DNA of 64,000 bases. It comes from Lytechinus pictus (Eukaryota). Position numbers and translations under genes: made by a program. The stretch lies in NCBI RefSeq assembly GCF_037042905.1, contig NC_087250.1, forward strand, positions 23,562,001-23,626,000, in the 5' to 3' direction. Positions 1 through 64,000 of this stretch are shown here, piece by piece. How positions within the stretch are numbered: the stretch's first letter is position 1; the number at the start of each line of letters is the position of its first letter. Below the pieces are notes generated by a model. The model was not told the DNA's origin. It made no database searches and was given only the letters and a program-made list of their open reading frames with translations.

Positions 1-2934
1 GGTACACGGCTTTGGAAAATTGGGGGGCTAAAGCCCCCCGGCTCCGCGGCCCCTGATACATGCATATAGAAAGAAATAGAAAAAAAGGGGTAAGCACAAA
101 GGAGGGAGAGATATTCTTAATGCTTATTCATGGTGGGGGGGGGGGAGCATTTGTGTAAGTTTTATTACGTGCCTGGCGATTAAAATGAAGAAAAAAAAAA
201 CGCGTTTTCATGTAATTATTATAACCATATAGCTCCATGTTATAACAGTAGAAACAAATTAGACATACCCCATTCTTAGCGTCAAAGTCGCTCAGACTGG
301 CGAAATATGCTCCGAAGTGGACATTTGCTCCAGGTGAAATTCAACGGTATACCCCACCTTATTTTGTCGAAAACCTGTACTGTAGTCACGCAAAATGTTT
401 ACTGTCGGCAAATTTTGTGCCACACAAACATGACCAAGACATTCAGTAAGTAAAAATTAATATTCAAGAAAATACCAACTTGTGAAAGGCTACATGTCGT
501 GTCACCTTCTCGGCACACCCCTCCACTCTGGTTTCCATATCCTCTCGTACACACAGTGCTCTCAGTCTGGTCTCCACATCCACATCATGTCATACACACC
601 GTAGGTTTTAGATTATGATAATATTGTATATAATAGTGAGTTGCTTTTTTGTTTTATGTTGATCATGATTGTTTTCTTCACTGATAGAAAAAGGATAATT
701 AATTTTTTTTAAATAATCCAAAAATAAAATCCATATGTTCTGTTTTATATAGTTATTAGTCAAGGTTACTTTAGTTCGCATTAGTTCTCATTGTTTATAC
801 CGTTCTAATTCCTATGCATTATTCCGATTGATATTGTACTTTAAATTTGACTATGTATTGTTACTTTGATTATGTTGTGCTTTGTGAACGGAAAATGAAT
901 AAATCGTAATCTAAATCTAAATATGGTCCGCCAATAGTCGAATTATATTCATTATGATGTTATAATGTAAGTAACAATTTGTTGTTGATGGGGGATATAA
1001 TTTTACACGTAGTTTCAAAAAATAAAAAAAATCAATCAAACAAGATTTTCTTCTATAAATGATATACCTTCATGTGTATATGGCAGCCTATGTATTTTCC
1101 AAAAATGAACTATATGAGAAGAAAACGTGTGTTCATGTACTTATTATCATTATCATTGTACCACCATTATCGTCATCAGCATCTTCATCATCATTATCAT
1201 TGTCGTCGTCGTTTTGCTTATGCGGAAATCAAACAAAAATGATTGTGAAAAGGGTTATGGAGGGAAAGAGAGAGAGAGAGAGAGAGAAAGAGGGGGAGTG
1301 AGTGAGAGCTTGAGGAAAAAAGGAGGTGTATGACTTATTATTTCTGAATATCGCGATTTCTGTTTATTCATGGGATTGAAATAAAAGGATAAACTTAACA
1401 AGTTCTTGTCATTATCATTTTTTTATTTGATTTACTGATCAGAACATGAGATAAATGAAATCATGAAGACTGTACGTTCTCGACAGTTTTATTAACGTTT
1501 TCCAACCAAAACTACACTTTAATGACTGCAAACACCTTCATTTTCACACACTCGCAACTATGGACACAGTATACATGTAATTGAGAGTAGTGTCATTTTC
1601 AAAACCTTTCTTAGCTGCAAGGAATACTGAATCTCATTTCCACAATGTGCATCTGAATGCACAATGCCTGTGTTTTTAACATGTACCCAAATTACCAAAT
1701 TTAAAGAACACATGTTAAGATCTAATGAATCAGCTAAATAATCCACATTCTATCATGATCAGCAGGCATAACAGCCTATATACTCTTCAATACTTCAATT
1801 ACAGTTTGTCGAAAGAAATAACACAAAGAAAAAGAAATATATAGAATTGTAACTCTGGTAAATGTATCAAAAATATTCAATTAACGCATCGTGCTCTCAT
1901 TTCTTTTACGAGATATCTCCCCCCCCCCCGAGATATGCTTCATGTTTACAATTTTAAAAAAGGCGTATAAATGTCCCCTTTCCATGTCAATAACAGCTCG
2001 TGCTTTGTGCTCGCATTATAAATTCAGTGAGATGCGTATTGGGTTTCATGAATTTGTAACTATATTATTGCTGGTATATATATTATTGTCTTTTAAAAAT
2101 AACATTATTTGTTTAGACGTAATGAGAGAGATACATACATATATGCATTTATTATAATATATTTATATTGTCGCTATTGCACAGAATAGAACAAAAATAC
2201 AACCGAAGTCTAGTTTAATAGTAACTCACCAGTAGCGTAATGAGCCAACAACAAAAAATGGAGGGGGCGAGACAAGGATGACATTTATTTTCCTTTCCTT
2301 TATTCTTTTTTTTCATTGGTAGGGAGAATGGGGGGATCCGTGACCCCTAGCACGCCCCTCCCCCATCTGTACGCCAGTGATGATCATACTTTCGTTTGAA
2401 ACAAATTGAAGGAAAAAAGTGCAAGGGTAGATAAGGCCGAAGACGTAAATAAAAATTATTGATAAAAATATTAATGATTATAATACTGATAAATATACAA
2501 TAAATCAAGCGGTCACCAATAAAAATAAACAACGTGAAAGAACAAAACGAGAAAGAGCCCGCGCGAATGTATGGTGTATAATTTGCTGGAAAGCAGAAGA
2601 GATATTGTGTCCAACACCCCCCCCCCATTCTCTCCCCGCTCAAGACCGGAGTGAAACCAATGATAATAATATAATATATTAAAACAAAAATCCAGATTCA
2701 CAATTTCAATGGGGAGTGTGTCATTCCCCTTCTCCGTTACAATTTGTCAAGTGGCAGCGGCAGGGAGAACAATTTGTTTTGTTTTTTAAGCAGAAAGCTG
2801 CGATGATAGGGAGAGAATAAAATAAATAAAACATTAACGAATAACAAGAACAAAACAACGACAAAACAATTTGTATCAGGATGAATTTCTTATCATTTAA
2901 CCTAGACCAACTTGGAGAAATAAGATGTTCATGC

Positions 2935-3388
2935 AATTGTCGTATAATCGGAGCAGATGTCGGCGGAGCAAATATCGGCGGAGCAATTGTCGTATAATCG
3001 GAGCAATTTTCGGCGGAGCAAATATCGGCGGAGCAATTGTCGCGGAGCAATTGTCGTATAATCGGAGCAATTTTCGGCGGAGCAAATATCGGCGGAGCAA
3101 TTGTCGTATAATCGGAGCAGATGTCGGCGGAGCAATTATCGGCGGAGCAATTGTCGGCGGAGCAATTTTCGGCGGAGCAGATGTCGGCGGAGCACATGTC
3201 GGCGGAGCAAATATCGGCGGAGCAAATATCGGCGGAGCAAGTGTCGACGGAGCACATATCGGCGGAGCAAGTGTCGACGGAGCAACTGTCGGCGGAGCAA
3301 TTGTCCGGAGCAATTGTCGGCGGAGCAATTGTCTTATTTTGCGTAGCAATTGTCGGCGGAGCAGATGTCGGCGGAGCAATTGTCGGGT
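2935..3388. repeat. Minisatellite, ~15-bp unit (GGCGGAGCAATTGTC and variants)
   Basis: Direct tandem array, readable by eye. It explains the repetitive ORFs in several frames (SAEQLSAEQ, CSADICSAD, APPIFAPP). Confidence 0.95.
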
Positions 3389-3499
3389 CACCCCTAAACG
3401 AGCATCACTTGAGGTAGAGCACTGGTGCTCTGAGTGGAACTTTTCACAGTCTAAACCTACTATTGCTTGTCGTCGACTGGGAATTACATGCCACTGCAC

Positions 3500-5207
3500 C
3501 ACTGGCGTAAATCCCGGGGGTTGGGGGGGATATATCCCCCCACTTTTCGAGGAGGGGGGATGGCCTGTACAAACACCCCCCCACTTTTTACAAAAGAAAT
3601 TTAAAAAAATCACAAGAGATAATTGTTTTATTGGTGAAAATTCTTCCTAAAATACCGCTTAACAAATAAAACAATATTATTGAATCATAAAATGCAAATA
3701 AAGAGTCAGTTCACCATTTCCAAACGAAATACTTATGTCCATATTATAACATTGAAGAGAAACCCCCGTTTCTTCCAATTCATCAATGTTGGGGTCTTTG
3801 GGAAGAGATTAAGATGGAATGTAAATTTTTTTTAAATGTAATCTCTAATAAAACCATTAAACCATCATGGGGTAAAAAAGATAATAATATTGGAGGGGTA
3901 TTTGCCATATGGACATACAGTGGCGTAACTACGGGTGGGGGGGGGGGCATGGGGGGCACATGCTCCCCCCATCGGCTGACCAAAACAAAAACGGGGAAAT
4001 GGGGAAAAATTGAAAAGAGGGAGAAAGGAAGAGAAACGTAGTGGGAAAGAAAAAAATATTATTCATTATAATGTTATATTATATTATAATTATGTTATGT
4101 TACATTACATAAGAAACATTTTAATCATAACTTCATGAAACATAATTTGCCCAGGGCCTACGTCTTCATTGTTCCTGGTGCTCGCATTGTCTATTCAACG
4201 AGATATATAATCCTGTTGTACTAAAATATCCCGTTTTCAAGTCAATATAAACCAAATATATTTCCTAGCACTTGAGTTATCATTGTTTTATGTAGTGACA
4301 TATGCTTCTTTACATGATTAAACAAGTGATTGCCCATGTTAAGGTCTACGTATATATAAAAACATTTCCTTCCGTGATTACGTTCGCATTAGTGGATTGG
4401 TGAGATATGTCTGCTCTTCATGAATTCCTAAAATCAGTCCTTAAAATGTCCCTTCTTCTGATCTGAATATCAAAAATTTTCAGCTCGCGCTTCGCGCTCG
4501 CATCAGTTGGTTAATGAAATACGTATGGTCCTAGTTAATTCCTACAAAGAAACCTTAGAATGCCCCACTTCACGTCTGAATTATCTAAATTATCTAAATT
4601 TTCAGCTCGCGCTTCACGCTCGCAATATTTGATTAGTGAGATGCGTATGATAATCATGATTGCAATGACTACAAAAATTGTTTCATGTGTTCAGATGTAA
4701 TTCTAATAAAATCAGCAAGCGCTTGGCACTCGCATTAGATGACTTTGGTGAGATATGCATACTCTTAATGGATTCCTAAAATATATTCCTTAAAATCTCG
4801 CTGTTTGGGGTCAAAATAAACGAAAATTTCAGCTCGCGCTTCGCGCTCGCATTGTTTAGCGAGACAGGTACCTATCATGATTACACAAATTTGATTATAA
4901 TGTCCCTTTTTAGGTGTGAATATAAATAAAATCAGCTCGCGCTTCGCGCTCGCATTATTTGATCAATGAGATACATATCCGTTCAATGACATTGTCCTTA
5001 AAATGTCTCTATTAGGTCAGAATAACTAGCAACTGAGCGCGCTTCGCGCGCTCACTCAGTGATTCAAAAATTTTGCTGGTGCCCCCACAATGCCGTGACC
5101 CACGGTACGCCACTGTGGACATATCAATTACAATTCCTTGCATATCTAAAAAAATTCCAAACTATTTCAGTCATCCCCCCACCCCTCAACACGGATTTAC
5201 GCCAGTG
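3500..5207. mobile_element. Non-autonomous hAT-type DNA transposon (outer element)
   Basis: TIR CACTGGCGTAAATCC...GGATTTACGCCAGTG with an exact 8-bp TSD CACTGCAC (3492-3499 and 5208-5215). Confidence 0.9.
3918..5115. mobile_element. Non-autonomous hAT-type DNA transposon nested in the 3500-5207 element
   Basis: TIR CAGTGGCGTA...TACGCCACTG with an exact 8-bp TSD TGGACATA (3910-3917 and 5116-5123). Contains diverged ~110-120 bp internal repeats carrying CAGCTCGCGCTTCGCGCTCGCA. Confidence 0.9.
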
Positions 5208-6291
5208 CACTGCACCGACTTATTCCTGTATCAGATGATGATGATAATCTGTGCACCAAAACTAGAATATAAACTGATTAAAGTCAAACTAAAAATATCT
5301 GGTAGGCTTCCTACTAGTGTACATACTTCCTACCGTAGCCTGTAGAACATTTATTAACCAATTTGTTCAAAAATATTGTGGCTGTTGCAGACAGTATTTC
5401 TTGTAGTCCTTCTTAATCATCAACATAATATAATTTATACTTTGATTTGATTATTTAGACTATTTCTCTTTTTTTCTCTCTCCTACATACAGATCTGCAC
5501 ACTTGCTGACTCTGGTATCTGCTTACTACTTCAATCTGGGAGATTCTGATATGGACATGTGGCCATTTTTTCTTCACTCTGCTTTCCTGGAGGAGGAAAT
5601 TTATCCATATTGATCTTGGAAACATCAACTTAGAGCAGTTTTGGAGAGGACTATAATATTGAATTGGACAGGAATACAGCTTGTCAAAAATAAGAACACA
5701 CAATTTAAAACGAAAGAACAATTTTAATGTAACTAGGGCATTTTGTGAGAAATTTTCTACTCAATCACACATCCCAAATCAAGGGTAAGTCCTTTGATTA
5801 AACACAAACATTTAGTTGAATTGCAAGTGCAACTCGACCTTATTACGCTTGAATTTGAATTTGAGACTTACGCTTTGAACATAAGTTTCTTGCAATGCCC
5901 CATAGTTATATTTTGTTAGCAACTCTGTATCAGTTGTATACCATGCTGATTGCTGAAAGTTAAGTGTCGTGTATATATCGTCACAATTTTTTTCGAAGGT
6001 ATAATATATTTGTCCTTTTAAACGATATTTGAATATGGGTACGCCTTTTATTTGTTTTCCATGATATTCATTGCATGTATGAACAAAAGTGAAATATTTA
6101 TTGTGAAGCACTGTGAATGTTGTTTGGAGTTGTGTGATGGTTCATCATGTTTGTTATAAGACGGTAAGCCTGGTGGATGTGAGGAAGTGGCCTGGATGAA
6201 TGGAAAGTGAACATGTGTCCAATAACTGGTTTGCATATTTTAAGACAATTTTGTTTCTGGATAAATATCGCTATGCATTCCATGTGAAGAG

Positions 6292-6555
6292 TAAAGGAGA
6301 AGTCCACCCAACCAAAAATTCATTTGAATTTAAAGAAAAATAATAAAATATTGCAGAAAATTTCATAAAAACTTTGATTCAAATTTAAATAATAAAATGC
6401 CAAAAAAAATGAAATGAATGTGATGTGACATAACTCTAATTTGCATATCATTGTTTTGTGTATATAACTGTTTTGAGTAAAAAAAAAAAAAAAAAAAAAA
6501 CAAGGGAAATTACTCTATTCAAATAATTTTTAGTTGATGTGGACTTGACTTTTAA
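6292..6555. mobile_element. Degenerate TTAA-type (Kolobok-like) MITE
   Basis: Ends AAAGGAGAAGTCCACCC...GTGGACTTGACTTTTAA resemble the 32279-32879 family. Confidence 0.6.
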
Positions 6556-7682
6556 GTTTTAACTCATCCTCTACCCCTCCCATCCCTGCCCAAATAAGTG
6601 TAGAATCTAATCAAGAACTTGAAAATAGAAAGCAGCAATTAAGAAGTAAGATTTAATAAATGCAGGTCTGAATAGAATATCACATGAAAATAAAAAGAGC
6701 TGGGTAGGAATATAATAATTAAAAAAAAATCCTCGAATCAGAGGTTCGAACCAGGGTCCCCGCACTCATCAAAACAAAGGCTTTAAAGGTTTGGCCACAT
6801 ACCATATGTCTTTCATATATTGGTTTTTAATGCTATATAAAACAAAGTCCGTTCGCCGCTGTTGCCTCATAATGCTTCGGCAATTCAACTGCAATTCCAA
6901 TCATTTCGCGATGGATATTGCCGTGTTTTGGGGGTTCCTTGACTTTGCTACGTAATGAAATTTCATAATTTTTGTTCAGTCGTGAAGAAGAATATCTATG
7001 CTTTTTATTGATTATAATATCAATGTGACGCAAGTGTGATTTCTAAGTGAAAATATGCTTTGTTTATTCACATATATTTCTTGAAAAAAATTATTTGTTT
7101 CTAAGCTAAATATCGGTTACCAAAATATGTTAAATGCGCATTTCATTTTACTGTTCAGAAAATTCAAACTTTTATCTATATACTAAGACCAATCTTGTGA
7201 GGAATAAACAATTCAAGAGCAAAAAACGCTGATTGGAAAGATCGTCTTCAATGGGCTGCTGTTAGCTCAGCTGCTCACTGCTCTTGGTGTGACGTCACTC
7301 AGCTGGAGCTCGGCGAAGGACCGTTGAAGGAAGAAATATGCCATGAAAATAAGTCATTTTTGAGAGCTGATTTCTGCAAACTCTAATCACTATTTTAAAA
7401 AGTGAAGTTATATATCTGATTAGTAATACTTCCCCTTTACAATGATGACCACAAAAAGTCATTATAAAATACTTTTGATTCTTCGGGTGTGTACTTTAAG
7501 GATTAACTTTTAAATCTCAAGATTTAAATTCAAATCTCAACAGATTTATATGCAAATCCACTGGTTTAAATCTTAATCTGATATTCGACTGGTCACTATT
7601 CACAGCAAATCCTTGACTTTTAGAGTGTATTGAGATGTTTCATAAGAAGTTTTTAAAAAGCCTCCTTGGGCTTCGAATAAGC

Positions 7683-8440
7683 TAGTCCACCTCCTGCACT
7701 GTTGTTATCTTGTACGATACAACCTCCCGGACTGTTGTTATTTTGTACGATACGACACGCATACACACACCCCCTGAATAGTAACATGAAACAACATTTT
7801 TTTTCGGGGAAAGTGAATCAGTGGGTTAGGTGAATCACTGGGTTAGGCGAATCACTGGAGGTAAGTGAATCGGTGGAGGGCGTGTGTGTGTCGGTTACGT
7901 GTGCGCGCGGGTGCCATGAGCCTAATTACATCAGGAGGGCTAAAGATATTCGTTCGACCCAACCCATTCGAATTTTTTAAATTTGATATTGCTGATTGAC
8001 AAAAGTGTATGAATATGATTCAAAATCTAACACTGATTCTAGAAATGGTAACTACTAAACTTCCTTTGCCCAAATTGGGAAGATATATCAATGATTTGGA
8101 ACTATTTTTTGACTGGCGGAAGAATTGGGGCTATTTTACTGTTTCAGTTGATGAATTTGATCCCATCATAGTTATCTTCATAAATGGCGATTTATTTTTT
8201 AAAATGAGCTGGCTACGATACCCTTCTCTGGTCAGATATGGAATGTCAGATATATATCCTATCCAAAGGTAGTAAACATTCGACCCTCTAATTTCACATT
8301 TATTTTGTATGAATTTTTCTTAAGTGCCATTTTAACACACAAGTCTATGGGGAATGTTTTACGCGCGTGAGACCCGCGGGGCCGGGGCACGGTCCGATAG
8401 GGTTTACCCAATCAATAAAAATCGTCCAGGAGGTGGACTA
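7683..8440. mobile_element. Putative TIR element
   Basis: Inverted termini TAGTCCACCTCCTG...CAGGAGGTGGACTA. No clear TSD. Confidence 0.5.
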
Positions 8441-10394
8441 CTTAACTCAAGAGGAGGGTCCGCAAAACAGACTAGGTACATTACAGGGATTTTAAAAAAA
8501 AATCCAGGTGGATTGTAATTAGGGCCCAATCGAATTTTTAAATCTCAAAAGATTAAAGTTCAAATCCCTTCTATTTTTTGGATCAAAAGTAAATCTCAAG
8601 ATCGATTGGTACCTATTTACAATCCACCTGGGTTAATTTTAAAGAGAAGTTCGTAAACTAAAGAGCGACTTTAAGAACGACTGGTAAACCTTTCTTACGC
8701 ACTAAACCATCACCTTTGAACATTTAATGGTGAATACCATTTACCACAAGAAAGGATCACCAGTCGTTCTTAAAGTCGCAGTTGAATTGCGAACATCTTT
8801 ATGAAACACTCACCAGGACTTGCACATCCATGCAATATAGAGTGTAGAGAGAGGGGAAAGAGGAGGGGAGGGGGGGGGGGGAGGGTGTCAATTAGAGGGG
8901 GGATAGAGAGAGAAAGGAAGGGAGAAGAAAGAGCTACAGTGTGCATGTGTGTGTGTAAGGGGTGGGGTGGAAAGAGAGAGAGAGAAAAGCGAGGGGATAT
9001 GTGGAGCAAGTGAAATGAAGACAAAATGAATGAAAAAAAAACATAATGTATTTTCATATATTTTATTTCGACTTGGTGAAAGACTATTTCATCTCATATT
9101 TCATTTTACTGGCGCAAATATTCACTGCTGGATGATACGCGCCGTATATATAAGCTAAAATAACAACAACATCATAAATCATCTAACGTATTCCTTTTAT
9201 TAGATATCAAACATGAAATATCCATATAACTAAAATCTACATAATATGCCATATCTAATATTTACCTCATAATGATTATATTCTGTCTTTGGGTTCAATG
9301 AGAGAAGACGTGACAGATTTGAAATATTAACGACCTCGGATGTTGCGATTTAATATTATTATCTACTTTATGCATCGTGATAAATTCTAATGGCAAGTTT
9401 GCGACACATTTTGCAACAGACTCGACAAGCAGTATGCCACTTCCATCCGCTCATTTTACATAATTAGCAAGGTCAGCATGCTTAGGTACTAGACATAATT
9501 ATCCGAGGTAATTTAACTTTAATCGCAACAAATCGTGGAGTAATTTTCGACAAGTGTGTTGTTTCATCTTAGCTTCGAGTTTAAAGACAAGTAGAAGCAC
9601 TTCTTGGGAGTCATTGCATAGAGAGAGCGGAATGATAGCGAGGTTAATGTAGTCTTTAAACAAGGCCCTGTGTCCTTTATGATATTTATATCAAATGCCT
9701 ACCGACTGAAAAAAAATACTATTCGTGAAAGGCCGGGTGAATGCGAGGATTGCGAGCCAAGTCACTTAAGTCGCTCGATTTCGCGCTCACTACAGTCGGG
9801 TCGGGTCAATGCTCTTCGTCGGCTGCTAGACTCGTCTCAGTTACTACTTGACGAGGAGTATAGCAAGGTCGCGATTGTTGCATAAAATGTCATACAAGTC
9901 TTTTCATGAAGCGCGTCCCTAATCAATACTATGTGTGGTTTGTCGTTGACTGTGTGTTCAAAACGACTAGTCTTGAAAATACACATTTAGAGATTGAAAA
10001 AATCAATAATGAAGATAATGAGTTTAACCATAATTTTATTACTACTAAGAAACTAAAGTGATTTTGAGAAGAATAGCTTGTTTTGCTTTTAGGTAACATA
10101 ATGAGTGTGGTTTGAATGCTTGGAATAGTAAATTAATTAGTAATCATTCAAGTGGGACTATATTATAAGACTACACTGTTCTGAATGCTGCATTAAGCTG
10201 GCCAGATTGGATTTGAGGTGGCGCTATCAAGGCTGCTAATTGTTCGTAGCTGCTTTAAATGTAGAAACTATTTATTTCGTAATAAAGTTGTTGATTTTTT
10301 AGATTTTCCTTATTTTTCAGTTATGCAAACCACAATGATGAGCAATTGAGAGAGGCAATGACGTCACTCCCCTTTTCATTTGTATTTTTTATGG

Positions 10395-11780
10395 TATACT
10401 AAATGTACTTGGTCCAATGCTGTAATATACACTTGGTCTACTATACGCAATTGGTCTAATATCCACTTGGTCTACTATATGCACTTAGTCTAATGCTGTA
10501 ATATCCACTTGGTCTACTATACACATTTGGTCTAATGCTCTAATATCCACTTGGTCTACTATACGCACTTGGTCTTATATCCACTTGGTCTACTAAATGT
10601 ACTTGGTCTAATGCTGAAATATCCACTTGGTCTACTACACGCACTTGGTCTAATATCCACTTGGTCTACTAAATGCACTTGGTCTAATGCTCTAATATCC
10701 ACTTGGTCTAATATCCACTTTGTATACGATACGCACTTGGTTTAATGCTTTAATATCCACTTGGTCTACTATACGTTCTTGGTCTAATATCCCCTATGTC
10801 TACTATACGCACTTGGTCTAATGCTGTAATATCCCCTTTGTCTACTATACGCACTTGGTCTAATGCTTTAATATCCACTTGGTCTACTATACGCACTTGG
10901 TCTAATGCTCTAATATCCCCTTTGTCTACTATACGCATTTGGTCTAATGCTCTAATATCCACTTGGTCTACTATACGTACTTGGTCTAATATCCCCTATG
11001 TCTACTATACGCATTTGGTCTAATGCTTTAATATCCACTTGGTCTACTATACCCATTTGGTCTAATGCTCTAATATCCACTCTTTCTACTATACGCATTT
11101 GGTCTAATGCTGTAATATCCCCTTTGTCTACTATACGCATTTGGTCTAATGCTCTAATATCCCTTTGTCTACTATACGCACTTGGTCTAATGCTCTAATA
11201 TCCACTTGGTCTACTATACGCATTTGGTCTAATACTCTAATATCCACTTTGTCTACCATATGCATTTGGTGTAATGCTCTACGATACGCACTTGGTCTAA
11301 TGCTCTAATATCCGCTTGGTCTACTATATGCACTTGGTCTAATGCTCTGATATCCACTTTTTATTACTATACGCATTTGGTGTAATGCTCTAATATCCAT
11401 TTTGTCTACTATATGCACTTGGTCTAATGCTCTAATATCCACTTGGTCTACGATACGCACTTGGTCTAATGCTCTAATATCCACATGGTCTTCGATACGC
11501 ACTTGGTCTAATGCTGTAATATCCACTTGGTCTACTATATGTACTTGGTCTAATATCCCCTTTGTCTCCTTTATGCACTTGGTCTAATGCTCTGATATCC
11601 ACTTTTTTCTACTATATGCATTTGGTCTAATGCTCTAATAACTACTTTGTCTACTCTACGTATTGGTCTAATATCCATTTTGTCTACTATACGCATTTAG
11701 TCTACTATACGAATTTGGTCTAATGCTCCAATATCCATTTGGTCTACTATACGCACTTGGTCTAATGCTCTAATATCTAC
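10395..11780. repeat. Minisatellite, ~42-bp unit (TAATATCCACTTGGTCTACTATACGCACTTGGTCTAATGCTC) built from shorter TTGGTCTA subunits
   Basis: Direct tandem array. It explains the STIRTWSNALIS and DIRALDQVRIV ORFs. Confidence 0.95.
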
Positions 11781-12058
11781 ATCATGTTAAGAAGATTGTA
11801 CGTAATCATGTAGACTAATGGAGTTTTACAAGAAACTTGTAATCAATTGCAAGTCTATTTTCTGTCCCTAAATCAATCATAAGGCTTCATATTAATTGTG
11901 AATTTGATAGTGATTGCTAATCTACTTCTGGAATTAAGGAGTTTCATCTAATTTGCTACAGTTAAAATTCATCTATCAATCGTAAAATTAGAACAGAATA
12001 TTTGCAATCGCAATTTGCAATTAAGTAGTGCTAGACCAAGAGGATTTACGATCTCGTT

Positions 12059-12279
12059 CACTGCAAAAACACCGGTGTTGATATAACACCAGCCTGGTTT
12101 CTATATCGGCCAACACCAGAGAGGTGTTGAAACAACAGCGGCTTGGCATTTAAGCAACACCAATTAGTGTTAAACCAATATCGGTTTGATTCTTAATTGG
12201 TGTTGTTTCAACACCTCTCTGGTGCGGGCCGATATAGATACCGGGCTGGCGTTAAACTAACACCGGCGTTTTTGTAGTG
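12059..12279. mobile_element. Palindromic MITE, CACTG-ended (EnSpm/CACTA-like)
   Basis: TIR CACTGCAAAAACACCGGTGTT...AACACCGGCGTTTTTGTAGTG with internal AACACC repeats. Same family as 58203-58455. Confidence 0.8.
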
Positions 12280-13072
12280 TCGAAAAACAACTCCTTTATA
12301 GGTAATTAGGTGCATGTTTTGTGCGATGGGGGGGGTTAAGGGCCTTTTAGGGGGAGAAGGCAAAGCCTCCATCCCCGTCCTATCCACCCCTAAACGAGGT
12401 GAGCGTTAAAACCCAAAGTTTGGGTATTTACATTATTATCGATTCGGCAGTTAAAAAATATACAAAATATAGATATAAACAGAACCGTGAGTGAGTACAT
12501 GTAGCTTGGCTGCCTGGGTTCGGGAAAAGCTAACTTGATAACTATGACCCGAGGGTCTCCCTCCCCGACCAAGCTGCATGTACCCAGGACTGGTCTGTAA
12601 TAATAATAATTAATATAACATTAAAATAGCATTATTATTCTATATCATAAGAAGTTGACAAGATTGATAGTATGCAATAAGACCAGTCATTAGGTATAAA
12701 CGGTATGCACTAAATTGTTTGATGTTTCTAAGACGGGAGTTTGACGAGGTAGTTTTCGCATTTACTACGGGGAAACTCTCTTCAACGCATCGATTCCTTT
12801 GTAAATGCAATTAATATCACAATGAAGAGCTAAGAGGCTTTTGTCGAAAGTTGGTGGACTGGGAAAGCAGATCATCCGAAGATTTGCCCCAGACGAACAA
12901 TTGCAAATATATCGTTGTCCAGCGTCAAGAGATTCCGAAGCTCAGTCCCGTTCCACCAACTTTCGACAAAAGCCTCTCAGCTCTCCATTGCGATTTGACA
13001 TGCATTTTCAAAAGAATGGGTGCGTAGGAGAGGGTGTCTCCGTAGAAAATGCGAAAAGTCCAAACTTTCTCT

Positions 13073-14161
13073 TCAGCGACAGAGCAGCGTGTTTTTAAGT
13101 ACTTGCCTAAAAGGTTGAATGGTAAAATAGTAGACGACGATGTTGATCCCGCCATTGAAAGTAACAAGCATGGTAAAGATTTCATAGAGTAAAGGAGGAA
13201 CGTTGTGTCTGGTCACAGCAACGTAGACACTCATGAAGGATAAAGGGATATATGAGCAGAAGAAACAGCATATGATGATAAACGGTGTGCGAAGGATTCG
13301 CAGGTTCTTCAGTAAAGGTGATGCCTCGGCCTGACGTCGTGGCTCCCCCAATCTCTCGGCTGCGTTCACGGTGATGGGTGGTGGTTCCTGCGAAGACCCA
13401 CAAGCCGATTCCTCGATGCCATCGCCATTTTGAACTCTTTCTTCGTTACTCGTCGAGGCAGACCTCACAGCTGGTCTGTGTATCTGAATTAGACGTGATT
13501 GGATTTGATTGAGATGATGAAGGGAGATCTTGATGATGTGGACGTATTGAATTACCAGACAGACGGTAATTACCCACAAGTGTACAAAAATGCAAAATGT
13601 ATATGGTAAAAATGAAGGCTCTCGTAAGTCAATGACGCACATTTTAATCGGTGTGATCCGGATGATGCGATAGGATTCATCGTTTATGAATACGAAGAGT
13701 GTTATAATTGTGAGGTGGACTATTGCGAAAACGACGTATGCTGATAGTGTAAGATTGCGAGTAGCTATGCGGCGATGGAGCATCGGCCGCGCAATGAAGA
13801 GATAGCGCTCTGTGTTCAAAAGAGCGATAAACCATACACTCGTACCTATCATCGAAAAAGAAACAAATCCAAACGCTCGACATACCGGCTCTCGCCCGGT
13901 CGTCCACCCCGTTGACTCGCCGATCAATTCAGTAATGAGGTTGCTAACAGACATAAACGCAAACACCGCATCCGTAACAGCCTGGCCCATTAAACACACC
14001 TTAGTCGAGTCGAACATGGCGTCATAGGGAATCTTCGGCACAACTTTTAGGATCAGACTATTCCCAATCAGAGCTAAAATGTTGAAAGCAACAAATGAAG
14101 CGATGGCAAGTTCATATGACGGAATTTGTAAGGCAGGGTCGGTAGTTGGCCCAGTCGCCAT
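13073..14161 (-). CDS. Intronless rhodopsin-family (class A) GPCR, putative chemoreceptor-like
   Basis: 362-aa ORF with seven hydrophobic segments, TM1 GN, TM2 D, TM3 Cys and LNTERY (E/DRY motif), TM6 CFFCSYIP, TM7 NIVVY and helix-8 PFR. Confidence 0.93.
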   Translation of the reverse strand: MATGPTTDPALQIPSYELAIASFVAFNILALIGNSLILKVVPKIPYDAMFDSTKVCLMGQAVTDAVFAFMSVSNLITELIGESTGWTTGREPVCRAFGFVSFSMIGTSVWFIALLNTERYLFIARPMLHRRIATRNLTLSAYVVFAIVHLTIITLFVFINDESYRIIRITPIKMCVIDLREPSFLPYTFCIFVHLWVITVCLVIQYVHIIKISLHHLNQIQSRLIQIHRPAVRSASTSNEERVQNGDGIEESACGSSQEPPPITVNAAERLGEPRRQAEASPLLKNLRILRTPFIIICCFFCSYIPLSFMSVYVAVTRHNVPPLLYEIFTMLVTFNGGINIVVYYFTIQPFRQVLKNTLLCR

Positions 14162-15169
14162 ATTTGGACTTGGTAGTAACAGTTAAAAGTCTTCAATCTT
14201 GGTTGTAACACTGGGACATCAATCGATCGTGTTTTGTGTCGATTTTTTGTTTGATTACTGTATAGTCCAAACATTAGGCCTGGTATTTAAGCGTTTGAGC
14301 TCACTTAAACATTAATGCAATCACTGTATTTAAACAAAATTTCAGGACTTTTCCCTTCTTAAGAGAGAGAGAGAGAAAGAGGAATAAATAGTGCACATCC
14401 ACTGTTTCTGTATAGCGATGTTACAGTTGTGCCTGAATCCCTGGCAGATTAATTAACTCGATGCCTACCAGAGGCAGAGCTGTTCCTGTAAAAAGCCTAT
14501 GCGAATTGCAGATTTGAGTATGAACGGGTTACCAATCTCGTAGTCGACTTTCTAATCTGCTGGTGAAGAGTTAGTGACGTCACTTATTTTACAAATCATC
14601 CGATCCAATCCAAGTCATTTAGATAATAGCGCTTTTCCCTGATCGGTTACAAAACACTGCACACACACTATTTCATGTTTGGGCCACTAAAACAATAATC
14701 AAACATCCAAGAATGGTCAGCTTAGTGGACGCAAAGTAGATTTGATTTAATTACTGCCTTGAACTGGTCAACAGAGTCCGTCTTCACTGCAGCTAGTACT
14801 GTAGGTGATTCCGTATAGTTAGTAACCACAGGGAAGGACGTTTAGCCTCCACGTCTCTTGGAAAGGCAGTGAGTAAATTGATGACGATGAACGAGTATTC
14901 CGGACTTTCGAACGAGGAATGAGAATGTTATCAATGTATTTCGGACTTGGGTGATTGAGAGACTTGAAGACTAGCAATATAGCTGTTTAGTTGATCAAAT
15001 AAATTCTCCAAATGCGCAGAAATCAATCACTGCCCTATGGAATAGACTAACGCAATCAAACAACTCTCCGTCACTGACAGGTGAGCATCTTTGATGTCAG
15101 TACTTCTGGTATAGATCTGAAAGTGTGAAGCCTTCTCGTTGATCACCGTTTTCAAGTACAAGAAGTCCT

Positions 15170-15230
15170 TGGAATGACGTCAGTACGAGCATAGTGCGCA
15201 TGCGCATGCGCATGACGTTAATTGGTCTGG
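15170..15230. promoter_or_regulatory. Promoter-like motif cluster (CRE, NRF1-like, CCAAT)
   Basis: TGACGTCA, TGCGCATGCGCATGCGCA and ATTGG within 60 bp, ~1 kb upstream of the GPCR ATG. Partly retained in copy B (~24154-24200). Confidence 0.45.
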
Positions 15231-15599
15231 CGCAAAATAATGTCTCCAAGAAGTTATGTAATATTTAGGTAATTATCTTTGTATGGTTGTTTGACTGGAT
15301 TATTAGATTGCAGTATTTATCTTTATTCTAAAATATGAAGAAATAAAACTGATTTGCTTGTGAAGAATGTATTATAGCTTTCACATTCACAGTCACAATA
15401 GTAATGGGAGTTGAGAACTCATAAATCATACGAGAAAAAAAGTCAAAGGTTTCAAATAAAACAAAAAGAGATGTCACTAGTAATTTCCTCATTTGCATAG
15501 GGCTAATGTGCACCAGATGGGGGAGGGCTAGGGGCCGTGGATCCCCAACCTTTTCATGAGGTACTGTAGTGCGGATTCGGGTATTCACGAGTAATTACT

Positions 15600-18500
15600 G
15601 TACAGGGTTTGCTTATCAGGTTTCACTGATCTTACAGTATGTCTAAACTACAAAATTCATCTGTATCTACGAGGCAAACCAGGCAGTCTCAATCAGCTGA
15701 AACCCCCAAAACGAATGCAATTATTAAGGAGAACGTTCATCATGATGATTTTTTGTGTGAGGTGAAGAAAGCTGTTACAGAAGCTGTGAAAGATGCTTTG
15801 AAAGACGTTAAGCGAGAGCTTGAAAAGGTTACACATCAACTTGATATGTATGAATCTCGAATCTTCTCTCTTGAGACAGAGAAAGATTTGAACTCTTCGA
15901 AATAGAGTGCGTTGGAGAAGAAATTAGCTGAACAGAGTGAGGAGATTCGAAATCTACAAACAAGTCTCAAGAAGCCGAGCAATATACAAGACGGAACTCG
16001 ATTCGGATTTTTGGCTGCCCGGAATCAGAGGGAGAAAGTACCGACGATATCATTCTTCGTATGGCTTAAGATAAATTGGGAGTGCAAATCAGCATCAACG
16101 ATGTATACAGGAGTCATCGGACGGGCCCAGTAAGGAGAGGATCAACACCATCGAATTCGACCGGATCATTGCCGAATAATTCTCAATCATTGCCGAATAA
16201 TTATCATTCTCGTCATCGCCCGATTCTTCTTAAATTCGCAAAATACCGCGCTCGCCAAGCTGTCATGAGGGCGAGGCGAAAGCTGAAAAATTCTGGTCTC
16301 TCAATAGCGGAAGATTTATCTCTTGCAAACTACAAGTAACTGAGAGCAGCAAGGGAATCAAGTAATGTCTCTTCCGCTTGGTCGCAAGATGGACGGATTT
16401 TCGTAGCGCAGCCAGCAAGTAATGGAAAAACCAATAAGAAGTTGATCAAGTCCGTCGAAGATCTTAAAAAGCTGTAAGAAACATCTTTTCCGTTGATGAA
16501 TTTATGACTTGTGAATTGTGATGGCATCGTGTGTGGTGTATCATGTTAACGAAAACAAAATCATTGCTTTTTTTTTATTTTTAACCTTTTTTTTAATTGA
16601 CTTTCAATGTTCGACATTTGTATATCTAACCTGTTTAAGTAGTTTTATTAATTTATTTATCTTGGGAACTCCATTTCTTTTAAGCTAAATTTGATAAAAT
16701 TTTAATGGGAAGGAAATATCCATGCGGATTATGTAGGAAGTCTGTAATATCAAATCAAAGAGGCCTTTTATGTACGCAATGTAATAATTGGATTCACTTA
16801 TCATGTGCTCTGGCGACACTTAAATTATACGATGATAACACAGAAATGTTCTTGAATTGGGAATGTCCACAGTGTGCAATGAAACATTTACCATTTTATG
16901 GTGAAAGTAAAATTTCTATAAGTGTATCTTATAATCCAAATAGAGAATTAGATGGGAATATTGTCCATAATTTTGGGCTGAAATACGACCAGCTTTCAAA
17001 AATCGGAATAAAATGCCTACATATGAACGTGGTCAGTCTTTTCAAACATTTTGACGAAATAAAATCAATTTTGTGCAGTAATGATATTCATTTATTAGCT
17101 CTAAATGAAACAAGATTAGACGATAGTATCAATGATGCAGAGATCTATATACCTCAATATTCTATTGTTCGAAATGATCGTGACAGAAAAGGTAGAGGGG
17201 TAGCTATCTATGTTCACAATTATAGTTCAATTTTCATCAATTGAAGCCTGCTTATCCATATAAGACAGAAACTTTATTACTACAAATTGATTTAAAAAGA
17301 GATAAACCGCTCATGTTTGCCACATGGTATCGCCCTCCTAGATCCACATGTGATACTCTTGATTACTATGAAACTATGTTAACATTTCTTGATGGATTTA
17401 ATAAATCTATTGTTCTTATGGGAGATATTAATATTGATATCTTAAAACAACCAACGACAAGTGGATGTAAACGATACAACCAACTAAATGCTGTTTATGG
17501 TCTGAAACAAATAAATACTTCCGAATACACAAGAATATGCAAAGATTCTTCAACACTTGTTGATCATATTATAACGAACTGTCGAGAAAATGTACATTCT
17601 TATGGTGTAATTTAGAACGGTTTTAGTGACCACTCCATGAGTTTCTTAATTTTGAACGCTCATCAATCAAATAACTCTTCTAAGTCTAAGTTCGTCACAT
17701 TTCGTAAGTCAAAGGTATAGATCTAAACGCTTTTAAAACAGAAATCAAGGACATTGACTGGTCTATTGTAAAAGAAATGGACAGCGTGGACGACGCTGTC
17801 GATAGATGGCAGGAAATTCTGTTGGGTGTAGTTAGTAAATACATGCCAATCAAAACTAAGCGAGTGAGAAAAAATCACACCCCGTGGTTGAACGAACATA
17901 TTTTTGAATTGATGAAGAAACGAGAACAGAATGAAACAAAAGGCAAAGATTAATAACAGTGATCTATACTGGAAAAACTATAAACAGTTGAAAAATAAAG
18001 TTACATATGAAAACAGAAAACTTAAAAGAAAATATTTTTGCGATAAACTGACTGAAACTAAAGAACTAAAGACAGAAACCAAACTTGGCCAACTCTTAAA
18101 TCTCTCCTGCCCAACAAAACTTCCCCGTCATCTATTTCGAGTTTGACCCATGATACTTTTGAAACTGCAAATCAGTTTAATAGTCATTTTGCCAGTGTTG
18201 CCAATGTTTTACATGCAGGTAATGATGCTGATATCTCACAAATGTGTAATATTGCAAATAATGATATGGGAAACCTGTTGCCTAGTCGTTTTGAAATCAA
18301 TTTTAAACTATCAACAGTTTCTGAAACAGACGTATTGAAAGAAATATATAGTCTTAAGAATAAGAAATCAATCGGGCTGGATGGAATCAATTCTTATGTA
18401 TTGAAAACTTGTGCAACGGAACTTTATCAAATAATTGCATATCTAATTAATAAATCAATAACGGATGATATTGTTCCCTCCCAATGGAGAATTGCTAAAA

Positions 18501-19420
18501 TTATACCACTGCACAAGAAAGGCGATAAATGTGAACCGGATAATTACAGGCCCATATCATTATTGCCTTGTGTCTCGAAACTTTTAGAGAAGGTTGTTCA
18601 AAAACAATTACTCCGTTACTTGAATGACAATGATTTACTAGTAAACGAACAATCGGGCTTCAGGGCGAAGCACTCCACAACTACTGCTCTAATCAAGGTG
18701 ACTGATGAATGGCTTAAAGCGCTGGGTCAAGGGAAATATACTGGATGTGTCTTTGTAGATTTACATAAGGCATTTGATACTGTCGACCACCATGTCCTTA
18801 TTAAAAAAACTCTCTCATATTGGCGTTCAAGGAACAACATTGAAATGGTTCCAGTACTATCTCATAAATAGACGTATTGTAACTTCAATTTGGCAGACAT
18901 TATCTGATGTATTAACCCTTGATTATGGAGTGCCTCAGGGGTCAATTATAGGCCCGCTGTTGTTCTTGATTTTCATTAACGATTTACCATTGTTTTTTTA
19001 CAAAGTGCAAGTTGCATTTCTATGCTGATGATACGGTTCTGTATATTCCCATAATGATGTTGATGAGATTCAATCAGTATTAAATGAAGAGTTAGGTAAC
19101 CTCCAATCTTGGATGAATATAAATAGACTCATGATAAACTCCAGTAAAACAGTATGTATGTAAATTGGAACAAAGAGTATGCTTTCTAAACGTCATACTC
19201 TCAATATCAAGTTAAATTCAACTAGTCTAAATCAAGTGACAAGTTTCAAATATCTTGGATTAAATTTGGACCCTGAACTTATATGGAATATTCATATATA
19301 GCAACTGAACAAAAAGATTGGGAAAATTATTTGCTTTCTAAGGAGACTGAGATATTTTATCAATGAGTCAAATCTAAATTTGATTTATTCTTCTGTGATT
19401 TTACCCCATTTAGATTATTC
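15600..19420 (+). mobile_element. Decayed CR1/L2-group LINE: ORF1 plus ORF2 (PHD finger, APE endonuclease, RT), 3'-truncated
   Basis: ORF1 fragments at 15639-16477 (coiled coil, then SIAEDLS...AWSQDGRIF). ORF2 starts at 16705 with CGLC...CTQC..WIHLSC...WECPQC, then LALNETRLD, MGDINID, NYRPISLL, QSGFR, DLHKAFDTV, GVPQGS and FYADDT (~19018). Several frameshifts and stops. Confidence 0.92.
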
Positions 19421-21205
19421 CTATTCACGATTACTCATTCCTTTTCTTTTATAGCAATTTCTGAAACTTGGATAAATGAAAATACTTTAATCGATTTTCA
19501 CACAGATGACTTTAATTTTCTTAATGTCAACCGATTATCCGGAAGAGGTGGGGGCGTTGCACTTTTTTGTGAAAAAATATACAGTACACAATAAGGAATT
19601 ACATAGCTATTAACCAAGAAATCAACTCAGTCTGTGAATATTTATTTATTGATTTTCTAGATAAAAAACTAAAAATGTCTACTATTGGTGTCATATATAG
19701 AAAACCGGGATCAAATTATGATTTATTTTTTAATTTTACGATAGCATTATTAACAAATTATGCACTGAACATAGAAAAAATTATATAACTGGTGATTTTA
19801 ATATTGACTTATTCAAAGATGATGATACTGTTAACGAATTCCTTCGGCTTAATTCTGTACTAGGTATATTCCCAATTATAAAAACTCCAACTCGTATTAC
19901 ATTAAACACATCTACACTTATTGGCAATATATTCACCAATGTTTTGGATTCATATTTTGACTCTGGTAGTCTATGTTCAGACATAAGTGATCATCTACCA
20001 ATTTTTCGGATCTCTCCAAATGTTCTAGTGCTAATTCCCACCAACCTAATACAACTCGCTTTACTCGTAAATACTTAGATGATAAAAGAAGAAATTTTCA
20101 GTATGACCTTTACCAGGAAAAATGGAATAGTCTTTATAATTTTACAAATGTTAATGATGCATACTCGTTTTTTATAACTCGTTTTGTCCAATTGTTTGAT
20201 AATAACTTTCCTTTGCTGAAATCTAAACCTACCAAAAGGATGTTCAATAAACCATGGATATCAAAGTATTTTTTATTCAGATGCATTAAAAAGAAAAATC
20301 GTTACTGTAAACATTTCTCCAAAATAATGTAAACTCCTCCAGACGGATAAGCACATCTTTAATTAATTCTCCCAATGACACTTCTTAAAAAGATTTTCTC
20401 ATTGATCATATTGACAATTTTTTTTTCTTAAATCCTATAACGGAAAATGAGGTCATTCAAATATGTAATTCATTAAGTAGTAGCAATTTCACTGGATTTG
20501 ATAATCTTAGTACTAATTTATTGAAAAAAGTTATTTTCTATATTGTACAGCCATTGGTATTCATATTTAATCTCTCTCTCTCTACAGGATCGGTCCCTGA
20601 TAAATTGAAAATAGCTAAGATAAATACAGTATTTAAAAAAGATGACCCTCATAAATTTGATAATTATAGGCCTATATCTATTCTACAGTCTATTTCTAAG
20701 TTGCTTGAAAAAAATGTATGTACAATAGACTGTATTCATTCTGTTTAAACAATAAAATTCTCACAGATTCACAATACGGGTTTAGAAAAAAATCAGTATA
20801 CTGCACACGCTTTGATAGAATTACAAGAAAAAATTTTGACATCTATTCATACTAATAAATTGTGCATAGGAATTTGCATGGACCTTTCTAAAGCTTTTGA
20901 TGTTGTCGATCACAAAATACTTCTTTCCTAATTAGAACACTATGGGGATAGGGGCCTATCACTTTCTTGGTTCAAAAGTTATCTTTCTGATAGATCCTAA
21001 TATGTTGTTTTTAATAATAGTTCATCAGACTTTTCCAGTATCACCCATGGTGTACCGCAAGGTTCTATTCTCGGCCCGCTATTGTTTCTAATTTACATCA
21101 ACGATCTCATACATTCCTAAAATAAATTTGAATACGTTATGTATGCCGATGATACCACTTTCATATACAACCAACCTTATAATCTTAATTTACAAAATGA
21201 ATGAT
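19421..21205 (+). mobile_element. Second, different CR1/L2-group LINE ORF2 fragment (APE to RT), decayed
   Basis: Restarts at the APE motif (IAISETW), then [45 protein letters not shown] and YADDT (~21141). Resembles the family at 46-49 kb. Confidence 0.88.
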
Positions 21206-21830
21206 ATCCTAGTAAAACTAATTATATTACTTTTGAGTACATATAGCTTGGCTACCAGGGTTTGGGAAAAGCTAACTTGATAACTATGAGCCGAGGGTAT
21301 CCCTCTCCGACCAAGCTACATGTACCCAAGAGCGGTCTGTAGTAATAATAATTAATATAACATTAAAAAGAGGATTATTATTCAATATCATAACAAATTG
21401 AGAAGATTGATAGTATGCAATAAGACCAGTCATTATAGGTATAAACGTACACTAAAATTGTTCGATGTTTTTAAGACGGGCGTTTGACGAGGTAGTTTTC
21501 GCATTTACTGCGGGGAAACTCTCTTCAACGCATCGATTCCTTTAAAAACTCAATTAAAATCACAATGGAGAACTGAGAGGCTTTTGTCAAAAGTTGGTGG
21601 ACTGGGAAAGCAGATCATCCGAAGATTTGCCCCGGACGAACAAAGGCAAAGATGTCGTTGTCCAGAGTCAAGAGAGACCGATGCTCAGTCCCGGTCCACT
21701 AACTTTCGATAAAATCTCTCATCTCTCTATCGATCGTGATTTGACTTTCATTTTCAAAGGAATTGGTACGTTCTAGCATGGACCTTCTATTGGTTGTAGA
21801 AAGTGTCTTTGTAGTAAACGCGAAAAGTCT

Positions 21831-22931
21831 TCAGCGACAGAGCAGCGTGTTTTTCAGTACTTGCCTAAAAGGTTGAATGGTAAAATAGTAGACGACGATG
21901 TTCATCCCGCCATTGAAAGTAACAAGCATTGAACAAAAAGCATAGACTAAATTGTTAATGTTGTTGCCGGTCAAAGCAACGTAGACGCTCATGAAGGATA
22001 AAGGCAGATAGGAGCAAAAGAAACAGCACATGATGATGAACGGAGTGCGAAGGATCCTCAGGTTCTTTAGTAAGGGTGATGCCTCGGCCTGACTTCGCGG
22101 CTCCCCCGACCTCTCGGCTGCGTTCACGATGGTAGGTGGTGGCTCCTGCGAAGAGCAACAGGCCGATTCCTCGATGCCATCGCCGACGCCATTTTGTACT
22201 CCTTCTTTACTCGTCGTGGCAGACATAACAGCAATAACAGCTGGTCGGTGCATCTGATTTAGACGTGGTTGGATTCGATTGAGATGATTAACAGAGATCT
22301 TGATGATGTGGACGTATTGAATTACCAGGCAGACGGCAATTACCCACAAGTGTACAAAAATGCAAAATGTATATGGTAAAAATGAAGGATCTCGTAAATC
22401 GATAACGCATACTTTGAAAGATTCGATCCTAATGATGTGAAGGGATTCATCGTTTATGAATACGAAGAGTAACGTAAGTGCGAGGTGGACTATTGCGAAA
22501 ACGACGTATGCTGATAGCGTAAGATTGCGAGTAGCTATGCGGCGATAGAGCATTGGCCGCGCGATAAAGAGATAGCGCTCTGTGTTCAAAAGAGCGACAT
22601 TCCATATACTCGCACCTGTCAGCGAAGAAACAACAAATCCAAACGCTCGACATAACGGCTCTCGCCCGGTAGTCCACCCCGTTGACTCGCCGATCAATTC
22701 AGTAACGAGGTTGCTAACAGACATAAACGCAAACACCGCATCCGTAACAGCCTGGCCCATTAAACACACCTTAGTCGAATCGAACATGGCGTCGGAGGGA
22801 ATCTTTGGCACAATTTTTAGGATCAGACTATTCCCAATCAGAGCTAAAATGTTGAAAGCAACAAATGAAGCGATGGCAAGTTCATATGCAGGACTTTGTA
22901 AGGCAGGGTCGGTAGTTGGCCCAGTCGCCAT
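21831..22931 (-). CDS. Intronless rhodopsin-family GPCR, paralog of 13073-14161
   Basis: 366-aa intact ORF with the same 7TM motifs (GN, ERY, CFFCSYLP, NIVVY). Most of its length is nearly identical to the first copy. Confidence 0.93.
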   Translation of the reverse strand: MATGPTTDPALQSPAYELAIASFVAFNILALIGNSLILKIVPKIPSDAMFDSTKVCLMGQAVTDAVFAFMSVSNLVTELIGESTGWTTGREPLCRAFGFVVSSLTGASIWNVALLNTERYLFIARPMLYRRIATRNLTLSAYVVFAIVHLALTLLFVFINDESLHIIRIESFKVCVIDLRDPSFLPYTFCIFVHLWVIAVCLVIQYVHIIKISVNHLNRIQPRLNQMHRPAVIAVMSATTSKEGVQNGVGDGIEESACCSSQEPPPTIVNAAERSGEPRSQAEASPLLKNLRILRTPFIIMCCFFCSYLPLSFMSVYVALTGNNINNLVYAFCSMLVTFNGGMNIVVYYFTIQPFRQVLKNTLLCR

Positions 22932-23652
22932 ATTTGGACTTGGTAGTAACAGTTGAAAGTCTTCGATCTTGGTTGTAACACTGGGACATCAATCGATCGC
23001 GTTTTGTGTCGATTTTTTGTTTGATTACTGTATAGTCCAAACATTAGGCCTGGTATTTAAGCGTATGAGCTCACGTAAACATTAATGCAATCAATGTATT
23101 TAAAGAAAAATTTCAGGACTTTTCCTTTCTTAAGAGAGAGAGAGAGAAAGAGGAATAAATAGTGCACATCCACTGTTTCTGTATAACGATGTTACAGTTG
23201 TGCCTGAATCCCTGACAGATTAACTCGATGCCTACCAGAGGTAGAGCTGTACCTGTAAAAAGCCTATAAATTGCAGATTGAGTATGAACGGGTTAACAAT
23301 CTCGTACTCGACTTTCTAATCTGCTGGTGAAGAATTAGTGACGTCACTCGTTTCATTAATCATCAAATGTTTAAAAACAAAAAAATGCAATCCACGTCTT
23401 GATATAGCGCTTTTTCCTGATCGGTTACAAAGCACTGTACACTATTCCATGTTTGGGCCACTAAAACAATGAACACCCAAGAACGGTCAGCTTAGTCGAT
23501 GCAAAGTAGATTTGATTTAATGACTTTTTTAAACAGAGTCCGTCTTCACTGCAGAAAGTAGGTGCAGTAACCACAGGGAAGGACGTCTCGCCTCCACGTC
23601 TCTTGGAAAGGCTGCGCAGTGCGTGGATGGGTAACGATGAACGAATATTCTG

Positions 23653-23941
23653 AGGCCCGTAACACAAAACTTAGCAATGGTCCTAGAACATTTTTCTAAG
23701 ATTGATTCCCTTGACTACAATGTACAATCAGTCGTGAAAATCAAGCGTACAATTAATCGCTAACCTTTGTGTTATGGAGCCCAGGGCCCCGTAACGCAAA
23801 GGATTGCGTTGAATTGCAAATAGGAAAGAACCGCACTGATTGGTCCCTGGTCAGTATTTTTAACCTAACGCGCGTGTAACATTGATATTGATTGGTCAGT
23901 TCATTTAGCGATTGAACGCTAATCTTTTCGATACGGAGCCC
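23653..23941. mobile_element. Two adjacent Harbinger-like MITEs (GGCCCGTAAC...GGAGCCC)
   Basis: Short palindromic elements separated and flanked by CTG/CAG triplets. Absent at the equivalent position in duplication copy A (~14900). Relatives at 52283-52437 and 54715-54852. Confidence 0.75.
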
Positions 23942-24872
23942 AGACATTAGAACGACGAATGAGATTGATATCAATGTATTTCCTGACTTTGGTGATTGAG
24001 AGACTGAAGACTAGCACAAACGTCGCTGTTTAGTTGATCAAAAAGGTTATCCACATGCACGGAAATCAATCAATACCCTTTTAAATAGATTTAAACTCAA
24101 TCGAACAACTCTCCTTCACTGATCTCCGCTTTCAAATACAGGAAGTCCTCGGAGTTACGTCAATACGGGCAAAGTGCGCATGCACTTGACGTTTATTGGT
24201 CTGGCGCAAAATAACGTCTCCAAGAAGTTATGTATTATAATACAAGGTTATTTTTTGTATGTTTGTGGGATTACATTATTGGATTGTTGTATTTATCTGC
24301 ATTCTTAAATACGAAGAATTATGATTGATTTTGTTCGTGAAGAATGAACAATCATAATAGTAATGGGAACTGAGAACTCCACATGTAGCCCTTAAAATTG
24401 GAGTCAAGTTGTGTTCAAAATCATACCGGAAAAAAAATCAAATTATAAAAAAAATAGAAATAGAATATAGGCACTGGTTATTTCCTCATTATTATTTGGA
24501 TCAGATGGTTTGGGACTTTGGCTATGGATCCCCCAAATTTCCACGACTAAGAAGAAAAAAAAAGAAAAGGAAATAAACTTCAAGGAAAGGGTGAAATGTG
24601 ATACTTTTTTTCAGAATATGTCATAATCTATATTTAAAAAAAATGTTTTTATATCAAATAGTTGACAATTTTGCTCGCTCTAGCTCTCTTTGCCTGCTCG
24701 CACTTTTTCTCCCATTTTTTTTATTGTGTATCATACCTCTTGTCTGGCTCTCAATTTTTTGGGGCTTATTACGCTACTGATGTGCTTTGTGAATAAACAT
24801 TTTCAACTTTTTTTTTATTCACATCCAATTGTAAGGAAATTTTCACCATTTAACTGTTTTCTTTTTCAATAC

Positions 24873-25065
24873 GGGTCGTGTGGTCCAGTGGTTGGAGCAC
24901 TGGACTCATAATCGCAAGGTTGTGAGTTCGAATCCCTACTGTGGCATTGTCTCCACTTTGATAAAAACCCCGAGAGTAATATCTGTCGTCTATACCGTCA
25001 GCCATTTCGACTGATTAACCTAGACGTAAAATGTTTCTTGGATAATTGGCTATATACCACTGTTT
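24873..25065 (+). mobile_element. tRNA-derived SINE (head with CAT anticodon-like loop), 3'-truncated
   Basis: A-box TGGTCCAGTGG, CTCATAA loop and B-box GAGTTCGAATCC, followed by a body shared with 33883-34138. Confidence 0.8.
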
Positions 25066-25658
25066 TCCCCGTCCTACTTTGTGTTATGAACAAAACAGAT
25101 ATTCTTGAAGTAAAAAAATAATCTCGGTCGATATTAGTATCAAACCATCGATAAAATAAATAAATGATAGAGCTCGTTGTAAGCTGTTGGGCATACCCGA
25201 CCTTAGTACTAGATGACATAAAGAATACTGGGACCTTACCTACACGCACATAAAAGAAAAATGTTGAATTTTGAGCCCGATTGACTTTTTTCATTTTTTT
25301 TTGGAAGTACTCTGAAGTGTTTCTGATGGCTTCAAAGAGCGTGCGTTATTGCACTATTAATTTCCTTTTATAATTATCTACGGTCTCAACGCAATTACGA
25401 GCGAAGACTGGCTCTCCGGTTTTCATTATTGGATGATCTACTTGTATGTGCATTGTGTGAGGGTAATTCCAACCACGATGGCGCTCACCTAAATAAACTG
25501 CTGATTGGATGAAATGTCCTTCCAAAATACATCTTAAGATCACAGGTGAATAGAGAGAAAAGGGAGATTATTTAACATCTCATTCCCTATGTCGTTACGA
25601 TTGGCCTTTGCTAGCTGATTGGGAAAATTTTTCAGCCGTACTATTTTTTTTTCTACAA

Positions 25659-25958
25659 TAATAATAATGATAATAATAATATAGGTATATTTACCCAGGG
25701 AAGCCACTTCAGTTCTGAAACTGTTCTCCCAGCGGGCCCTGCTATTATTATTACCCCGGCTTTAGCTGAGCTGCCATGGTGCTCATAGCATTCAAGGAAT
25801 TTCTTCCTACCGGGTACCCATTCACCTCACCTGGGTCGAGTGCAGCACAGTGTGCATGGATATATTCTTGCTGAAGGAAGTTACGCCATGGCTGGGGTTC
25901 GAACCCTTGACCCTCTGTTTGAAAGTCTGGATACTAATCCACTGGGCCACAACGCTCC
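25659..25958 (-). mobile_element. tRNA-derived SINE with (TTA)n tail
   Basis: Reverse complement of the family at 29130: GGAGCGTTGTGGCCCAGTGG head, GGTTCGAACCC B box, CACTCGACCCAGGTGAGGTGAATGGGTACC body. Confidence 0.85.
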
Positions 25959-25998
25959 ACAACAATCTCAACGATTGCCATGGCTGACCTCACGATCA

Positions 25999-26239
25999 GG
26001 GCCCCGTCTTACAAAGAGTTACGATCGATCCGATCAATCGTAACTCTATGGAAATCCATCAGTGTCATAATTTTTTTCTACGAAAAACTTGCACAATGTC
26101 CTCTGTATGCAAAGAGAGGTGCGGTGAATTTTAAAGAAAACAATGAATGCATGAATATACATTAAGCTCGAAAATATTTTGAACAAACATGCATGATAGA
26201 TGTTGACGTTGCTGGCCGTCTTTGAAAGACGGGGCCCTG
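25999..26239. mobile_element. Harbinger-like MITE
   Basis: TIR GGGCCCCGTCTT...AAGACGGGGCCC with CAG/CTG flanks. Relatives at ~28140-28400 and ~55555-55719. Confidence 0.75.
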
Positions 26240-27514
26240 GTAATATTTGCCATGATCGCTACGATTTCTCCACGTTTTAGACCATAGTTTCAATCGTGGC
26301 GCGAGTCATTAGAGTGAGAACAAGATATAGCCCAATGGGTATTAACTTCCTCAACAAATATTTGAATAAAAAAGTACAATCCCAAGCAGGTCTTCAAAAT
26401 ATAGGGCTGAGTCGACCGTCCTAAAGAGAAGTTTCAAGAAGTGATAAAGGTGGAGATGAAGGGTTGGTGGGAGACGGAAGTTAAAGGACAAAATAATCAG
26501 ATAATGAATAAAAATGGAGTTGTTTATAGTCGTATGATTCTACAATCCCGTATTTTGTTTAGCTAAAGGCCACCGCTCACCTTATACGACTAGTCCACGA
26601 TCCGATTTTGGAACAAACCGCAATTTGCTCATTTTCTGAAAATGAAAATTATCTTTTTATTTGAGGTCGATATCAACTGAAAGAATAGAACTTGTATAAT
26701 AATTTTGGATGATTGCATGAAGCATTTATTTTGGAGTAAGGGTCAAATTAGTTTCAAATCGTAGCCAGTCATAATTATATTTGCTATGATGTCATTACCA
26801 CTATATATTGAACATGTATGACGATTTAGAACATTACACAGTAAGATATTCCATGTCTCGGTCAATATTACCATCAAATTCAACTACGCCCCCCCCCCCC
26901 CCCCCATCGGATCGCAAACCATTCGAAAGGTAATATCATCATCATCATTATTATCAAAATAAGCAGTAGTAATATTACATTATTATTCTTATAATTAGTT
27001 TAGCAATCCATCGATCTGTTACCATGGTTACAGTGTTACGTCGGCGAGCCAAGGAAATTGACGATCCTGAGTTCGGTCGTATTCCTGCTTTCCGATTTTT
27101 TTTCTTTCATTAGTACGACGGTCACTAATAACGGTTATATTATTTGCAGGTTGTCCAGCCTTTTGCAAATTCCGAGTGATATTTTTCTCATGATGATTTA
27201 CGACTTATCGTGACTTATCATTATCCCCCTTATTGCCTTTTTGTTTTGTTTTATTGCATTACGTAATGATAATTACGATATAGTCGATATTGTAACTAAT
27301 TAATCTATTATATTAATTAAATATTAATAAAAATAGGATGTCTTTTTAAGATGAAAATTTTCACCCAAATCAAATGTTATAACAAAAAATTGAATTTTTA
27401 TGTATATTTAATTGATTTCAACAATAAAGATATAGATTCATATCGTATTTTAGTCGAGATTAGAACTTGTAACTCTATTCTATTTTTATCAAAAAATATA
27501 AACTGCATTATTTC

Positions 27515-27594
27515 AGGTATTGGTTGACGTCTATAACGTTAGTCAAATAATTATTTTTTAGAGAGCCTGACGGAGTGGGTACTTCTCCAGGCTA
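27515..27594 (+). ncRNA. Putative Sm-class small RNA, copy 1 (5' end estimated)
   Basis: 11-bp 5' hairpin (27520-27546), U-tract ATTTTTTAG (27553-27561) and 3' hairpin AGCCTG...CAGGCT (27564-27593). Conserved upstream box at ~27455-27500. Confidence 0.5.
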
Positions 27595-27752
27595 GAATTC
27601 ATTGGGGTGTGGACCTTTGGGGTATACAAAGGGAAAATCATTTCACCCAATTATGATTCGTACAAAGGTGCTCAATATTTTCCGCCAGAACTCATTTGCC
27701 CTATTTAAGTAGAGCGCAGGTTCTTACATTTTTATTGGGCGTTACATTTTTA

Positions 27753-27934
27753 AACTGGGCGTTGTGGCATACGCCCATACGCCTGTAATCCAAGCTATGT
27801 GGGGAAGTTACAGATTGATGCAGAGGTTCGAGCCCTGGTCACGTCTTTCGGATGGTGACGTTAAAGGTCGGTCCCAGACGTAAATAATCAAATCTGATTG
27901 ATACACGTCTGACAAAACTCAAATACACACACAC
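27753..27934 (+). mobile_element. SINE with a 7SL/Alu-domain-like head and (CA)n tail
   Basis: Head CTGGGCGTTGTGGCATACGCC(CATACGCC)TGTAATCCAAGCTA, B-box GGTTCGAGCCC and a 10-bp TSD TACATTTTTA (27743-27752 and 27935-27944). Confidence 0.75.
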
Positions 27935-28423
27935 TACATTTTTATCGTTTCCCTTTGCATGTACTTTGCTGTTGGTACACCGTTAACGTGGGGATATCAT
28001 ACTTGACTGTTTAATTTTGTTGATGTTCTTCAGTCGAGGTTTTCTGTGATGTGTAATCATTCGGAAGATATTAATTTTACTTTATTCAGGGTATATGTTA
28101 TAAAAACAATCAAATTTAACAAAATGACAGTTATTCAACTCCTGTCTTACAAAGAGTTTTGATTTATCCAATCAATCTCAACGGTATGGAAATCCATCCA
28201 TACCATTTTTTTTCAGGAAATTTGAACAATCTCTTAAGTAAACAAAGAGAATCACACTGAATTCTCAAGAGAACAAGGAACATATGAATATACAACCTAT
28301 CTAGAGGATATCTCGAGAGCAAATTTATTTTCGATGTTGACGTTGCTGGCTTTCCATAGTTGTGGTTGATCGGATCATTGTATCTCTTTGTAAGACTAGG
28401 CGCAGAACCATGAGCCTAAACAG

Positions 28424-29012
28424 GGGGCCGTTTCATAAAGCTGTTCTCAAGATAAGAGCGACTTTAAGAACGACCGGTGAACCCTTCTTATGCGCTAAGC
28501 CATCGCATATGTATATACCATTTACCACAAGAAAAGATCACCAGTCGTTCTTAAGGCCACCGCACACCTTACGACTGGTCTGCGACCCGATTTCAGAATA
28601 AAATGTAATATAATTTGATGCTAATATTGAGGCTTGGAATATCTTACTGTGTAATGTTCGAAATCATCGTACGAATACCTATGATCAAATTTGTGACTAT
28701 GCTATCATCCTTCTTAGAATAAAAGCGAATTTAATATCTAGTCGTAATGACGTCATAGCAGTCTTACGATTGGCTACGATTTGAACCTAATTTGGACTTT
28801 ACTCCAAAATAAGGGCTTGCAATCTTTCAAAATTGTTATAATATTAGTATTTCAATTAATTTCAACGTCAAATAAAATGATATGTTCCATTCACATCTTC
28901 AGAAAATGAGCAAAATGCGATTTGTTCCTAAATCGGGTCGCAGACCAGTCGTAAGGTGTGCGGTCGCCTTAAAGTCGCTCTTAACTTACGAACAGCTTTA
29001 TGAAACACCCAC
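28424..29012. mobile_element. Harbinger-like MITE hosting a nested element
   Basis: TIR GGGGCCGTTTCATAAAGCTGTT...AACAGCTTTATGAAACACCCAC with CAG TSD. Confidence 0.8.
28555..28968. mobile_element. TTAA-flanked (Kolobok-like) MITE
   Basis: TIR GGCCACCGCACACCTTACGAC...GTCGTAAGGTGTGCGGTCGCC with TTAA on both sides. Other copies at 36737-37161 and, degenerate, at ~26565-26920. Confidence 0.88.
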
Positions 29013-29090
29013 CAGGTTCAAACGGAATTAGAAATATAACAAGAACATAAAACATTGATTGCAAAAGAAAGCTATCATAACTATTAAACT

Positions 29091-30345
29091 GGGTTACAGA
29101 AGGTTCGTTATTCCGAATGTTCTTTATTTGGAGCGTTGTGGCCCAGTGGATTAGTCTCCGGACTCTGAATCAGAGGTTCGTTGGTTGAAATCCCAGCCAT
29201 GGCGTAGTTTCCTTCAGCTAGAAATTCTATCCACATTGTGCTGCACTCAACCCAGGTGAGGTGAATGGGTACCTGGCAGGAATTTATTCCTTGAAATGCA
29301 CTGGGCGCTGGAAGGCTGCTTGAGCTACTGCAGCTGGGGTAATAATATCCAAGTTCTTTGGAAGCGCATAGAGATGTTATTCATAATGTGTTATGCGCTA
29401 TACAAGAAATTATTATTCTGAAGGTTTGTAATTCCGAAACACATAAATTGCCTATACCTCGAGGATCGTAAATCCGAAAAAAGGGTTCGATAATCCGAAC
29501 ATTTCTGGAGCTATTCCGAAGGTTCGTTAATTCGAGAACATAATAGGGTTCGTTATTCCGAAACCGAAATAAGGTTCGTTAGTGCGACAACGAAATAAGG
29601 TTCGTTATTCCGAAGGTTCGTTAATACGGAAATGAAATAGTTTGCGGCGAAGCCGGAAAAACAGGAAGGGCAAGCAAGGTGGAGGGGGAGGGGTAAAAAC
29701 ACCGTTACTGTTAATTATTATGAGGATGGGAAGGCAGGGGCGGAACGTATTTTTTATGGGGGGAAAGGAAAAAAGGGACTTATATGTCAAAAAAGGCATT
29801 TTTGTGCAATTGGATATTTTCACTGAGATTATCATCTGCGTGAAGTCGTTGTGTGTGGTTTCGGATCGTATTTTTTGTGTGTGGGGGTTTGCAAAGCCAA
29901 AGGCATTTTGGTGCAAACGGATGTTTTCACTCTGAGATTCTTCTTAAAGTCGTTGTGTGCTGTTTTGCCCCGCCTCCAGCCAAAAAGAGGGATTGACATC
30001 CCTGTTTGAGGTCTCAATCGCTCGTATTCTGCTCCAAACAATCCCCACCTCCCAAACAAAAATTCTCATTAAAAAAAATTAACAGCAAAAGTGTTTCTAC
30101 ACCCCCCCCCCCCTCCTCCACCACCATGCTTTCTCTACAGATTATTTCATTTCTCGGATTAACGAACCTTATTTCGATTTCGGACCAATGAACCTTCGGA
30201 TTAACGAACCCTATTTTATCTTCGAACAAACGAAGCTTCATAATAACAACCTACCTTATTTCTTTTTCGGACAAACGAACCTTCGGAATAACAAACCTTA
30301 TTTCGTTTTCGGAATAACGGACATTCAAAATAACGAACGTAACCC
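29091..30345. mobile_element. Palindromic element with subterminal GGTTCGTTATTCCGAA tandem repeats
   Basis: Ends GGGTTAC...GTAACCC with oppositely oriented repeat arrays at the two ends. Interrupted by a SINE and a central insert. Confidence 0.7.
29130..29417 (+). mobile_element. tRNA-derived SINE
   Basis: A-box TGGCCCAGTGG, B-box-like GGTTGAAATCC, body homologous to 25659-25958 and a TTA tail. Confidence 0.85.
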
Positions 30346-30542
30346 ATAGAATTAAATTTAAAACATATACACTCGTGTAAGGCAGAAAAGAGGGAGAGAG
30401 AAAAAGAAAATTGAGTTGAAAATTCTCCTTTATGGTGTAAATCATAGTGGTGATGCGCTTTCAAAGCAAATACCAAGTGAATAAAATATTTCGAATTTGA
30501 TATTATAACTTTTGCTGGTCCTTTCTAATGTAGAAAATTACC

Positions 30543-30950
30543 AATAATAATAATAATAATAATAGTAATAATGATGATGATGATGATGATGATGATAATA
30601 ATGATAGTAATAATGATTATGATAATAATAATGATAAAAATAATAATAATAGTAATAATGATGCTGATGATGATGATGATAATTATAATAATAATGATTA
30701 TAATAATAATAATAGCAATAACAATAATGATGATGATGATGATGATGATAATAATAATGATAATAATGATAATAATAATGATAAAAATAAAAATAATGAT
30801 GATGATGATGATAATGATAATAATGATTATAATAATGATATTAGCAATAATAATGATGATGATGATGATAATAATAATAATAATAATAATGATAATAATA
30901 ATAATAATGATAATAATAATAATGATAATAATATGGATAACATTAAAAAT
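30543..30950. repeat. (AAT/GAT)n microsatellite
   Basis: Simple repeat. Source of the poly-M/I ORF. Confidence 0.97.
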
Positions 30951-31289
30951 AATAACGGCATATTTACTCAGGTATCTACTTCAGTTCCGAAATCAATTCT
31001 TCCAACGGGTCCCGATATTAGTATTATCATTACCCCGGCTTGATGATGAAAGGATTTGCATATTTATAAGTTGATCAAAATGTCCGACAATTACACATCC
31101 CAGTCGATGTTTTAAGTCTGGCTATATTCTCTATAGATATATGACCAATTATATAGTAATGATAATGATGAAAATAATAATGATAATGATTGATAATAAT
31201 AATGATAATTATAATGATAATAATAATGATACATGTAGTAATAGTAATAATAACAAAAAAAATCAATGATGCGAATAATGACTGTAATA

Positions 31290-31675
31290 TTAACAACGGT
31301 CCCCGTACTTGGAACAATTTAACTAATAATTTAATGTCATGCACTACTATGTCATCTTTTAAGGTTGTATTGAAGATACAGCTTGTCTCTTTCTATTTCA
31401 CTTAATTCTTTATTATTACTCATTTAACTACCGATGTATCATGTGTGTTATGGCGTGGGTGTGCAAGGGGTTGTATGTGTGTGCATATGTGTATTATATT
31501 GTAACATGTACAACCAAGTATCTTTTTTCTATTTTGGGGGACTATGTCTAACAAGTTTTTTTTTACTTTCATAATAGTCTCCAACTTCATCATCATATTA
31601 TATCTTGAATGTTTCATGTTACTCTGTATATATATTTTATGATTGAAATGAATTAAATTGAATTGAAATTGAAAT
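31290..31675 (+). mobile_element. 3' remnant of a CR1/L2 LINE
   Basis: Encodes GPRTWNNL...SSFK (ORF2 C-terminus, compare GPRIWNSL at 46 kb) and ends in a (TTGAA)n tail. Confidence 0.7.
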
Positions 31676-32189
31676 CAGTAATAATGATGATAATAATAAT
31701 ATTAATATTAGTAATAGAAATAAAACTACATAATCATACAAATTGTTTTATAAATATCAGACAGTCATACTTCGGTGCTTATACATAGAGGAAAATATTT
31801 TCATTCATTGAAAGGTAGCAAAATACAAGTTATTGAACATGTATCAATATTATTATTTTCAGTGATTTGTTTTATTATATTTTCTGTTCTCAATTATTAT
31901 ATGACTGTAACCGGTATTGCAATTTACTAATCGATTATTGAATTAGTAAAATTTTTATACTGGCTACGTGCGGAGTGCATTATGATGAGATGTCTAAATA
32001 TGATTTTTGTTGATAAAATAATATGATCATACATGTTTTGCATTTTATAAAAAGAAAATTATACTGATTGATACATGAACATGAAAATGAATACGATTTA
32101 GTTCTTAAAATCAATCTTTTTACTTCGAGATTAAGAATATTAACTTTACGTATTAAATTATATATTAATCAAAATGGTTTCATTAAGCT

Positions 32190-32274
32190 CCTATTTGCAT
32201 AAAGCATATTGTACAATAGCTGTATAATGTTCTTTTTGAAGAGCTTAGAGTACTACGCCGTGTATCTCGAGCTT
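32190..32274 (+). ncRNA. Putative Sm-class small RNA, copy 2
   Basis: 5' hairpin ATATTGTACA/TGTATAATGT (32206-32230), CTTTTTGA and an imperfect 3' hairpin at 32242-32273. Upstream TAATCGATTA at 31928 and proximal box at ~32125-32165. Confidence 0.5.
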
Positions 32275-32278
32275 TTAA

Positions 32279-32879
32279 AGGTCAAATCCACCCCGGGGTA
32301 ACGTGTATTTTAATCAATAGAGAAAAAACAAACTAGCAAAACGCTGAAAATTTCATCAAAATCTGATGTAAAATAAGAAAGTTATGACATTTTAAAATTT
32401 CGCTTATTCTTCAAAAGAGTGATACGCACAACTCAGTGACATGCAAATGAGACAGTCGATGATGTCTATCACTCACTATTTCTTTTGTTTTTTATTGTTT
32501 GAATTATACAATATATAAATTTTTACAGATTTGACAATAAGGACCAACTTGACTGAACCATATAGTATTAAACAATGCTGATTCCATATGTTCAGGGAGG
32601 AATTAATTGTTGTTTCACGTGATATTGAAGAGAAAATAAGAATATTTCATATTTCATTTAATAAAATACAAAAGAAATAGTGAGTGAATGATGTCATCAG
32701 TCTCCTCATTTGCATAACGACCAGGATGTGCATATAACTGTTTTGTGAAATTAAGCAAAACTTTAAAATGTCATAACTTTCTTATTTTATATCCGATTTT
32801 GATGAAATTTTCAGTGTCATGCTTGTTGGATTTCTCTCTCTTTATTCAAGTCGACTTTTTGTTGGGATGGACTTGTCCT
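32279..32879. mobile_element. TTAA-flanked (Kolobok-like) palindromic MITE
   Basis: TTAA|AGGTCAAATCCACCCC...GGATGGACTTGTCCT|TTAA with long imperfect inverted arms. Confidence 0.88.
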
Positions 32880-33059
32880 TTAATGCTAACAAAGATGCTA
32901 CTAAGGACATAATAGCACTAGTATAAATGAGAACAACTACCAAATTATTAAAGACGATATAGTCGAGAGTGATATCTCTCTACAGGAAAAATACTTTTTA
33001 TCATATCAACTCTGTAACATATTGCGGTATAAATGAAGGCAATTATGGGTACTGAATTC

Positions 33060-33245
33060 TAGCTACCCCAAATAGCGATTTCGCCGAGATCCGGGAAAAA
33101 TCACTGTAACGCGCATTGCATTATGGGATAGCTTTTCGGTATTACAACTTCCTGTTCGGAAGCCGCGCGCCGTCGCGTGGCGCTGGGCATGCATATGCAT
33201 ATATCATCTGCTCGAATTCGCTACACTCTTCTGCCGTCGCAAAGA
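33060..33245. promoter_or_regulatory. CpG-rich promoter-like island with ZNF143/Staf-like and ETS motifs
   Basis: Minus strand reads ATCCCATAATGCAATGCGCG (33110-33130). ACTTCCTG, CGGAAG and GCATGCATATGC are also present. CpG-dense within AT-rich DNA. Confidence 0.5.
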
Positions 33246-33882
33246 TTTTAATGTTTATTTGAACATTTCGTTGATTATTTATTAGTATTATTACGTCTAT
33301 TCAACTGAGTTTTTATTACAAGACTGTTGAGAATGATGCATTTGGGTCGGGAACCTGGTCAGATATGAGTAGTTGTGGACTTTGGGTGGCTCCTGGTTCG
33401 TATTTTGCTTTAAAGGATTGTTTATAAAATCAAGGATATAGCAAACGCTATAGTAGTCCCGTGTAGTAAAATGGAAGTAAACATGAATAAGAAGACTAAT
33501 ATACAAGTAAGAATGCGGAAAGGAAATGGACTGATTTTTTTTTTATTTAAATCGCACTTCTATTACTAAAGAAAACTAAGTAATCCTGCCCCATCCCCTA
33601 GTCTGCAAGCGCAGACTTAAAATTGACACTTTGAAACCATATCAGGTCTAGAGTGAAGACTAGTTTCTAAACTCTCTCTCTTTTTAAAATTTCGTAGAAG
33701 CAGTCACAATGCATGAGTGAATCTAGTCTCACTACTTCAGACTCTGCATTGTACACCATGTGAAAACCAAAGGTCTGTACCTCCAGACTAACCCATCCTA
33801 GATGCTGATGATGAAAGAATGCCCCCCTTGATAAATGTCGTAGATGCTGTGGAAGGGTTCCGAACACCGGTCTTACAAGGTA

Positions 33883-34138
33883 GGGTCGTGTGGTCCAGTG
33901 GTTATCGCACTGGACTCATAATCGCAAGGTTGTGAGTTCGAATCCCCACTCTGCCACTGTCTGCACATAGATAAAAAGGCCCAAGAGTAATATCTGTCGT
34001 CTATAAGGTCAGCCACTGTGACTGATTAACCTAGACGTAAAATGTTTCATAGGTAATTGGTTATATACCAGCTTGGCGTTTACCAGCAAACATGCTGTCC
34101 TGCCGAGTTCTTACGGGAGTTACCATAAACAGAAACAA
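33883..34138 (+). mobile_element. tRNA-derived SINE (same family as 24873)
   Basis: tRNA-like head with A and B boxes, shared body and a possible ACAAGG TSD. Confidence 0.82.
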
Positions 34139-34421
34139 GGCACCTGAGGTTATTCTGCCACGACACACCTATCGATTACATTTAAACCGCCGTAAAATAT
34201 AATCGATATTCATATTTGATAATATTGACTTTTAAAAAAATTTAGAGTCGCGTATGCATTATCATCAACTATCTTTCTCTCATTTTCTTTTCTTGAAAAA
34301 ATAAACACATTAATGTACAAAAATTAGTATATATAAATATAAAATGTTAATCAATATGACTTTTCTTTCAAAATGTATGTCTACAGAAGATTAGAAAAGT
34401 AACTTCATTTGTGATTGTTAA

Positions 34422-35007
34422 AGGAGAATGAAACTCTTGGAGCAAGTTAGCTTTTGTGAAAGCAGAAAAATCAAAGAATAAGATCAACAAAAGTTTGAGT
34501 AAAATAGGACTAGCAATAGAAGAGTTATGAGCATTTGAATGTCGAGATCACTAATGCTATGGAGATCCTCCAATTGGCAATGCGACCAAGATCTATGATG
34601 TCACAGATGAACAACTCTCCCCTTTTGGACACTGAAAATATACCCCAAAACATCTCTTTTTGCTCATTCTAATCATATGACAAACGATTCATCAATGATA
34701 TAATGTTGTGAAACCTCTGTACTTGTCCTCTCATATAAAGAGAACACCTCACCTTGTGATAGACTCTATAAAAGTGAGAATATAAGTGAAATAAGTACTA
34801 AAGTAATGAGGGAGTTGTACGTGTGTGACATCACAGATCTTGGTCGCAATGCCAATGGGAAGATCTACATGGCATTAGTGATCTCAATATTCAAATGCTC
34901 ATAACTTTCTTATTATTCATTCAATCTTCCTCAAACTTTCAACAATATGTTTCTTTGATTTTTCTCTTTGATATGGATTCAGCTGGTTTCAAGGGCTTCA
35001 ATCTCCT
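34422..35007. mobile_element. TTAA-flanked (Kolobok-like) MITE inserted inside Sm-RNA unit 3
   Basis: TTAA|AGGAGAATGAA...TTCAATCTCCT|TTAA with inverted arms (TGTCACAGAT/AGATCTTGGTCGCA motifs). Confidence 0.85.
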
Positions 35008-35024
35008 TTAAGAAATATCTTATA

Positions 35025-35120
35025 ACTTTTTCCTCGACATGTTGTGCTGATGAGTGTCTGAAAAAACAAAATAATTAATTTGTGCAGAGCTTGAAATACA
35101 GCGCCTTGTATATCGAGCTT
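35025..35120 (+). ncRNA. Putative Sm-class small RNA, copy 3 (separated from its upstream box by a MITE)
   Basis: AATTTGTG U-tract followed by hairpin AGCTTGAAATACA-GCGCCT-TGTATATCGAGCT (35088-35119). Confidence 0.45.
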
Positions 35121-35560
35121 GTGATTACTATCATATTGGGTTTATGAGCTGTGGGGGAGCCGAATGACCTGGTTGATACACGTCTTACACAGCGGCGAAA
35201 CAGGGGTCAGTGGCCAGGGGGGGCAAGAGCCAAAAATTTCCCGGTCATATCATGGTATAACCAGGCGTAATGGTGTAATAAGGCGACGATTTTGAGAGGG
35301 TCAGAAATTGCGTATTGGGCAGAATCCATCTTTAAAAAAAAGGAGCGAAGCAAGCGAGCAAAATTTTTTGACATTTTAATACAAAAATATAATTTTGTGA
35401 TAGATTTTGATCCAGAGAATAATATATTTCAATCTTCTCTCTTTCCATTCCTTTTTTGTGGTCAGGATTTTGTGAACAGGATTCTTTGCGGCAGTAGCTG
35501 GAAGAGTACAAAAAAAAACGAGGGGCGCAGTATGGCGCATGTGCTAAAAAGCTGCTTTAA

Positions 35561-36732
35561 GCCCCTTTCACAATTGACGTACGACCTGTTTACGACCACC
35601 TGCAACAGTTTTTTCTTGTTGTTGCACGATCGATCTCTTGGTGTCTTGCGAGCACTCGCAGTGGTTGTAGACGAACGCACGAATTTGAGGTGGTCGGAGG
35701 TGGTCGTGACTGGTCGCATCTGAATTTGAACATGTTCAAAATCCAAACGCGATCAAATACGATTGATTTACTCGCATCAGGTCGTACCATCGGTCGGGCG
35801 ATCATCGTGTGAGTGTTGTTCAACGTTGTACGACTTGGTGCGAGAGGTGACACAACTACGTATAGTCGCATTTAGTCGACTGGAGGTCGTACAACACTTG
35901 CACATGCGCTAGATACCTACAGAGACCAGTCTTGCGACTGGTTGCGATAATATAAGACTGTTGCAAGACCGATCGAAATTACGGCTTACAACATTCCACT
36001 ACCGTTGCATTCGCATGTATGCGACCGTACAGCCCCTTTCACAATTGACATCCGACCAGTTTACGACCGCCTGCAACAGTTTTTTCCTGCTGTTGTACGA
36101 TCGATCTCTTGGTGACTTGCGAGCACTCGCAGTCGTTGTAGGCGGTCGCACGAACTCGAGGTGGTCGTGACTGGTCACATCTGAACTTTGAACATGTTCA
36201 AAATCCGAACGCGATCAAATACGACCGATTCACTCGCATCAGCTCGTATCCGGGGTCGTACCATCGGTCGGGCGATCATCGTGGGAGTGTTGTTCAACGT
36301 TGCACGACTTGGTGCGAGAGGTGGCACAACTAAGTAGTCGCATTTACTCGACTGGAGGTCGTACAACACTTGCACATGTGCTAGCGACCTACATGTACAG
36401 AGACCTGTCTTGCGACTGGGTGCGATAATATGATGGCCATAAGACTGTTGCAAGACCGATCGCAACGGCTTACAACATTGCACTACCGTTGTGTGCGACC
36501 GTTCCCCTCGCAATCCCTCGTGCAACACTCGCATGTGATCGCACGAGCACACTAGGATCATAAGCGACTTACTCGTGCAACGGGTTTTACTGGTTGTTTT
36601 TGTTGTACGACAGCTGTTGCAACTGTGAAAGCCTCTGTGCGATATTATGAGATGACTGGCGATTGATGCCTGTTGCAGCCTGTCGCACGACCAAAAGGTC
36701 GCAAGTGGTCGTACGTCAATTGTGAAAGGGGC
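35561..36732. mobile_element. TTAA-flanked MITE with an internal ~470-bp tandem duplication
   Basis: TIR GCCCCTTTCACAATTGACGTACGACC...GGTCGTACGTCAATTGTGAAAGGGGC with TTAA on both sides. 35561-36030 is repeated from 36032. Confidence 0.88.
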
Positions 36733-36736
36733 TTAA

Positions 36737-37161
36737 GGCCACCGCACACCTTACGACTGTTCGCGATCCGATTTTGGGACAAATCGCACTTTGCTCATTT
36801 TCTGAAAATGTGAATGGAACATATCATTTCATTTGAGGTTTAAATTAATAGAAAGAATACTAATATAACCATTTTGAAAGATTGCAAACCTTTATTTTGG
36901 AGTAAAGGCCAAATTAGTTTCAAATCGTAGCCAATCGTACGACTGCTATGACGTCATTACGACTAGATATTAAATTAGCTTTTATTCTAAGAAGAAAGCT
37001 AAGAAGGATGATAGCATAGTCACAGATTTGAACATAGGTATTCGTACGATGATTTCGAACATTACACAGTAAGATATTCCAAGTCTCAATATTAGCATCA
37101 AATTCTACAACATTTTATTCTGAAATCGGGTCGCAGGCCAGTCGTAAGGTGTGCGGTCGCC
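36737..37161. mobile_element. TTAA-flanked MITE (same family as 28555-28968)
   Basis: Same TIRs. Shares the TTAA at 36733-36736 with the preceding element. Confidence 0.88.
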
Positions 37162-38478
37162 TTAACGAGCGAGCGAAGCGTGTGAGAAAAAAAATCACCT
37201 TTTCATGAGAATCTAACTTTGAGATATTCTTTGACATAATATTCAGTAAATAAATCATATCCTACACTTTTCCTTTGTTTTTCGTTCCTCCTTTTTTTAA
37301 TTGGTTGTTGAACTTTTGGGGCCATGGTCCAACCTTTCCATACTTATATACGGCAGTGCTATGCGGTCGGGGTCCGGGGCGGAGCCCCCGGAACTTCTTG
37401 ATATCAAGGCCATTTAAACCTCGCCGATTGCCGCTATTTCTAATCAAATCGAAGGTATATACAGAATATAGCTTTTACACAACACATTTATTCAACCCAG
37501 TTGCGTAATGAACCAAATATTTTGAGGGGGCAAAACACAGCAATGTGGGAAAATTTGTAAAAAGTCCCCAGCGAACAAAGCGAGATGGAAATAAAAAAAA
37601 TGCCTATTGATATTAAATTATAATTATGTGATAGATTTTTCCATTATATTCAACCAATAACACATTTCATTTTTTCCATTCATTTCGTAATACGTTGTCT
37701 CCTATAATTTCTTTTTATTTCCTCTTGGGTGTGGAACCAAAACCCCCCCCGCGCCTGTACGCCAGTGATTGAAAGAAGGGTCCCTACAGGGGGCGTTATA
37801 GATCCATTTAAAGGTTATAGATGAAGAGCCCTTACTGCGTGGGGTCTGGGGCAAAGCCCCGGTAGCTTATTTGCATATTTAGCAAGCTTATAGCACATCT
37901 TTCTCCCCGCTCTTTATTTTTAATCCTCGGCGGCCCGGTCGTGTTATTAATTTTTTTTTCTGTCCCTTTTCTTGGTTTTTCAATTTGGCTTTTGACTAAG
38001 GCATTCTACCTTCGTTTCCCGCTATTGTTTGCCATTCTGTCATCTTTTAATTTATTTCCCATCATGTTATTGCACTACATAGGCCTATTTCGGAATGATT
38101 TGTTCTTTCTCAAATGTTCTTTTTTAGTTCCCTTTCCCGCTTTCCTTCCTTTTCCGTTAAAAAAATTCTTCGTTTTCTTTTCGCTTTTCCCTTTCCCTTT
38201 CCTCCTTTCCTTTTCCCTTTCCTTCCCCTTTCCCTTTCTTTCTCCCTCCCTTTTTTCCTTTCCCCGTTTTTTTTTATTTTCCCGGTGAAATCCACCCCGC
38301 CTGTTACGCCACTGGACTCTTACACAGGGTTCAATTACTCACACACCCTCTCACACATCCTCATACACGCATACGAATAATGCACAAAGCAATCATTACA
38401 TTATTATTATTATCATGAATGAATGAATTATTACTATTTTCATCATTGCACCTGTTTTTTAGATTCGGATATTTAATG

Positions 38479-41252
38479 TTATATCCTACATAGATTGTAT
38501 CCTGTATAGTGATTGGTTCAAATGGCATCAAGTGACCAAATATATTTGAAACATGATGTTGCGTGACGTCAGACCTCGATTTTGTTTTCGTTATATCCTA
38601 CATAAATTAAATCCTGTATGCTGATTGGTTTAAATGGCATCATGTGACCAAAATTATTCTCACTATTTTGCGATGATGTCGAAAATGAAACGCCCACCGA
38701 AAAAAATGTGCTATTCCGTGACGTCAATGATGGAATAGTCGACTATTCCATCATTGACGTCACAGATCATTGACACAGATCATGCAATCTCTCGGGCGCA
38801 CCGGTCAGCGAGATGACTCTACCGGGCAAGTCCCGTGAAGAGACGGCGCAGGCACAAATCGGCATTCCGCTGAGCGCGTGGTTTCGGGAAAGGTAGATCA
38901 GTCTGCGCAGCGCGTTATCTATTTTTAAGTTCAGATTAAGAAAAGATGAACTAGATAGACTATTGTTCTACCTGATTGAATGTAGGATATACAACAAATA
39001 TACCAGGCCTTTATTTCGAAAGTATAGAGAGAATTATTTATCCTCGGTTGTACTGGCCAAATTACTATTTATCCCTCGGGGCTTCGCCCCTTCACCCCTC
39101 GGGAAAAATAGTAATGCCAGTCCAACCTCGGAAAATAATTCCTGTTATATCCCTTACTTAAGATTGTTGTATTGAGAGTGTACACAAGGAAAAAAGAATA
39201 GTTTCACTACGAAAAACGTTTGCCGTGAAATAGTTCATTTTCCTTGCTGACGTCACGCATAGTCAATTTTTTTCCCTAAGGAAAAAGTGAACTATACGTT
39301 TTTTGACCCCCCTCCCAAAGACCTTATAATATGCCCCCCCCCCCCACCCTACCTCGCGATTCGCGAGCTGTGCGGCGCGATGCGAGCAGAGCGCTGCTCA
39401 GCAAAACGGTACTCTCCACTGCATGCCACGGGAAACTTTCGGCGAGCTGCACTAACCAAGGGTGTGCTCGCTGAACAGACGATCCATACGGCAAAACTTA
39501 TATTTTCTCAACTTCTCAACGATTGTTCTATATCAACTTATTAAAAAAAATCGTTTCGCTGTAAAATTAATGATATGAGTGGAAGGGATATAAAACAAAT
39601 ATACAATGACCCATTCTCGGAACAGGATATTCGCCCTCAGGAACATCACGATGGCCCTCGGGAGAATAGTAGGCCTACTATGTGATGTTCCTTCGATGCG
39701 AATAGTTTTAGCCAGATCCTCGATCGAGTGTCAATGTATATTTGTATACTATACTTACATAAAGCCTGGTGCATTTGTATACTATACCAATATTCTTAAT
39801 TCATTATTTCAGAAAACTGGATATTTAGCTAAACTCTCGGGCGCACCGGCCAGCGAGCTCTGTCTCCCGGGCAAGTCCCGAGATGCGTCGGCGCAGGCAC
39901 TAATCTGCGTTCCGCGGAGCGCGGTGGCTCGATGAAGAGTAGGTAATTCAACGCAAGTAACCGGACTTTCCAAGCTCAGCGCATAGATTTTGGTTATGAA
40001 TTATCAAAAGTATAAAGGATATAAAACAAATATATCAGGCATTTCATTCGAAAGCATAGTGGAAATTATTAACCCTCGATTGGACTGGCAAAACTACTAT
40101 ACTTCCCTCGGGGCTTCGTCCCTCGAGGTAAAATAGTAATTGCCAGACCAACCTCGGATAAATAATTCCACTATACTTTCTCAAAGCCTGATATATTTGT
40201 TTATTATTCTTGTATATTACTGTATCGAACATTGTTGTATTATTAAACCTGCCGGTTAGTCTAATAGATTCGCTGTCCGGTCGGCGGCCCTGGTTCTTTT
40301 TTTCAGCATGGTCTGTAAAGAAAGACGTGGTGAACAACTATTCATATATCTGTTGTTGTTGTTGTTGTTGTTGATGGCTCAAGATATACGGCGCTGTATC
40401 CCAAGCTCTTCAAAAATTTAAGGTAGCAATTTTTGAGTACACACTGTACATGTAAGAGGAAACTTGTAAAATCATGAAATTAATTTCTAATCAAATAAGT
40501 ACAGTTACGATTGTTAATCTAGAAGTAACAAAGATTGATTCTCAGAATCAATTATATATTTGTCAGGTTACGGTATCAATGAATTTAGTTCTTAATCTTT
40601 TTTTAATATAAGAAATGCATGATCATATTTAAAAAATGTATTTATATATTTAGACAGTGGTCGAATACTGTGCACTCCACAAGTAACCATAAATAAACTT
40701 AGTAATCGATTACTAACTTACAATAAACAAATATATCAGGCTTTGAGAAAGTATAGTGGAATTATTTATCCGAGGTTGGTCTGGCAATTACTATTTTTCC
40801 AGAGGGGCGAAGCCCCGAGGGAAGTATAGTAGTTTTGCCAGTCCAACCGAGGATTAATAATTCCCACTTTGCTTTCGAATGAAACGCCTGATATATTTTT
40901 TTTATATCCTACTTTTAATAATTTATAACCAAAATCTATTCGCTGATCTTGCTTAGTCCGTTTACTTGAGTTGAATTACCTACTTTTCTCCGAGCCACCG
41001 TGCTCAGCGGAACGCAGATTAGTTCCTGCGCCGACGCATGGCTGGACTTGCCCGGGAGAGAGAGCGCGCTGGCCGGTGTGCCCTAGAGTTTAGCTAGATA
41101 TCGAGTTTTGTGAAATAATGACGTCAGAATATTGGTATATCCAAAAATATATCGAGGTCTGACGTCACGCAACACCATAGTTGAAATATATTCGGTCACA
41201 TGATGCTACTTGAACCAATCACTATACAGGATTTACTCTGTGTAGGATATAA
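38479..41252. mobile_element. Large inverted-repeat composite of a TTATATCCTAC-ended repeat family
   Basis: 38479-38580 is the reverse complement of 41150-41252, and 39780-40205 is the reverse complement of 40723-41140. Related fragments fill 38590-39770. The spacer 40206-40722 is unrelated to the arms. Confidence 0.75.
40376..40455 (-). ncRNA. Putative Sm-class small RNA, copy 4 (inverted)
   Basis: Minus strand reads AAATTTTTGAAGA-GCTTGGGATACA-GCGCCG-TATATCTTGAGC, with a canonical Sm site AAUUUUUGA. The upstream 40500-40715 region is homologous to unit 2. Confidence 0.55.
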
Positions 41253-42794
41253 TACTGATTACATTGATGTAATAATTCATATAATATACAAATATATCAG
41301 GCTTTGAGAAAGTATAGTGGGAATTATTCATCCACGGTTGGACCGGCAATTATTATTTTCCCCGAGGGAAAAATAGTTATATTGCCATCCAACCGCTTGC
41401 TCAGCGTAATATCCAGTCTTCGGTATCGCACACAACTTATAGCGCAGGTCAGGTTTCTGTTGCATAAAAATTATTATATAACTCAAACGAAGATTCTTGC
41501 CATTTGATTGGTTGAATGGTGTTCAATATTTGGTCCATTCTTTACTGCGTGCATTTTGTAATTTTCCATTGCACGGTGACCGTGCATTTTTATTTTTCCA
41601 TTGCACGGTACGCTAGCGCTCCCTCAGTATAATCATGTGTATGTCAACTTACCTTCTCATGTATGTGTGTGTGTGTGTATGTTTGCGCGCAGATCAAACT
41701 GACTGTGCGCACTCGACTCAGATCCATGAAGCAATGCGCGTCACAAAACAATTAAAGCAATGAAAGGGCTGATGATCGAGCTGTCGATACATGGAAGAAT
41801 CCACCGTAGGCCGACTAGCAATTATCAGAGAAAAAATGTTGCTGGAAATGGGCCAACCTAATCTTTATATATTTTATTTCCTCTTTTACATTTTTAAAAA
41901 CTTTGTAACTTATATGAGTTATATAAAACAAATAATGAATGTAAATATTTGTGCAATGGAAAGAATATTTACATTCGATGAAAGATTAAAAGTTCCATTC
42001 AACTTGGCTACGCCTCCCATTGCACGCATACACATGCATTATTTGTATACCATTCTGGTAAATTTGCTATTCAATGGTTATTACCATGTTAAAGGGGTAC
42101 TCCCGGCTGAAGTAAATATGATTTTAACAGATAAAGACAAATCAGACAAGCAAAACACTGTTAATTTAATCAAATCATACAAATGTTAATTAATATGAAT
42201 GTTTATTTTTCAAAATTTTCACTTTTCTTGTATCATTAGAAATGTAAATGAAAAAAAAATAATGATTTATATATTTTTTTTATTATCTTTTTTTATTTTT
42301 ACGCTGTCCCTCTTTCATTGTTACTTCCTTTTTTTACATTTTCTTTTTCTTAGCCCCGCCCCTCAAAAAACACACGTACCCACTTGTTACCAACAGTGTA
42401 TACAATTTTAAGGAGTAGAATATGAAATTCCTTGGTAAATGTCACATATGCTATGCATTGGCAGGGTTCCGAACCCCTGACTTATTTGTCCGTCGCCTGA
42501 GGGCTGCCACTACACACCTATCGATTATATTTAACCTCCGTGTAGCGTGATCGATAATATGGTAATAGCAAAATTAACAAATTTCGGAGTTGTATATACA
42601 TTATCATCAACTATCTTTCTATCGTTGCTTTCTTTTTAAAACAAAAGTATATATATTGATATATTAAAATTAATATGTCCATAAAAAATAACAATCAATG
42701 TGACTTTTCTTTTAAGTTTTTTCTAATGAAGGTTAGACAGGTAACTTTATTTGTAACTATAAAAAATATAATGTTTATATTTGTTACACACTAC

Positions 42795-42884
42795 GTCACT
42801 ACGAGTCAATGTAATCTCAAAGAGAAAATATCATATATCAGCTTTTTGGAAAGCCTGGGATACAGCGCCGTGTATCTCGGGCCT
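42795..42884 (+). ncRNA. Putative Sm-class small RNA, copy 5
   Basis: CTTTTTGG followed by hairpin GCCTGGGATACA-GCGCCG-TGTATCTCGGGC (42853-42882). The upstream 42495-42770 region is homologous to unit 3. Confidence 0.55.
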
Positions 42885-43329
42885 ATTACAAACACGTGAA
42901 CATTGATGGGGCATACGAGTAGGGGAGCCGAAGAGTGGCCGAGAGGGTGCCGAAGGAGGCCGAGGGGAGCCGAAGGAGGGTGAAAGGGGGTGCGGAGGTA
43001 TTATCTCCCTGTGCCTCTCCCGTCTCCTCTACATCACCCTTTCCATCATCTTGTTTACATAATGCGAAAGCGCCCCTTTGATAAGCTCGGTCACTTCGCT
43101 CCCTCACTTTCGATTTTTTTTCCCCAAAATGTCTACTGCCCACCAGCCCATCCCCATGCAAAAAACTTCTGCTTTATCGAAAGTTATCCTTTGTTTCCCT
43201 GTGCCCCCACTTTGAACTTTGCTCCACCGCCCCTGCAACACCCGCCATGAGTCAAAGAAGAAACCACTGGGCGTAACACATAGCTGCTTATAATTTAAAG
43301 GTAAAGTCCACCCCAGCTTTTTTTTCGCG

Positions 43330-44040
43330 CTGAATAATCACCAATGAACATTAATGGTGTATATCTTCTACCACAAGAAAGGATCACCAGTCGTTCTTAA
43401 AGTCGCTCTCAAAGGTCAAGTCCACCCCAGCAAAATGTTGATTTTAATCAATAGAGAAAAATCAAACTAGCATAAAACTGAAAATTTCATCAAAATCCGA
43501 TGTAAAATAAGAAAGTTATGGCATTTTAAAGTTTCGCTTATTTTTCACAAAAACAGTGATATGCACAACTCAGTGACATGCAAATGAGACGGCCAATGAT
43601 GTCCATCACTCACTATTTCTTTTGTTTTTTATGTTTGAATTATACAATATTTCATTCTTTCAGATTTGACCATAGGGACCGACTTGATGGAAAGGTTGAT
43701 GTTGAGAAGACGCGAGAGAGAGATAATCATCGACTGTTTCATTTGAGTTGTGCATATCACTGTTTTGTGAAAAATAAGCAAAACTTTAAAATGTCATAAC
43801 TTTCTTAGTTTATGAAAAATTTTGATGAAATCTTCAGCGCTATGCTAGTTTGATTTTTCTCAATTTATTAAAATCAACATTTTTCTGGGGTGGACTTGAC
43901 CTATGAGAGCGGCTTTAAGAACGACTGGTGATCCTTTTTTGTGGTAGAAGATATACACCATTAATGTTCATTGGTGACTATTCAGCGCGTAAGAAAAGCC
44001 CACCAGTCGTTCTTAAAGTCACTCTTTACAAACACCCCCA
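43330..44040. mobile_element. Nested MITEs: Kolobok-like 43413-43902 flanked by inverted Harbinger-like fragments
   Basis: AGGTCAAGTCCACCCC...GGGTGGACTTGACCT lies between inverted CACCAGTCGTTCTTAAAGTCGCTC segments. Confidence 0.75.
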
Positions 44041-44479
44041 GTTTTTTAAAGGAGAGCAAAAAGCATTTGAATCCACACAAAAGAGAGAAAATCAAATAAA
44101 CATATTTCAGGTTTGAGAAAAATCGAATGCATACTAGTAGTAAGAAAGCTTTATTTTGTATATGGATTGAAAATTTTGACAAAAAAACTTCTTCATTAAT
44201 AAAAAAAATATCGATATTACTATTCTATAATCGATTATTGAATTGGCCGGTGAAGACGAAAATAGTTACTAGTATATAAAAAGTATGAACGCTCATTCTC
44301 CTTCTATTCTCAGTAAATTTCATACATTACAATGTCGATTTTATACAAAACACCCAAAATGTATATATTTAGAAGATCATGGATATGATATGGTGTTGGC
44401 AGATATTCCATTCAGGATAGGAAGCAAATTTAACACTCACTACTTTTTTGGCTTTAAAAAATAATTACATATAATAATG

Positions 44480-44566
44480 ATTCATCATCACAATTGGATC
44501 GTGTGTATTGTAAACAACAATACAACTTTTGAAGAGCATGATATATAATTCGTGTGTATCGTGCTT
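44480..44566 (+). ncRNA. Putative Sm-class small RNA, copy 6
   Basis: 8-bp hairpin TGTATTGT/ACAATACA, ACTTTTGA and a 13-bp hairpin AGCATGATATATA-ATTCG-TGTGTATCGTGCT (44535-44565). Upstream ATCGAT pair (44210, 44228) and ACTCACTAC box (44435). Confidence 0.55.
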
Positions 44567-44594
44567 AAGTGTATTCGGGGTTTTCGGGTTTTCA

Positions 44595-45683
44595 CAGAAT
44601 CAAGACCTTGGAAAATATATTTTGTTGTTAAATAGCAGAGAAAAATATAAAAACATACTGGTGAAGGTTTGAGGTTTGAGGAAAATCCATTTAAGATTAA
44701 GAAACTTATTAAGAATTTTAATTTTTTGGATTTGTGACTTCGTGAAGAGCAGCTTCCCAATATGTTATGTAATATAAAATGCATAAATTTCAATATTTTA
44801 ATGGCTCGTGCTGACGTATTTTTGTTTTCTCTTGAGGAGCAGGTGTGAAATACTATGTCTATTGATATACTGGAGGTACAGCAAACCTTTTTCAAGTTTC
44901 ATTGATATTTTGCCTTTCGATATTATGTAGGAAAGCTGCTCGCAAGTGACGTCATAAATCAAATAATTAGAATTCTAATAACATTGTTATTCTTCAATGG
45001 ATTTTTGTCAAACCTTCGGCAATATTTTTTAAATTATTTTTTCTGCTATTTTTACGATAAACTTTTTGTCAGGGTGAACTTCCCCTTTAAAGGGATGGTC
45101 CAGTCTGGAGATTTTTATACCTCACTATAGAGTAAAATTCACAAAGCAAAATGTTGAAAATTTGATCAAAATCGGATAACAAATAACCAAGTTATTGAAG
45201 TTTAAAGATTTGCATTATTCCGGTGACAAAGTTCTCGGCATGTTTTTATTCATTAGGTGGGCTGATGATGTCATATCCCCACTTGTTCTTTTGTATTTCA
45301 TTATATGAAATTAGGTTTATTCAAAAATTTTCTACCAAGAACTAAAACAATTGGATTTACAACTGATTAAATGCATTAGTTATTTATTGCCGCAACTTAT
45401 TTCATCATAATGGAGACACACAATTTATACATGTATGAAAAAATGAAACATTTATGATTTCATGTAATAACATAAGACAAAGGAAAGTGGGAATATGACA
45501 TCATCAGCCCAACTAATGAATATTTATGACGATGTGCATATAACATTTTCACAAAATATTGATAAACTTTAAAAGTTCAACTTCGCTATTTGTTATCCGA
45601 TTTTGATGAAATTTTCAGCATTTTGCTTTTTGAATTTTACTATATTTATTTAGCTATAAATATTTTCAGCCCGGACTATCCCT
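44595..45683. mobile_element. Two adjacent TTAA-type MITEs (~44595-45086 and 45091-45683)
   Basis: ...GAACTTCCCCT|TTAA|AGGGATGGTCC...GGACTATCCCT|TTAA, each with inverted arms. Confidence 0.8.
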
Positions 45684-45688
45684 TTAAA

Positions 45689-48600
45689 TTCAATTCAATT
45701 CAATTCATTTTATTCAATCATTTAAAAAAATCAAAGAATATACAAACCAAAATATATACAAATCATACATGAATGTAACAGTATAGTTTAAATGATTAGG
45801 GTGTCCCTAAAAGCAAAAGCTTGATGAGTGGGACACCCAATACATATATATATATATATATATAAGCGTACATAAAAGTGAAAAGGTAACAATAATAAAC
45901 ACAAACAATACATAAGAAAATAAGACGGTAAACCTACAGGGGAGAGGAGGGGGGGGGTCAGGAAAAGGGTGTGGAAATGAATTGTGTGATTAATTGGCAT
46001 ACATAATTACAAGTGAACTTTTGAGTTTTGTTTTAAATGCAGTAACATTTGTGCTAGAAATTACAGTGGAAGGGAGGGAATTCCATATTCGAGGACCAGT
46101 GGATTTAAATGAATAAAGGGTTGATTGATTGAATGCTACAGGATAATGGAATTTAGAGTTTGAACGGGTATTGTATTGATGGTAGTCTTTATTATATTTA
46201 AATAGATTAATCATATTAAGGGGTGCTAAGTTGTGATTTACGTAGTACATTATAATTGCAATTTGAATTTTATGAATATAAAAAACTGTCAAGGTGTTTA
46301 ATCTAAAAAATAAAGGGCGCGACGGAGCTAGGTAGTGGGAGTTAGAACAAATACGTAAAGCCTTTTTTTGGAGTATGTGTATGGGGTTTAGTTTTGTAGT
46401 GCCACAACTTGCCCAAGTGATATTACCATAATAGATATAAGGAAGCAATAAAGAATTGTAGAGCATAAGCAAATGTTTTTCTGTAAGATTATTACGTAAT
46501 TTAGCTAATATACCTATATTTTTTGACATCTTATTACTAACAAAAAAAGCGGTGTTCATTGTAAGACAATTTGTCATCAAGTACAAATCCTAAGAATTTT
46601 ACGGAATTTACTAATTTTAAAGTTACATTTCTAATTTTAACATTGAAGTCGAAAGATACATTGTGGGATAAATGAGGTTTTCGAAAATACATAACACTTG
46701 TTTTGTCATAATTGACAACGAGTTTGTTTGCATCGAACCAATCACAAATCTTACATAATTCATCATTTGTTTTTTCCAGTAAATATATAAAATTGCTATG
46801 GGTAGAAACAATAGTAGTGTCATCAGCAAATAAAACATAATTAAAGAATGAAGATGCTGAACATAAATCATTTATATAAATAAGGAAGAGAAGCGGGCCC
46901 AGTATGGAGCCTTGGGGGACTCCATACTGGGCGATAGAATATTGAGAATCATAATTGTTAAATGAAGTGTAGTTTTGTCGATCAATTAAGTAGTTCTAGA
47001 ACCATTCCCACACTGCTCCCCTAATACCGTAATGAGATAATTTATATAAGAGAATGTTATGGTCTATGAGGTCGAAGGCTTTTGATAGGTCTAGGAATAT
47101 TCCAAATGAGTGGTAATTATTATTCATATTAGTTAAGAGGGTATTATTTAAGTCAATTAATGCATGCTCACATGAATGTCCAACCCTAAATCCGTATTGA
47201 CAGTTGTTTAATATTCTGTTATTATCTAAGTGGGAAATTAATCTTTTGTAAACAATTTTTTCCAGGATCTTAGAAAAGCATGATAATAATGTAATAGGTC
47301 GGTAATTAGAAAATGAATGTTTATCGCCTTTTTTGAAAACTGGGATGATTTTTCCGATTTTTAAGCTATTAGGTACTTTGCCAGAACATAAAGATAAATT
47401 AAATATATGTACTAATGGTTTAAGTATAGAAAAAATTACTTTTTTGATAACAAAGGAACTTATATCGTCAAAACCGGTACTATAGGTCAACTTTAATTCC
47501 TTAACGATTTTAATTATTTCTAATTCATTGGTCGGATAAAAATACATAGAGGATTGACATGGATTACTTAGGTATTGGCTAAAATGATTTTTGAAATTAT
47601 GAGCAGATTGTTTTAGGGTATTTGAGGCAATGTTGGAAAAGAAGTTGTTAAATTCATTTACTATATCTTGATTATTACAGACTTTAACATTATTTTTCAT
47701 AAAATATAAAGGAAAATTTTGTTTATTTTTCTTACACATTAGGTCGTTTATAATTTGCCAAACCTTTCTAAGATTATTTTTATTCTTGGATAATAAATCA
47801 CAATAATATTTTTTACGAGCTGATCTTAATAGCTGATTTAAAATGTTACGATATTTCTTATATTTCATTTCAATTGATTTAGTACGTTTTTGGCAAAAAA
47901 GTTTGTGAAGTCGATTTTTTTTATTGATACATTTTAACAAGCCATGACTAATCCAAGGCTTTTTAGCCGAAATCTTAGTCTTTTTTTCAAGTTTACAATT
48001 CACATTAAATGCTGATTTGAATACTTCAAGGAAATTATTATATGCATCATCTGCATCACCTAATGATAATATATGATTCCAGTCAAAAGAGAGTAAAATT
48101 TTGTTGAGGCTATCAATATTTTCTTTGTTAATGCTTCTTTTCTTAAAATTCAAATCGACGTCTGTTTTAGAATAAGACCTTATATTACGGGTAATTGAAA
48201 AAATTGGCAAATGGTCAGTTGTATCGTCATAAAATATTCCAGAAGATATATTATTTTCGCATACATTCGTAAAAATATTGTCGATTAAAGTTGTCGAGCA
48301 ATGTGTTATTCTTGTAGGTCGGTTAATCAAGGGTCTGAGGGAATTATTATACATTATATTAAAAAAATCATTGACATTTGCAACTGATGAACTATTCAAC
48401 AAATTTATATTCCAGTCACCCATAATATATATATTCTTGTTTTCATTTATAATTTTACTAAGGCATGTATTTACATCGTTATTAAAATCAGTTACATTTG
48501 AACCAGGATCACGATAAATAATTCCAATGATTATGTTTTTTTTATCACATATATTAATTTCAAGAAAGAGAGATTCACATAAGTTTTGCGCTAGATTTAT

Positions 48601-50200
48601 ATCCACTCTTTCTATCACATTCAATGAATCATGAATCAACATGGCTACTCCACCACCTCTACTTTTTGTTCTGTCACAGTGAAAAGAATTATAATTTTCC
48701 ATATGGAATAGTTCTTTTGGAGTTAATGGGTGCATCCAGGTTTCACTGAATTCATATATTAAAAAATTAGGACTAATTTGTTTTGTAATAAAATCGTGTA
48801 TATTTTCAAAATTTTTATGCAAGCTTCTTGCGTTAAAATGGAGTACACTAAATGCATCATTATCAAAAGTCATTTCAGAATTGAATTCAGCGGGTAACCA
48901 GTATCTACTTGGATTATCAAGTACAGGGCAGTTAACATCGGGATCAATATTTGATAAGTTATCTTCTTTATTTATGCACATGTTAATTTCACAATCATTT
49001 AACTCATATTGTATATCATGGTTGACAAGGTTGCCAAATTCTATATCGGAAAGGTTGTTAAAAGGGAAAGGGGATTCACAAAATAACATAATTTACTCAA
49101 AGATTAAGGGTAAAAAATACAATGGAAAAACAAGTAAAAAAACATAAAAATAAAAAAATCTTGTATTAAAATTGTTACATAAACAAGAGTGCAATTGGGG
49201 TACACAATAGTTTATTCACACTTTCAAGTTTCATTACATGTAGTCCAACAGTCTTTAAAGTTTCATGAGTTCATCCTTTGTTCGTATGTGTCTTTTCATT
49301 GTTCTGTTTCCCGTTGTAGCGAGCAGTGCAATGATCCGGCCATCAGAGGCCCAAGCTTCTTTGACTTTTTCATGTTACTTTGTAGTGTAGAGCAGCTCTT
49401 GATTGGCAGCGGTCAATGACTCGTCAATTCCGATTCCAGAACCTTTCAGTTTTCTGCGGGATCGGAGAACTTCGTTCCGTTTTCGGTAAGACGTGAATTT
49501 TACCACTATTGATCGTGCCTTTTTCTTTCTTCCTTCTACTTTTTCATTGTTCCTCACAGCGACACGGTGTGATCTATCTATATCATGCTTCGATAATTCC
49601 ACGCCCAGCTTATCTTTGGCAATGGTGCACACAAGGTCATCTGTATCTTCTCTATCATGCTCTGCTACCCCGAAGAACTTCAAACAATTGCGTCTCGAGT
49701 ATTGTTCTGCTTCGTTGACGGCAATTTGAAGATTGTTAATTGCGTTGCTCTGATTGGTTGATAGTTCTTTCAGTGCTTTGATTTCGTTCTCCTTAACTCG
49801 AAGGTCTATCTCTAATTCCATTCTATTTCCATCATAGCGGTCAAGTCGCTCAGTAATATCATTGTTCGACTTTTCGATTAGCTCAAGTCGATGCAAGAAC
49901 TTGGTCATTTCTTTGTTCATTGCCCTTTCAACAGCCCTTTCTACTGATTTCTCAATGGAACTGAGGAATTCATCACCTTTGAGATAATCATTGGCTGCAG
50001 CAACAGCCGCCGCTTGGGCCTTCGCCATGATGAAAATATGAAGACCGAATATGAGAATATTATAAGAAATGTTATAATGAATATAGAATGTTGATTGTGC
50101 GACCTTCAGGCGTTTCACAAATTGTAGTTTAGTTTATACACGATACATTACATTGCGTTAAGTTTTCTGCAGATAAAAAGGCCCTCAAAATTAATTGGTA
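45689..50200 (-). mobile_element. Near full-length CR1/L2-group LINE with intact ORF1 and disrupted ORF2
   Basis: ORF1 at 49375-50118 (coiled coil, EQYSRRNCL, IDRSHRV). ORF2 at 49089-46996 (APE: HFNARSL, SETW, GDWNINLL, TDHLPIF; RT: YRPITLL, QYGFR, DLSKAFD) continues after a stop and frameshifts to 45990 (GVPQGS, FADD). 3' (TTGAA)n tail at ~45689-45712. The 5' end is approximate. Confidence 0.93.
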
Positions 50201-50585
50201 ATCATTGTTCTCATACACCAAATGCACTCTATCACACTCAATCTATCACAAATGCCTTTCATGACAAAGCATGAGCAAGAAGTCTTTGTCGAAACTTGGT
50301 GAATCAGAAGAATACTTTGTTCCTGGCAATATTTCGTTAGCTCCCAAACTAAGTACGATCACTGATGTTCCTGCTCTCCCATTTTCGACAAAGACCTCCC
50401 ATCTGTTCATTGTCATTTGATGGACAACTTCAATACATTGACTGTGTTCTAGAATCTGTCCCCGTTGCAGTTGTAAAAACGGCATACAATATTATTCCAA
50501 ATGGGTGGTCATAAATACCTATCAAGGTTTGTCAAGACAGCCACCCTTATATAAATGAAATAAGTAACATTGACATTAAAATGTG

Positions 50586-51320
50586 GAGAGCGTTTCATGA
50601 GACGATTTGTCAGACGTTTTATCCGACAGTTACCTAGTAATTGAGCTTCTCAGGCAATAAAATTCAAAGAAAGTTGTCTTACAGTAATATTGATGAAACC
50701 CTCTCCAGGAGGGGGGTTCAGCAACATTTTCGTCCGACAAGTTGCCATCGGGGGGGCGTTTCATGAAAGGACTTGTCGGACGTTTTATCCGACAAGTCCC
50801 ATTTTATCCGACAGTTACCATAGTAACAGTACCTCTCAGCCAATCAAAATCATGGAAAGATGTCAGATCTGACAACTTGCTGGATGAAAATATTAATGAA
50901 ACGCTCTCCCGGTCTGACAACTTTCCTTGATTCTAATTGGCTGAGAAGTAACTGTCGGATAAAACGTCTGACAAGTACTTTCATGAAACCCTCCCCGGTT
51001 TTGTACTTTTTTCTGTCACGGTTGAAATGTTTATTCCATCATGAGAATAAACTAAAAGAGATGATTTTTTTCAGTGTCCAAAGGAGAGTGTTTTCGAAGT
51101 TTGACATCTCGCTCACATCGGCAACCATATTCCAATTACGCGAGAGACCAGGGGACCGTTTCATGAAGTTGTCAGCACTGACAACTTGACTTTCTCCGAC
51201 AGTTACCATGGTAACAGTCAGAGGTTAGTGCCTCTCAGCCAATCAAAACCAAGGATTTCACTGAAATTGTCAGCTCTGACAATTTAGTCAGCAATGACAA
51301 CTTTCATGAAACACCCCCCA
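50586..51320. mobile_element. Cluster of nested short Harbinger-like MITEs (CGTTTCATGAAA...TTTCATGAAAC)
   Basis: Repeated palindromic units with TTGTCGGA/TCCGACAA and AGTTACCATAGTAAC cores. Another copy at 61492-61648. Confidence 0.75.
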
Positions 51321-51789
51321 GGTGAGCGCACGTAATGAGTCAAATAAATATGAAGACGAATTTAAGCTATTAACAAATATTTTCATAACCCCCCCTTCCC
51401 ATCACCGCGGCCTCTTCACTCAGATATTCCATGTCCTAATAACATAGTCTAAGCCCTAAACCTTGGTATACCACGACCCTCCCTAAACATCCCCTATTTC
51501 CGCTGAATAATAATCGATCATACAATTCGTTAATCGATTATTAAATTTGGTGCGGAACACAAGAGGCGGTTCTCAGGTGCAAAATAAGTATGATTACTCG
51601 TAATTTTATCTTCAATTTCTTTTATAAATTAAAGGTTGATTAAACATTCGAGACAACACTTATATATTAAAAAGCAATGATATTGATTCAGAGTTGGAAA
51701 ACTTTTTATTTTATTCACAAGTGGAAACCAAAGATAAGACTCACCACATTTGTTGTGATAAAAATAATAATTTATCTACTAGTTTCCAT

Positions 51790-51881
51790 GCGGGTGATAA
51801 AAAAATAATTTTTGCTTACAAATTACGTTAATCGTAACAACTTTTGAGAAGCTTAAAATGCAGTCCGTGCATTTTGAGCTA
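51790..51881 (+). ncRNA. Putative Sm-class small RNA, copy 7
   Basis: ACTTTTGA followed by a 13-bp hairpin AGCTTAAAATGCA-GTCCG-TGCATTTTGAGCT (51850-51880). Upstream ATCGAT pair (51512, 51531) and ACTCACCACATTTG box (51739). Confidence 0.55.
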
Positions 51882-52485
51882 TTTTGTGATAATATATATT
51901 GCTTGAATCTCTTGTCCCCCCCCCCCCCCTCCCGAACGAACTAATTGCTATTTGTCTGATAAGCCAGTTCGGAGTTCAATTCTGCGCATGATCACAAGGT
52001 CATTTGTATTACAGTGACAATGGTAGTTTAATGTTTATATCAATGAGATAAGCACCAACTTTGATGTCTTGATTACTCATAATTCTTTTGTATTGTGCTT
52101 TCCAGTCATGTCATTTAGATTGACAAAAAACAACAATGAGTCCTCAAACGACTGGTATTTCAAAGTTGGCCGAGAACATTGTTATAGCATGGACAAGTAG
52201 GTCAACATGGTCAATGGTTATAGCAACATGACGATGCATTCAAAGTAGAAATTCAACAAATACCTTCATAGAGTGTTAATTGGTGTGCTATTCTAGTCGC
52301 CTGGGGCCCGTAACACAAAGCTTAGTGAATGATCGTAGAACATTTTTTCTACGATTGATTGCATTGACTACAATGTACAATCAATGGTAAAAATCAAGCG
52401 TACGATTTATAGTCAACCTTTGTGTTCCGGGACCCTGGTCAATGAAATTTCTGCATCCTCCTATGTAAGGCCAAGGAGTTTTTAA

Positions 52486-53075
52486 AGGGGAATCCAACCC
52501 AAATACAAACTTGCTTTTAGAGGAAAAGGAAGAATCAGACAAGTTGATAGGTGAAAGTTTTAAAAATATTGGACAAACAATAAGAAAGAATTTTTAAAAG
52601 TTGTGATTATTGGTAATCACTATACCCATGGAGATTTCAAATTGGCCACAAATATGATGTCATAGTGATGTAAAGCAAGGACTACTCTTCCATGTACTCC
52701 AATACATAAAATGGCTAAAATTACATTTTAAAAAAGAGTTTTATTTCAAATTATATTTTTCTTTCATGGGGACACAACACAATGTACTACCTAGGCTATA
52801 TTTAGATTACAGTCCCGTGGGAATGGGTACTTAAAAGAAAACTACAAATCACTGATAATAAATTACATGGCATATGGGAAAGTTGTCCGTGACACTTGTC
52901 ATAATTTACTTACCCAGTTGCCAATTTGAAATCTACATAGTCTTAGGAATCTCAATTTTAAAACAGCCATAACCTTCTTATTGCTTGTCCGATTTCTTTC
53001 AAACTTTCACCATTCTGTTTTATTTAATTTTCTCCTGTCAAACACAACATATTATGACCAAGGCTGGATTCCCCT
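52486..53075. mobile_element. TTAA-flanked (Kolobok-like) MITE
   Basis: TTAA|AGGGGAATCCAACC...GGCTGGATTCCCCT|TTAA. Confidence 0.85.
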
Positions 53076-53954
53076 TTAAGACATGGAGAACCATCAAACT
53101 CATTCCATTTATAGCCACTTTGATACCGCAATGATTAACTATGTAAGAAATGTGTTTCATTGCATATTTCTTGCAGATTGTAGACAAAATTGTCCTGCCT
53201 AACAACAGACTTACAGGCGAATTACAAAAGGAAACATGCTTTTGTAATGATATTTACTTTACGCTGCTTCTGGTTGGATAATATGAGCAGACACATTGCT
53301 CTCCTTTACAGGGGACAGCAAAAATAAATGTTGCAATATTTCTTAAGATATGATTTAAAATTTATCGACTGGCTGCATTTGGCCCCGGTTTTGACACATA
53401 GCATCAAAAATTGATACATTTTAACAAACTAATATAATATTTTTATAGTGTCGTAACATCCACTATTTTCGCTGAATAATAATAGTAATAATAATAATAG
53501 ATAATAATATTTGTTTATTTATGTTACTAAGTATTGTTATCTTTGATTTAGATTTTGACTTTATTTTCATGTATGATTTGATGATTTATGTTGTTCTTTA
53601 TGTTTTCATCAGGTCATTGATGAAAAACAGTTTTATGCTGATCTTTTGTACCTGAATAAATATGTTCTAATAAATAAATAAATAAGTAATCGATCATCCA
53701 ATTTGTTAATCGATTATTACATTTGGTGCGGATGACAAGAGGCGTTCTCAGCAAAATAAGTATGGGCGCTCATTATAATTTTATCCTCAAATTCCTTTAT
53801 GAATGAAATGTCAATTAATCGTTTATAAGAAACTTATATGTAAAAAGCATTGACATTGATTCAGTGTTGAAATTTATTTATATCATTTATAATTGGAAAC
53901 CAAAGATATGACTCACCACATTTGTTGTGATAAAAAGAATTTATATTCCAAAAG

Positions 53955-54038
53955 TTTGAACCTTCAATCGCTAACACATTTTGTGTACGGAATTTAGTTT
54001 TTGAGAAGCTTGAATGCAGTCCGTGTATTTTGAGCTTT
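53955..54038 (+). ncRNA. Putative Sm-class small RNA, copy 8
   Basis: GTTTTTGA followed by hairpin AGCTTGAATGCA-GTCCG-TGTATTTTGAGCT (54007-54036). The upstream 53687-53940 region is closely homologous to unit 7. Confidence 0.55.
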
Positions 54039-54574
54039 CATTGTGATATTTTATGTAAGGAAGCCTGTCTCTCCCTCCCCCCTTCCCCCAGACGATATGT
54101 TCGTGTTTGGTCCATAACTGGTCAAATATTAATCCCTCCGCTACCCACATGGTATAATTGCTACTTCGTCAACTCACAATTTCGTCTAATAACCATTTGG
54201 CCAAATAGCCGTCTCGTCCGTATACCGTTTGGTCTAATAAGCCAGTTCTCAGCAAAATAATTATGATGCCTCACTATCGTTTTATTCTCAATGTCCTTAG
54301 AATATCAAATGTCAATTTCATATTTAAAGGACATTGAGCAACAAATATTTAAAAAAATATATATATTAAACAACAAAATATTATTTTGTTTAATATTAAT
54401 ATTTTGTGTCAGATATTTGTTTAATATTAAAAAATATTAAACAAAAAATATAATATATCCAAAAAACATCGTTATTGATTCAGTGTTGAAAAAGATTTCA
54501 TTTCATTCACAATTGGAACAAAAAATAAGACCCACTGCTTTTCTTGTGATGAAAAAATCATTATATATTTTTGT

Positions 54575-54675
54575 ACCGTTTCTCATCAGTGTGTACGCTT
54601 TGCACGTGCGATTGACAATGATTGAATAAAACATTTTTTGAATAGCTCGGAATACAGTTCGTGTATTCTGAGCTT
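54575..54675 (+). ncRNA. Putative Sm-class small RNA, copy 9
   Basis: 5' hairpin TCAGTGTGTACG...CGTGCGATTGA, canonical ATTTTTTGA and a 13-bp hairpin AGCTCGGAATACA-GTTCG-TGTATTCTGAGCT (54644-54674). Upstream box at 54530. Confidence 0.55.
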
Positions 54676-54881
54676 CTGATCATTTCTGGGTATCTGCTTC
54701 CTCCCCTAATCCAGTGACCCGTAACGGTAACACAAAGCTTAGTGAATGATTGTAGAACATTTTTCTACAATTGATTGCATTGACTACAATGTACAATCAA
54801 ACGTAAGAATCGAGCGTACGATTAATCGCTAACCTTTGTGTTACGAGACCCAGGTCACTGATTCGATCAATCACATCTACA

Positions 54882-55108
54882 CACTGTAAAAACTGTGGTG
54901 TTAAAACTGACACCAATTGGTGTTAATAGAGGACCACACCCTGAGGTGTTAAAATAACACCCTAGAGATTGAACATAACACCAAAGGGTGTAAATGTAAC
55001 AACCATAGGTGTTGTAATAACACCTATAGGTGTAAAACTAACACCATCAATTTAACACCGGTGTAAAATAACTGGTGTGGTCCGGTTAACACCACAGTTT
55101 TTGCTGTG
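54882..55108. mobile_element. EnSpm/CACTA-like palindromic MITE
   Basis: CACTGTAAAAACTGTGGTGTT...AACACCACAGTTTTTGCTGTG with a 2-bp CA TSD. Confidence 0.8.
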
Positions 55109-58100
55109 CAGACACTGTGTGTTTCCGTAAATTTATAACAAATTTCCCGAAACTGAATCCCAAAATTTCCCGAAATTCATAGACATTAAATTTTCCTCGA
55201 ATTTTCATGTTTGGTTTTTAACAAATCTTTGATAATGTTAGAGCAAGCTTAAACTCGGTCAAAGTGACCAAAATCAAGGACTTTACCCTTTTTTTGCTCA
55301 TGCCGTTTTAGGAACAAAATTTTGAAATGCGAGCGCAGAAAGCGAGCAGAAAATTTTGAGCTAACTATGAGACAAACAATTCTTAAAATATTGAAAGTTG
55401 TTATGTTTAATTGTAATTTTCGGAGTCCCGGAATTACATGGATTTTTTTTCTTTACCCAAAAATTACCTGAAAATTATCCGAATTCGGGAAATTTCATTC
55501 AAAGTGGAAACTTTGTATGGACGGCCAGCAATGTCAACATCTTTAATGAAAAATTTCTTCAAAATTATTTTCCGGATTCATTCATCGTTCTCTTGAAGAT
55601 TTAGTGTGTCTCTCTGTTCAAGGAGATGGTGCAAATTTCCTGTATTATTATGACATTGATGGACTTCCATACAGCTGAGGTTGATTGGATCAATCGTAAC
55701 TCTTTGTAAGACGGGGCCCATGGGTGTGTGTTTCATAAAGCTGTTCGCCATGTTTCGCACATTACCACGGCGACAGAAATATGGGGCCTGTTGCAGAAAG
55801 AGTTGTAATCAAACGCAACTCTACAAATCATGCACAACTCGATATTCAACCAATCAACAGCGTGCATTTTGGACTTGCGATTGATTTTTGACTTGAACAG
55901 TAGGTGTGACGCAAGGATTTACGCCAGTGACGACTAAATTCTATAGCCTAAACAAGGAAAGCTATTATGACATGAATTGAATGGGGAAATATAGAAGAAA
56001 AAAAATGGTGGGGGGGGGGGTCGTTGTCTAGTTGTTAAGGACTCTCGATACCTACCGAAGAATATATGCGGATGGATCACTCTATTCAGAGTCATTGATA
56101 TAATGGCTCTGTTAATTCATAGAGGTCCGATAATGATTTATTAAAGCTTGATCTCATTCTTCGATATTTCACAATCCCTTCATTGGTACCGTCAATAGAG
56201 GGCGTTTGTCAACAGAGCGATCACCTGTCGGACTCTCGCCTATATGAAGAGACGGTACTATACTAGTATTTAGACAGAAAGGTTTCGCGGAAACATAAGG
56301 CCTTATCTATTGAAAATAATACAAATAAAATCATTATATTGATATGAGAACGTTTCGTTTGGAGTATATAATCTTTTTTTTTAATGATAGCGCATTTAAA
56401 AATCAATCAACAACAACAACGCTCCATAAAGACCTCGGATAAACTGAAGATTAATTTACATCCGAATTTGATGACATTTTCAGAGTTATGCTTGAGATTT
56501 TTCTATATGGATTCAAATCAACATCTTGTTGGGGTGGACTTGACCTTTAAAGTGGTCCACCAATTCTGCTTATGAAATATTCCCAAGCAGAGGCGTACAG
56601 ATGGGGGCGCTGCCCCCCCCCCCCCTCCCACACAAACAAACACGCGATTTTCACGACCAACAAAAAAAAGTGAAAACGAAAATGAAAGATATGATAGTTT
56701 TTTTTATTTCTGACTATTGTATCAAAATCTTTCACAAAATTTGAGCTTTTTAACAAAAATGTCAGAATGTTTGTTCATAGCTCGCTTCGCTCGCAACATT
56801 CACCCCAGTGTAGATATCATTAAAAGCACAAGAAGAAACTTAAAAATAATTTTCTGAAATCATACGCAGGTCATCATTTTCACAATTTTGAATAATCATA
56901 TCATTAAATTCATTATTTCATGCCTCTTTAACTTATTTTCTTTTTTATCCGCGCGTTGAAGTCCTGCTCTATTATCTTTATCTCTTTTCCCTTTTATTTT
57001 CATACCCCTTGTGTGTGTTCCATTTTTTCTTGTTCTTTGTTTTTTGTTCTTCTGTTCTCTTTTTTGTCACCTGTGTCCGTCTTCATAGGCAATTCTACAA
57101 TAACTATTTAAAGGGGTTCACACAATACAAGCACTGCTTTTTAGTGGATCCCTCCATTTTCTCTGAATTTTATTTATATAATGTTTATGATATTCTGCTT
57201 ATGCATGTATATAATACTTTGTTTTGTTTTACTTATGGAAAAATATCATTATATTGAACATGCCTCAATTTGTATTGTCTGTGTAAGTTCATTGTAATTA
57301 TTTCGACCACTTTACTTTGTTCTGTTGAAAATGAATAATTGAAATTGAATTGAAAAATATCTCACCCACTTTAAATTGTTGCCCCATACACCATTGTTCC
57401 ATATAAAGACTGATTTAATCCCCATAATATATCTTTAAGAATGTTTTAATACATGCATGAATCCGATCTTATATACTTAAAAGCTCCGAAATGGGGTTGG
57501 ATATTTGTTAAAGGAGAGAAGAGAAATATGAAATTGCTTCAAGACGTTACTAACGAGTTAGTTTTGGGTCATCTTTGGTACAAACAGATACAGATTAATA
57601 GCGCCCTCTTAGACCGGGACCGAGCTGATGGTTCATAATCGAGCTCTTACAATAATTGTAAGAGCAAACTCCCCCAATGAATTACAAACAATTGGAGAAA
57701 AAAGAAAGAAAGTAACACAAAAAAGGTGAAAAATAATATTTTATTTTGTTAATATAGGTTTTCCCGTCCAATTTGGTCAAAATTTCAACCGATTTAATGA
57801 TGTAATAATTCAATTTGCAACTAATTTGAATGGCCTATAAGATCAACATTTAAATGGCAAAATACTTAATTCAATTTAATTTTATTGGCATACGATTTCA
57901 TGGTTATCTCATTTAAACATGTATAAGGAATGATCAAATTAAAATAGCTGAAGAAGTGTTTTAAAATTCGCATTGGTACCCTCCTTTAGAACATTTAGGA
58001 ATTCAAAATCATAAATATGCAATCACTTATAGGATATCGACAGTGTTATTCGTTGGTGTGTTTTTTATCTTCTTTTAAATAATTATGGAAATGGGTTTTA

Positions 58101-58202
58101 CTTTTAAATTGGATGTTTACCATTATCCATCTGACAAACCATCATCGAAACAAGTACTCGTTTTTGTTCCACTTTCATAACTATAGACTTTGGTCAATAC
58201 CA

Positions 58203-58455
58203 CACTGCAAAGACTCCGGTGTTGATTTAACACCAGCCCGGAATCTATATATGTCCACACTAGAAAAGTGTTAAACAACACCAGTTTCGTTTTGGTCTAA
58301 CACCAGAAAGGTGTTTATACAACACCAATTAGTTTTAATTAATTAAAACAGCATCGGTTTGACTTCAAACTGGTGTTGCTTCAATACTTCTCCGGTGTGG
58401 ACATAATGTATAGATTCCGGGCTGGTGTTAAATCAACACCGGAGTTTTTGCTGTG
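58203..58455. mobile_element. EnSpm/CACTA-like palindromic MITE
   Basis: CACTGCAAAGACTCCGGTGTT...AACACCGGAGTTTTTGCTGTG with a 2-bp CA TSD. Confidence 0.82.
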
Positions 58456-61400
58456 CATGTCTCTATCCCTTCCCAAACACAATATAAATTACAATTATAA
58501 ATAAAAACGAGAAAAGAAGAAGAAGAAGAAGAAGAAGAAGATGATGAAGAAAAAAAACCTGCCATAGGCATAGGTCATCATCCACCCACTCACCAATCAC
58601 TAGAAGAATAACCGTTTACAATCATATCCTATAAGTGTTACATGAATTACGTCTTTATCAAACATAATGCAATAAAATGAATCTAACTAAAAAGATCAGA
58701 AAAATAGAAAGATAAGATAAAGTTTGAACAAATATTGTATAACGTGATAAAAAAGGGAACACGGAACATGTTATCTGAATTTGGACTTTTAAAGTGCAAA
58801 TATGTGTGCCGATGAATGAAATTGAAAATGGTATTTAAGGCGAAATTAAACGATCAGTCCGTCGTAGCGAAATTAATTGACAACTTTGGTCCATTAATTT
58901 GAACGAATTTCTCTCTAAATTGAATTTCTACAAAATTCAAAGGAATGATATAGAACGGAATTGAATGCTGAATAAATGAAAATGAACCATGTGTGCACAG
59001 GGTGGACAAAAACATTTCGAATTTGAACGTCCTGTCATTGATTTAAATGCAACTCTGATGAAATTGGACGGGAAAACGGTTATGCCTAGTGTCAAAGTAT
59101 ATACAAACATTAGATTTTTTATTGAAAAGGGTCTAAATTTTTCCTCGCTGGCTGCTTTTTACGATTTTTCTCTACATTGACACAATGTTTGGCAAATTCA
59201 TGACGCACGTCACTGGTTTCCATCATATCATCTCCGTGTGCGCCGCTCAATAAACTATATGTATTGTTTTCTTGTCATGATAAATTTACTGATATAATTT
59301 TTTCTTGAGAATATCAATCCGTTAATTTGTATCTGATAAATATCAATTTGTATAATATTTTGAAGGAAATAAAATAAATAATTGAATTTACTTGACTTGA
59401 ATTGAAATCAAAGTTTGATTAATTAATTTGTTTAAGTAGTTAAATTAATTAATTTAAGTAGGATTTACGTTAAGATTTGGTTATATGTAAAATTTGATAA
59501 TTATCCAATTTTTGTTGATATAAGACAATAAAATTCGAATCTGAGCCTGAAAGTCTGTATACGCTTGCTTTTTTGGGGGGAGGTAAATATTCAAGTTTAA
59601 ACTCTTATAGAAGTGACTTACATCCAACTAATTCAAATTTGTCTTCGTTGTGTTTATATAAATTATAACGTAGTGGTCTGACCATATATTGAAAAAGAAA
59701 TAGGCCTACAATATTTAGAACATTATAAATTCTTTATATTCTATATTATTCAATAATTCTACAGTCACCACAAGAGCATGATCTGTAGAAAAGGTGGAAT
59801 CTGCTATCGTTTTTTTTTTCGTTTTCAACACATTTTTTACGAACGATTCATCTTTTCATTTTTTGGTAAATATAAAATGTTGAAATATTACCCGGTTTTA
59901 TACATGGCACTGGGAAGCAGGGATGCTCCTAGTAAGTTTAGAAAAATGGAGAAATGTAAACAAAATGACCAACAGTTAGTGTAGACCCGCCCCCTTTTTT
60001 TTTCTTCTTTTTTTTTCTTTTTTTTTTTGCTTGTAAAATTTCTCGGGACCAAAATCACCTCATTACTTTGCAGAAACAACCCCTTTTTTTTTGCTTGTCA
60101 AATTAACATCAGCACCCCCTAAACAAAAAAAAACTTTGCCAGGATCTCCCAGATCCTGATCTAAATATATGCCCAAACTGTACTTGATTTTTGTGTGTGT
60201 GTGTATATAATAGGATTACTATTTACAACGATGTTTTCAATTGGAGGCACACACAAGCTCCACTTTTTTTTTGCAGCATCATCCATTCCCAAACCTTTAC
60301 TATTATTGTACGTAAAAATGTATTTATGTTTGTTTTTATCAAGATGTACGAAAACGAAATTAAAATTGTAATCGATGGAAATGGAAATACATAAAACAAA
60401 ATAAGCTATGCACATTAATTATGGTGGGGGCAATGGAGCCCCCCCCCTTCTGTTCGCCACATTCCCCGACGCCCAATCAATACACGCCCCAATCTGACGT
60501 TCTACCTCAAACTCTATCTGATATAATTATCCGTTCCAGTTATTTCTTTCCTACCAAAACTCTCCCCAATCCACTGCCCGCAGACAATAAACCCCTTGCA
60601 AGAAGTAACTCCATAAAATCAATAAGCGTAGTCATTTCACAACTCGCCATAATACGTACAATAGGGACAATAGAGATAGCTATGTTTATCCCTTTTATTC
60701 TCTTTTGATGCGCGCTTTCTGTAGAATCATGGACGCTTGGTTCTATTATTTTGGCCTGTCTCTGTTATCTGTAGTTTTCTTTTGACAGTAGGGTTTGTAA
60801 AACACTCTCGTAAATTGCTAACGACACTCGAAGTGGTGTTACTATCTTACGCTGAAATAGACCCCTGGGTGCTCGAGAAATCTGCTTGGGATCATTGTTG
60901 ATTGTATAATAATAATAATAATTGTAACTGGTTGATTCTGATATAATTATTATAGGCAATTTTTTCATGGTAACATCAATTTTGCAACATAGGCTAAAAA
61001 CTCTGCTCTTCTCATAAAGATACATTCAATTCAATTTATTTATTCAACCATCAAAAGGATGAATATAGTACAAGATAAAAGATTAACAAAGTAGCAGAAA
61101 AACAAAACAAATAAATGGCTCGGAGAGGCAATGCTTATTAAAAGGGTCACTATACATTCCAAATAACCAGTGTGAAGATAACAGAAATCACATTATTTAT
61201 AATGATAATAAAAACTACAAAATAATGCGGTTTGATAAAATTATTACAAAATTAAAAAGAGTGACAATCTTCTTTAAAAAGACTTAAATAAATTATCATT
61301 ATACACATGCATAAAACGTATCGATCCACATATTTTTTTAAACGACAACTGCACTAGAAAATGTCAGTGAAAAAAAAGTGCGCGAAAATAACTAGGTCGT

Positions 61401-61491
61401 AAAACTATGTGACGCTCACTTTTATTAATTATTGTTTTGTAAACTTATACAGTACGATAGTATATAATTATTTCTGGATACGTTACGTTCA

Positions 61492-61648
61492 GGGGAGTGT
61501 TTCATCAACATTTTTGTCCGACAAGTTGTCAGATCTGACATCTTTCCTTGATTCTGATTGGCTGAGAAGCACTGTTACTATGGTAACTGTCGGATAAATG
61601 GGACTTGTCGGATAAAACGTCCGACAAGTCCTTTCATGAAACGCCCAC
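61492..61648. mobile_element. Harbinger-like MITE
   Basis: GGGAGTGTTTCATCAAC...TTTCATGAAACGCCC, same family as the 50.7-50.9 kb elements. Confidence 0.75.
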
Positions 61649-62848
61649 CTGATCATACAAAATAGTATACATATTATATTAAGAGAACAAAAAAAAAAAA
61701 ACACAAATTGCTTCGATCATGAATAATTTTGTAAATGCATAAATTTTGTAAATGGATCAATTTTGTAAATGGATTAATAGAAACCATCTATTTGGATCAA
61801 TCATAATTATTTTGTTGAATTGTATCGGTTATGTAATGAGCTAATTTTTTTTTGAGGGGCCAGACATGACGTATGGGGTAATAAAAAAAAGGCTGTGAGA
61901 AGGCAAAGCGAGCGCGCAAAAATGTTGACCTTTTCATTACAAAACTACAATTCTATAATAGATTTTGTCATAATATTCAGAAAAATGTTTCACAACATTT
62001 CCTTTTTCTCCACCTTTTTTCTTGGTAATTATAATTTTTGGGGTCCTAGGCCCCAACCACCCCCGACTCTAAAAACGACTGGTGATCCTTTCTTGTGGTA
62101 AATGATATAATAAATTGGCGATGGTTTAGCGCGTAAGAAATGATCACCATGCAGTCGTTCTTAAAGTCGCTCTTATCTTACGAACAGCTTTATGAAACGA
62201 CCCCCAGGATTGATAATGTTTCTCTCAAAATGACGATATATTAATTGCGTACCACAAAAAAAATGTAGTTTATAAAAAGAAGACCACCATGAAAAATTTG
62301 GATAAAAAATAGTTGTGTTTAGTCATTTTTGTAGGTGCCAGTGTATTTTGGTAAAAGGGTGGGGCTAAAGTTCATGAAGGGAGCTAAATATCATATAAAT
62401 ATCGTTACAAAGTCGTGATCAATTCATGTACTTCATATGCCCACTTTTTTCCCTTTCTCTTTCAATTTATTATCTTTATAAGCTGCCAAATAGATTCACA
62501 TTCGGGAAATTCAGGTGAGTGAAATATCATAACCTAATTCCTATATACAATAATGATTACAGGTCGTTTTACCGTTTAGAAATATTCTTTTATCATTTTT
62601 CAGTCTATGAATATTTTGAAGAGGATGATTTACCTCGCTCGCTGCTCTCGCTCGTCACATCACCCTGGAAGAGTCGTGGTGAAGTTGTTCTGATTCTCGC
62701 CTTCTTATCTTCCATTTCTACCTCTTTTTCTTCTTACTATTTTTTTTTCTCTCCCTAAAAAACCCCACACTATTAAAGGGTTGGTCGATAGTCCACTGCA
62801 AGCCTCTGTTCCTTTTTATTGAAGGTACGGACTTCAGAAGTAAAGACT

Positions 62849-63100
62849 ATGATGATGATGATGACGACGACGATGAATAAGAGGATGATGATAATGAGGA
62901 TGAGGATGATGGTCATGATGATAATAATAATAATGATGATGATGATAGTGATGATGGTGAGGATGATGATGACGATAATGATGGTGATGATGATAATGAT
63001 GACGACGATGATGGTGATGATGATGATGATAATGATGGTGCTGAAGATGCTGCTGTTATCGCTGCTGATGATGATGTTGGTGATGATGATGATGATGACG
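62849..63100. repeat. (GAT)n-type microsatellite
   Basis: Simple repeat. Source of the poly-M/I ORFs. Confidence 0.97.
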
Positions 63101-63569
63101 AACCGCATTCGTTTAATCATAATCAAGATCGATTTTGTTCAAGCCGTATACCTTTCGCATAGATTATTTTCAAATTACGTATTCTATATTATGTGTTCAA
63201 TTGTTTTTTGTGTTGCTTTTTAAAGGGGGCTATTTGTCGCTCAATCTTTTGAAAAGTCTAATATTGTAGATCTACCTCGACTGATTTGACTGTATGTACT
63301 AGGAGCAGTGGCAACTACAACATACATTGCCATGTCCTACAACGTATCCTTACCTAAATCTTTATTTCTCTGTGGGTTTTCGTCATTATTTTGTGTTTAA
63401 ACATTTTTTAAATATTTGTATGATAAACTTCAAACTGTGTACTCTATAATGTCCAAATGTTTGAAAATAATTTGGAAATAAAGTCTTTCTAAATAGTAAA
63501 AATACAGTTAATAGAAAAAATAAATGAATTTAACAATGATGTCAAATATATATATATATATATATATAT

Positions 63570-63727
63570 CGCTATTTGCAAAGTATCAAATTCGATTCGT
63601 AAAAAATGGCTTGATTGTATCTCATTTTAAATTGGTTCTGCATAGGGAAAAACAAACAGCGCTATTTGCAAAGTATCAAAGTCAATTGGTAAAAAATGGC
63701 TTGATTGTATCTCATTTTAAATTGAAA
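63570..63727. repeat. Direct duplication of ~66 bp with a 90-bp period
   Basis: GCTATTTGCAAAGTATCAAA...AAAAAATGGCTTGATTGTATCTCATTTTAAATTG occurs at 63571 and 63661. Confidence 0.85.
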
Positions 63728-64000
63728 TACAAGCACACACAAGATTAAGAAACATTGATTTACTTTATGTGATATACACCTGTTAATTACTGCCTCCCAA
63801 TGATATCATATCAACCCTTCTTTGAAATTCCCTTCTAGTAAACCAGCGAAGCCTGACAGACTTGGCTTGCTGTAACCATTGTTAGAGAAGTCATACACTG
63901 TTAGAACAGCAAAGGGCTCACCGCCCCCCTAAACAAACAATTAGTAAGAAAGCTCTTTTGAAAGATTTCCGAATGAGTATAAAAAGCAAGAAACGATAAT

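Follow-up and report, generated by a model that had tools for sequence, protein, structure and literature searches.

Organization of the Locus

The window, a 64-kb stretch of the Lytechinus pictus genome, contains nine modules (u1–u9) in which a U-tract is followed by a hairpin. All nine hairpins lie at the positions and on the strands given by an initial annotation made from the sequence; the stem limits proposed there also hold, except that the copies at 40377 and 42853 each extend by one base per side. A covariance model run with filters off returned exactly nine module matches in the window (34.6–57.7 bits), and the next match, beyond the nine and their opposite-strand echoes, scored 17.4 bits. 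When the covariance model was applied to the 20 kb that precede the window, seven further, more diverged copies (v1–v7) were recovered 7–17 kb upstream of it. The family thus comprises at least 16 copies within ~72 kb, and both the original count of nine and the original extent (27280–54680) were too small. With model R2, the 16 copies scored 29.4–56.6 bits in the 94 kb scanned, where the best non-member match (20.3 bits) is an opposite-strand echo. The unit length is ~320–350 bp. The locus is repeat-rich, with LINE and inverted-repeat insertions.

Units with all elements contain a distal palindrome, a proximal sequence element (PSE) or PSE-like box, a TATA-like box, a predicted start, a U-tract and the hairpin. 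The most diverged unit, u1 (27469–27593, plus strand; R1 34.6 bits, R2 29.4 bits), has a PSE-like GTAACTCTATT at 27469–27479, a predicted start at ~27529, a U-tract at 27552–27563 and a hairpin at 27564–27593; an exact AATCGATT was not found upstream. Unit u2 (31929–32273, plus strand; R1 52.7 bits) has a distal AATCGATT at 31929–31936, 301 bp upstream of the module, a PSE-like TTAACTTTACG at ~32140–32152, a predicted start at ~32202, a U-tract at 32230–32241 and a hairpin at 32242–32273. An inverted-repeat element (arms 32275–32406 and 32752–32883) begins directly 3′ of the u2 hairpin. In u3 (35076–35119, plus strand; R1 54.9 bits), a canonical Sm-like AAUUUGUG lies within 35076–35087 and is followed by a hairpin at 35088–35119; a PSE and a distal AATCGATT were searched for and neither was recognized. 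The only minus-strand unit in the window, u4 (40376–40711; R1 56.2 bits), has a distal AATCGATT at 40704–40711 (285 bp upstream), a PSE-like GTAACTGTACT at 40498–40508, a predicted start at ~40448, a U-tract with canonical A-U5-G at 40408–40419 and a hairpin at 40376–40407.

The remaining five units are on the plus strand. Unit u5 (42741–42883; R1 55.8 bits) has a PSE-like GTAACTTTATT at 42741–42751, a predicted start at ~42801, a U-tract at 42840–42851 and a hairpin at 42852–42883. Unit u6 (44229–44565; R1 54.0 bits) carries a distal AATCGATT at 44229–44236 (294 bp upstream), a PSE, CTCACTACTTT, at 44436–44446, a TATA-like box at 44458–44476, a predicted start G at 44496, a U-tract at 44523–44534 and a hairpin at 44535–44565. 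Units u7 (51532–51880; R1 57.7 bits) and u8 (53708–54036; R1 52.7 bits) share the PSE-like CTCACCACATT, located at 51740–51750 and 53912–53922, respectively. The distal AATCGATT of u7 is at 51532–51539 (306 bp upstream), its TATA-like box at 51762–51780, its predicted start at ~51800, its U-tract at 51838–51849 and its hairpin at 51850–51880; in u8, the distal AATCGATT is at 53708–53715 (287 bp upstream), the predicted start at ~53972, the U-tract at 53995–54006 and the hairpin at 54007–54036. Unit u9 (54531–54674; R1 57.2 bits) has a PSE, CCCACTGCTTT, at 54531–54541, a TATA-like box at 54553–54571, a predicted start G at 54591, a U-tract with canonical A-U6-G at 54632–54643 and a hairpin at 54644–54674.

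Structure and Covariation of the 3′ Hairpin

The module alignment has the consensus TTTTTGAAG-AGCTTGGAATACAG..CCGTGTAT.TCGAGCT, and the terminal hairpin consists of a stem of 12–13 bp and a conserved loop (CAG..CGUG). In the nine copies of the window, 88.8% of 116 stem cells are paired, and both sides vary at 6 of 13 pairs; slid partners pair in at most 51.4% of cells. In 500 shuffles, the observed percentage paired, number of double-change cells and covariation score were never reached, and 5 of the 500 reached the number of double-change pairs. Covariation had been proposed at three pairs and is present at each: UA 6, AU 1 and CG 1 at pair 4; AU 3, GC 2 and UA 1 at pair 8; and AU 6, GC 1 and GU 1 at pair 11. 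Among all 16 copies, whose alignment had been fitted to the model, pairing holds in 90.7% of 205 cells, both sides vary at 7 of 13 pairs and there are 25 double-change cells. The percentage paired, the double-change cells and the covariation score (0.448 vs. 0.212) were reached by none of 500 shuffles of the 16 copies, whereas the number of double-change pairs was matched by 60 and the number of pair types by 8. The module strand has 25 G-U cells, and pairing on the opposite strand decreases to 82.9% (16 copies).

A hairpin of this kind could in principle be the end of a mobile element, either Helitron/Helentron-like or a retroelement 3′ tail, and the subterminal hairpin with a sharp homology end, the presence in 6 of the 16 copies of CTRR no more than 12 nt after the hairpin, and the (CAA)n run that follows u4 are consistent with such an origin. 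However, CTRR has no common position among the copies, and a transposon end would account for neither the G-U-rich covariation nor the snRNA promoter boxes described below. The 812-Mb genome was searched for copies by four patterns and BLAST of two units (the covariance-model scan covered the locus region), and no copy outside the 72-kb locus was found. A strict 22-nt pattern gave two matches and a hairpin pattern three, all in the locus; a loose pattern gave 14, of which seven are in the locus and the other seven score at most 16.9 bits; an Sm pattern gave 21, of which three are in the locus and the other 18 score at most 14.6 bits; and BLAST gave local matches only. In these searches and in the 16 copies, the family shows neither the many dispersed copies nor the consistent CTRR ~10–12 nt after the hairpin that are expected of Helitrons and Helentrons. 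The initial annotation had held that hundreds of dispersed copies with such termini would overturn the gene reading, which withstands this search, and a transposon end is exceedingly unlikely.

The U-Rich Sm-Like Site

The tract before the hairpin is U-rich, of the form UUUUGRRRAG or AAUUUGUGAAG, and a 3′ stem-loop follows it immediately in all 16 copies, which is the layout of the ‘snRNP code’. An Sm site had been assigned to this position; a canonical site (AUUUGUG or A-U4–6-G) is present in only 6 of 16 copies. At least four U residues followed by G occur in 11 of the 16 tracts, whereas u1 has a T6 run followed by A. Three copies have the Sm-like AAUUUGUG, and the v3 site, AAAUUUAUU, resembles the Sm sites of the genome's U5 and U1. 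Predicted folds leave the site unpaired in 11 of the 16 copies, whereas in v1, v5, v6, u4 and u5 some or all of it is paired. The T4 run before the hairpin is missing in four of the 16 (u3, v2, v3 and v4), which have AATTTGTG (three copies) or AAATTTATT (one copy) and keep an Sm-like sequence; these variants appear Sm-like rather than terminator-like.

Promoter-Like Elements

The PSE motif YTMACTGYTTT was derived from the genome's own U1 and U2 genes: CTCACTGTTTT is located at −60 and TATATAG at −30 of the tandem U2 gene, and TTAACTGCTTT at −60 of the tandem U1 gene. On both strands of 104 kb, the exact motif occurs three times, in two cases 92–101 nt ahead of a module. Allowing up to one mismatch gives 32 occurrences, of which five precede a module (0.15 expected); these lie 87–101 nt before the module and belong to only 5 of the 16 units, including u6 and u9 (101 nt in u9). 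Units u1, u2, u4 and u5 have diverged PSE boxes of a GTAACT type, and v2, like u3, has no recognizable PSE. A TATA-like box follows the PSE by ~25–30 bp; as read from the sequences, TATATAG in v3 and v6 and TATATAT in v4 are 28–30 bp after the PSE, as in U2. The start is predicted ~60 bp after the PSE, and 5 of 7 CTCAC-type units have G at PSE+60; the PSE would thus be placed as in Sm-class snRNA genes, ~55–60 bp before the start.

The distal palindrome, (T)AATCGATT(A), is located ~285 bp upstream (268–306 bp before the module). Ten of the 12 AATCGATT sites in the 104 kb fall in this range and serve 11 of the 16 units, one site being shared by the divergent v4 and v5. The canonical U6 gene has the same distal motif, as TAATCGATTAT, at −295, and the tandem U2 gene has it at −558. 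Its placement corresponds to that of the distal enhancer ~200–300 bp upstream of Sm-class snRNA genes, and it may function as such.

The snRNA promoter signals, the U-rich site and the conserved hairpin together suggest that the units probably encode undescribed small nuclear RNAs. We favor the reading that at least 16 genes, restricted to this locus, form a multigene family for a putative small nuclear RNA of ~65–110 nt, probably lineage-specific and Sm-class-like. The gene-like character of the units that was initially proposed is strengthened by correctly spaced promoter elements of the kind used by the genome's own snRNA genes, the covarying hairpin, the non-dispersed copies and the lack of an Rfam match.

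The combination of PSE, TATA-like box and U6-like distal motif is also compatible with an RNA polymerase III type-3 promoter. Polymerase III genes of this type would here produce RNAs of ~25–65 nt that end at the T-run, such that the ‘Sm site’ would be a terminator and the hairpin would lie outside the RNA. The TATA-like box after the PSE, the distal TAATCGATT in common with U6, the resemblance of TTAACTGTAAA in U6 variant genes to the GTAACT-type boxes of u1, u2, u4 and u5, and the T-runs (four or more T, then G) of 11 of the 16 units would fit this. However, RNA-type covariation with 25 G-U cells in a hairpin beyond the T-run is unexplained if the hairpin is untranscribed, and the four units without a T4 run retain the Sm-like sequence. 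At least four T residues within 20 nt 3′ of the hairpin occur in only 4 of 16 units, and a hairpin-containing polymerase III RNA would therefore have no consistent terminator. In addition, the polymerase II U2 gene has the same 30 bp PSE–TATA spacing and an internal T5 Sm site, and the spacing in U6 genes is 35–47 bp. The family does not have the T-run terminator at the functional RNA end that is typical of type-3 genes, and we consider transcription by polymerase III distinctly unlikely.

The Predicted RNA and Its 3′ End

As Sm-class-like snRNAs, the predicted products of 65–110 nt would consist of a 5′ domain, the Sm-like site and the conserved 3′ hairpin. The 5′ domain (23–65 nt) diverges fast and is less conserved than any other part of the unit (27/70 identical between u7 and u8); 5′ domains share only TATA-like k-mers, and v4 and v7 have similar predicted 5′ ends (GUCAAUAG and GUCAGUAG). 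A stem-loop on each side of the Sm site had been proposed. The 3′ hairpin is found in all copies, but the 5′ hairpin is modestly supported (mean z −0.95), being clear in about half of the copies and strong in ~4 units.

In the L. pictus genome, a 3′ box, (G)CAAAGAAAGA, is located at +11 to +13 after U1, U2 and U5. The CAAAGAAAGA box is not enriched after the family hairpins, where the best matches in the 16 units equal background (two mismatches in one unit, three in five, four in six and five in four), and only v4 has CAAAGAATTA, at ~+14. The family thus has no counterpart of the 3′ box found 9–19 nt after the RNA end in Sm-class snRNA genes.

A conserved hairpin that follows a conserved U/purine-rich tract and has no snRNA 3′ box behind it might instead act in cis, as a 3′-end signal or regulatory element in unannotated longer transcripts, similar to the histone stem-loop processing signal, rather than being part of a small RNA gene. 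Against this, no ORF or conserved exon was found upstream of the modules, the blocks conserved upstream resemble promoters and lie only 83–125 nt before the module, and no part of the unit is less conserved than the segment between these blocks and the module. Such an element is thus highly improbable.

The absence of the 3′ box also bears on whether the array is decaying and functionless, consisting of unexpressed relics of duplicated snRNA genes, such as a truncated U1- or U5-like 3′ domain. Many promoters are degraded, Sm sites are non-canonical in 10 of 16 copies, the family is confined to a single locus that is rich in repeats and bears LINE and inverted-repeat insertions, and the module is weakly similar to the 3′ domain of the genome's U1 (mean z 1.26, maximum 2.8). 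However, subfamily stems that differ widely (AGCUUGAGAUACA, AGUUUGCAAUACA and AGCCCGCAAGGCA) remain 90.7% paired; in the recent duplicates v6 and v5, the hairpin (33/35 identical) is better kept than the neutral flanks (405/477); the PSE/TATA block of u7 and u8 is 38/40 identical vs. 177/252 in the upstream flank; and R2 has no match in the U1 gene at E ≤ 10. We regard decay of the whole array as unlikely, although it deserves some weight.

For a functional snRNA family, the following mechanism can be proposed. The genes would be transcribed by the snRNA-specific RNA polymerase II machinery, and the Sm site with its adjacent 3′ hairpin (‘snRNP code’) would direct Sm-ring assembly. The variable 5′ domain may provide paralogue-specific specificity or may simply lack constraint. 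Units u3, v2 and v5, whose promoters are degraded, may be dying copies in a birth-and-death family.

Relationship to Known Sm-Class RNAs

The proposal that the modules match no known snRNA family agrees with an Rfam search, in which nothing in the window reached gathering score and the SmY and U7 models gave no match at E ≤ 10 over 27000–55000. U7 snRNA is short and has a variable or antisense 5′ part, an Sm-type site, a 3′ terminal hairpin and an snRNA-type promoter. The predicted RNAs of the family would be like U7 (RF00066) in shortness, variable 5′ part, 3′ hairpin and promoter type, with an Sm-like site before the hairpin, whereas many copies have an extra predicted 5′ hairpin. It does not belong to U7: there is no RF00066 match, and the 5′ domains contain no complement of the box (best, 3 mismatches of 10), a CAAAGAAAGA-type box having been used rather than the genome's own histone downstream element.

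SmY RNAs act in spliced-leader trans-splicing, which to our knowledge is not known for the organism studied here. As described for nematodes, SmY is a lineage-specific multigene family of short RNAs, with twelve genes in C. elegans and an Sm site flanked by stem-loops (PMC11229312). The present family is like SmY (RF01844) in layout, in being multigene, in the shortness of its predicted RNAs and probably in restriction to one lineage. In SmY, however, the conserved motif is in the first stem-loop, whereas the present family conserves the second (3′) hairpin and varies most in the 5′ domain. With a conserved loop in the second hairpin, a modest 5′ hairpin and no RF01844 match, the family is not part of SmY. 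Drosophila LU (Like-U) is a lineage-specific Sm-class snRNA that was recognized by its PSEA/PSEB promoter, Sm site and covarying stems; according to the cited account, it is encoded by a single gene, its expression, TMG cap and Sm binding have been demonstrated, and it is thought to have arisen by U snRNA gene duplication and rapid divergence, with a similar 3′ stem-loop being kept (PMC4053861). Promoter elements of the snRNA type and covarying stems are common to LU and the present family, which is probably also lineage-specific and has an Sm-like site, but the two are set apart by description: LU is a single gene with a demonstrated RNA, whereas here at least 16 clustered paralogues are known from genomic sequence. 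The family resembles SmY and LU in layout and belongs to neither, and it is probably a new family inside a known class, that of the Sm-class snRNA genes.

The RNA bodies of the genome's own U1, U2, U5 and U6 are unrelated to the family, which also differs in its lack of the U1/U2/U5 3′ box; R2 found nothing better than 13.1 bits (E 0.25) over these four loci. The likeness to these genes lies in the general order of Sm or Sm-like site and terminal hairpin, in the distal motif common to U6, and in the YTMACTGYTTT element, which in U2 is at the same distance from the TATA box.

A Covarying Hairpin Module in 16 Copies

All nine hairpins that the initial annotation reported in the window (C6:23562001-23626000) are present, each preceded by a U/purine tract, and their consensus is TTTTTGAAG-AGCTTGGAATACAG..CCGTGTAT.TCGAGCT. 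RNAalifold predicts a single 13-bp helix, in which pairing is kept in 88.8% of 116 cells and six pairs stay paired through double changes; the three covarying pairs singled out earlier behave as claimed in the nine-copy pair counts. None of 500 shuffles matches the observed percentage of pairing, number of double-change cells or covariation score, 5/500 reach the observed count of doubly changed pairs, and pairing does not exceed 51.4% when the partners are slid. A covariance model built from these nine copies (R1), run with filters off over the 64-kb window, recovers exactly the nine at 34.6-57.7 bits, the best score apart from them and their opposite-strand echoes being 17.4 bits.

The proposed family therefore stands as an observation, and it extends from nine to 16 copies through seven further units (v1-v7) in the 20 kb preceding the window (L036 and L037), which R1 scores at 23.5-39.6 bits. 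Their modules, each consisting of a U-tract and the terminal hairpin, lie at L036:2591-2638 (+), L036:6477-6522 (+) and L036:7991-8035 (+) for v1 to v3, at L037:285-330 (-) and L037:900-949 (+) for v4 and v5, and at L037:1732-1781 (+) and L037:2973-3022 (+) for v6 and v7. The stems of v1-v7 are very unlike those of the window copies (AGUUUGCAAUACA..., AGCCCGCAAGGCA..., AGUUCUUCAUACA...); what is retained is the overall layout, together with the loop (CAG..CGUG) and a U-tract that is often AAUUUGUGAAG. No copy is found in the next 40 kb upstream (C6:23502001-23542000; best score 11.9 bits) or in the 20 kb downstream of the window (best score 15.6 bits). A second model built from all 16 copies (R2) returns the same 16 over 94 kb at 29.4-56.6 bits, with everything else at or below 20.3 bits.

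In the 16-copy alignment, which was fitted to the model, 90.7% of 205 cells are paired (161 Watson-Crick, 25 G-U, 19 unpaired), double changes occur in 7 of the 13 pairs (25 cells), and the covariation score is 0.448, vs 0.212 for shuffles. Again none of the three measures (percentage of pairing, double-change cells, covariation score) is equalled by any of 500 shuffles, while 60/500 have as many pairs with double changes and 8/500 as many pair types. The 25 G-U cells, together with a fall in pairing to 82.9% on the opposite strand, provide a moderate argument for an RNA encoded on this strand.

Placement of the Detected Copies in One Locus

Rfam yields no match at the gathering score across the whole window; at E up to 10, positions 27000-55000 give ten weak, unrelated matches, all far below cut-offs and none overlapping a module. 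Membership of SmY, U7 or any other Rfam family is accordingly rejected. A genome-wide search with the U7 model (RF00066) finds no U7 among the 65 scored of about 190,000 candidates.

In the 812-Mb, 368-contig assembly, a 22-nt pattern has two matches, both in the locus (reversed control, 0), and a hairpin pattern has three, all in the locus (control, 0). A loose pattern covering both subfamilies gives 14 matches (control, 4), of which seven are members and the other seven score at most 16.9 bits, and AATTTGTGMAGAGYYY gives 21 (control, 9): three members, plus 18 whose scores do not exceed 14.6 bits. BLAST searches with the u7 unit, from the window, and with the v4-v5 pair return matches in the locus only. 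With three mismatches allowed, the pattern has 1085 matches vs 488 in the reversed control; five of 30 inspected loci are in the locus, and a hairpin is seen by eye in none of the other 25. The initial annotation had named hundreds of dispersed copies with Helitron-style termini as the finding that would turn the hairpin into a transposon end: the pattern and BLAST searches exclude such a population, and a transposon end is rejected because they place the copies in the locus only. More diverged clusters may exist elsewhere, since these searches are pattern- or word-based.

snRNA Promoter Elements in the Genome and Promoter-like Elements in the Family

In sea urchins, U1 and U2 genes are described as standing in tandem, in arrays of about 1.4 and 1.1 kb, respectively. 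In this genome, tandem U2 genes (1.04-kb repeat, period about 1.037 kb; C8:33237223-33284622) carry CTCACTGTTTT at -60, TATATAG at -30 and a 3′ box, CAAAGAAAGAA, at +13; tandem U1 genes (1.405-kb repeat; C2:31961190-32010256) carry TTAACTGCTTT at -60 and a 3′ box, GCAAAGAAAGA, at +13; and tandem U5 genes (about 1.36-kb repeat; C13:21634859-21678634) have a proximal box that differs from that of U1/U2 and the same 3′ box. The 3′ box, (G)CAAAGAAAGA, is located 11-13 nt past the RNA end in the U1, U2 and U5 arrays alike. Canonical U6 has CTCAC at -77, TATA at -30 and TAATCGATTAT at -295. Taken together, the snRNA promoter grammar of the genome consists of a proximal sequence element (PSE), YTMACTGYTTT, at -60, TATA at -30 (tandem U2) and TAATCGATT as distal motif, with CAAAGAAAGA as 3′ box.

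Three loci (C2:21564484, C2:21576121 and C6:16101906) hold a variant of U6 whose 5′ stem differs (beginning GTCGACAAGAAATTGTTGAC) and which has its own PSE, TTAACTGTAAA at -66, and a TATA box. A fourth copy of this variant (C16:14319947) has poly(A) after it and resembles a retropseudogene.

Alignment of the family units reveals conserved blocks upstream of the modules. The exact U2 box is present in v4 and v7 and, with one base changed, in v6; u6 and u9 are two bases off the U2 box, yet have at most one mismatch from the U1/U2 consensus. Exact YTMACTGYTTT occurs three times on both strands of 104 kb, and two of these sites sit 92-101 nt before a module; at up to one mismatch there are 32 occurrences, five of them before a module vs 0.15 expected. 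A GTAACT/TTAACT variant box is found in u1, u2, u4 and u5, and no proximal box is recognised in u3 or v2. A TATA-like box follows the proximal box by 25-30 bp, and the U2 spacing is kept by TATATAG in v3 and v6 and by TATATAT in v4. Further upstream, 104 kb contain 12 sites for the palindrome AATCGATT, ten of which stand 268-306 bp before a module; these ten cover 11 of the 16 units, v4 and v5 diverging from a common site. Promoters are degraded in several units. After the family hairpins, the U1/U2/U5 3′ box is not enriched, its mismatch distribution equalling background; v4 alone has CAAAGAATTA at roughly the right distance.

Around a lone TAATCGATTAT at L036:9046 (C6:23551046), the 420 bp to each side contain no module; given the microsatellites that follow it, this site may be what is left of a lost unit.

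Predicted RNA and Sm-like Site

With the start set at PSE + 60, a distance taken from the U2 spacing, the predicted RNAs are 65-110 nt long, with putative starts near, for example, window 44496, 51800 and 54591 and, for v4, about L037:371 (-). Of seven CTCAC-type units, five have G at the predicted start, and the predicted 5′ ends of v4 (GUCAAUAG) and v7 (GUCAGUAG) are similar. In folding predictions, 11 of the 16 copies have a single-stranded U-tract followed by the 3′ hairpin, and a 5′ hairpin adjoins the U-tract in v3, v4, v7, u2, u6, u7 and u9. Across all 16 copies, the 45 nt before the U-tract fold better than their shuffled versions (mean z -0.95; control segments, -0.07 and -0.14), the effect being largest in v4 (z -4.6) and v7 (-2.1).

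The U-tract matches a canonical Sm site (AUUUGUG or A-U4-6-G) in 6/16 copies and is non-canonical in 10/16; at least four U residues followed by G are found in 11/16. A polymerase III promoter would also suit the units, in that a PSE, a TATA box and a U6-like distal element are compatible with this polymerase, with the U-tract then serving as a terminator. However, a hairpin located past a terminator would not be expected to covary as RNA, and only 4/16 copies have at least four T residues within 20 nt past the hairpin. In addition, the four copies that lack a T4 run have AAUUUGUG (three copies) or AAAUUUAUU (one copy), the latter similar to the U5 and U1 Sm sites of the same genome, and these Sm-like variants favour a putative Sm site over a terminator for polymerase III.

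Divergence of the 5′ Domain

The part of the predicted RNA between the start and the U-tract (the 5′ domain) is the quickest-diverging and outpaces the flanks in two pairs of units, as judged by identical over aligned positions and by Fisher tests of the 5′ domain against the flanks. For v6/v5, identity is 191/231 and 214/246 in the flanks, 33/35 in the hairpin, 33/60 in the PSE/TATA region and 36/62 in the 5′ domain (p 4e-6); for u7/u8, it is 177/252 in the upstream flank, 26/34 in the hairpin, 38/40 in the PSE/TATA region and 27/70 in the 5′ domain (p 2.5e-6). The 5′ domains have no common k-mer that survives correction, except TATA-like AT-rich ones, and antisense targets within 104 kb are at chance level (best 15/15 nt, E 0.004, uncorrected for 16 queries). 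Divergence faster than that of the flanks may reflect diversifying selection, or else mutation linked to transcription in a segment free of constraint. The pattern, in which promoter and Sm/hairpin scaffold are conserved and the 5′ domain changes faster than the flanks, is unusual, and would be informative under either selection or mutation.

A rather unlikely extension is a 'constant scaffold, variable head' system, in which a fixed snRNP-assembly module joined to a 5′ domain outpacing neutral flanks would yield a repertoire of Sm-class RNPs. The Sm site and the conserved 3′ hairpin, with a protein-binding loop, would form the scaffold for snRNP assembly, and the variable heads would address different RNA or protein targets, more like a U7-like guide set than one housekeeping snRNA.

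Relation to Known Sm-Class RNAs

The SMN/Gemin5 system recognises an Sm site together with the hairpin 3′ of it. The units probably constitute a lineage-specific, locally amplified snRNA-type gene family, encoding predicted Sm-class-like RNAs in which a conserved assembly module is combined with a 5′ domain that evolves fast. The family is new and its class is already known; as far as a keyword search of the open-access literature shows, such a family is undescribed.

Herpesvirus HSURs are Sm-class RNAs outside the spliceosomal set. Few such RNAs are recognised beyond that set, the examples considered here being U7, nematode SmY, Drosophila LU and HSURs. SmY RNAs function in trans-splicing (PMC11229312); the present family differs in that its conserved hairpin is the second one, and it has no Rfam match. 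LU is a lineage-specific Sm-class snRNA that was recognised through its promoter, Sm site and covariation, and is thought to be a diverged U5 copy retaining the 3′ stem-loop (PMC4053861). LU is the best precedent for the origin of the family, but it is a single gene with shown expression. Derivation of the module from U1 is unsupported: up to E 10, R2 matches nothing in the U1 gene, and the mean alignment z is 1.26.

If the proposed assignment is correct, another animal lineage would have a new family that is both clustered and fast-evolving. This would imply that the snRNA gene toolkit repeatedly gives rise to new snRNPs, and would offer a tractable case for reuse of the 'snRNP code'.

Locus Context

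Two intronless ORFs of 369 and 385 aa (window 13076-14182 (-) and 21834-22988 (-)) match Pfam 7tm_1 (E 1e-19 and 4e-19), and both of these rhodopsin-type GPCR ORFs lie in the interval separating the RNA family's two subclusters; for one GPCR ORF, the nearest protein-atlas clusters are molluscan and echinoderm. Fragments of LINEs and inverted-repeat elements are scattered through the locus. A non-LTR retrotransposon (window 45993-50133 (-)) has a 698-aa ORF for endonuclease and reverse transcriptase and a 252-aa ORF that is coiled-coil and ORF1-like; a second RT fragment and a PHD-finger ORF are also present (18062-18868 (+) and 16684-17241 (+)). MITE-like elements, whose inverted arms measure 130-240 bp and are 80-91% complementary, occupy window 32275-32883, 43316-43999 and 34464-34965; one begins 2 nt past the u2 hairpin and thus may have removed the native 3′ flank of u2. 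Inverted repeats of about 400 bp (window 28551-28941 and 36763-37165; 90-95% complementary) flank about 8 kb containing u2 and u3, and an (ATA/ATG)n-type microsatellite of about 600 bp lies at 30460-31100. Of the words sampled from window 50200-55000, about 8% occur in the runs of a second organism, and part of this stretch is therefore near-identical in a relative.

What the first reader, a model, noticed from the sequence alone, without database searches (positions are those of the whole stretch)
27515..54645. Hypervariable 5' segment between conserved promoter and conserved Sm/hairpin: possible guide repertoire
SEEN: even in closely related units (7 vs 8, 3 vs 5, 2 vs 4) the upstream DNA and 3' hairpin align well, but the ~40-60 nt before the U-tract do not align by eye. 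Most still fold into a local hairpin: copy 1 TTGGTTGACGT/ACGTTAGTCAA, copy 2 ATATTGTACA/TGTATAATGT, copy 6 TGTATTGT/ACAATACA, copy 8 ACACA/TGTGT. KNOWN: U7 and U1 recognise targets through the sequence 5' of the Sm site. INFERENCE: a constant scaffold with a diversified 5' region could be a set of guides for different RNA targets, or a structure-only constraint as in SmY.
Basis: partly seen in the sequence, partly recalled or inferred. Interest (0 to 1): 0.7.

Follow-up and report, generated by a model that had tools for sequence, protein, structure and literature searches.

The report
Sea urchin cluster of Sm-type RNA genes
A single stretch of a sea urchin chromosome holds about sixteen small genes that share a promoter, a U-rich protein-binding site and a hairpin but each carry a different front end, which looks like an undescribed family of small nuclear RNAs whose expression and purpose are still unknown.

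Summary
The units are real. The window (a sea urchin genome) holds 9 copies, not 8. Seven more lie 8-18 kb to its left, giving 16 in about 72 kb, and a genome-wide pattern found none elsewhere. Each has a U-run followed by G-purine and a 12-bp hairpin with strong covariation and a G.U excess that fixes the RNA strand. Conserved boxes lie upstream at snRNA-like distances. No Rfam family matches.

The 5' arms really are all different. "Hypervariable" is only partly shown. In the in-window pairs the arm is no more diverged than the downstream flank. Only the youngest pair, outside the window, shows a clear excess: 42/66 against 230/252 columns. The 5' hairpins are not above controls.

Three small target searches found nothing.

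Best reading: an orphan, lineage-specific family of Sm-class snRNA-type genes with U7-like layout. A guide function for the arms is plausible but unproven.

The parts
27550..27596 (+). Unit c27 core. The U-run lacks the following G, and the hairpin has the same build but a different sequence. It is the most divergent member and possibly decayed.
   Evidence: Model R2 scores 17.4 bits, E 0.31. Sequence. Sm check.
32228..32276 (+). Unit c32 core: U-run, G-purine and the 12-bp hairpin.
   Evidence: R2 scores 48.4 bits. Alignment A4.
35074..35122 (+). Unit c35 core (AUUUGUG-type site plus hairpin). Its promoter boxes are cut off by an insertion of about 500 nt, so it is probably a dead copy.
   Evidence: R2 scores 56.2 bits. 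Alignment to c42 shows the insertion after the PSE-like box. The inverted-repeat element lies at 34464-34965.
40373..40421 (-). Unit c40 core, the only minus-strand unit in the window.
   Evidence: R2 scores 58.5 bits.
42838..42886 (+). Unit c42 core.
   Evidence: R2 scores 56.6 bits.
44521..44568 (+). Unit c44 core. Its hairpin carries several compensated changes.
   Evidence: R2 scores 50.9 bits. Pair counts.
51836..51883 (+). Unit c51 core.
   Evidence: R2 scores 57.7 bits.
53993..54039 (+). Unit c53 core.
   Evidence: R2 scores 52.7 bits.
54630..54677 (+). Unit c54 core. It extends past the end coordinate of the finding.
   Evidence: R2 scores 57.6 bits.
27500..27550 (+). Variable 5' arm of c27 (approximate limits). 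It contains an 11-bp hairpin.
32170..32232 (+). Variable 5' arm of c32 (approximate limits).
40417..40480 (-). Variable 5' arm of c40 (approximate limits).
42775..42842 (+). Variable 5' arm of c42 (approximate limits).
44465..44525 (+). Variable 5' arm of c44 (approximate limits). It contains a 7-8-bp hairpin.
51770..51840 (+). Variable 5' arm of c51 (approximate limits). It includes a second copy of the box next to the TATA-like box.
53940..53997 (+). Variable 5' arm of c53 (approximate limits).
54565..54634 (+). Variable 5' arm of c54 (approximate limits).
31928..31944 (+). Distal ATCGAT-type box of c32, about 300 nt before the core.
40703..40712 (-). Distal ATCGAT-type box of c40, about 283-289 nt before the core.
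42520..42555 (+). Two ATCGAT boxes of c42, 318 and 288 nt before the core.
44210..44235 (+). Two ATCGAT boxes of c44, 311 and 291 nt before the core.
51513..51547 (+). Two ATCGAT boxes of c51, 323 and 303 nt before the core.
53689..53723 (+). Two ATCGAT boxes of c53, 304 and 284 nt before the core.
34171..34215 (+). ATCGAT boxes that belong to c35, now about 870-900 nt from its core because of the insertion.
51739..51775 (+). PSE-like ACTCAC box and A/T-rich TATA-like box of c51. Equivalent boxes start at 27471, 32142, 40506 (minus strand), 42743, 44435, 53911 and 54530.
   Evidence: One search gives the positions, 75-100 nt before the core. ACTCAC occurs in 5 units against 0.21 expected, and TATA-like words are enriched.

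Best explanation
This is a lineage-specific, single-locus family of about 16 small genes built like RNA polymerase II snRNA genes. Nine of them lie in the window.

Each unit has, in order:
- a distal ATCGAT-type box, often doubled, about 270-325 nt before the core;
- a proximal ACTCAC/AACT box with an A/T-rich TATA-like box 75-100 nt before the core;
- a non-conserved 5' arm, estimated at 20-45 nt if transcription starts as far from the proximal box as it does in the tandem U2 gene;
- a U-run followed by G-purine, which is Sm-site-like;
- directly after it, a 12-bp hairpin with a conserved apical part.

Shown here: the constant parts are under purifying selection at the RNA level, on the strand that runs from promoter to hairpin.

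Inferred: the product is a 65-95-nt RNA that receives an Sm ring on the U-run and hairpin and is kept in the nucleus, as other Sm-class RNAs are. The free 5' arm would be the part that gives each member its specificity by base pairing with another RNA, as in U7. Each paralogue would then address a different partner.

I put about 0.65 on the core claim (real Sm-class snRNA-type genes) and about 0.4 on the full statement, which includes arms that act by base pairing.
For: Hairpin.
- On 15 units, 93.2% of cells are paired and 7 of 12 pairs change on both sides, in 25 cells. None of 500 shuffles reaches the covariation score, and slid registers give 22-54% paired.
- The first 8 units gave the same picture.
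- There are 22 G.U cells against 5 A.C cells, so the fold is selected on the unit's own strand.

U-run.
- 14 of 16 units have a U-run followed by G-purine or GUG.
- The G is invariant in 8 of 8 in A2 and near-invariant in A4.

Promoter.
- An ATCGAT-type box lies 267-325 nt upstream in 12 of 16 units, and a thirteenth has been displaced by an insertion.
- ACTCAC is enriched at -130..-61 (5 units, 0.21 expected, Bonferroni 0.012), as are TATA-like words.
- The unit at L038:285 shares a 12-nt word with the tandem U2 promoter, and the spacing from that word to the TATA box and to a GT|A start-like site is nearly the same.

Family limits.
- A degenerate core pattern hits 7 places in the 811-Mb genome. 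All are in this cluster, and the control gives 0.
- Model R2 finds nothing more in 264 kb.

Arms.
- All 16 differ.
- In the youngest pair the arm is 42/66 identical against 230/252 in the flanks (p = 2e-7).
- The arms carry no shared fold that would bury them.

Established knowledge, recalled rather than tested here: known Sm-class RNAs (U1, U2, U4, U5, U7, U11, U12, SL RNA, the herpesvirus HSURs) act by base pairing through parts outside the Sm site. An Sm site with an adjacent 3' stem-loop is the minimal signal for SMN-dependent Sm-core assembly.
Against:
- The strict Sm heptad, with an A before the U-run, is present in only 6 of 16 units, and 2 of 16 lack the G.
- The 3' box found 10-20 nt after U2 and U5 genes of this genome (CAAAGAAAGA) has a partial look-alike (CAAAGAA, 11 nt after the hairpin) after only 1 of 16 units; none carries the full box.
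- Sharing of words with U2 and U5 promoters is not above control: 10 pairs with words of 9 nt or more against 9.5 expected. For the longest word P = 0.06.
- No target was found, though the tests were small. Local 300 kb: top scores equal those of shuffles. One arm of 31 nt is unique in the genome at up to 3 mismatches. Mean z against U2 was +0.65 and against U5 -0.84.
- In the two in-window pairs that can be compared, the arm is not more diverged than the downstream flank.
- In the young pair the excess divergence also covers the untranscribed promoter-proximal part: -200..-121 is 67/84 and -120..-61 is 40/65. That fits a local mutational cause better than selection on the RNA.
- Several members look decayed: c35 (insertion), c27 and L037:7989 (no G after the U-run), and L038:898 (4-nt deletion in the ACTCA box).
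Confidence: 0.4

Rival explanations
1. These are the same genes and the same Sm-type particle, but the 5' arm has no sequence-specific job. Only the promoter, U-run and hairpin matter, for example as a platform for a protein that reads the conserved top of the hairpin. The arm simply drifts. It drifts faster than the flanks because the region around an active start site is unusually mutable and prone to insertions and deletions.
For: - Only the core and the upstream boxes are conserved. Over all pairs the arm (0.47) and the downstream flank (0.45) both sit at shuffled level.
- In the pairs c32/c40 and c51/c53 the arm is no more diverged than the downstream flank.
- In the young pair, identity falls gradually from -300 and the fall includes untranscribed DNA. 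Insertions and deletions dominate: a 12-nt tandem duplication and a 4-nt deletion. In c51 the box next to the TATA-like box is duplicated.
- The top of the hairpin (ACAG..CCGUGU) is the best conserved stretch.
- Thornlow et al. 2018 (PMC6130373; abstract and section 8 read) report mutation rates 7-10 times the genome average at active tRNA loci and highly variable flanks, and say the pattern also suits other Pol III genes and histone genes.
Against: - The same paper says most Pol II genes do not show this pattern.
- The immediate 3' flank of the young pair, which should also be transcribed, is 64/72 identical.
- All well-studied Sm-class RNAs use their non-Sm parts for base pairing (recalled).
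Confidence: 0.25
2. This is a decaying or silent repeat family. An ancestral small RNA gene was multiplied locally, and most or all copies are no longer expressed. The conserved blocks reflect recent common descent and gene conversion, not present function.
For: - At least four of 16 copies carry lesions.
- The cluster sits among LINE and inverted-repeat elements.
- No snRNA-type 3' box is present.
- The family exists at one locus only.
Against: - Most pairs are saturated in their flanks (0.45-0.49, the shuffled level) while the core stays at 0.62 on average.
- The hairpin shows 25 doubly changed cells that keep pairing.
- The G.U to A.C asymmetry is 22 to 5.
All three require long-lasting selection on an RNA, not recent descent.
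Confidence: 0.2
3. These are Pol III genes of the U6 type (proximal box plus TATA box). Transcription ends at the T-run, so the RNA is the variable segment alone and the hairpin lies outside it.
For: A proximal box plus a TATA-like box lie upstream. A T-run of 4 or more is present in 12 of 16 units (read).
Against: - Four units have only T3 (ATTTGTG or ATTTATT).
- The G after the run is conserved, which a terminator does not need.
- The hairpin after the run shows RNA-level, strand-specific covariation.
- Tandem U2 genes of this genome, which are Pol II genes, also carry a TATA box at -31.
Confidence: 0.07
4. These are spliced-leader RNA genes with many different leaders. The arm would hold a short exon and a splice donor.
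For: The layout arm - Sm site - hairpin resembles short SL RNAs. GUA occurs in most arms, and TGTAC occurs 7 times in 5 units against 0.97 expected (Bonferroni 0.07).
Against: - No leader is shared among the copies.
- The motif enrichment is not significant after correction.
- Tu et al. 2012 (PMC3460201; passages read) found no significant evidence of SL trans-splicing in S. purpuratus embryos. Their method looked for a shared hotspot, so it could miss many rare leaders.
Confidence: 0.03

Closest known systems
U7 snRNA (histone pre-mRNA 3' processing)
   Same: The order of parts and probably the size match: a short 5' arm, a U-rich Sm-type site, one 3' hairpin, about 60-90 nt in all. U7 recognises its target through the arm. 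From memory, U7 genes in a sea urchin were described as a small gene cluster (De Lorenzi et al. 1986; not seen here).
   Different: - The Rfam U7 model gives no match, even at E up to 10.
- The U-run sites look like spliceosomal ones. The U7 site is stated to differ from those (abstract of PMC12360213, seen in the listing).
- There are 16 different arms instead of one conserved arm.
- No pyrimidine arm complementary to a purine-rich histone downstream element was noticed. No histone locus was fetched to test this.
SmY RNAs of nematodes
   Same: Both are a clustered multi-copy family of short Sm-class RNAs whose paralogues differ in sequence, with stem-loops next to an Sm site.
   Different: - The 5' stem-loop is not a consistent feature here.
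- There is no Rfam match.
- SmY belongs to organisms with SL trans-splicing, which was not found in sea urchin embryos (PMC3460201).
snRNA:LU of Drosophila (orphan Sm-class snRNA; Lu et al. 2014, PMC4053861, passages read)
   Same: Both are lineage-restricted Sm-class snRNAs outside the canonical set. LU was recognised by its snRNA-type promoter, Sm site and covarying stems, and is thought to have arisen by duplication of a canonical snRNA followed by rapid divergence.
   Different: [quoted passage not shown]
- Here there are 16 paralogues, no invariant single-stranded region, and no expression data.
Herpesvirus saimiri HSURs (recalled, not looked up)
   Same: They are small Sm-class RNAs made of a variable 5' part that pairs with host RNAs plus the minimal Sm site and 3' stem-loop. 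Several paralogues lie in one cluster.
   Different: HSURs are viral and have conserved 5' motifs. Nothing here suggests a viral origin.
Canonical U2 and U5 genes of the same genome
   Same: Both have a TATA-like box about 30 nt before the start and a box about 55-60 nt before it. One unit shares a 12-nt word with the tandem U2 promoter at nearly the same spacing.
   Different: - The full 3' box CAAAGAAAGA of U2 and U5 is absent after all 16 units; one carries a partial look-alike.
- Overall word sharing of the promoters is at control level.
- The ATCGAT distal box was not seen in the U2 and U5 upstream sequences printed.

Membership tests
Sm-class snRNA genes (general) | U-rich Sm-type site: a U-run followed by G and a purine | tested here: met
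   14 of 16 units have a U-run followed by G-purine or GUG. 2 of 16 lack the G.
Sm-class snRNA genes (general) | Adenosine directly before the U-run (the strict heptad) | tested here: inconclusive
   Present in 6 of 16 units. In 8 of 16 a C, G or T precedes the run.
Sm-class snRNA genes (general) | Stem-loop directly 3' of the Sm site, conserved as RNA structure | tested here: met
   12 bp, 93.2% of cells paired, 7 of 12 pairs doubly changed, 0 of 500 shuffles reach the score. 22 G.U cells against 5 A.C cells.
Sm-class snRNA genes (general) | Pol II snRNA promoter: a proximal element about 55 nt before the start and a distal enhancer about 200-300 nt before it | tested here: inconclusive
   Family-specific boxes lie at fitting distances. 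Similarity to the U2 and U5 promoters of this genome is not significant. The start site is unknown.
Sm-class snRNA genes (general) | 3' box shortly after the coding region | tested here: not met
   The U2/U5 box CAAAGAAAGA has a partial look-alike after 1 of 16 units only. No other shared downstream word passes correction.
Sm-class snRNA genes (general) | Expressed, TMG-capped and bound by Sm proteins | not testable with these tools
U7 snRNA | Match to the family model (Rfam RF00066) | tested here: not met
   No U7 match at E up to 10 in window 26000-56000 or in L037/L038.
U7 snRNA | U7-specific Sm site that differs from the spliceosomal one | tested here: not met
   The sites read AUUUUUGA, AUUUGUGA, CUUUUGA and the like, which is the spliceosomal type. 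That the U7 site differs is stated in the abstract of PMC12360213.
U7 snRNA | 5' arm complementary to the histone downstream element | not tested
   No histone locus was fetched.
SmY RNA | Two conserved stem-loops flanking the Sm site, and a match to the Rfam model | tested here: not met
   The 5' fold is not above controls. No Rfam match of any family lies on the units.
Spliced-leader RNA | A leader exon shared by the gene copies, followed by a splice donor | tested here: not met
   Arms have no shared sequence. GUA/TGTAC enrichment is not significant after correction.
Spliced-leader RNA | Trans-spliced mRNAs exist in the organism | not testable with these tools
   Literature only: none were found in S. 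purpuratus embryos (PMC3460201).
Pol III type-3 small RNA gene | The RNA ends at a run of four or more T | tested here: inconclusive
   12 of 16 units have T4 or more and 4 have T3. The conserved G and the covarying hairpin after the run argue that the RNA reads through.

The most novel reading that the evidence does not exclude
A germline-encoded, fast-diversifying repertoire of U7-like Sm particles. In this reading one chromosomal cluster keeps producing new antisense arms on a constant Sm-site and hairpin chassis. Each arm would steer processing or silencing of a different RNA, for example paralogue-specific 3'-end processing or control of transposon or viral transcripts, and the arms would turn over under diversifying selection. 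That would be a new kind of guide-RNA system built on the Sm fold in a deuterostome.
Probability: 0.1. Interest if true: 0.9.

Novelty: new variant of a known kind. Interest (0 to 1): 0.6.

Why it matters
Orphan Sm-class RNAs outside the spliceosomal set, U7 and SL RNA are rare. The examples are SmY in nematodes, LU in Drosophila and the HSURs of a herpesvirus.

A 16-member, single-locus family in a sea urchin would be a new case in a classic model for snRNA and histone RNA processing. Strong RNA-level selection acts on only the Sm site and hairpin, and every front end is different. If expressed, the family offers a natural experiment on what the minimal signal for Sm-core assembly can carry. 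It also gives a direct test of whether antisense arms on an Sm chassis can diversify like a guide repertoire.

If it is not expressed, it is an instructive example of the birth and death of small RNA genes.

Tried and rejected
- Rfam at gathering level on the whole window found nothing. At E up to 10 on 26000-56000 and on L037/L038, nothing fell on any unit.
- A whole-genome search with my covariance model was not accepted for this genome, so I used patterns instead. The pattern recovers only 7 of 15 known cores, so divergent members elsewhere could be missed.
- A whole-genome DNA search with a 121-nt unit found only itself. That tool sees near-identical DNA only.
- The Rfam U7 search of the whole genome gave no hit, but only 65 of about 190,000 candidates were scored and the controls were silent, so it is uninformative.
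- Sequencing runs: no RNA holder was listed. 20 runs hold 5-7% of the words of 51500-54750 and are of unknown kind.
- Earlier findings of the scan returned nothing.
- Targets: arms against 264 kb of local DNA plus 13 other loci gave top scores equal to those of shuffles. A 31-nt arm (L037) is unique in the genome at up to 3 mismatches. Arm duplexes with U2 gave mean z +0.65 and with U5 -0.84. Two arms had z below -3 against U5, among 32 tests with 40 shuffles each, which I do not count as a finding. An earlier version of that script timed out.
- The distal box as a family marker: the 17-nt pattern has 12 genome hits, 4 in the cluster and 8 elsewhere, against a control of 2. None of the 8 has a core downstream; all score below 8 bits. 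One of them, and L037:9045, belong to an unrelated repeat.
- GT|A as the start site: its distance from the proximal box varies from 40 to 69 nt by my count on the sequences, so I rejected it as a general rule.
- Arm composition: GC is 0.36 against 0.39 in the downstream flank (not significant), and CpG observed/expected is 1.28 against 1.10 and 0.84. There is no clear signal.
- The first fixed-window identity table used free end gaps and was unreliable. It was replaced.
- Literature searches for a prior description found none: 'sea urchin, snRNA, Sm site, novel', 'SmY, Sm-class, deuterostome' and 'sea urchin, spliced leader, trans-splicing, echinoderm'. Old subscription-journal papers on sea urchin U7, U1 and U2 genes are not in the library, and I cite them from memory only.

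Full report
WHAT THE WINDOW IS. The window is C6:23562001-23626000 of an 811-Mb assembly. An intronless rhodopsin-type receptor ORF at 13073-14182 (minus strand) is 86% identical to a Lytechinus variegatus protein and 82% to one of L. pictus. The genome is therefore a sea urchin close to, but not identical with, those species. The neighbourhood holds LINE-type reverse transcriptase ORFs, inverted-repeat elements and microsatellites.

THE OBSERVATION. I find nine units in the window rather than eight. The U-run starts at 27551, 32233, 35079, 40416 (minus strand), 42843, 44526, 51841, 53998 and 54635.
- A covariance model built from eight of them found seven more in the 20 kb just left of the window, at L037:2589, 6475 and 7989 and L038:285 (minus strand), 898, 1730 and 2971.
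- A second model built from 15 units found nothing further in 264 kb, apart from the divergent copy at 27550 (17.4 bits).
- The family therefore has 16 members in about 72 kb, 14 of them on one strand.
- Three genome-wide patterns found the core only here. One search gave 2 of 2 hits in the cluster with control 0. One search gave 4 cluster hits at 0-1 mismatch, plus 5 two-mismatch hits against 8 in the control. One search gave 7 of 7 hits in the cluster with control 0.
- The last pattern recovers only 7 of 15 known cores, so very divergent relatives elsewhere cannot be excluded.

THE CONSTANT PARTS. The core is a U-run, then G-purine, then a few purines, then a 12-bp hairpin with a 5-9-nt loop.
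- On 15 units, 93.2% of cells pair and seven of twelve pairs change on both sides (25 cells). None of 500 shuffles reaches the covariation score, and slid registers give 22-54% pairing.
- The hairpin has 22 G.U cells but only 5 A.C cells. It is therefore selected as RNA on the strand that runs from the upstream boxes to the hairpin.
- The U-run is followed by G-purine or GUG in 14 of 16 units. The alternation between the U5-G and UUUGUG forms is what spliceosomal Sm sites show (recalled). The adenosine before the run is present in only 6 of 16.
- Upstream, an ATCGAT-type box, often two boxes 20-30 nt apart, lies 267-325 nt before the core in 12 of 16 units. One box is shared by a divergently oriented pair.
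- An ACTCAC or AACT box lies 75-100 nt before the core, followed by an A/T-rich TATA-like box.
- For comparison I fetched the U2 and U5 genes of the same genome. They too have a TATA box near -31 and a box near -60. The unit at L038:285 shares a 12-nt word with the tandem U2 promoter, at nearly the same spacing to the TATA box and to a GT|A site.
- A formal word-sharing test is not significant, however: 10 pairs against 9.5 expected, with P = 0.06 for the longest word.
- The U2/U5 3' box CAAAGAAAGA has only a partial look-alike, CAAAGAA, after 1 of the 16 units and is otherwise missing.
- No Rfam family, U7, SmY and SL RNAs included, matches any unit even at E up to 10.

THE VARIABLE PART. Between the TATA-like box and the U-run lie about 55-85 nt that do not align.
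- Over all 120 pairs of the 16 units, identity of the last 60 nt is 0.47, against 0.46 +/- 0.05 for shuffled sequences. The core reaches 0.62 against 0.44. No unit has a partner above 0.61. So there are 16 different arms, and there is no sign that arms were exchanged among members.
- Whether this is more than neutral decay depends on the pair.
  - c32/c40: upstream 175/258, arm 39/75, core 34/44, downstream 83/195. The arm is not more diverged than the downstream flank (p = 0.17).
  - c51/c53: upstream 211/262, arm 38/83, core 37/44, downstream 98/167 (arm against downstream p = 0.06).
  - c35/c42 cannot be used. In c35 an element of about 500 nt sits between the proximal box and the core, so c35 is probably dead.
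  - The young tandem pair L038:898/1730 is the informative one. Its flanks are 230/252 identical and its arm 42/66 (p = 2e-7).
- In that young pair, identity already falls in untranscribed DNA (67/84 at -200..-121 and 40/65 at -120..-61), largely through insertions and deletions. The 3' flank stays at 64/72.
- Short words such as TGTAC and ACGT recur, but they fail correction for multiple tests.
- Arm composition does not differ from the downstream flank.

WHAT IT MOST LIKELY IS. Five features fit a gene family for short Sm-class RNAs laid out like U7, that is arm, Sm site, hairpin:
- a strand-specific covarying hairpin directly after an Sm-like U-run;
- upstream boxes at snRNA-like distances;
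- a TATA box, as in this genome's U2 genes;
- gene-sized spacing of the units;
- confinement to one locus.
If transcription starts as far from the proximal box as in the tandem U2 gene, the arms are about 20-45 nt and the RNAs about 65-95 nt. This is inferred and has not been measured. I put about 0.65 on this core reading.

A Pol III reading, in which the RNA ends at the T-run, is unlikely. Four units have only T3, the following G is conserved, and the hairpin behind the run is selected as RNA. A spliced-leader reading is unlikely because no leader is shared, and a transcriptome study found no significant evidence of SL trans-splicing in sea urchin embryos (PMC3460201, passages read).

HOW IT MIGHT WORK. 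Every well-studied Sm-class RNA acts by base pairing through parts outside the Sm site (recalled). The default inference is therefore that the arms give specificity and that different arms mean different partners.

The main rival (0.25) is that only the Sm site and hairpin matter and the arm drifts, helped by raised mutability around an active start site. This is known for tRNA loci (Thornlow et al. 2018, PMC6130373, abstract and section 8 read), although that paper notes that most Pol II genes do not show it. The gradual fall in identity upstream of the start in the young pair favours this rival. The quiet 3' flank speaks against it.

A third possibility (0.2) is a largely silent, decaying family. 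At least four copies carry lesions. The compensated changes and saturated flanks, however, show long selection on an RNA in at least part of the family's history.

TESTS THAT GAVE NOTHING. Arms against 300 kb of local and other fetched DNA scored no better than shuffles. One GC-rich 31-nt arm has no second copy, sense or antisense, in the genome at up to 3 mismatches. Duplex energies with U2 and U5 are unremarkable. These tests are far too small to exclude targets. Orthologous clusters could not be fetched, because no other sea urchin genome is held.

COMPARISON AND NOVELTY.
- The closest in layout is U7. The units fail its model and its special Sm site, and they have many arms instead of one.
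- The closest in genomics is SmY, a clustered multi-copy family. The second stem-loop and the trans-splicing context are missing here.
- The closest in status is Drosophila LU, an orphan, lineage-restricted Sm-class snRNA recognised by the same kinds of features (PMC4053861, passages read).
- My three literature searches found no description of such a family in echinoderms. The older sea urchin snRNA literature is not in the searchable library.
I rate it a new variant of a known kind. It is interesting if expressed, and its central functional claim is still open.

Noticed in passing
window 13073-14182 (-) and 21831-22988 (-): Two intronless ORFs of 369 and 385 aa with a rhodopsin-family 7TM domain. 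The first is 86% identical to an uncharacterised Lytechinus variegatus protein. They lie in the 44-kb gap between the two halves of the small-RNA cluster.
   Followed up: partly
window 46996-49092 (-) and 18062-18871 (+): LINE-type ORFs. The first (698 aa) has an RVT_1 domain above threshold and a weak sub-threshold endonuclease hit. The second (269 aa) is a reverse-transcriptase fragment.
   Followed up: no
window 34464-34965: An inverted-repeat element (arms 34464-34624 and 34805-34965, 80% complementary). It sits between the promoter boxes and the core of unit c35 and probably inactivates it.
   Followed up: partly
window 28551-28941 and 36763-37165: A long inverted repeat, 90-95% complementary in two adjoining blocks. 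It brackets about 8 kb that contain units c32 and c35. It could mark a large mobile element or an inverted segmental duplication.
   Followed up: no
window 10392-11780: A satellite of about 1.4 kb with a 42-nt basic period and higher-order periods of 76-202 nt.
   Followed up: no
window 2949-3386: A 15-nt tandem repeat of 28 copies, lying inside open frames of 227-249 aa on both strands.
   Followed up: no
window 30543-30955 and 62849-63098: Long AAT/GAT and ATG trinucleotide microsatellites.
   Followed up: no
L016-L020 (C8:33.237-33.285 Mb) and L021-L028 (C13:21.634-21.679 Mb): A U2 tandem array of at least 45 copies with a period of about 1,037 nt, and a U5 array with units on both strands. 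Both gene types are followed 10-20 nt downstream by CAAAGAAAGA, apparently this genome's snRNA 3' box.
   Followed up: partly
L038:285-332 (-) and L038:898-949 (+): Two units point away from each other and share a single ATCGAT box, which lies 284 and 282 nt from their cores. This is a bidirectional arrangement.
   Followed up: no
window 51750-51815: Unit c51 carries a second, slightly diverged copy of the GTGATAAAAA box that lies next to its TATA-like box, about 40 nt further on. That copy also creates a second U-run-G motif inside its arm.
   Followed up: no
L037:9020-9080 and L055 (C12:20747900-20748440): The same sequence of about 40 nt around an ATCGAT motif occurs in both places without a small-RNA core nearby. 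It is probably part of a dispersed repeat and is not a relic promoter.
   Followed up: partly
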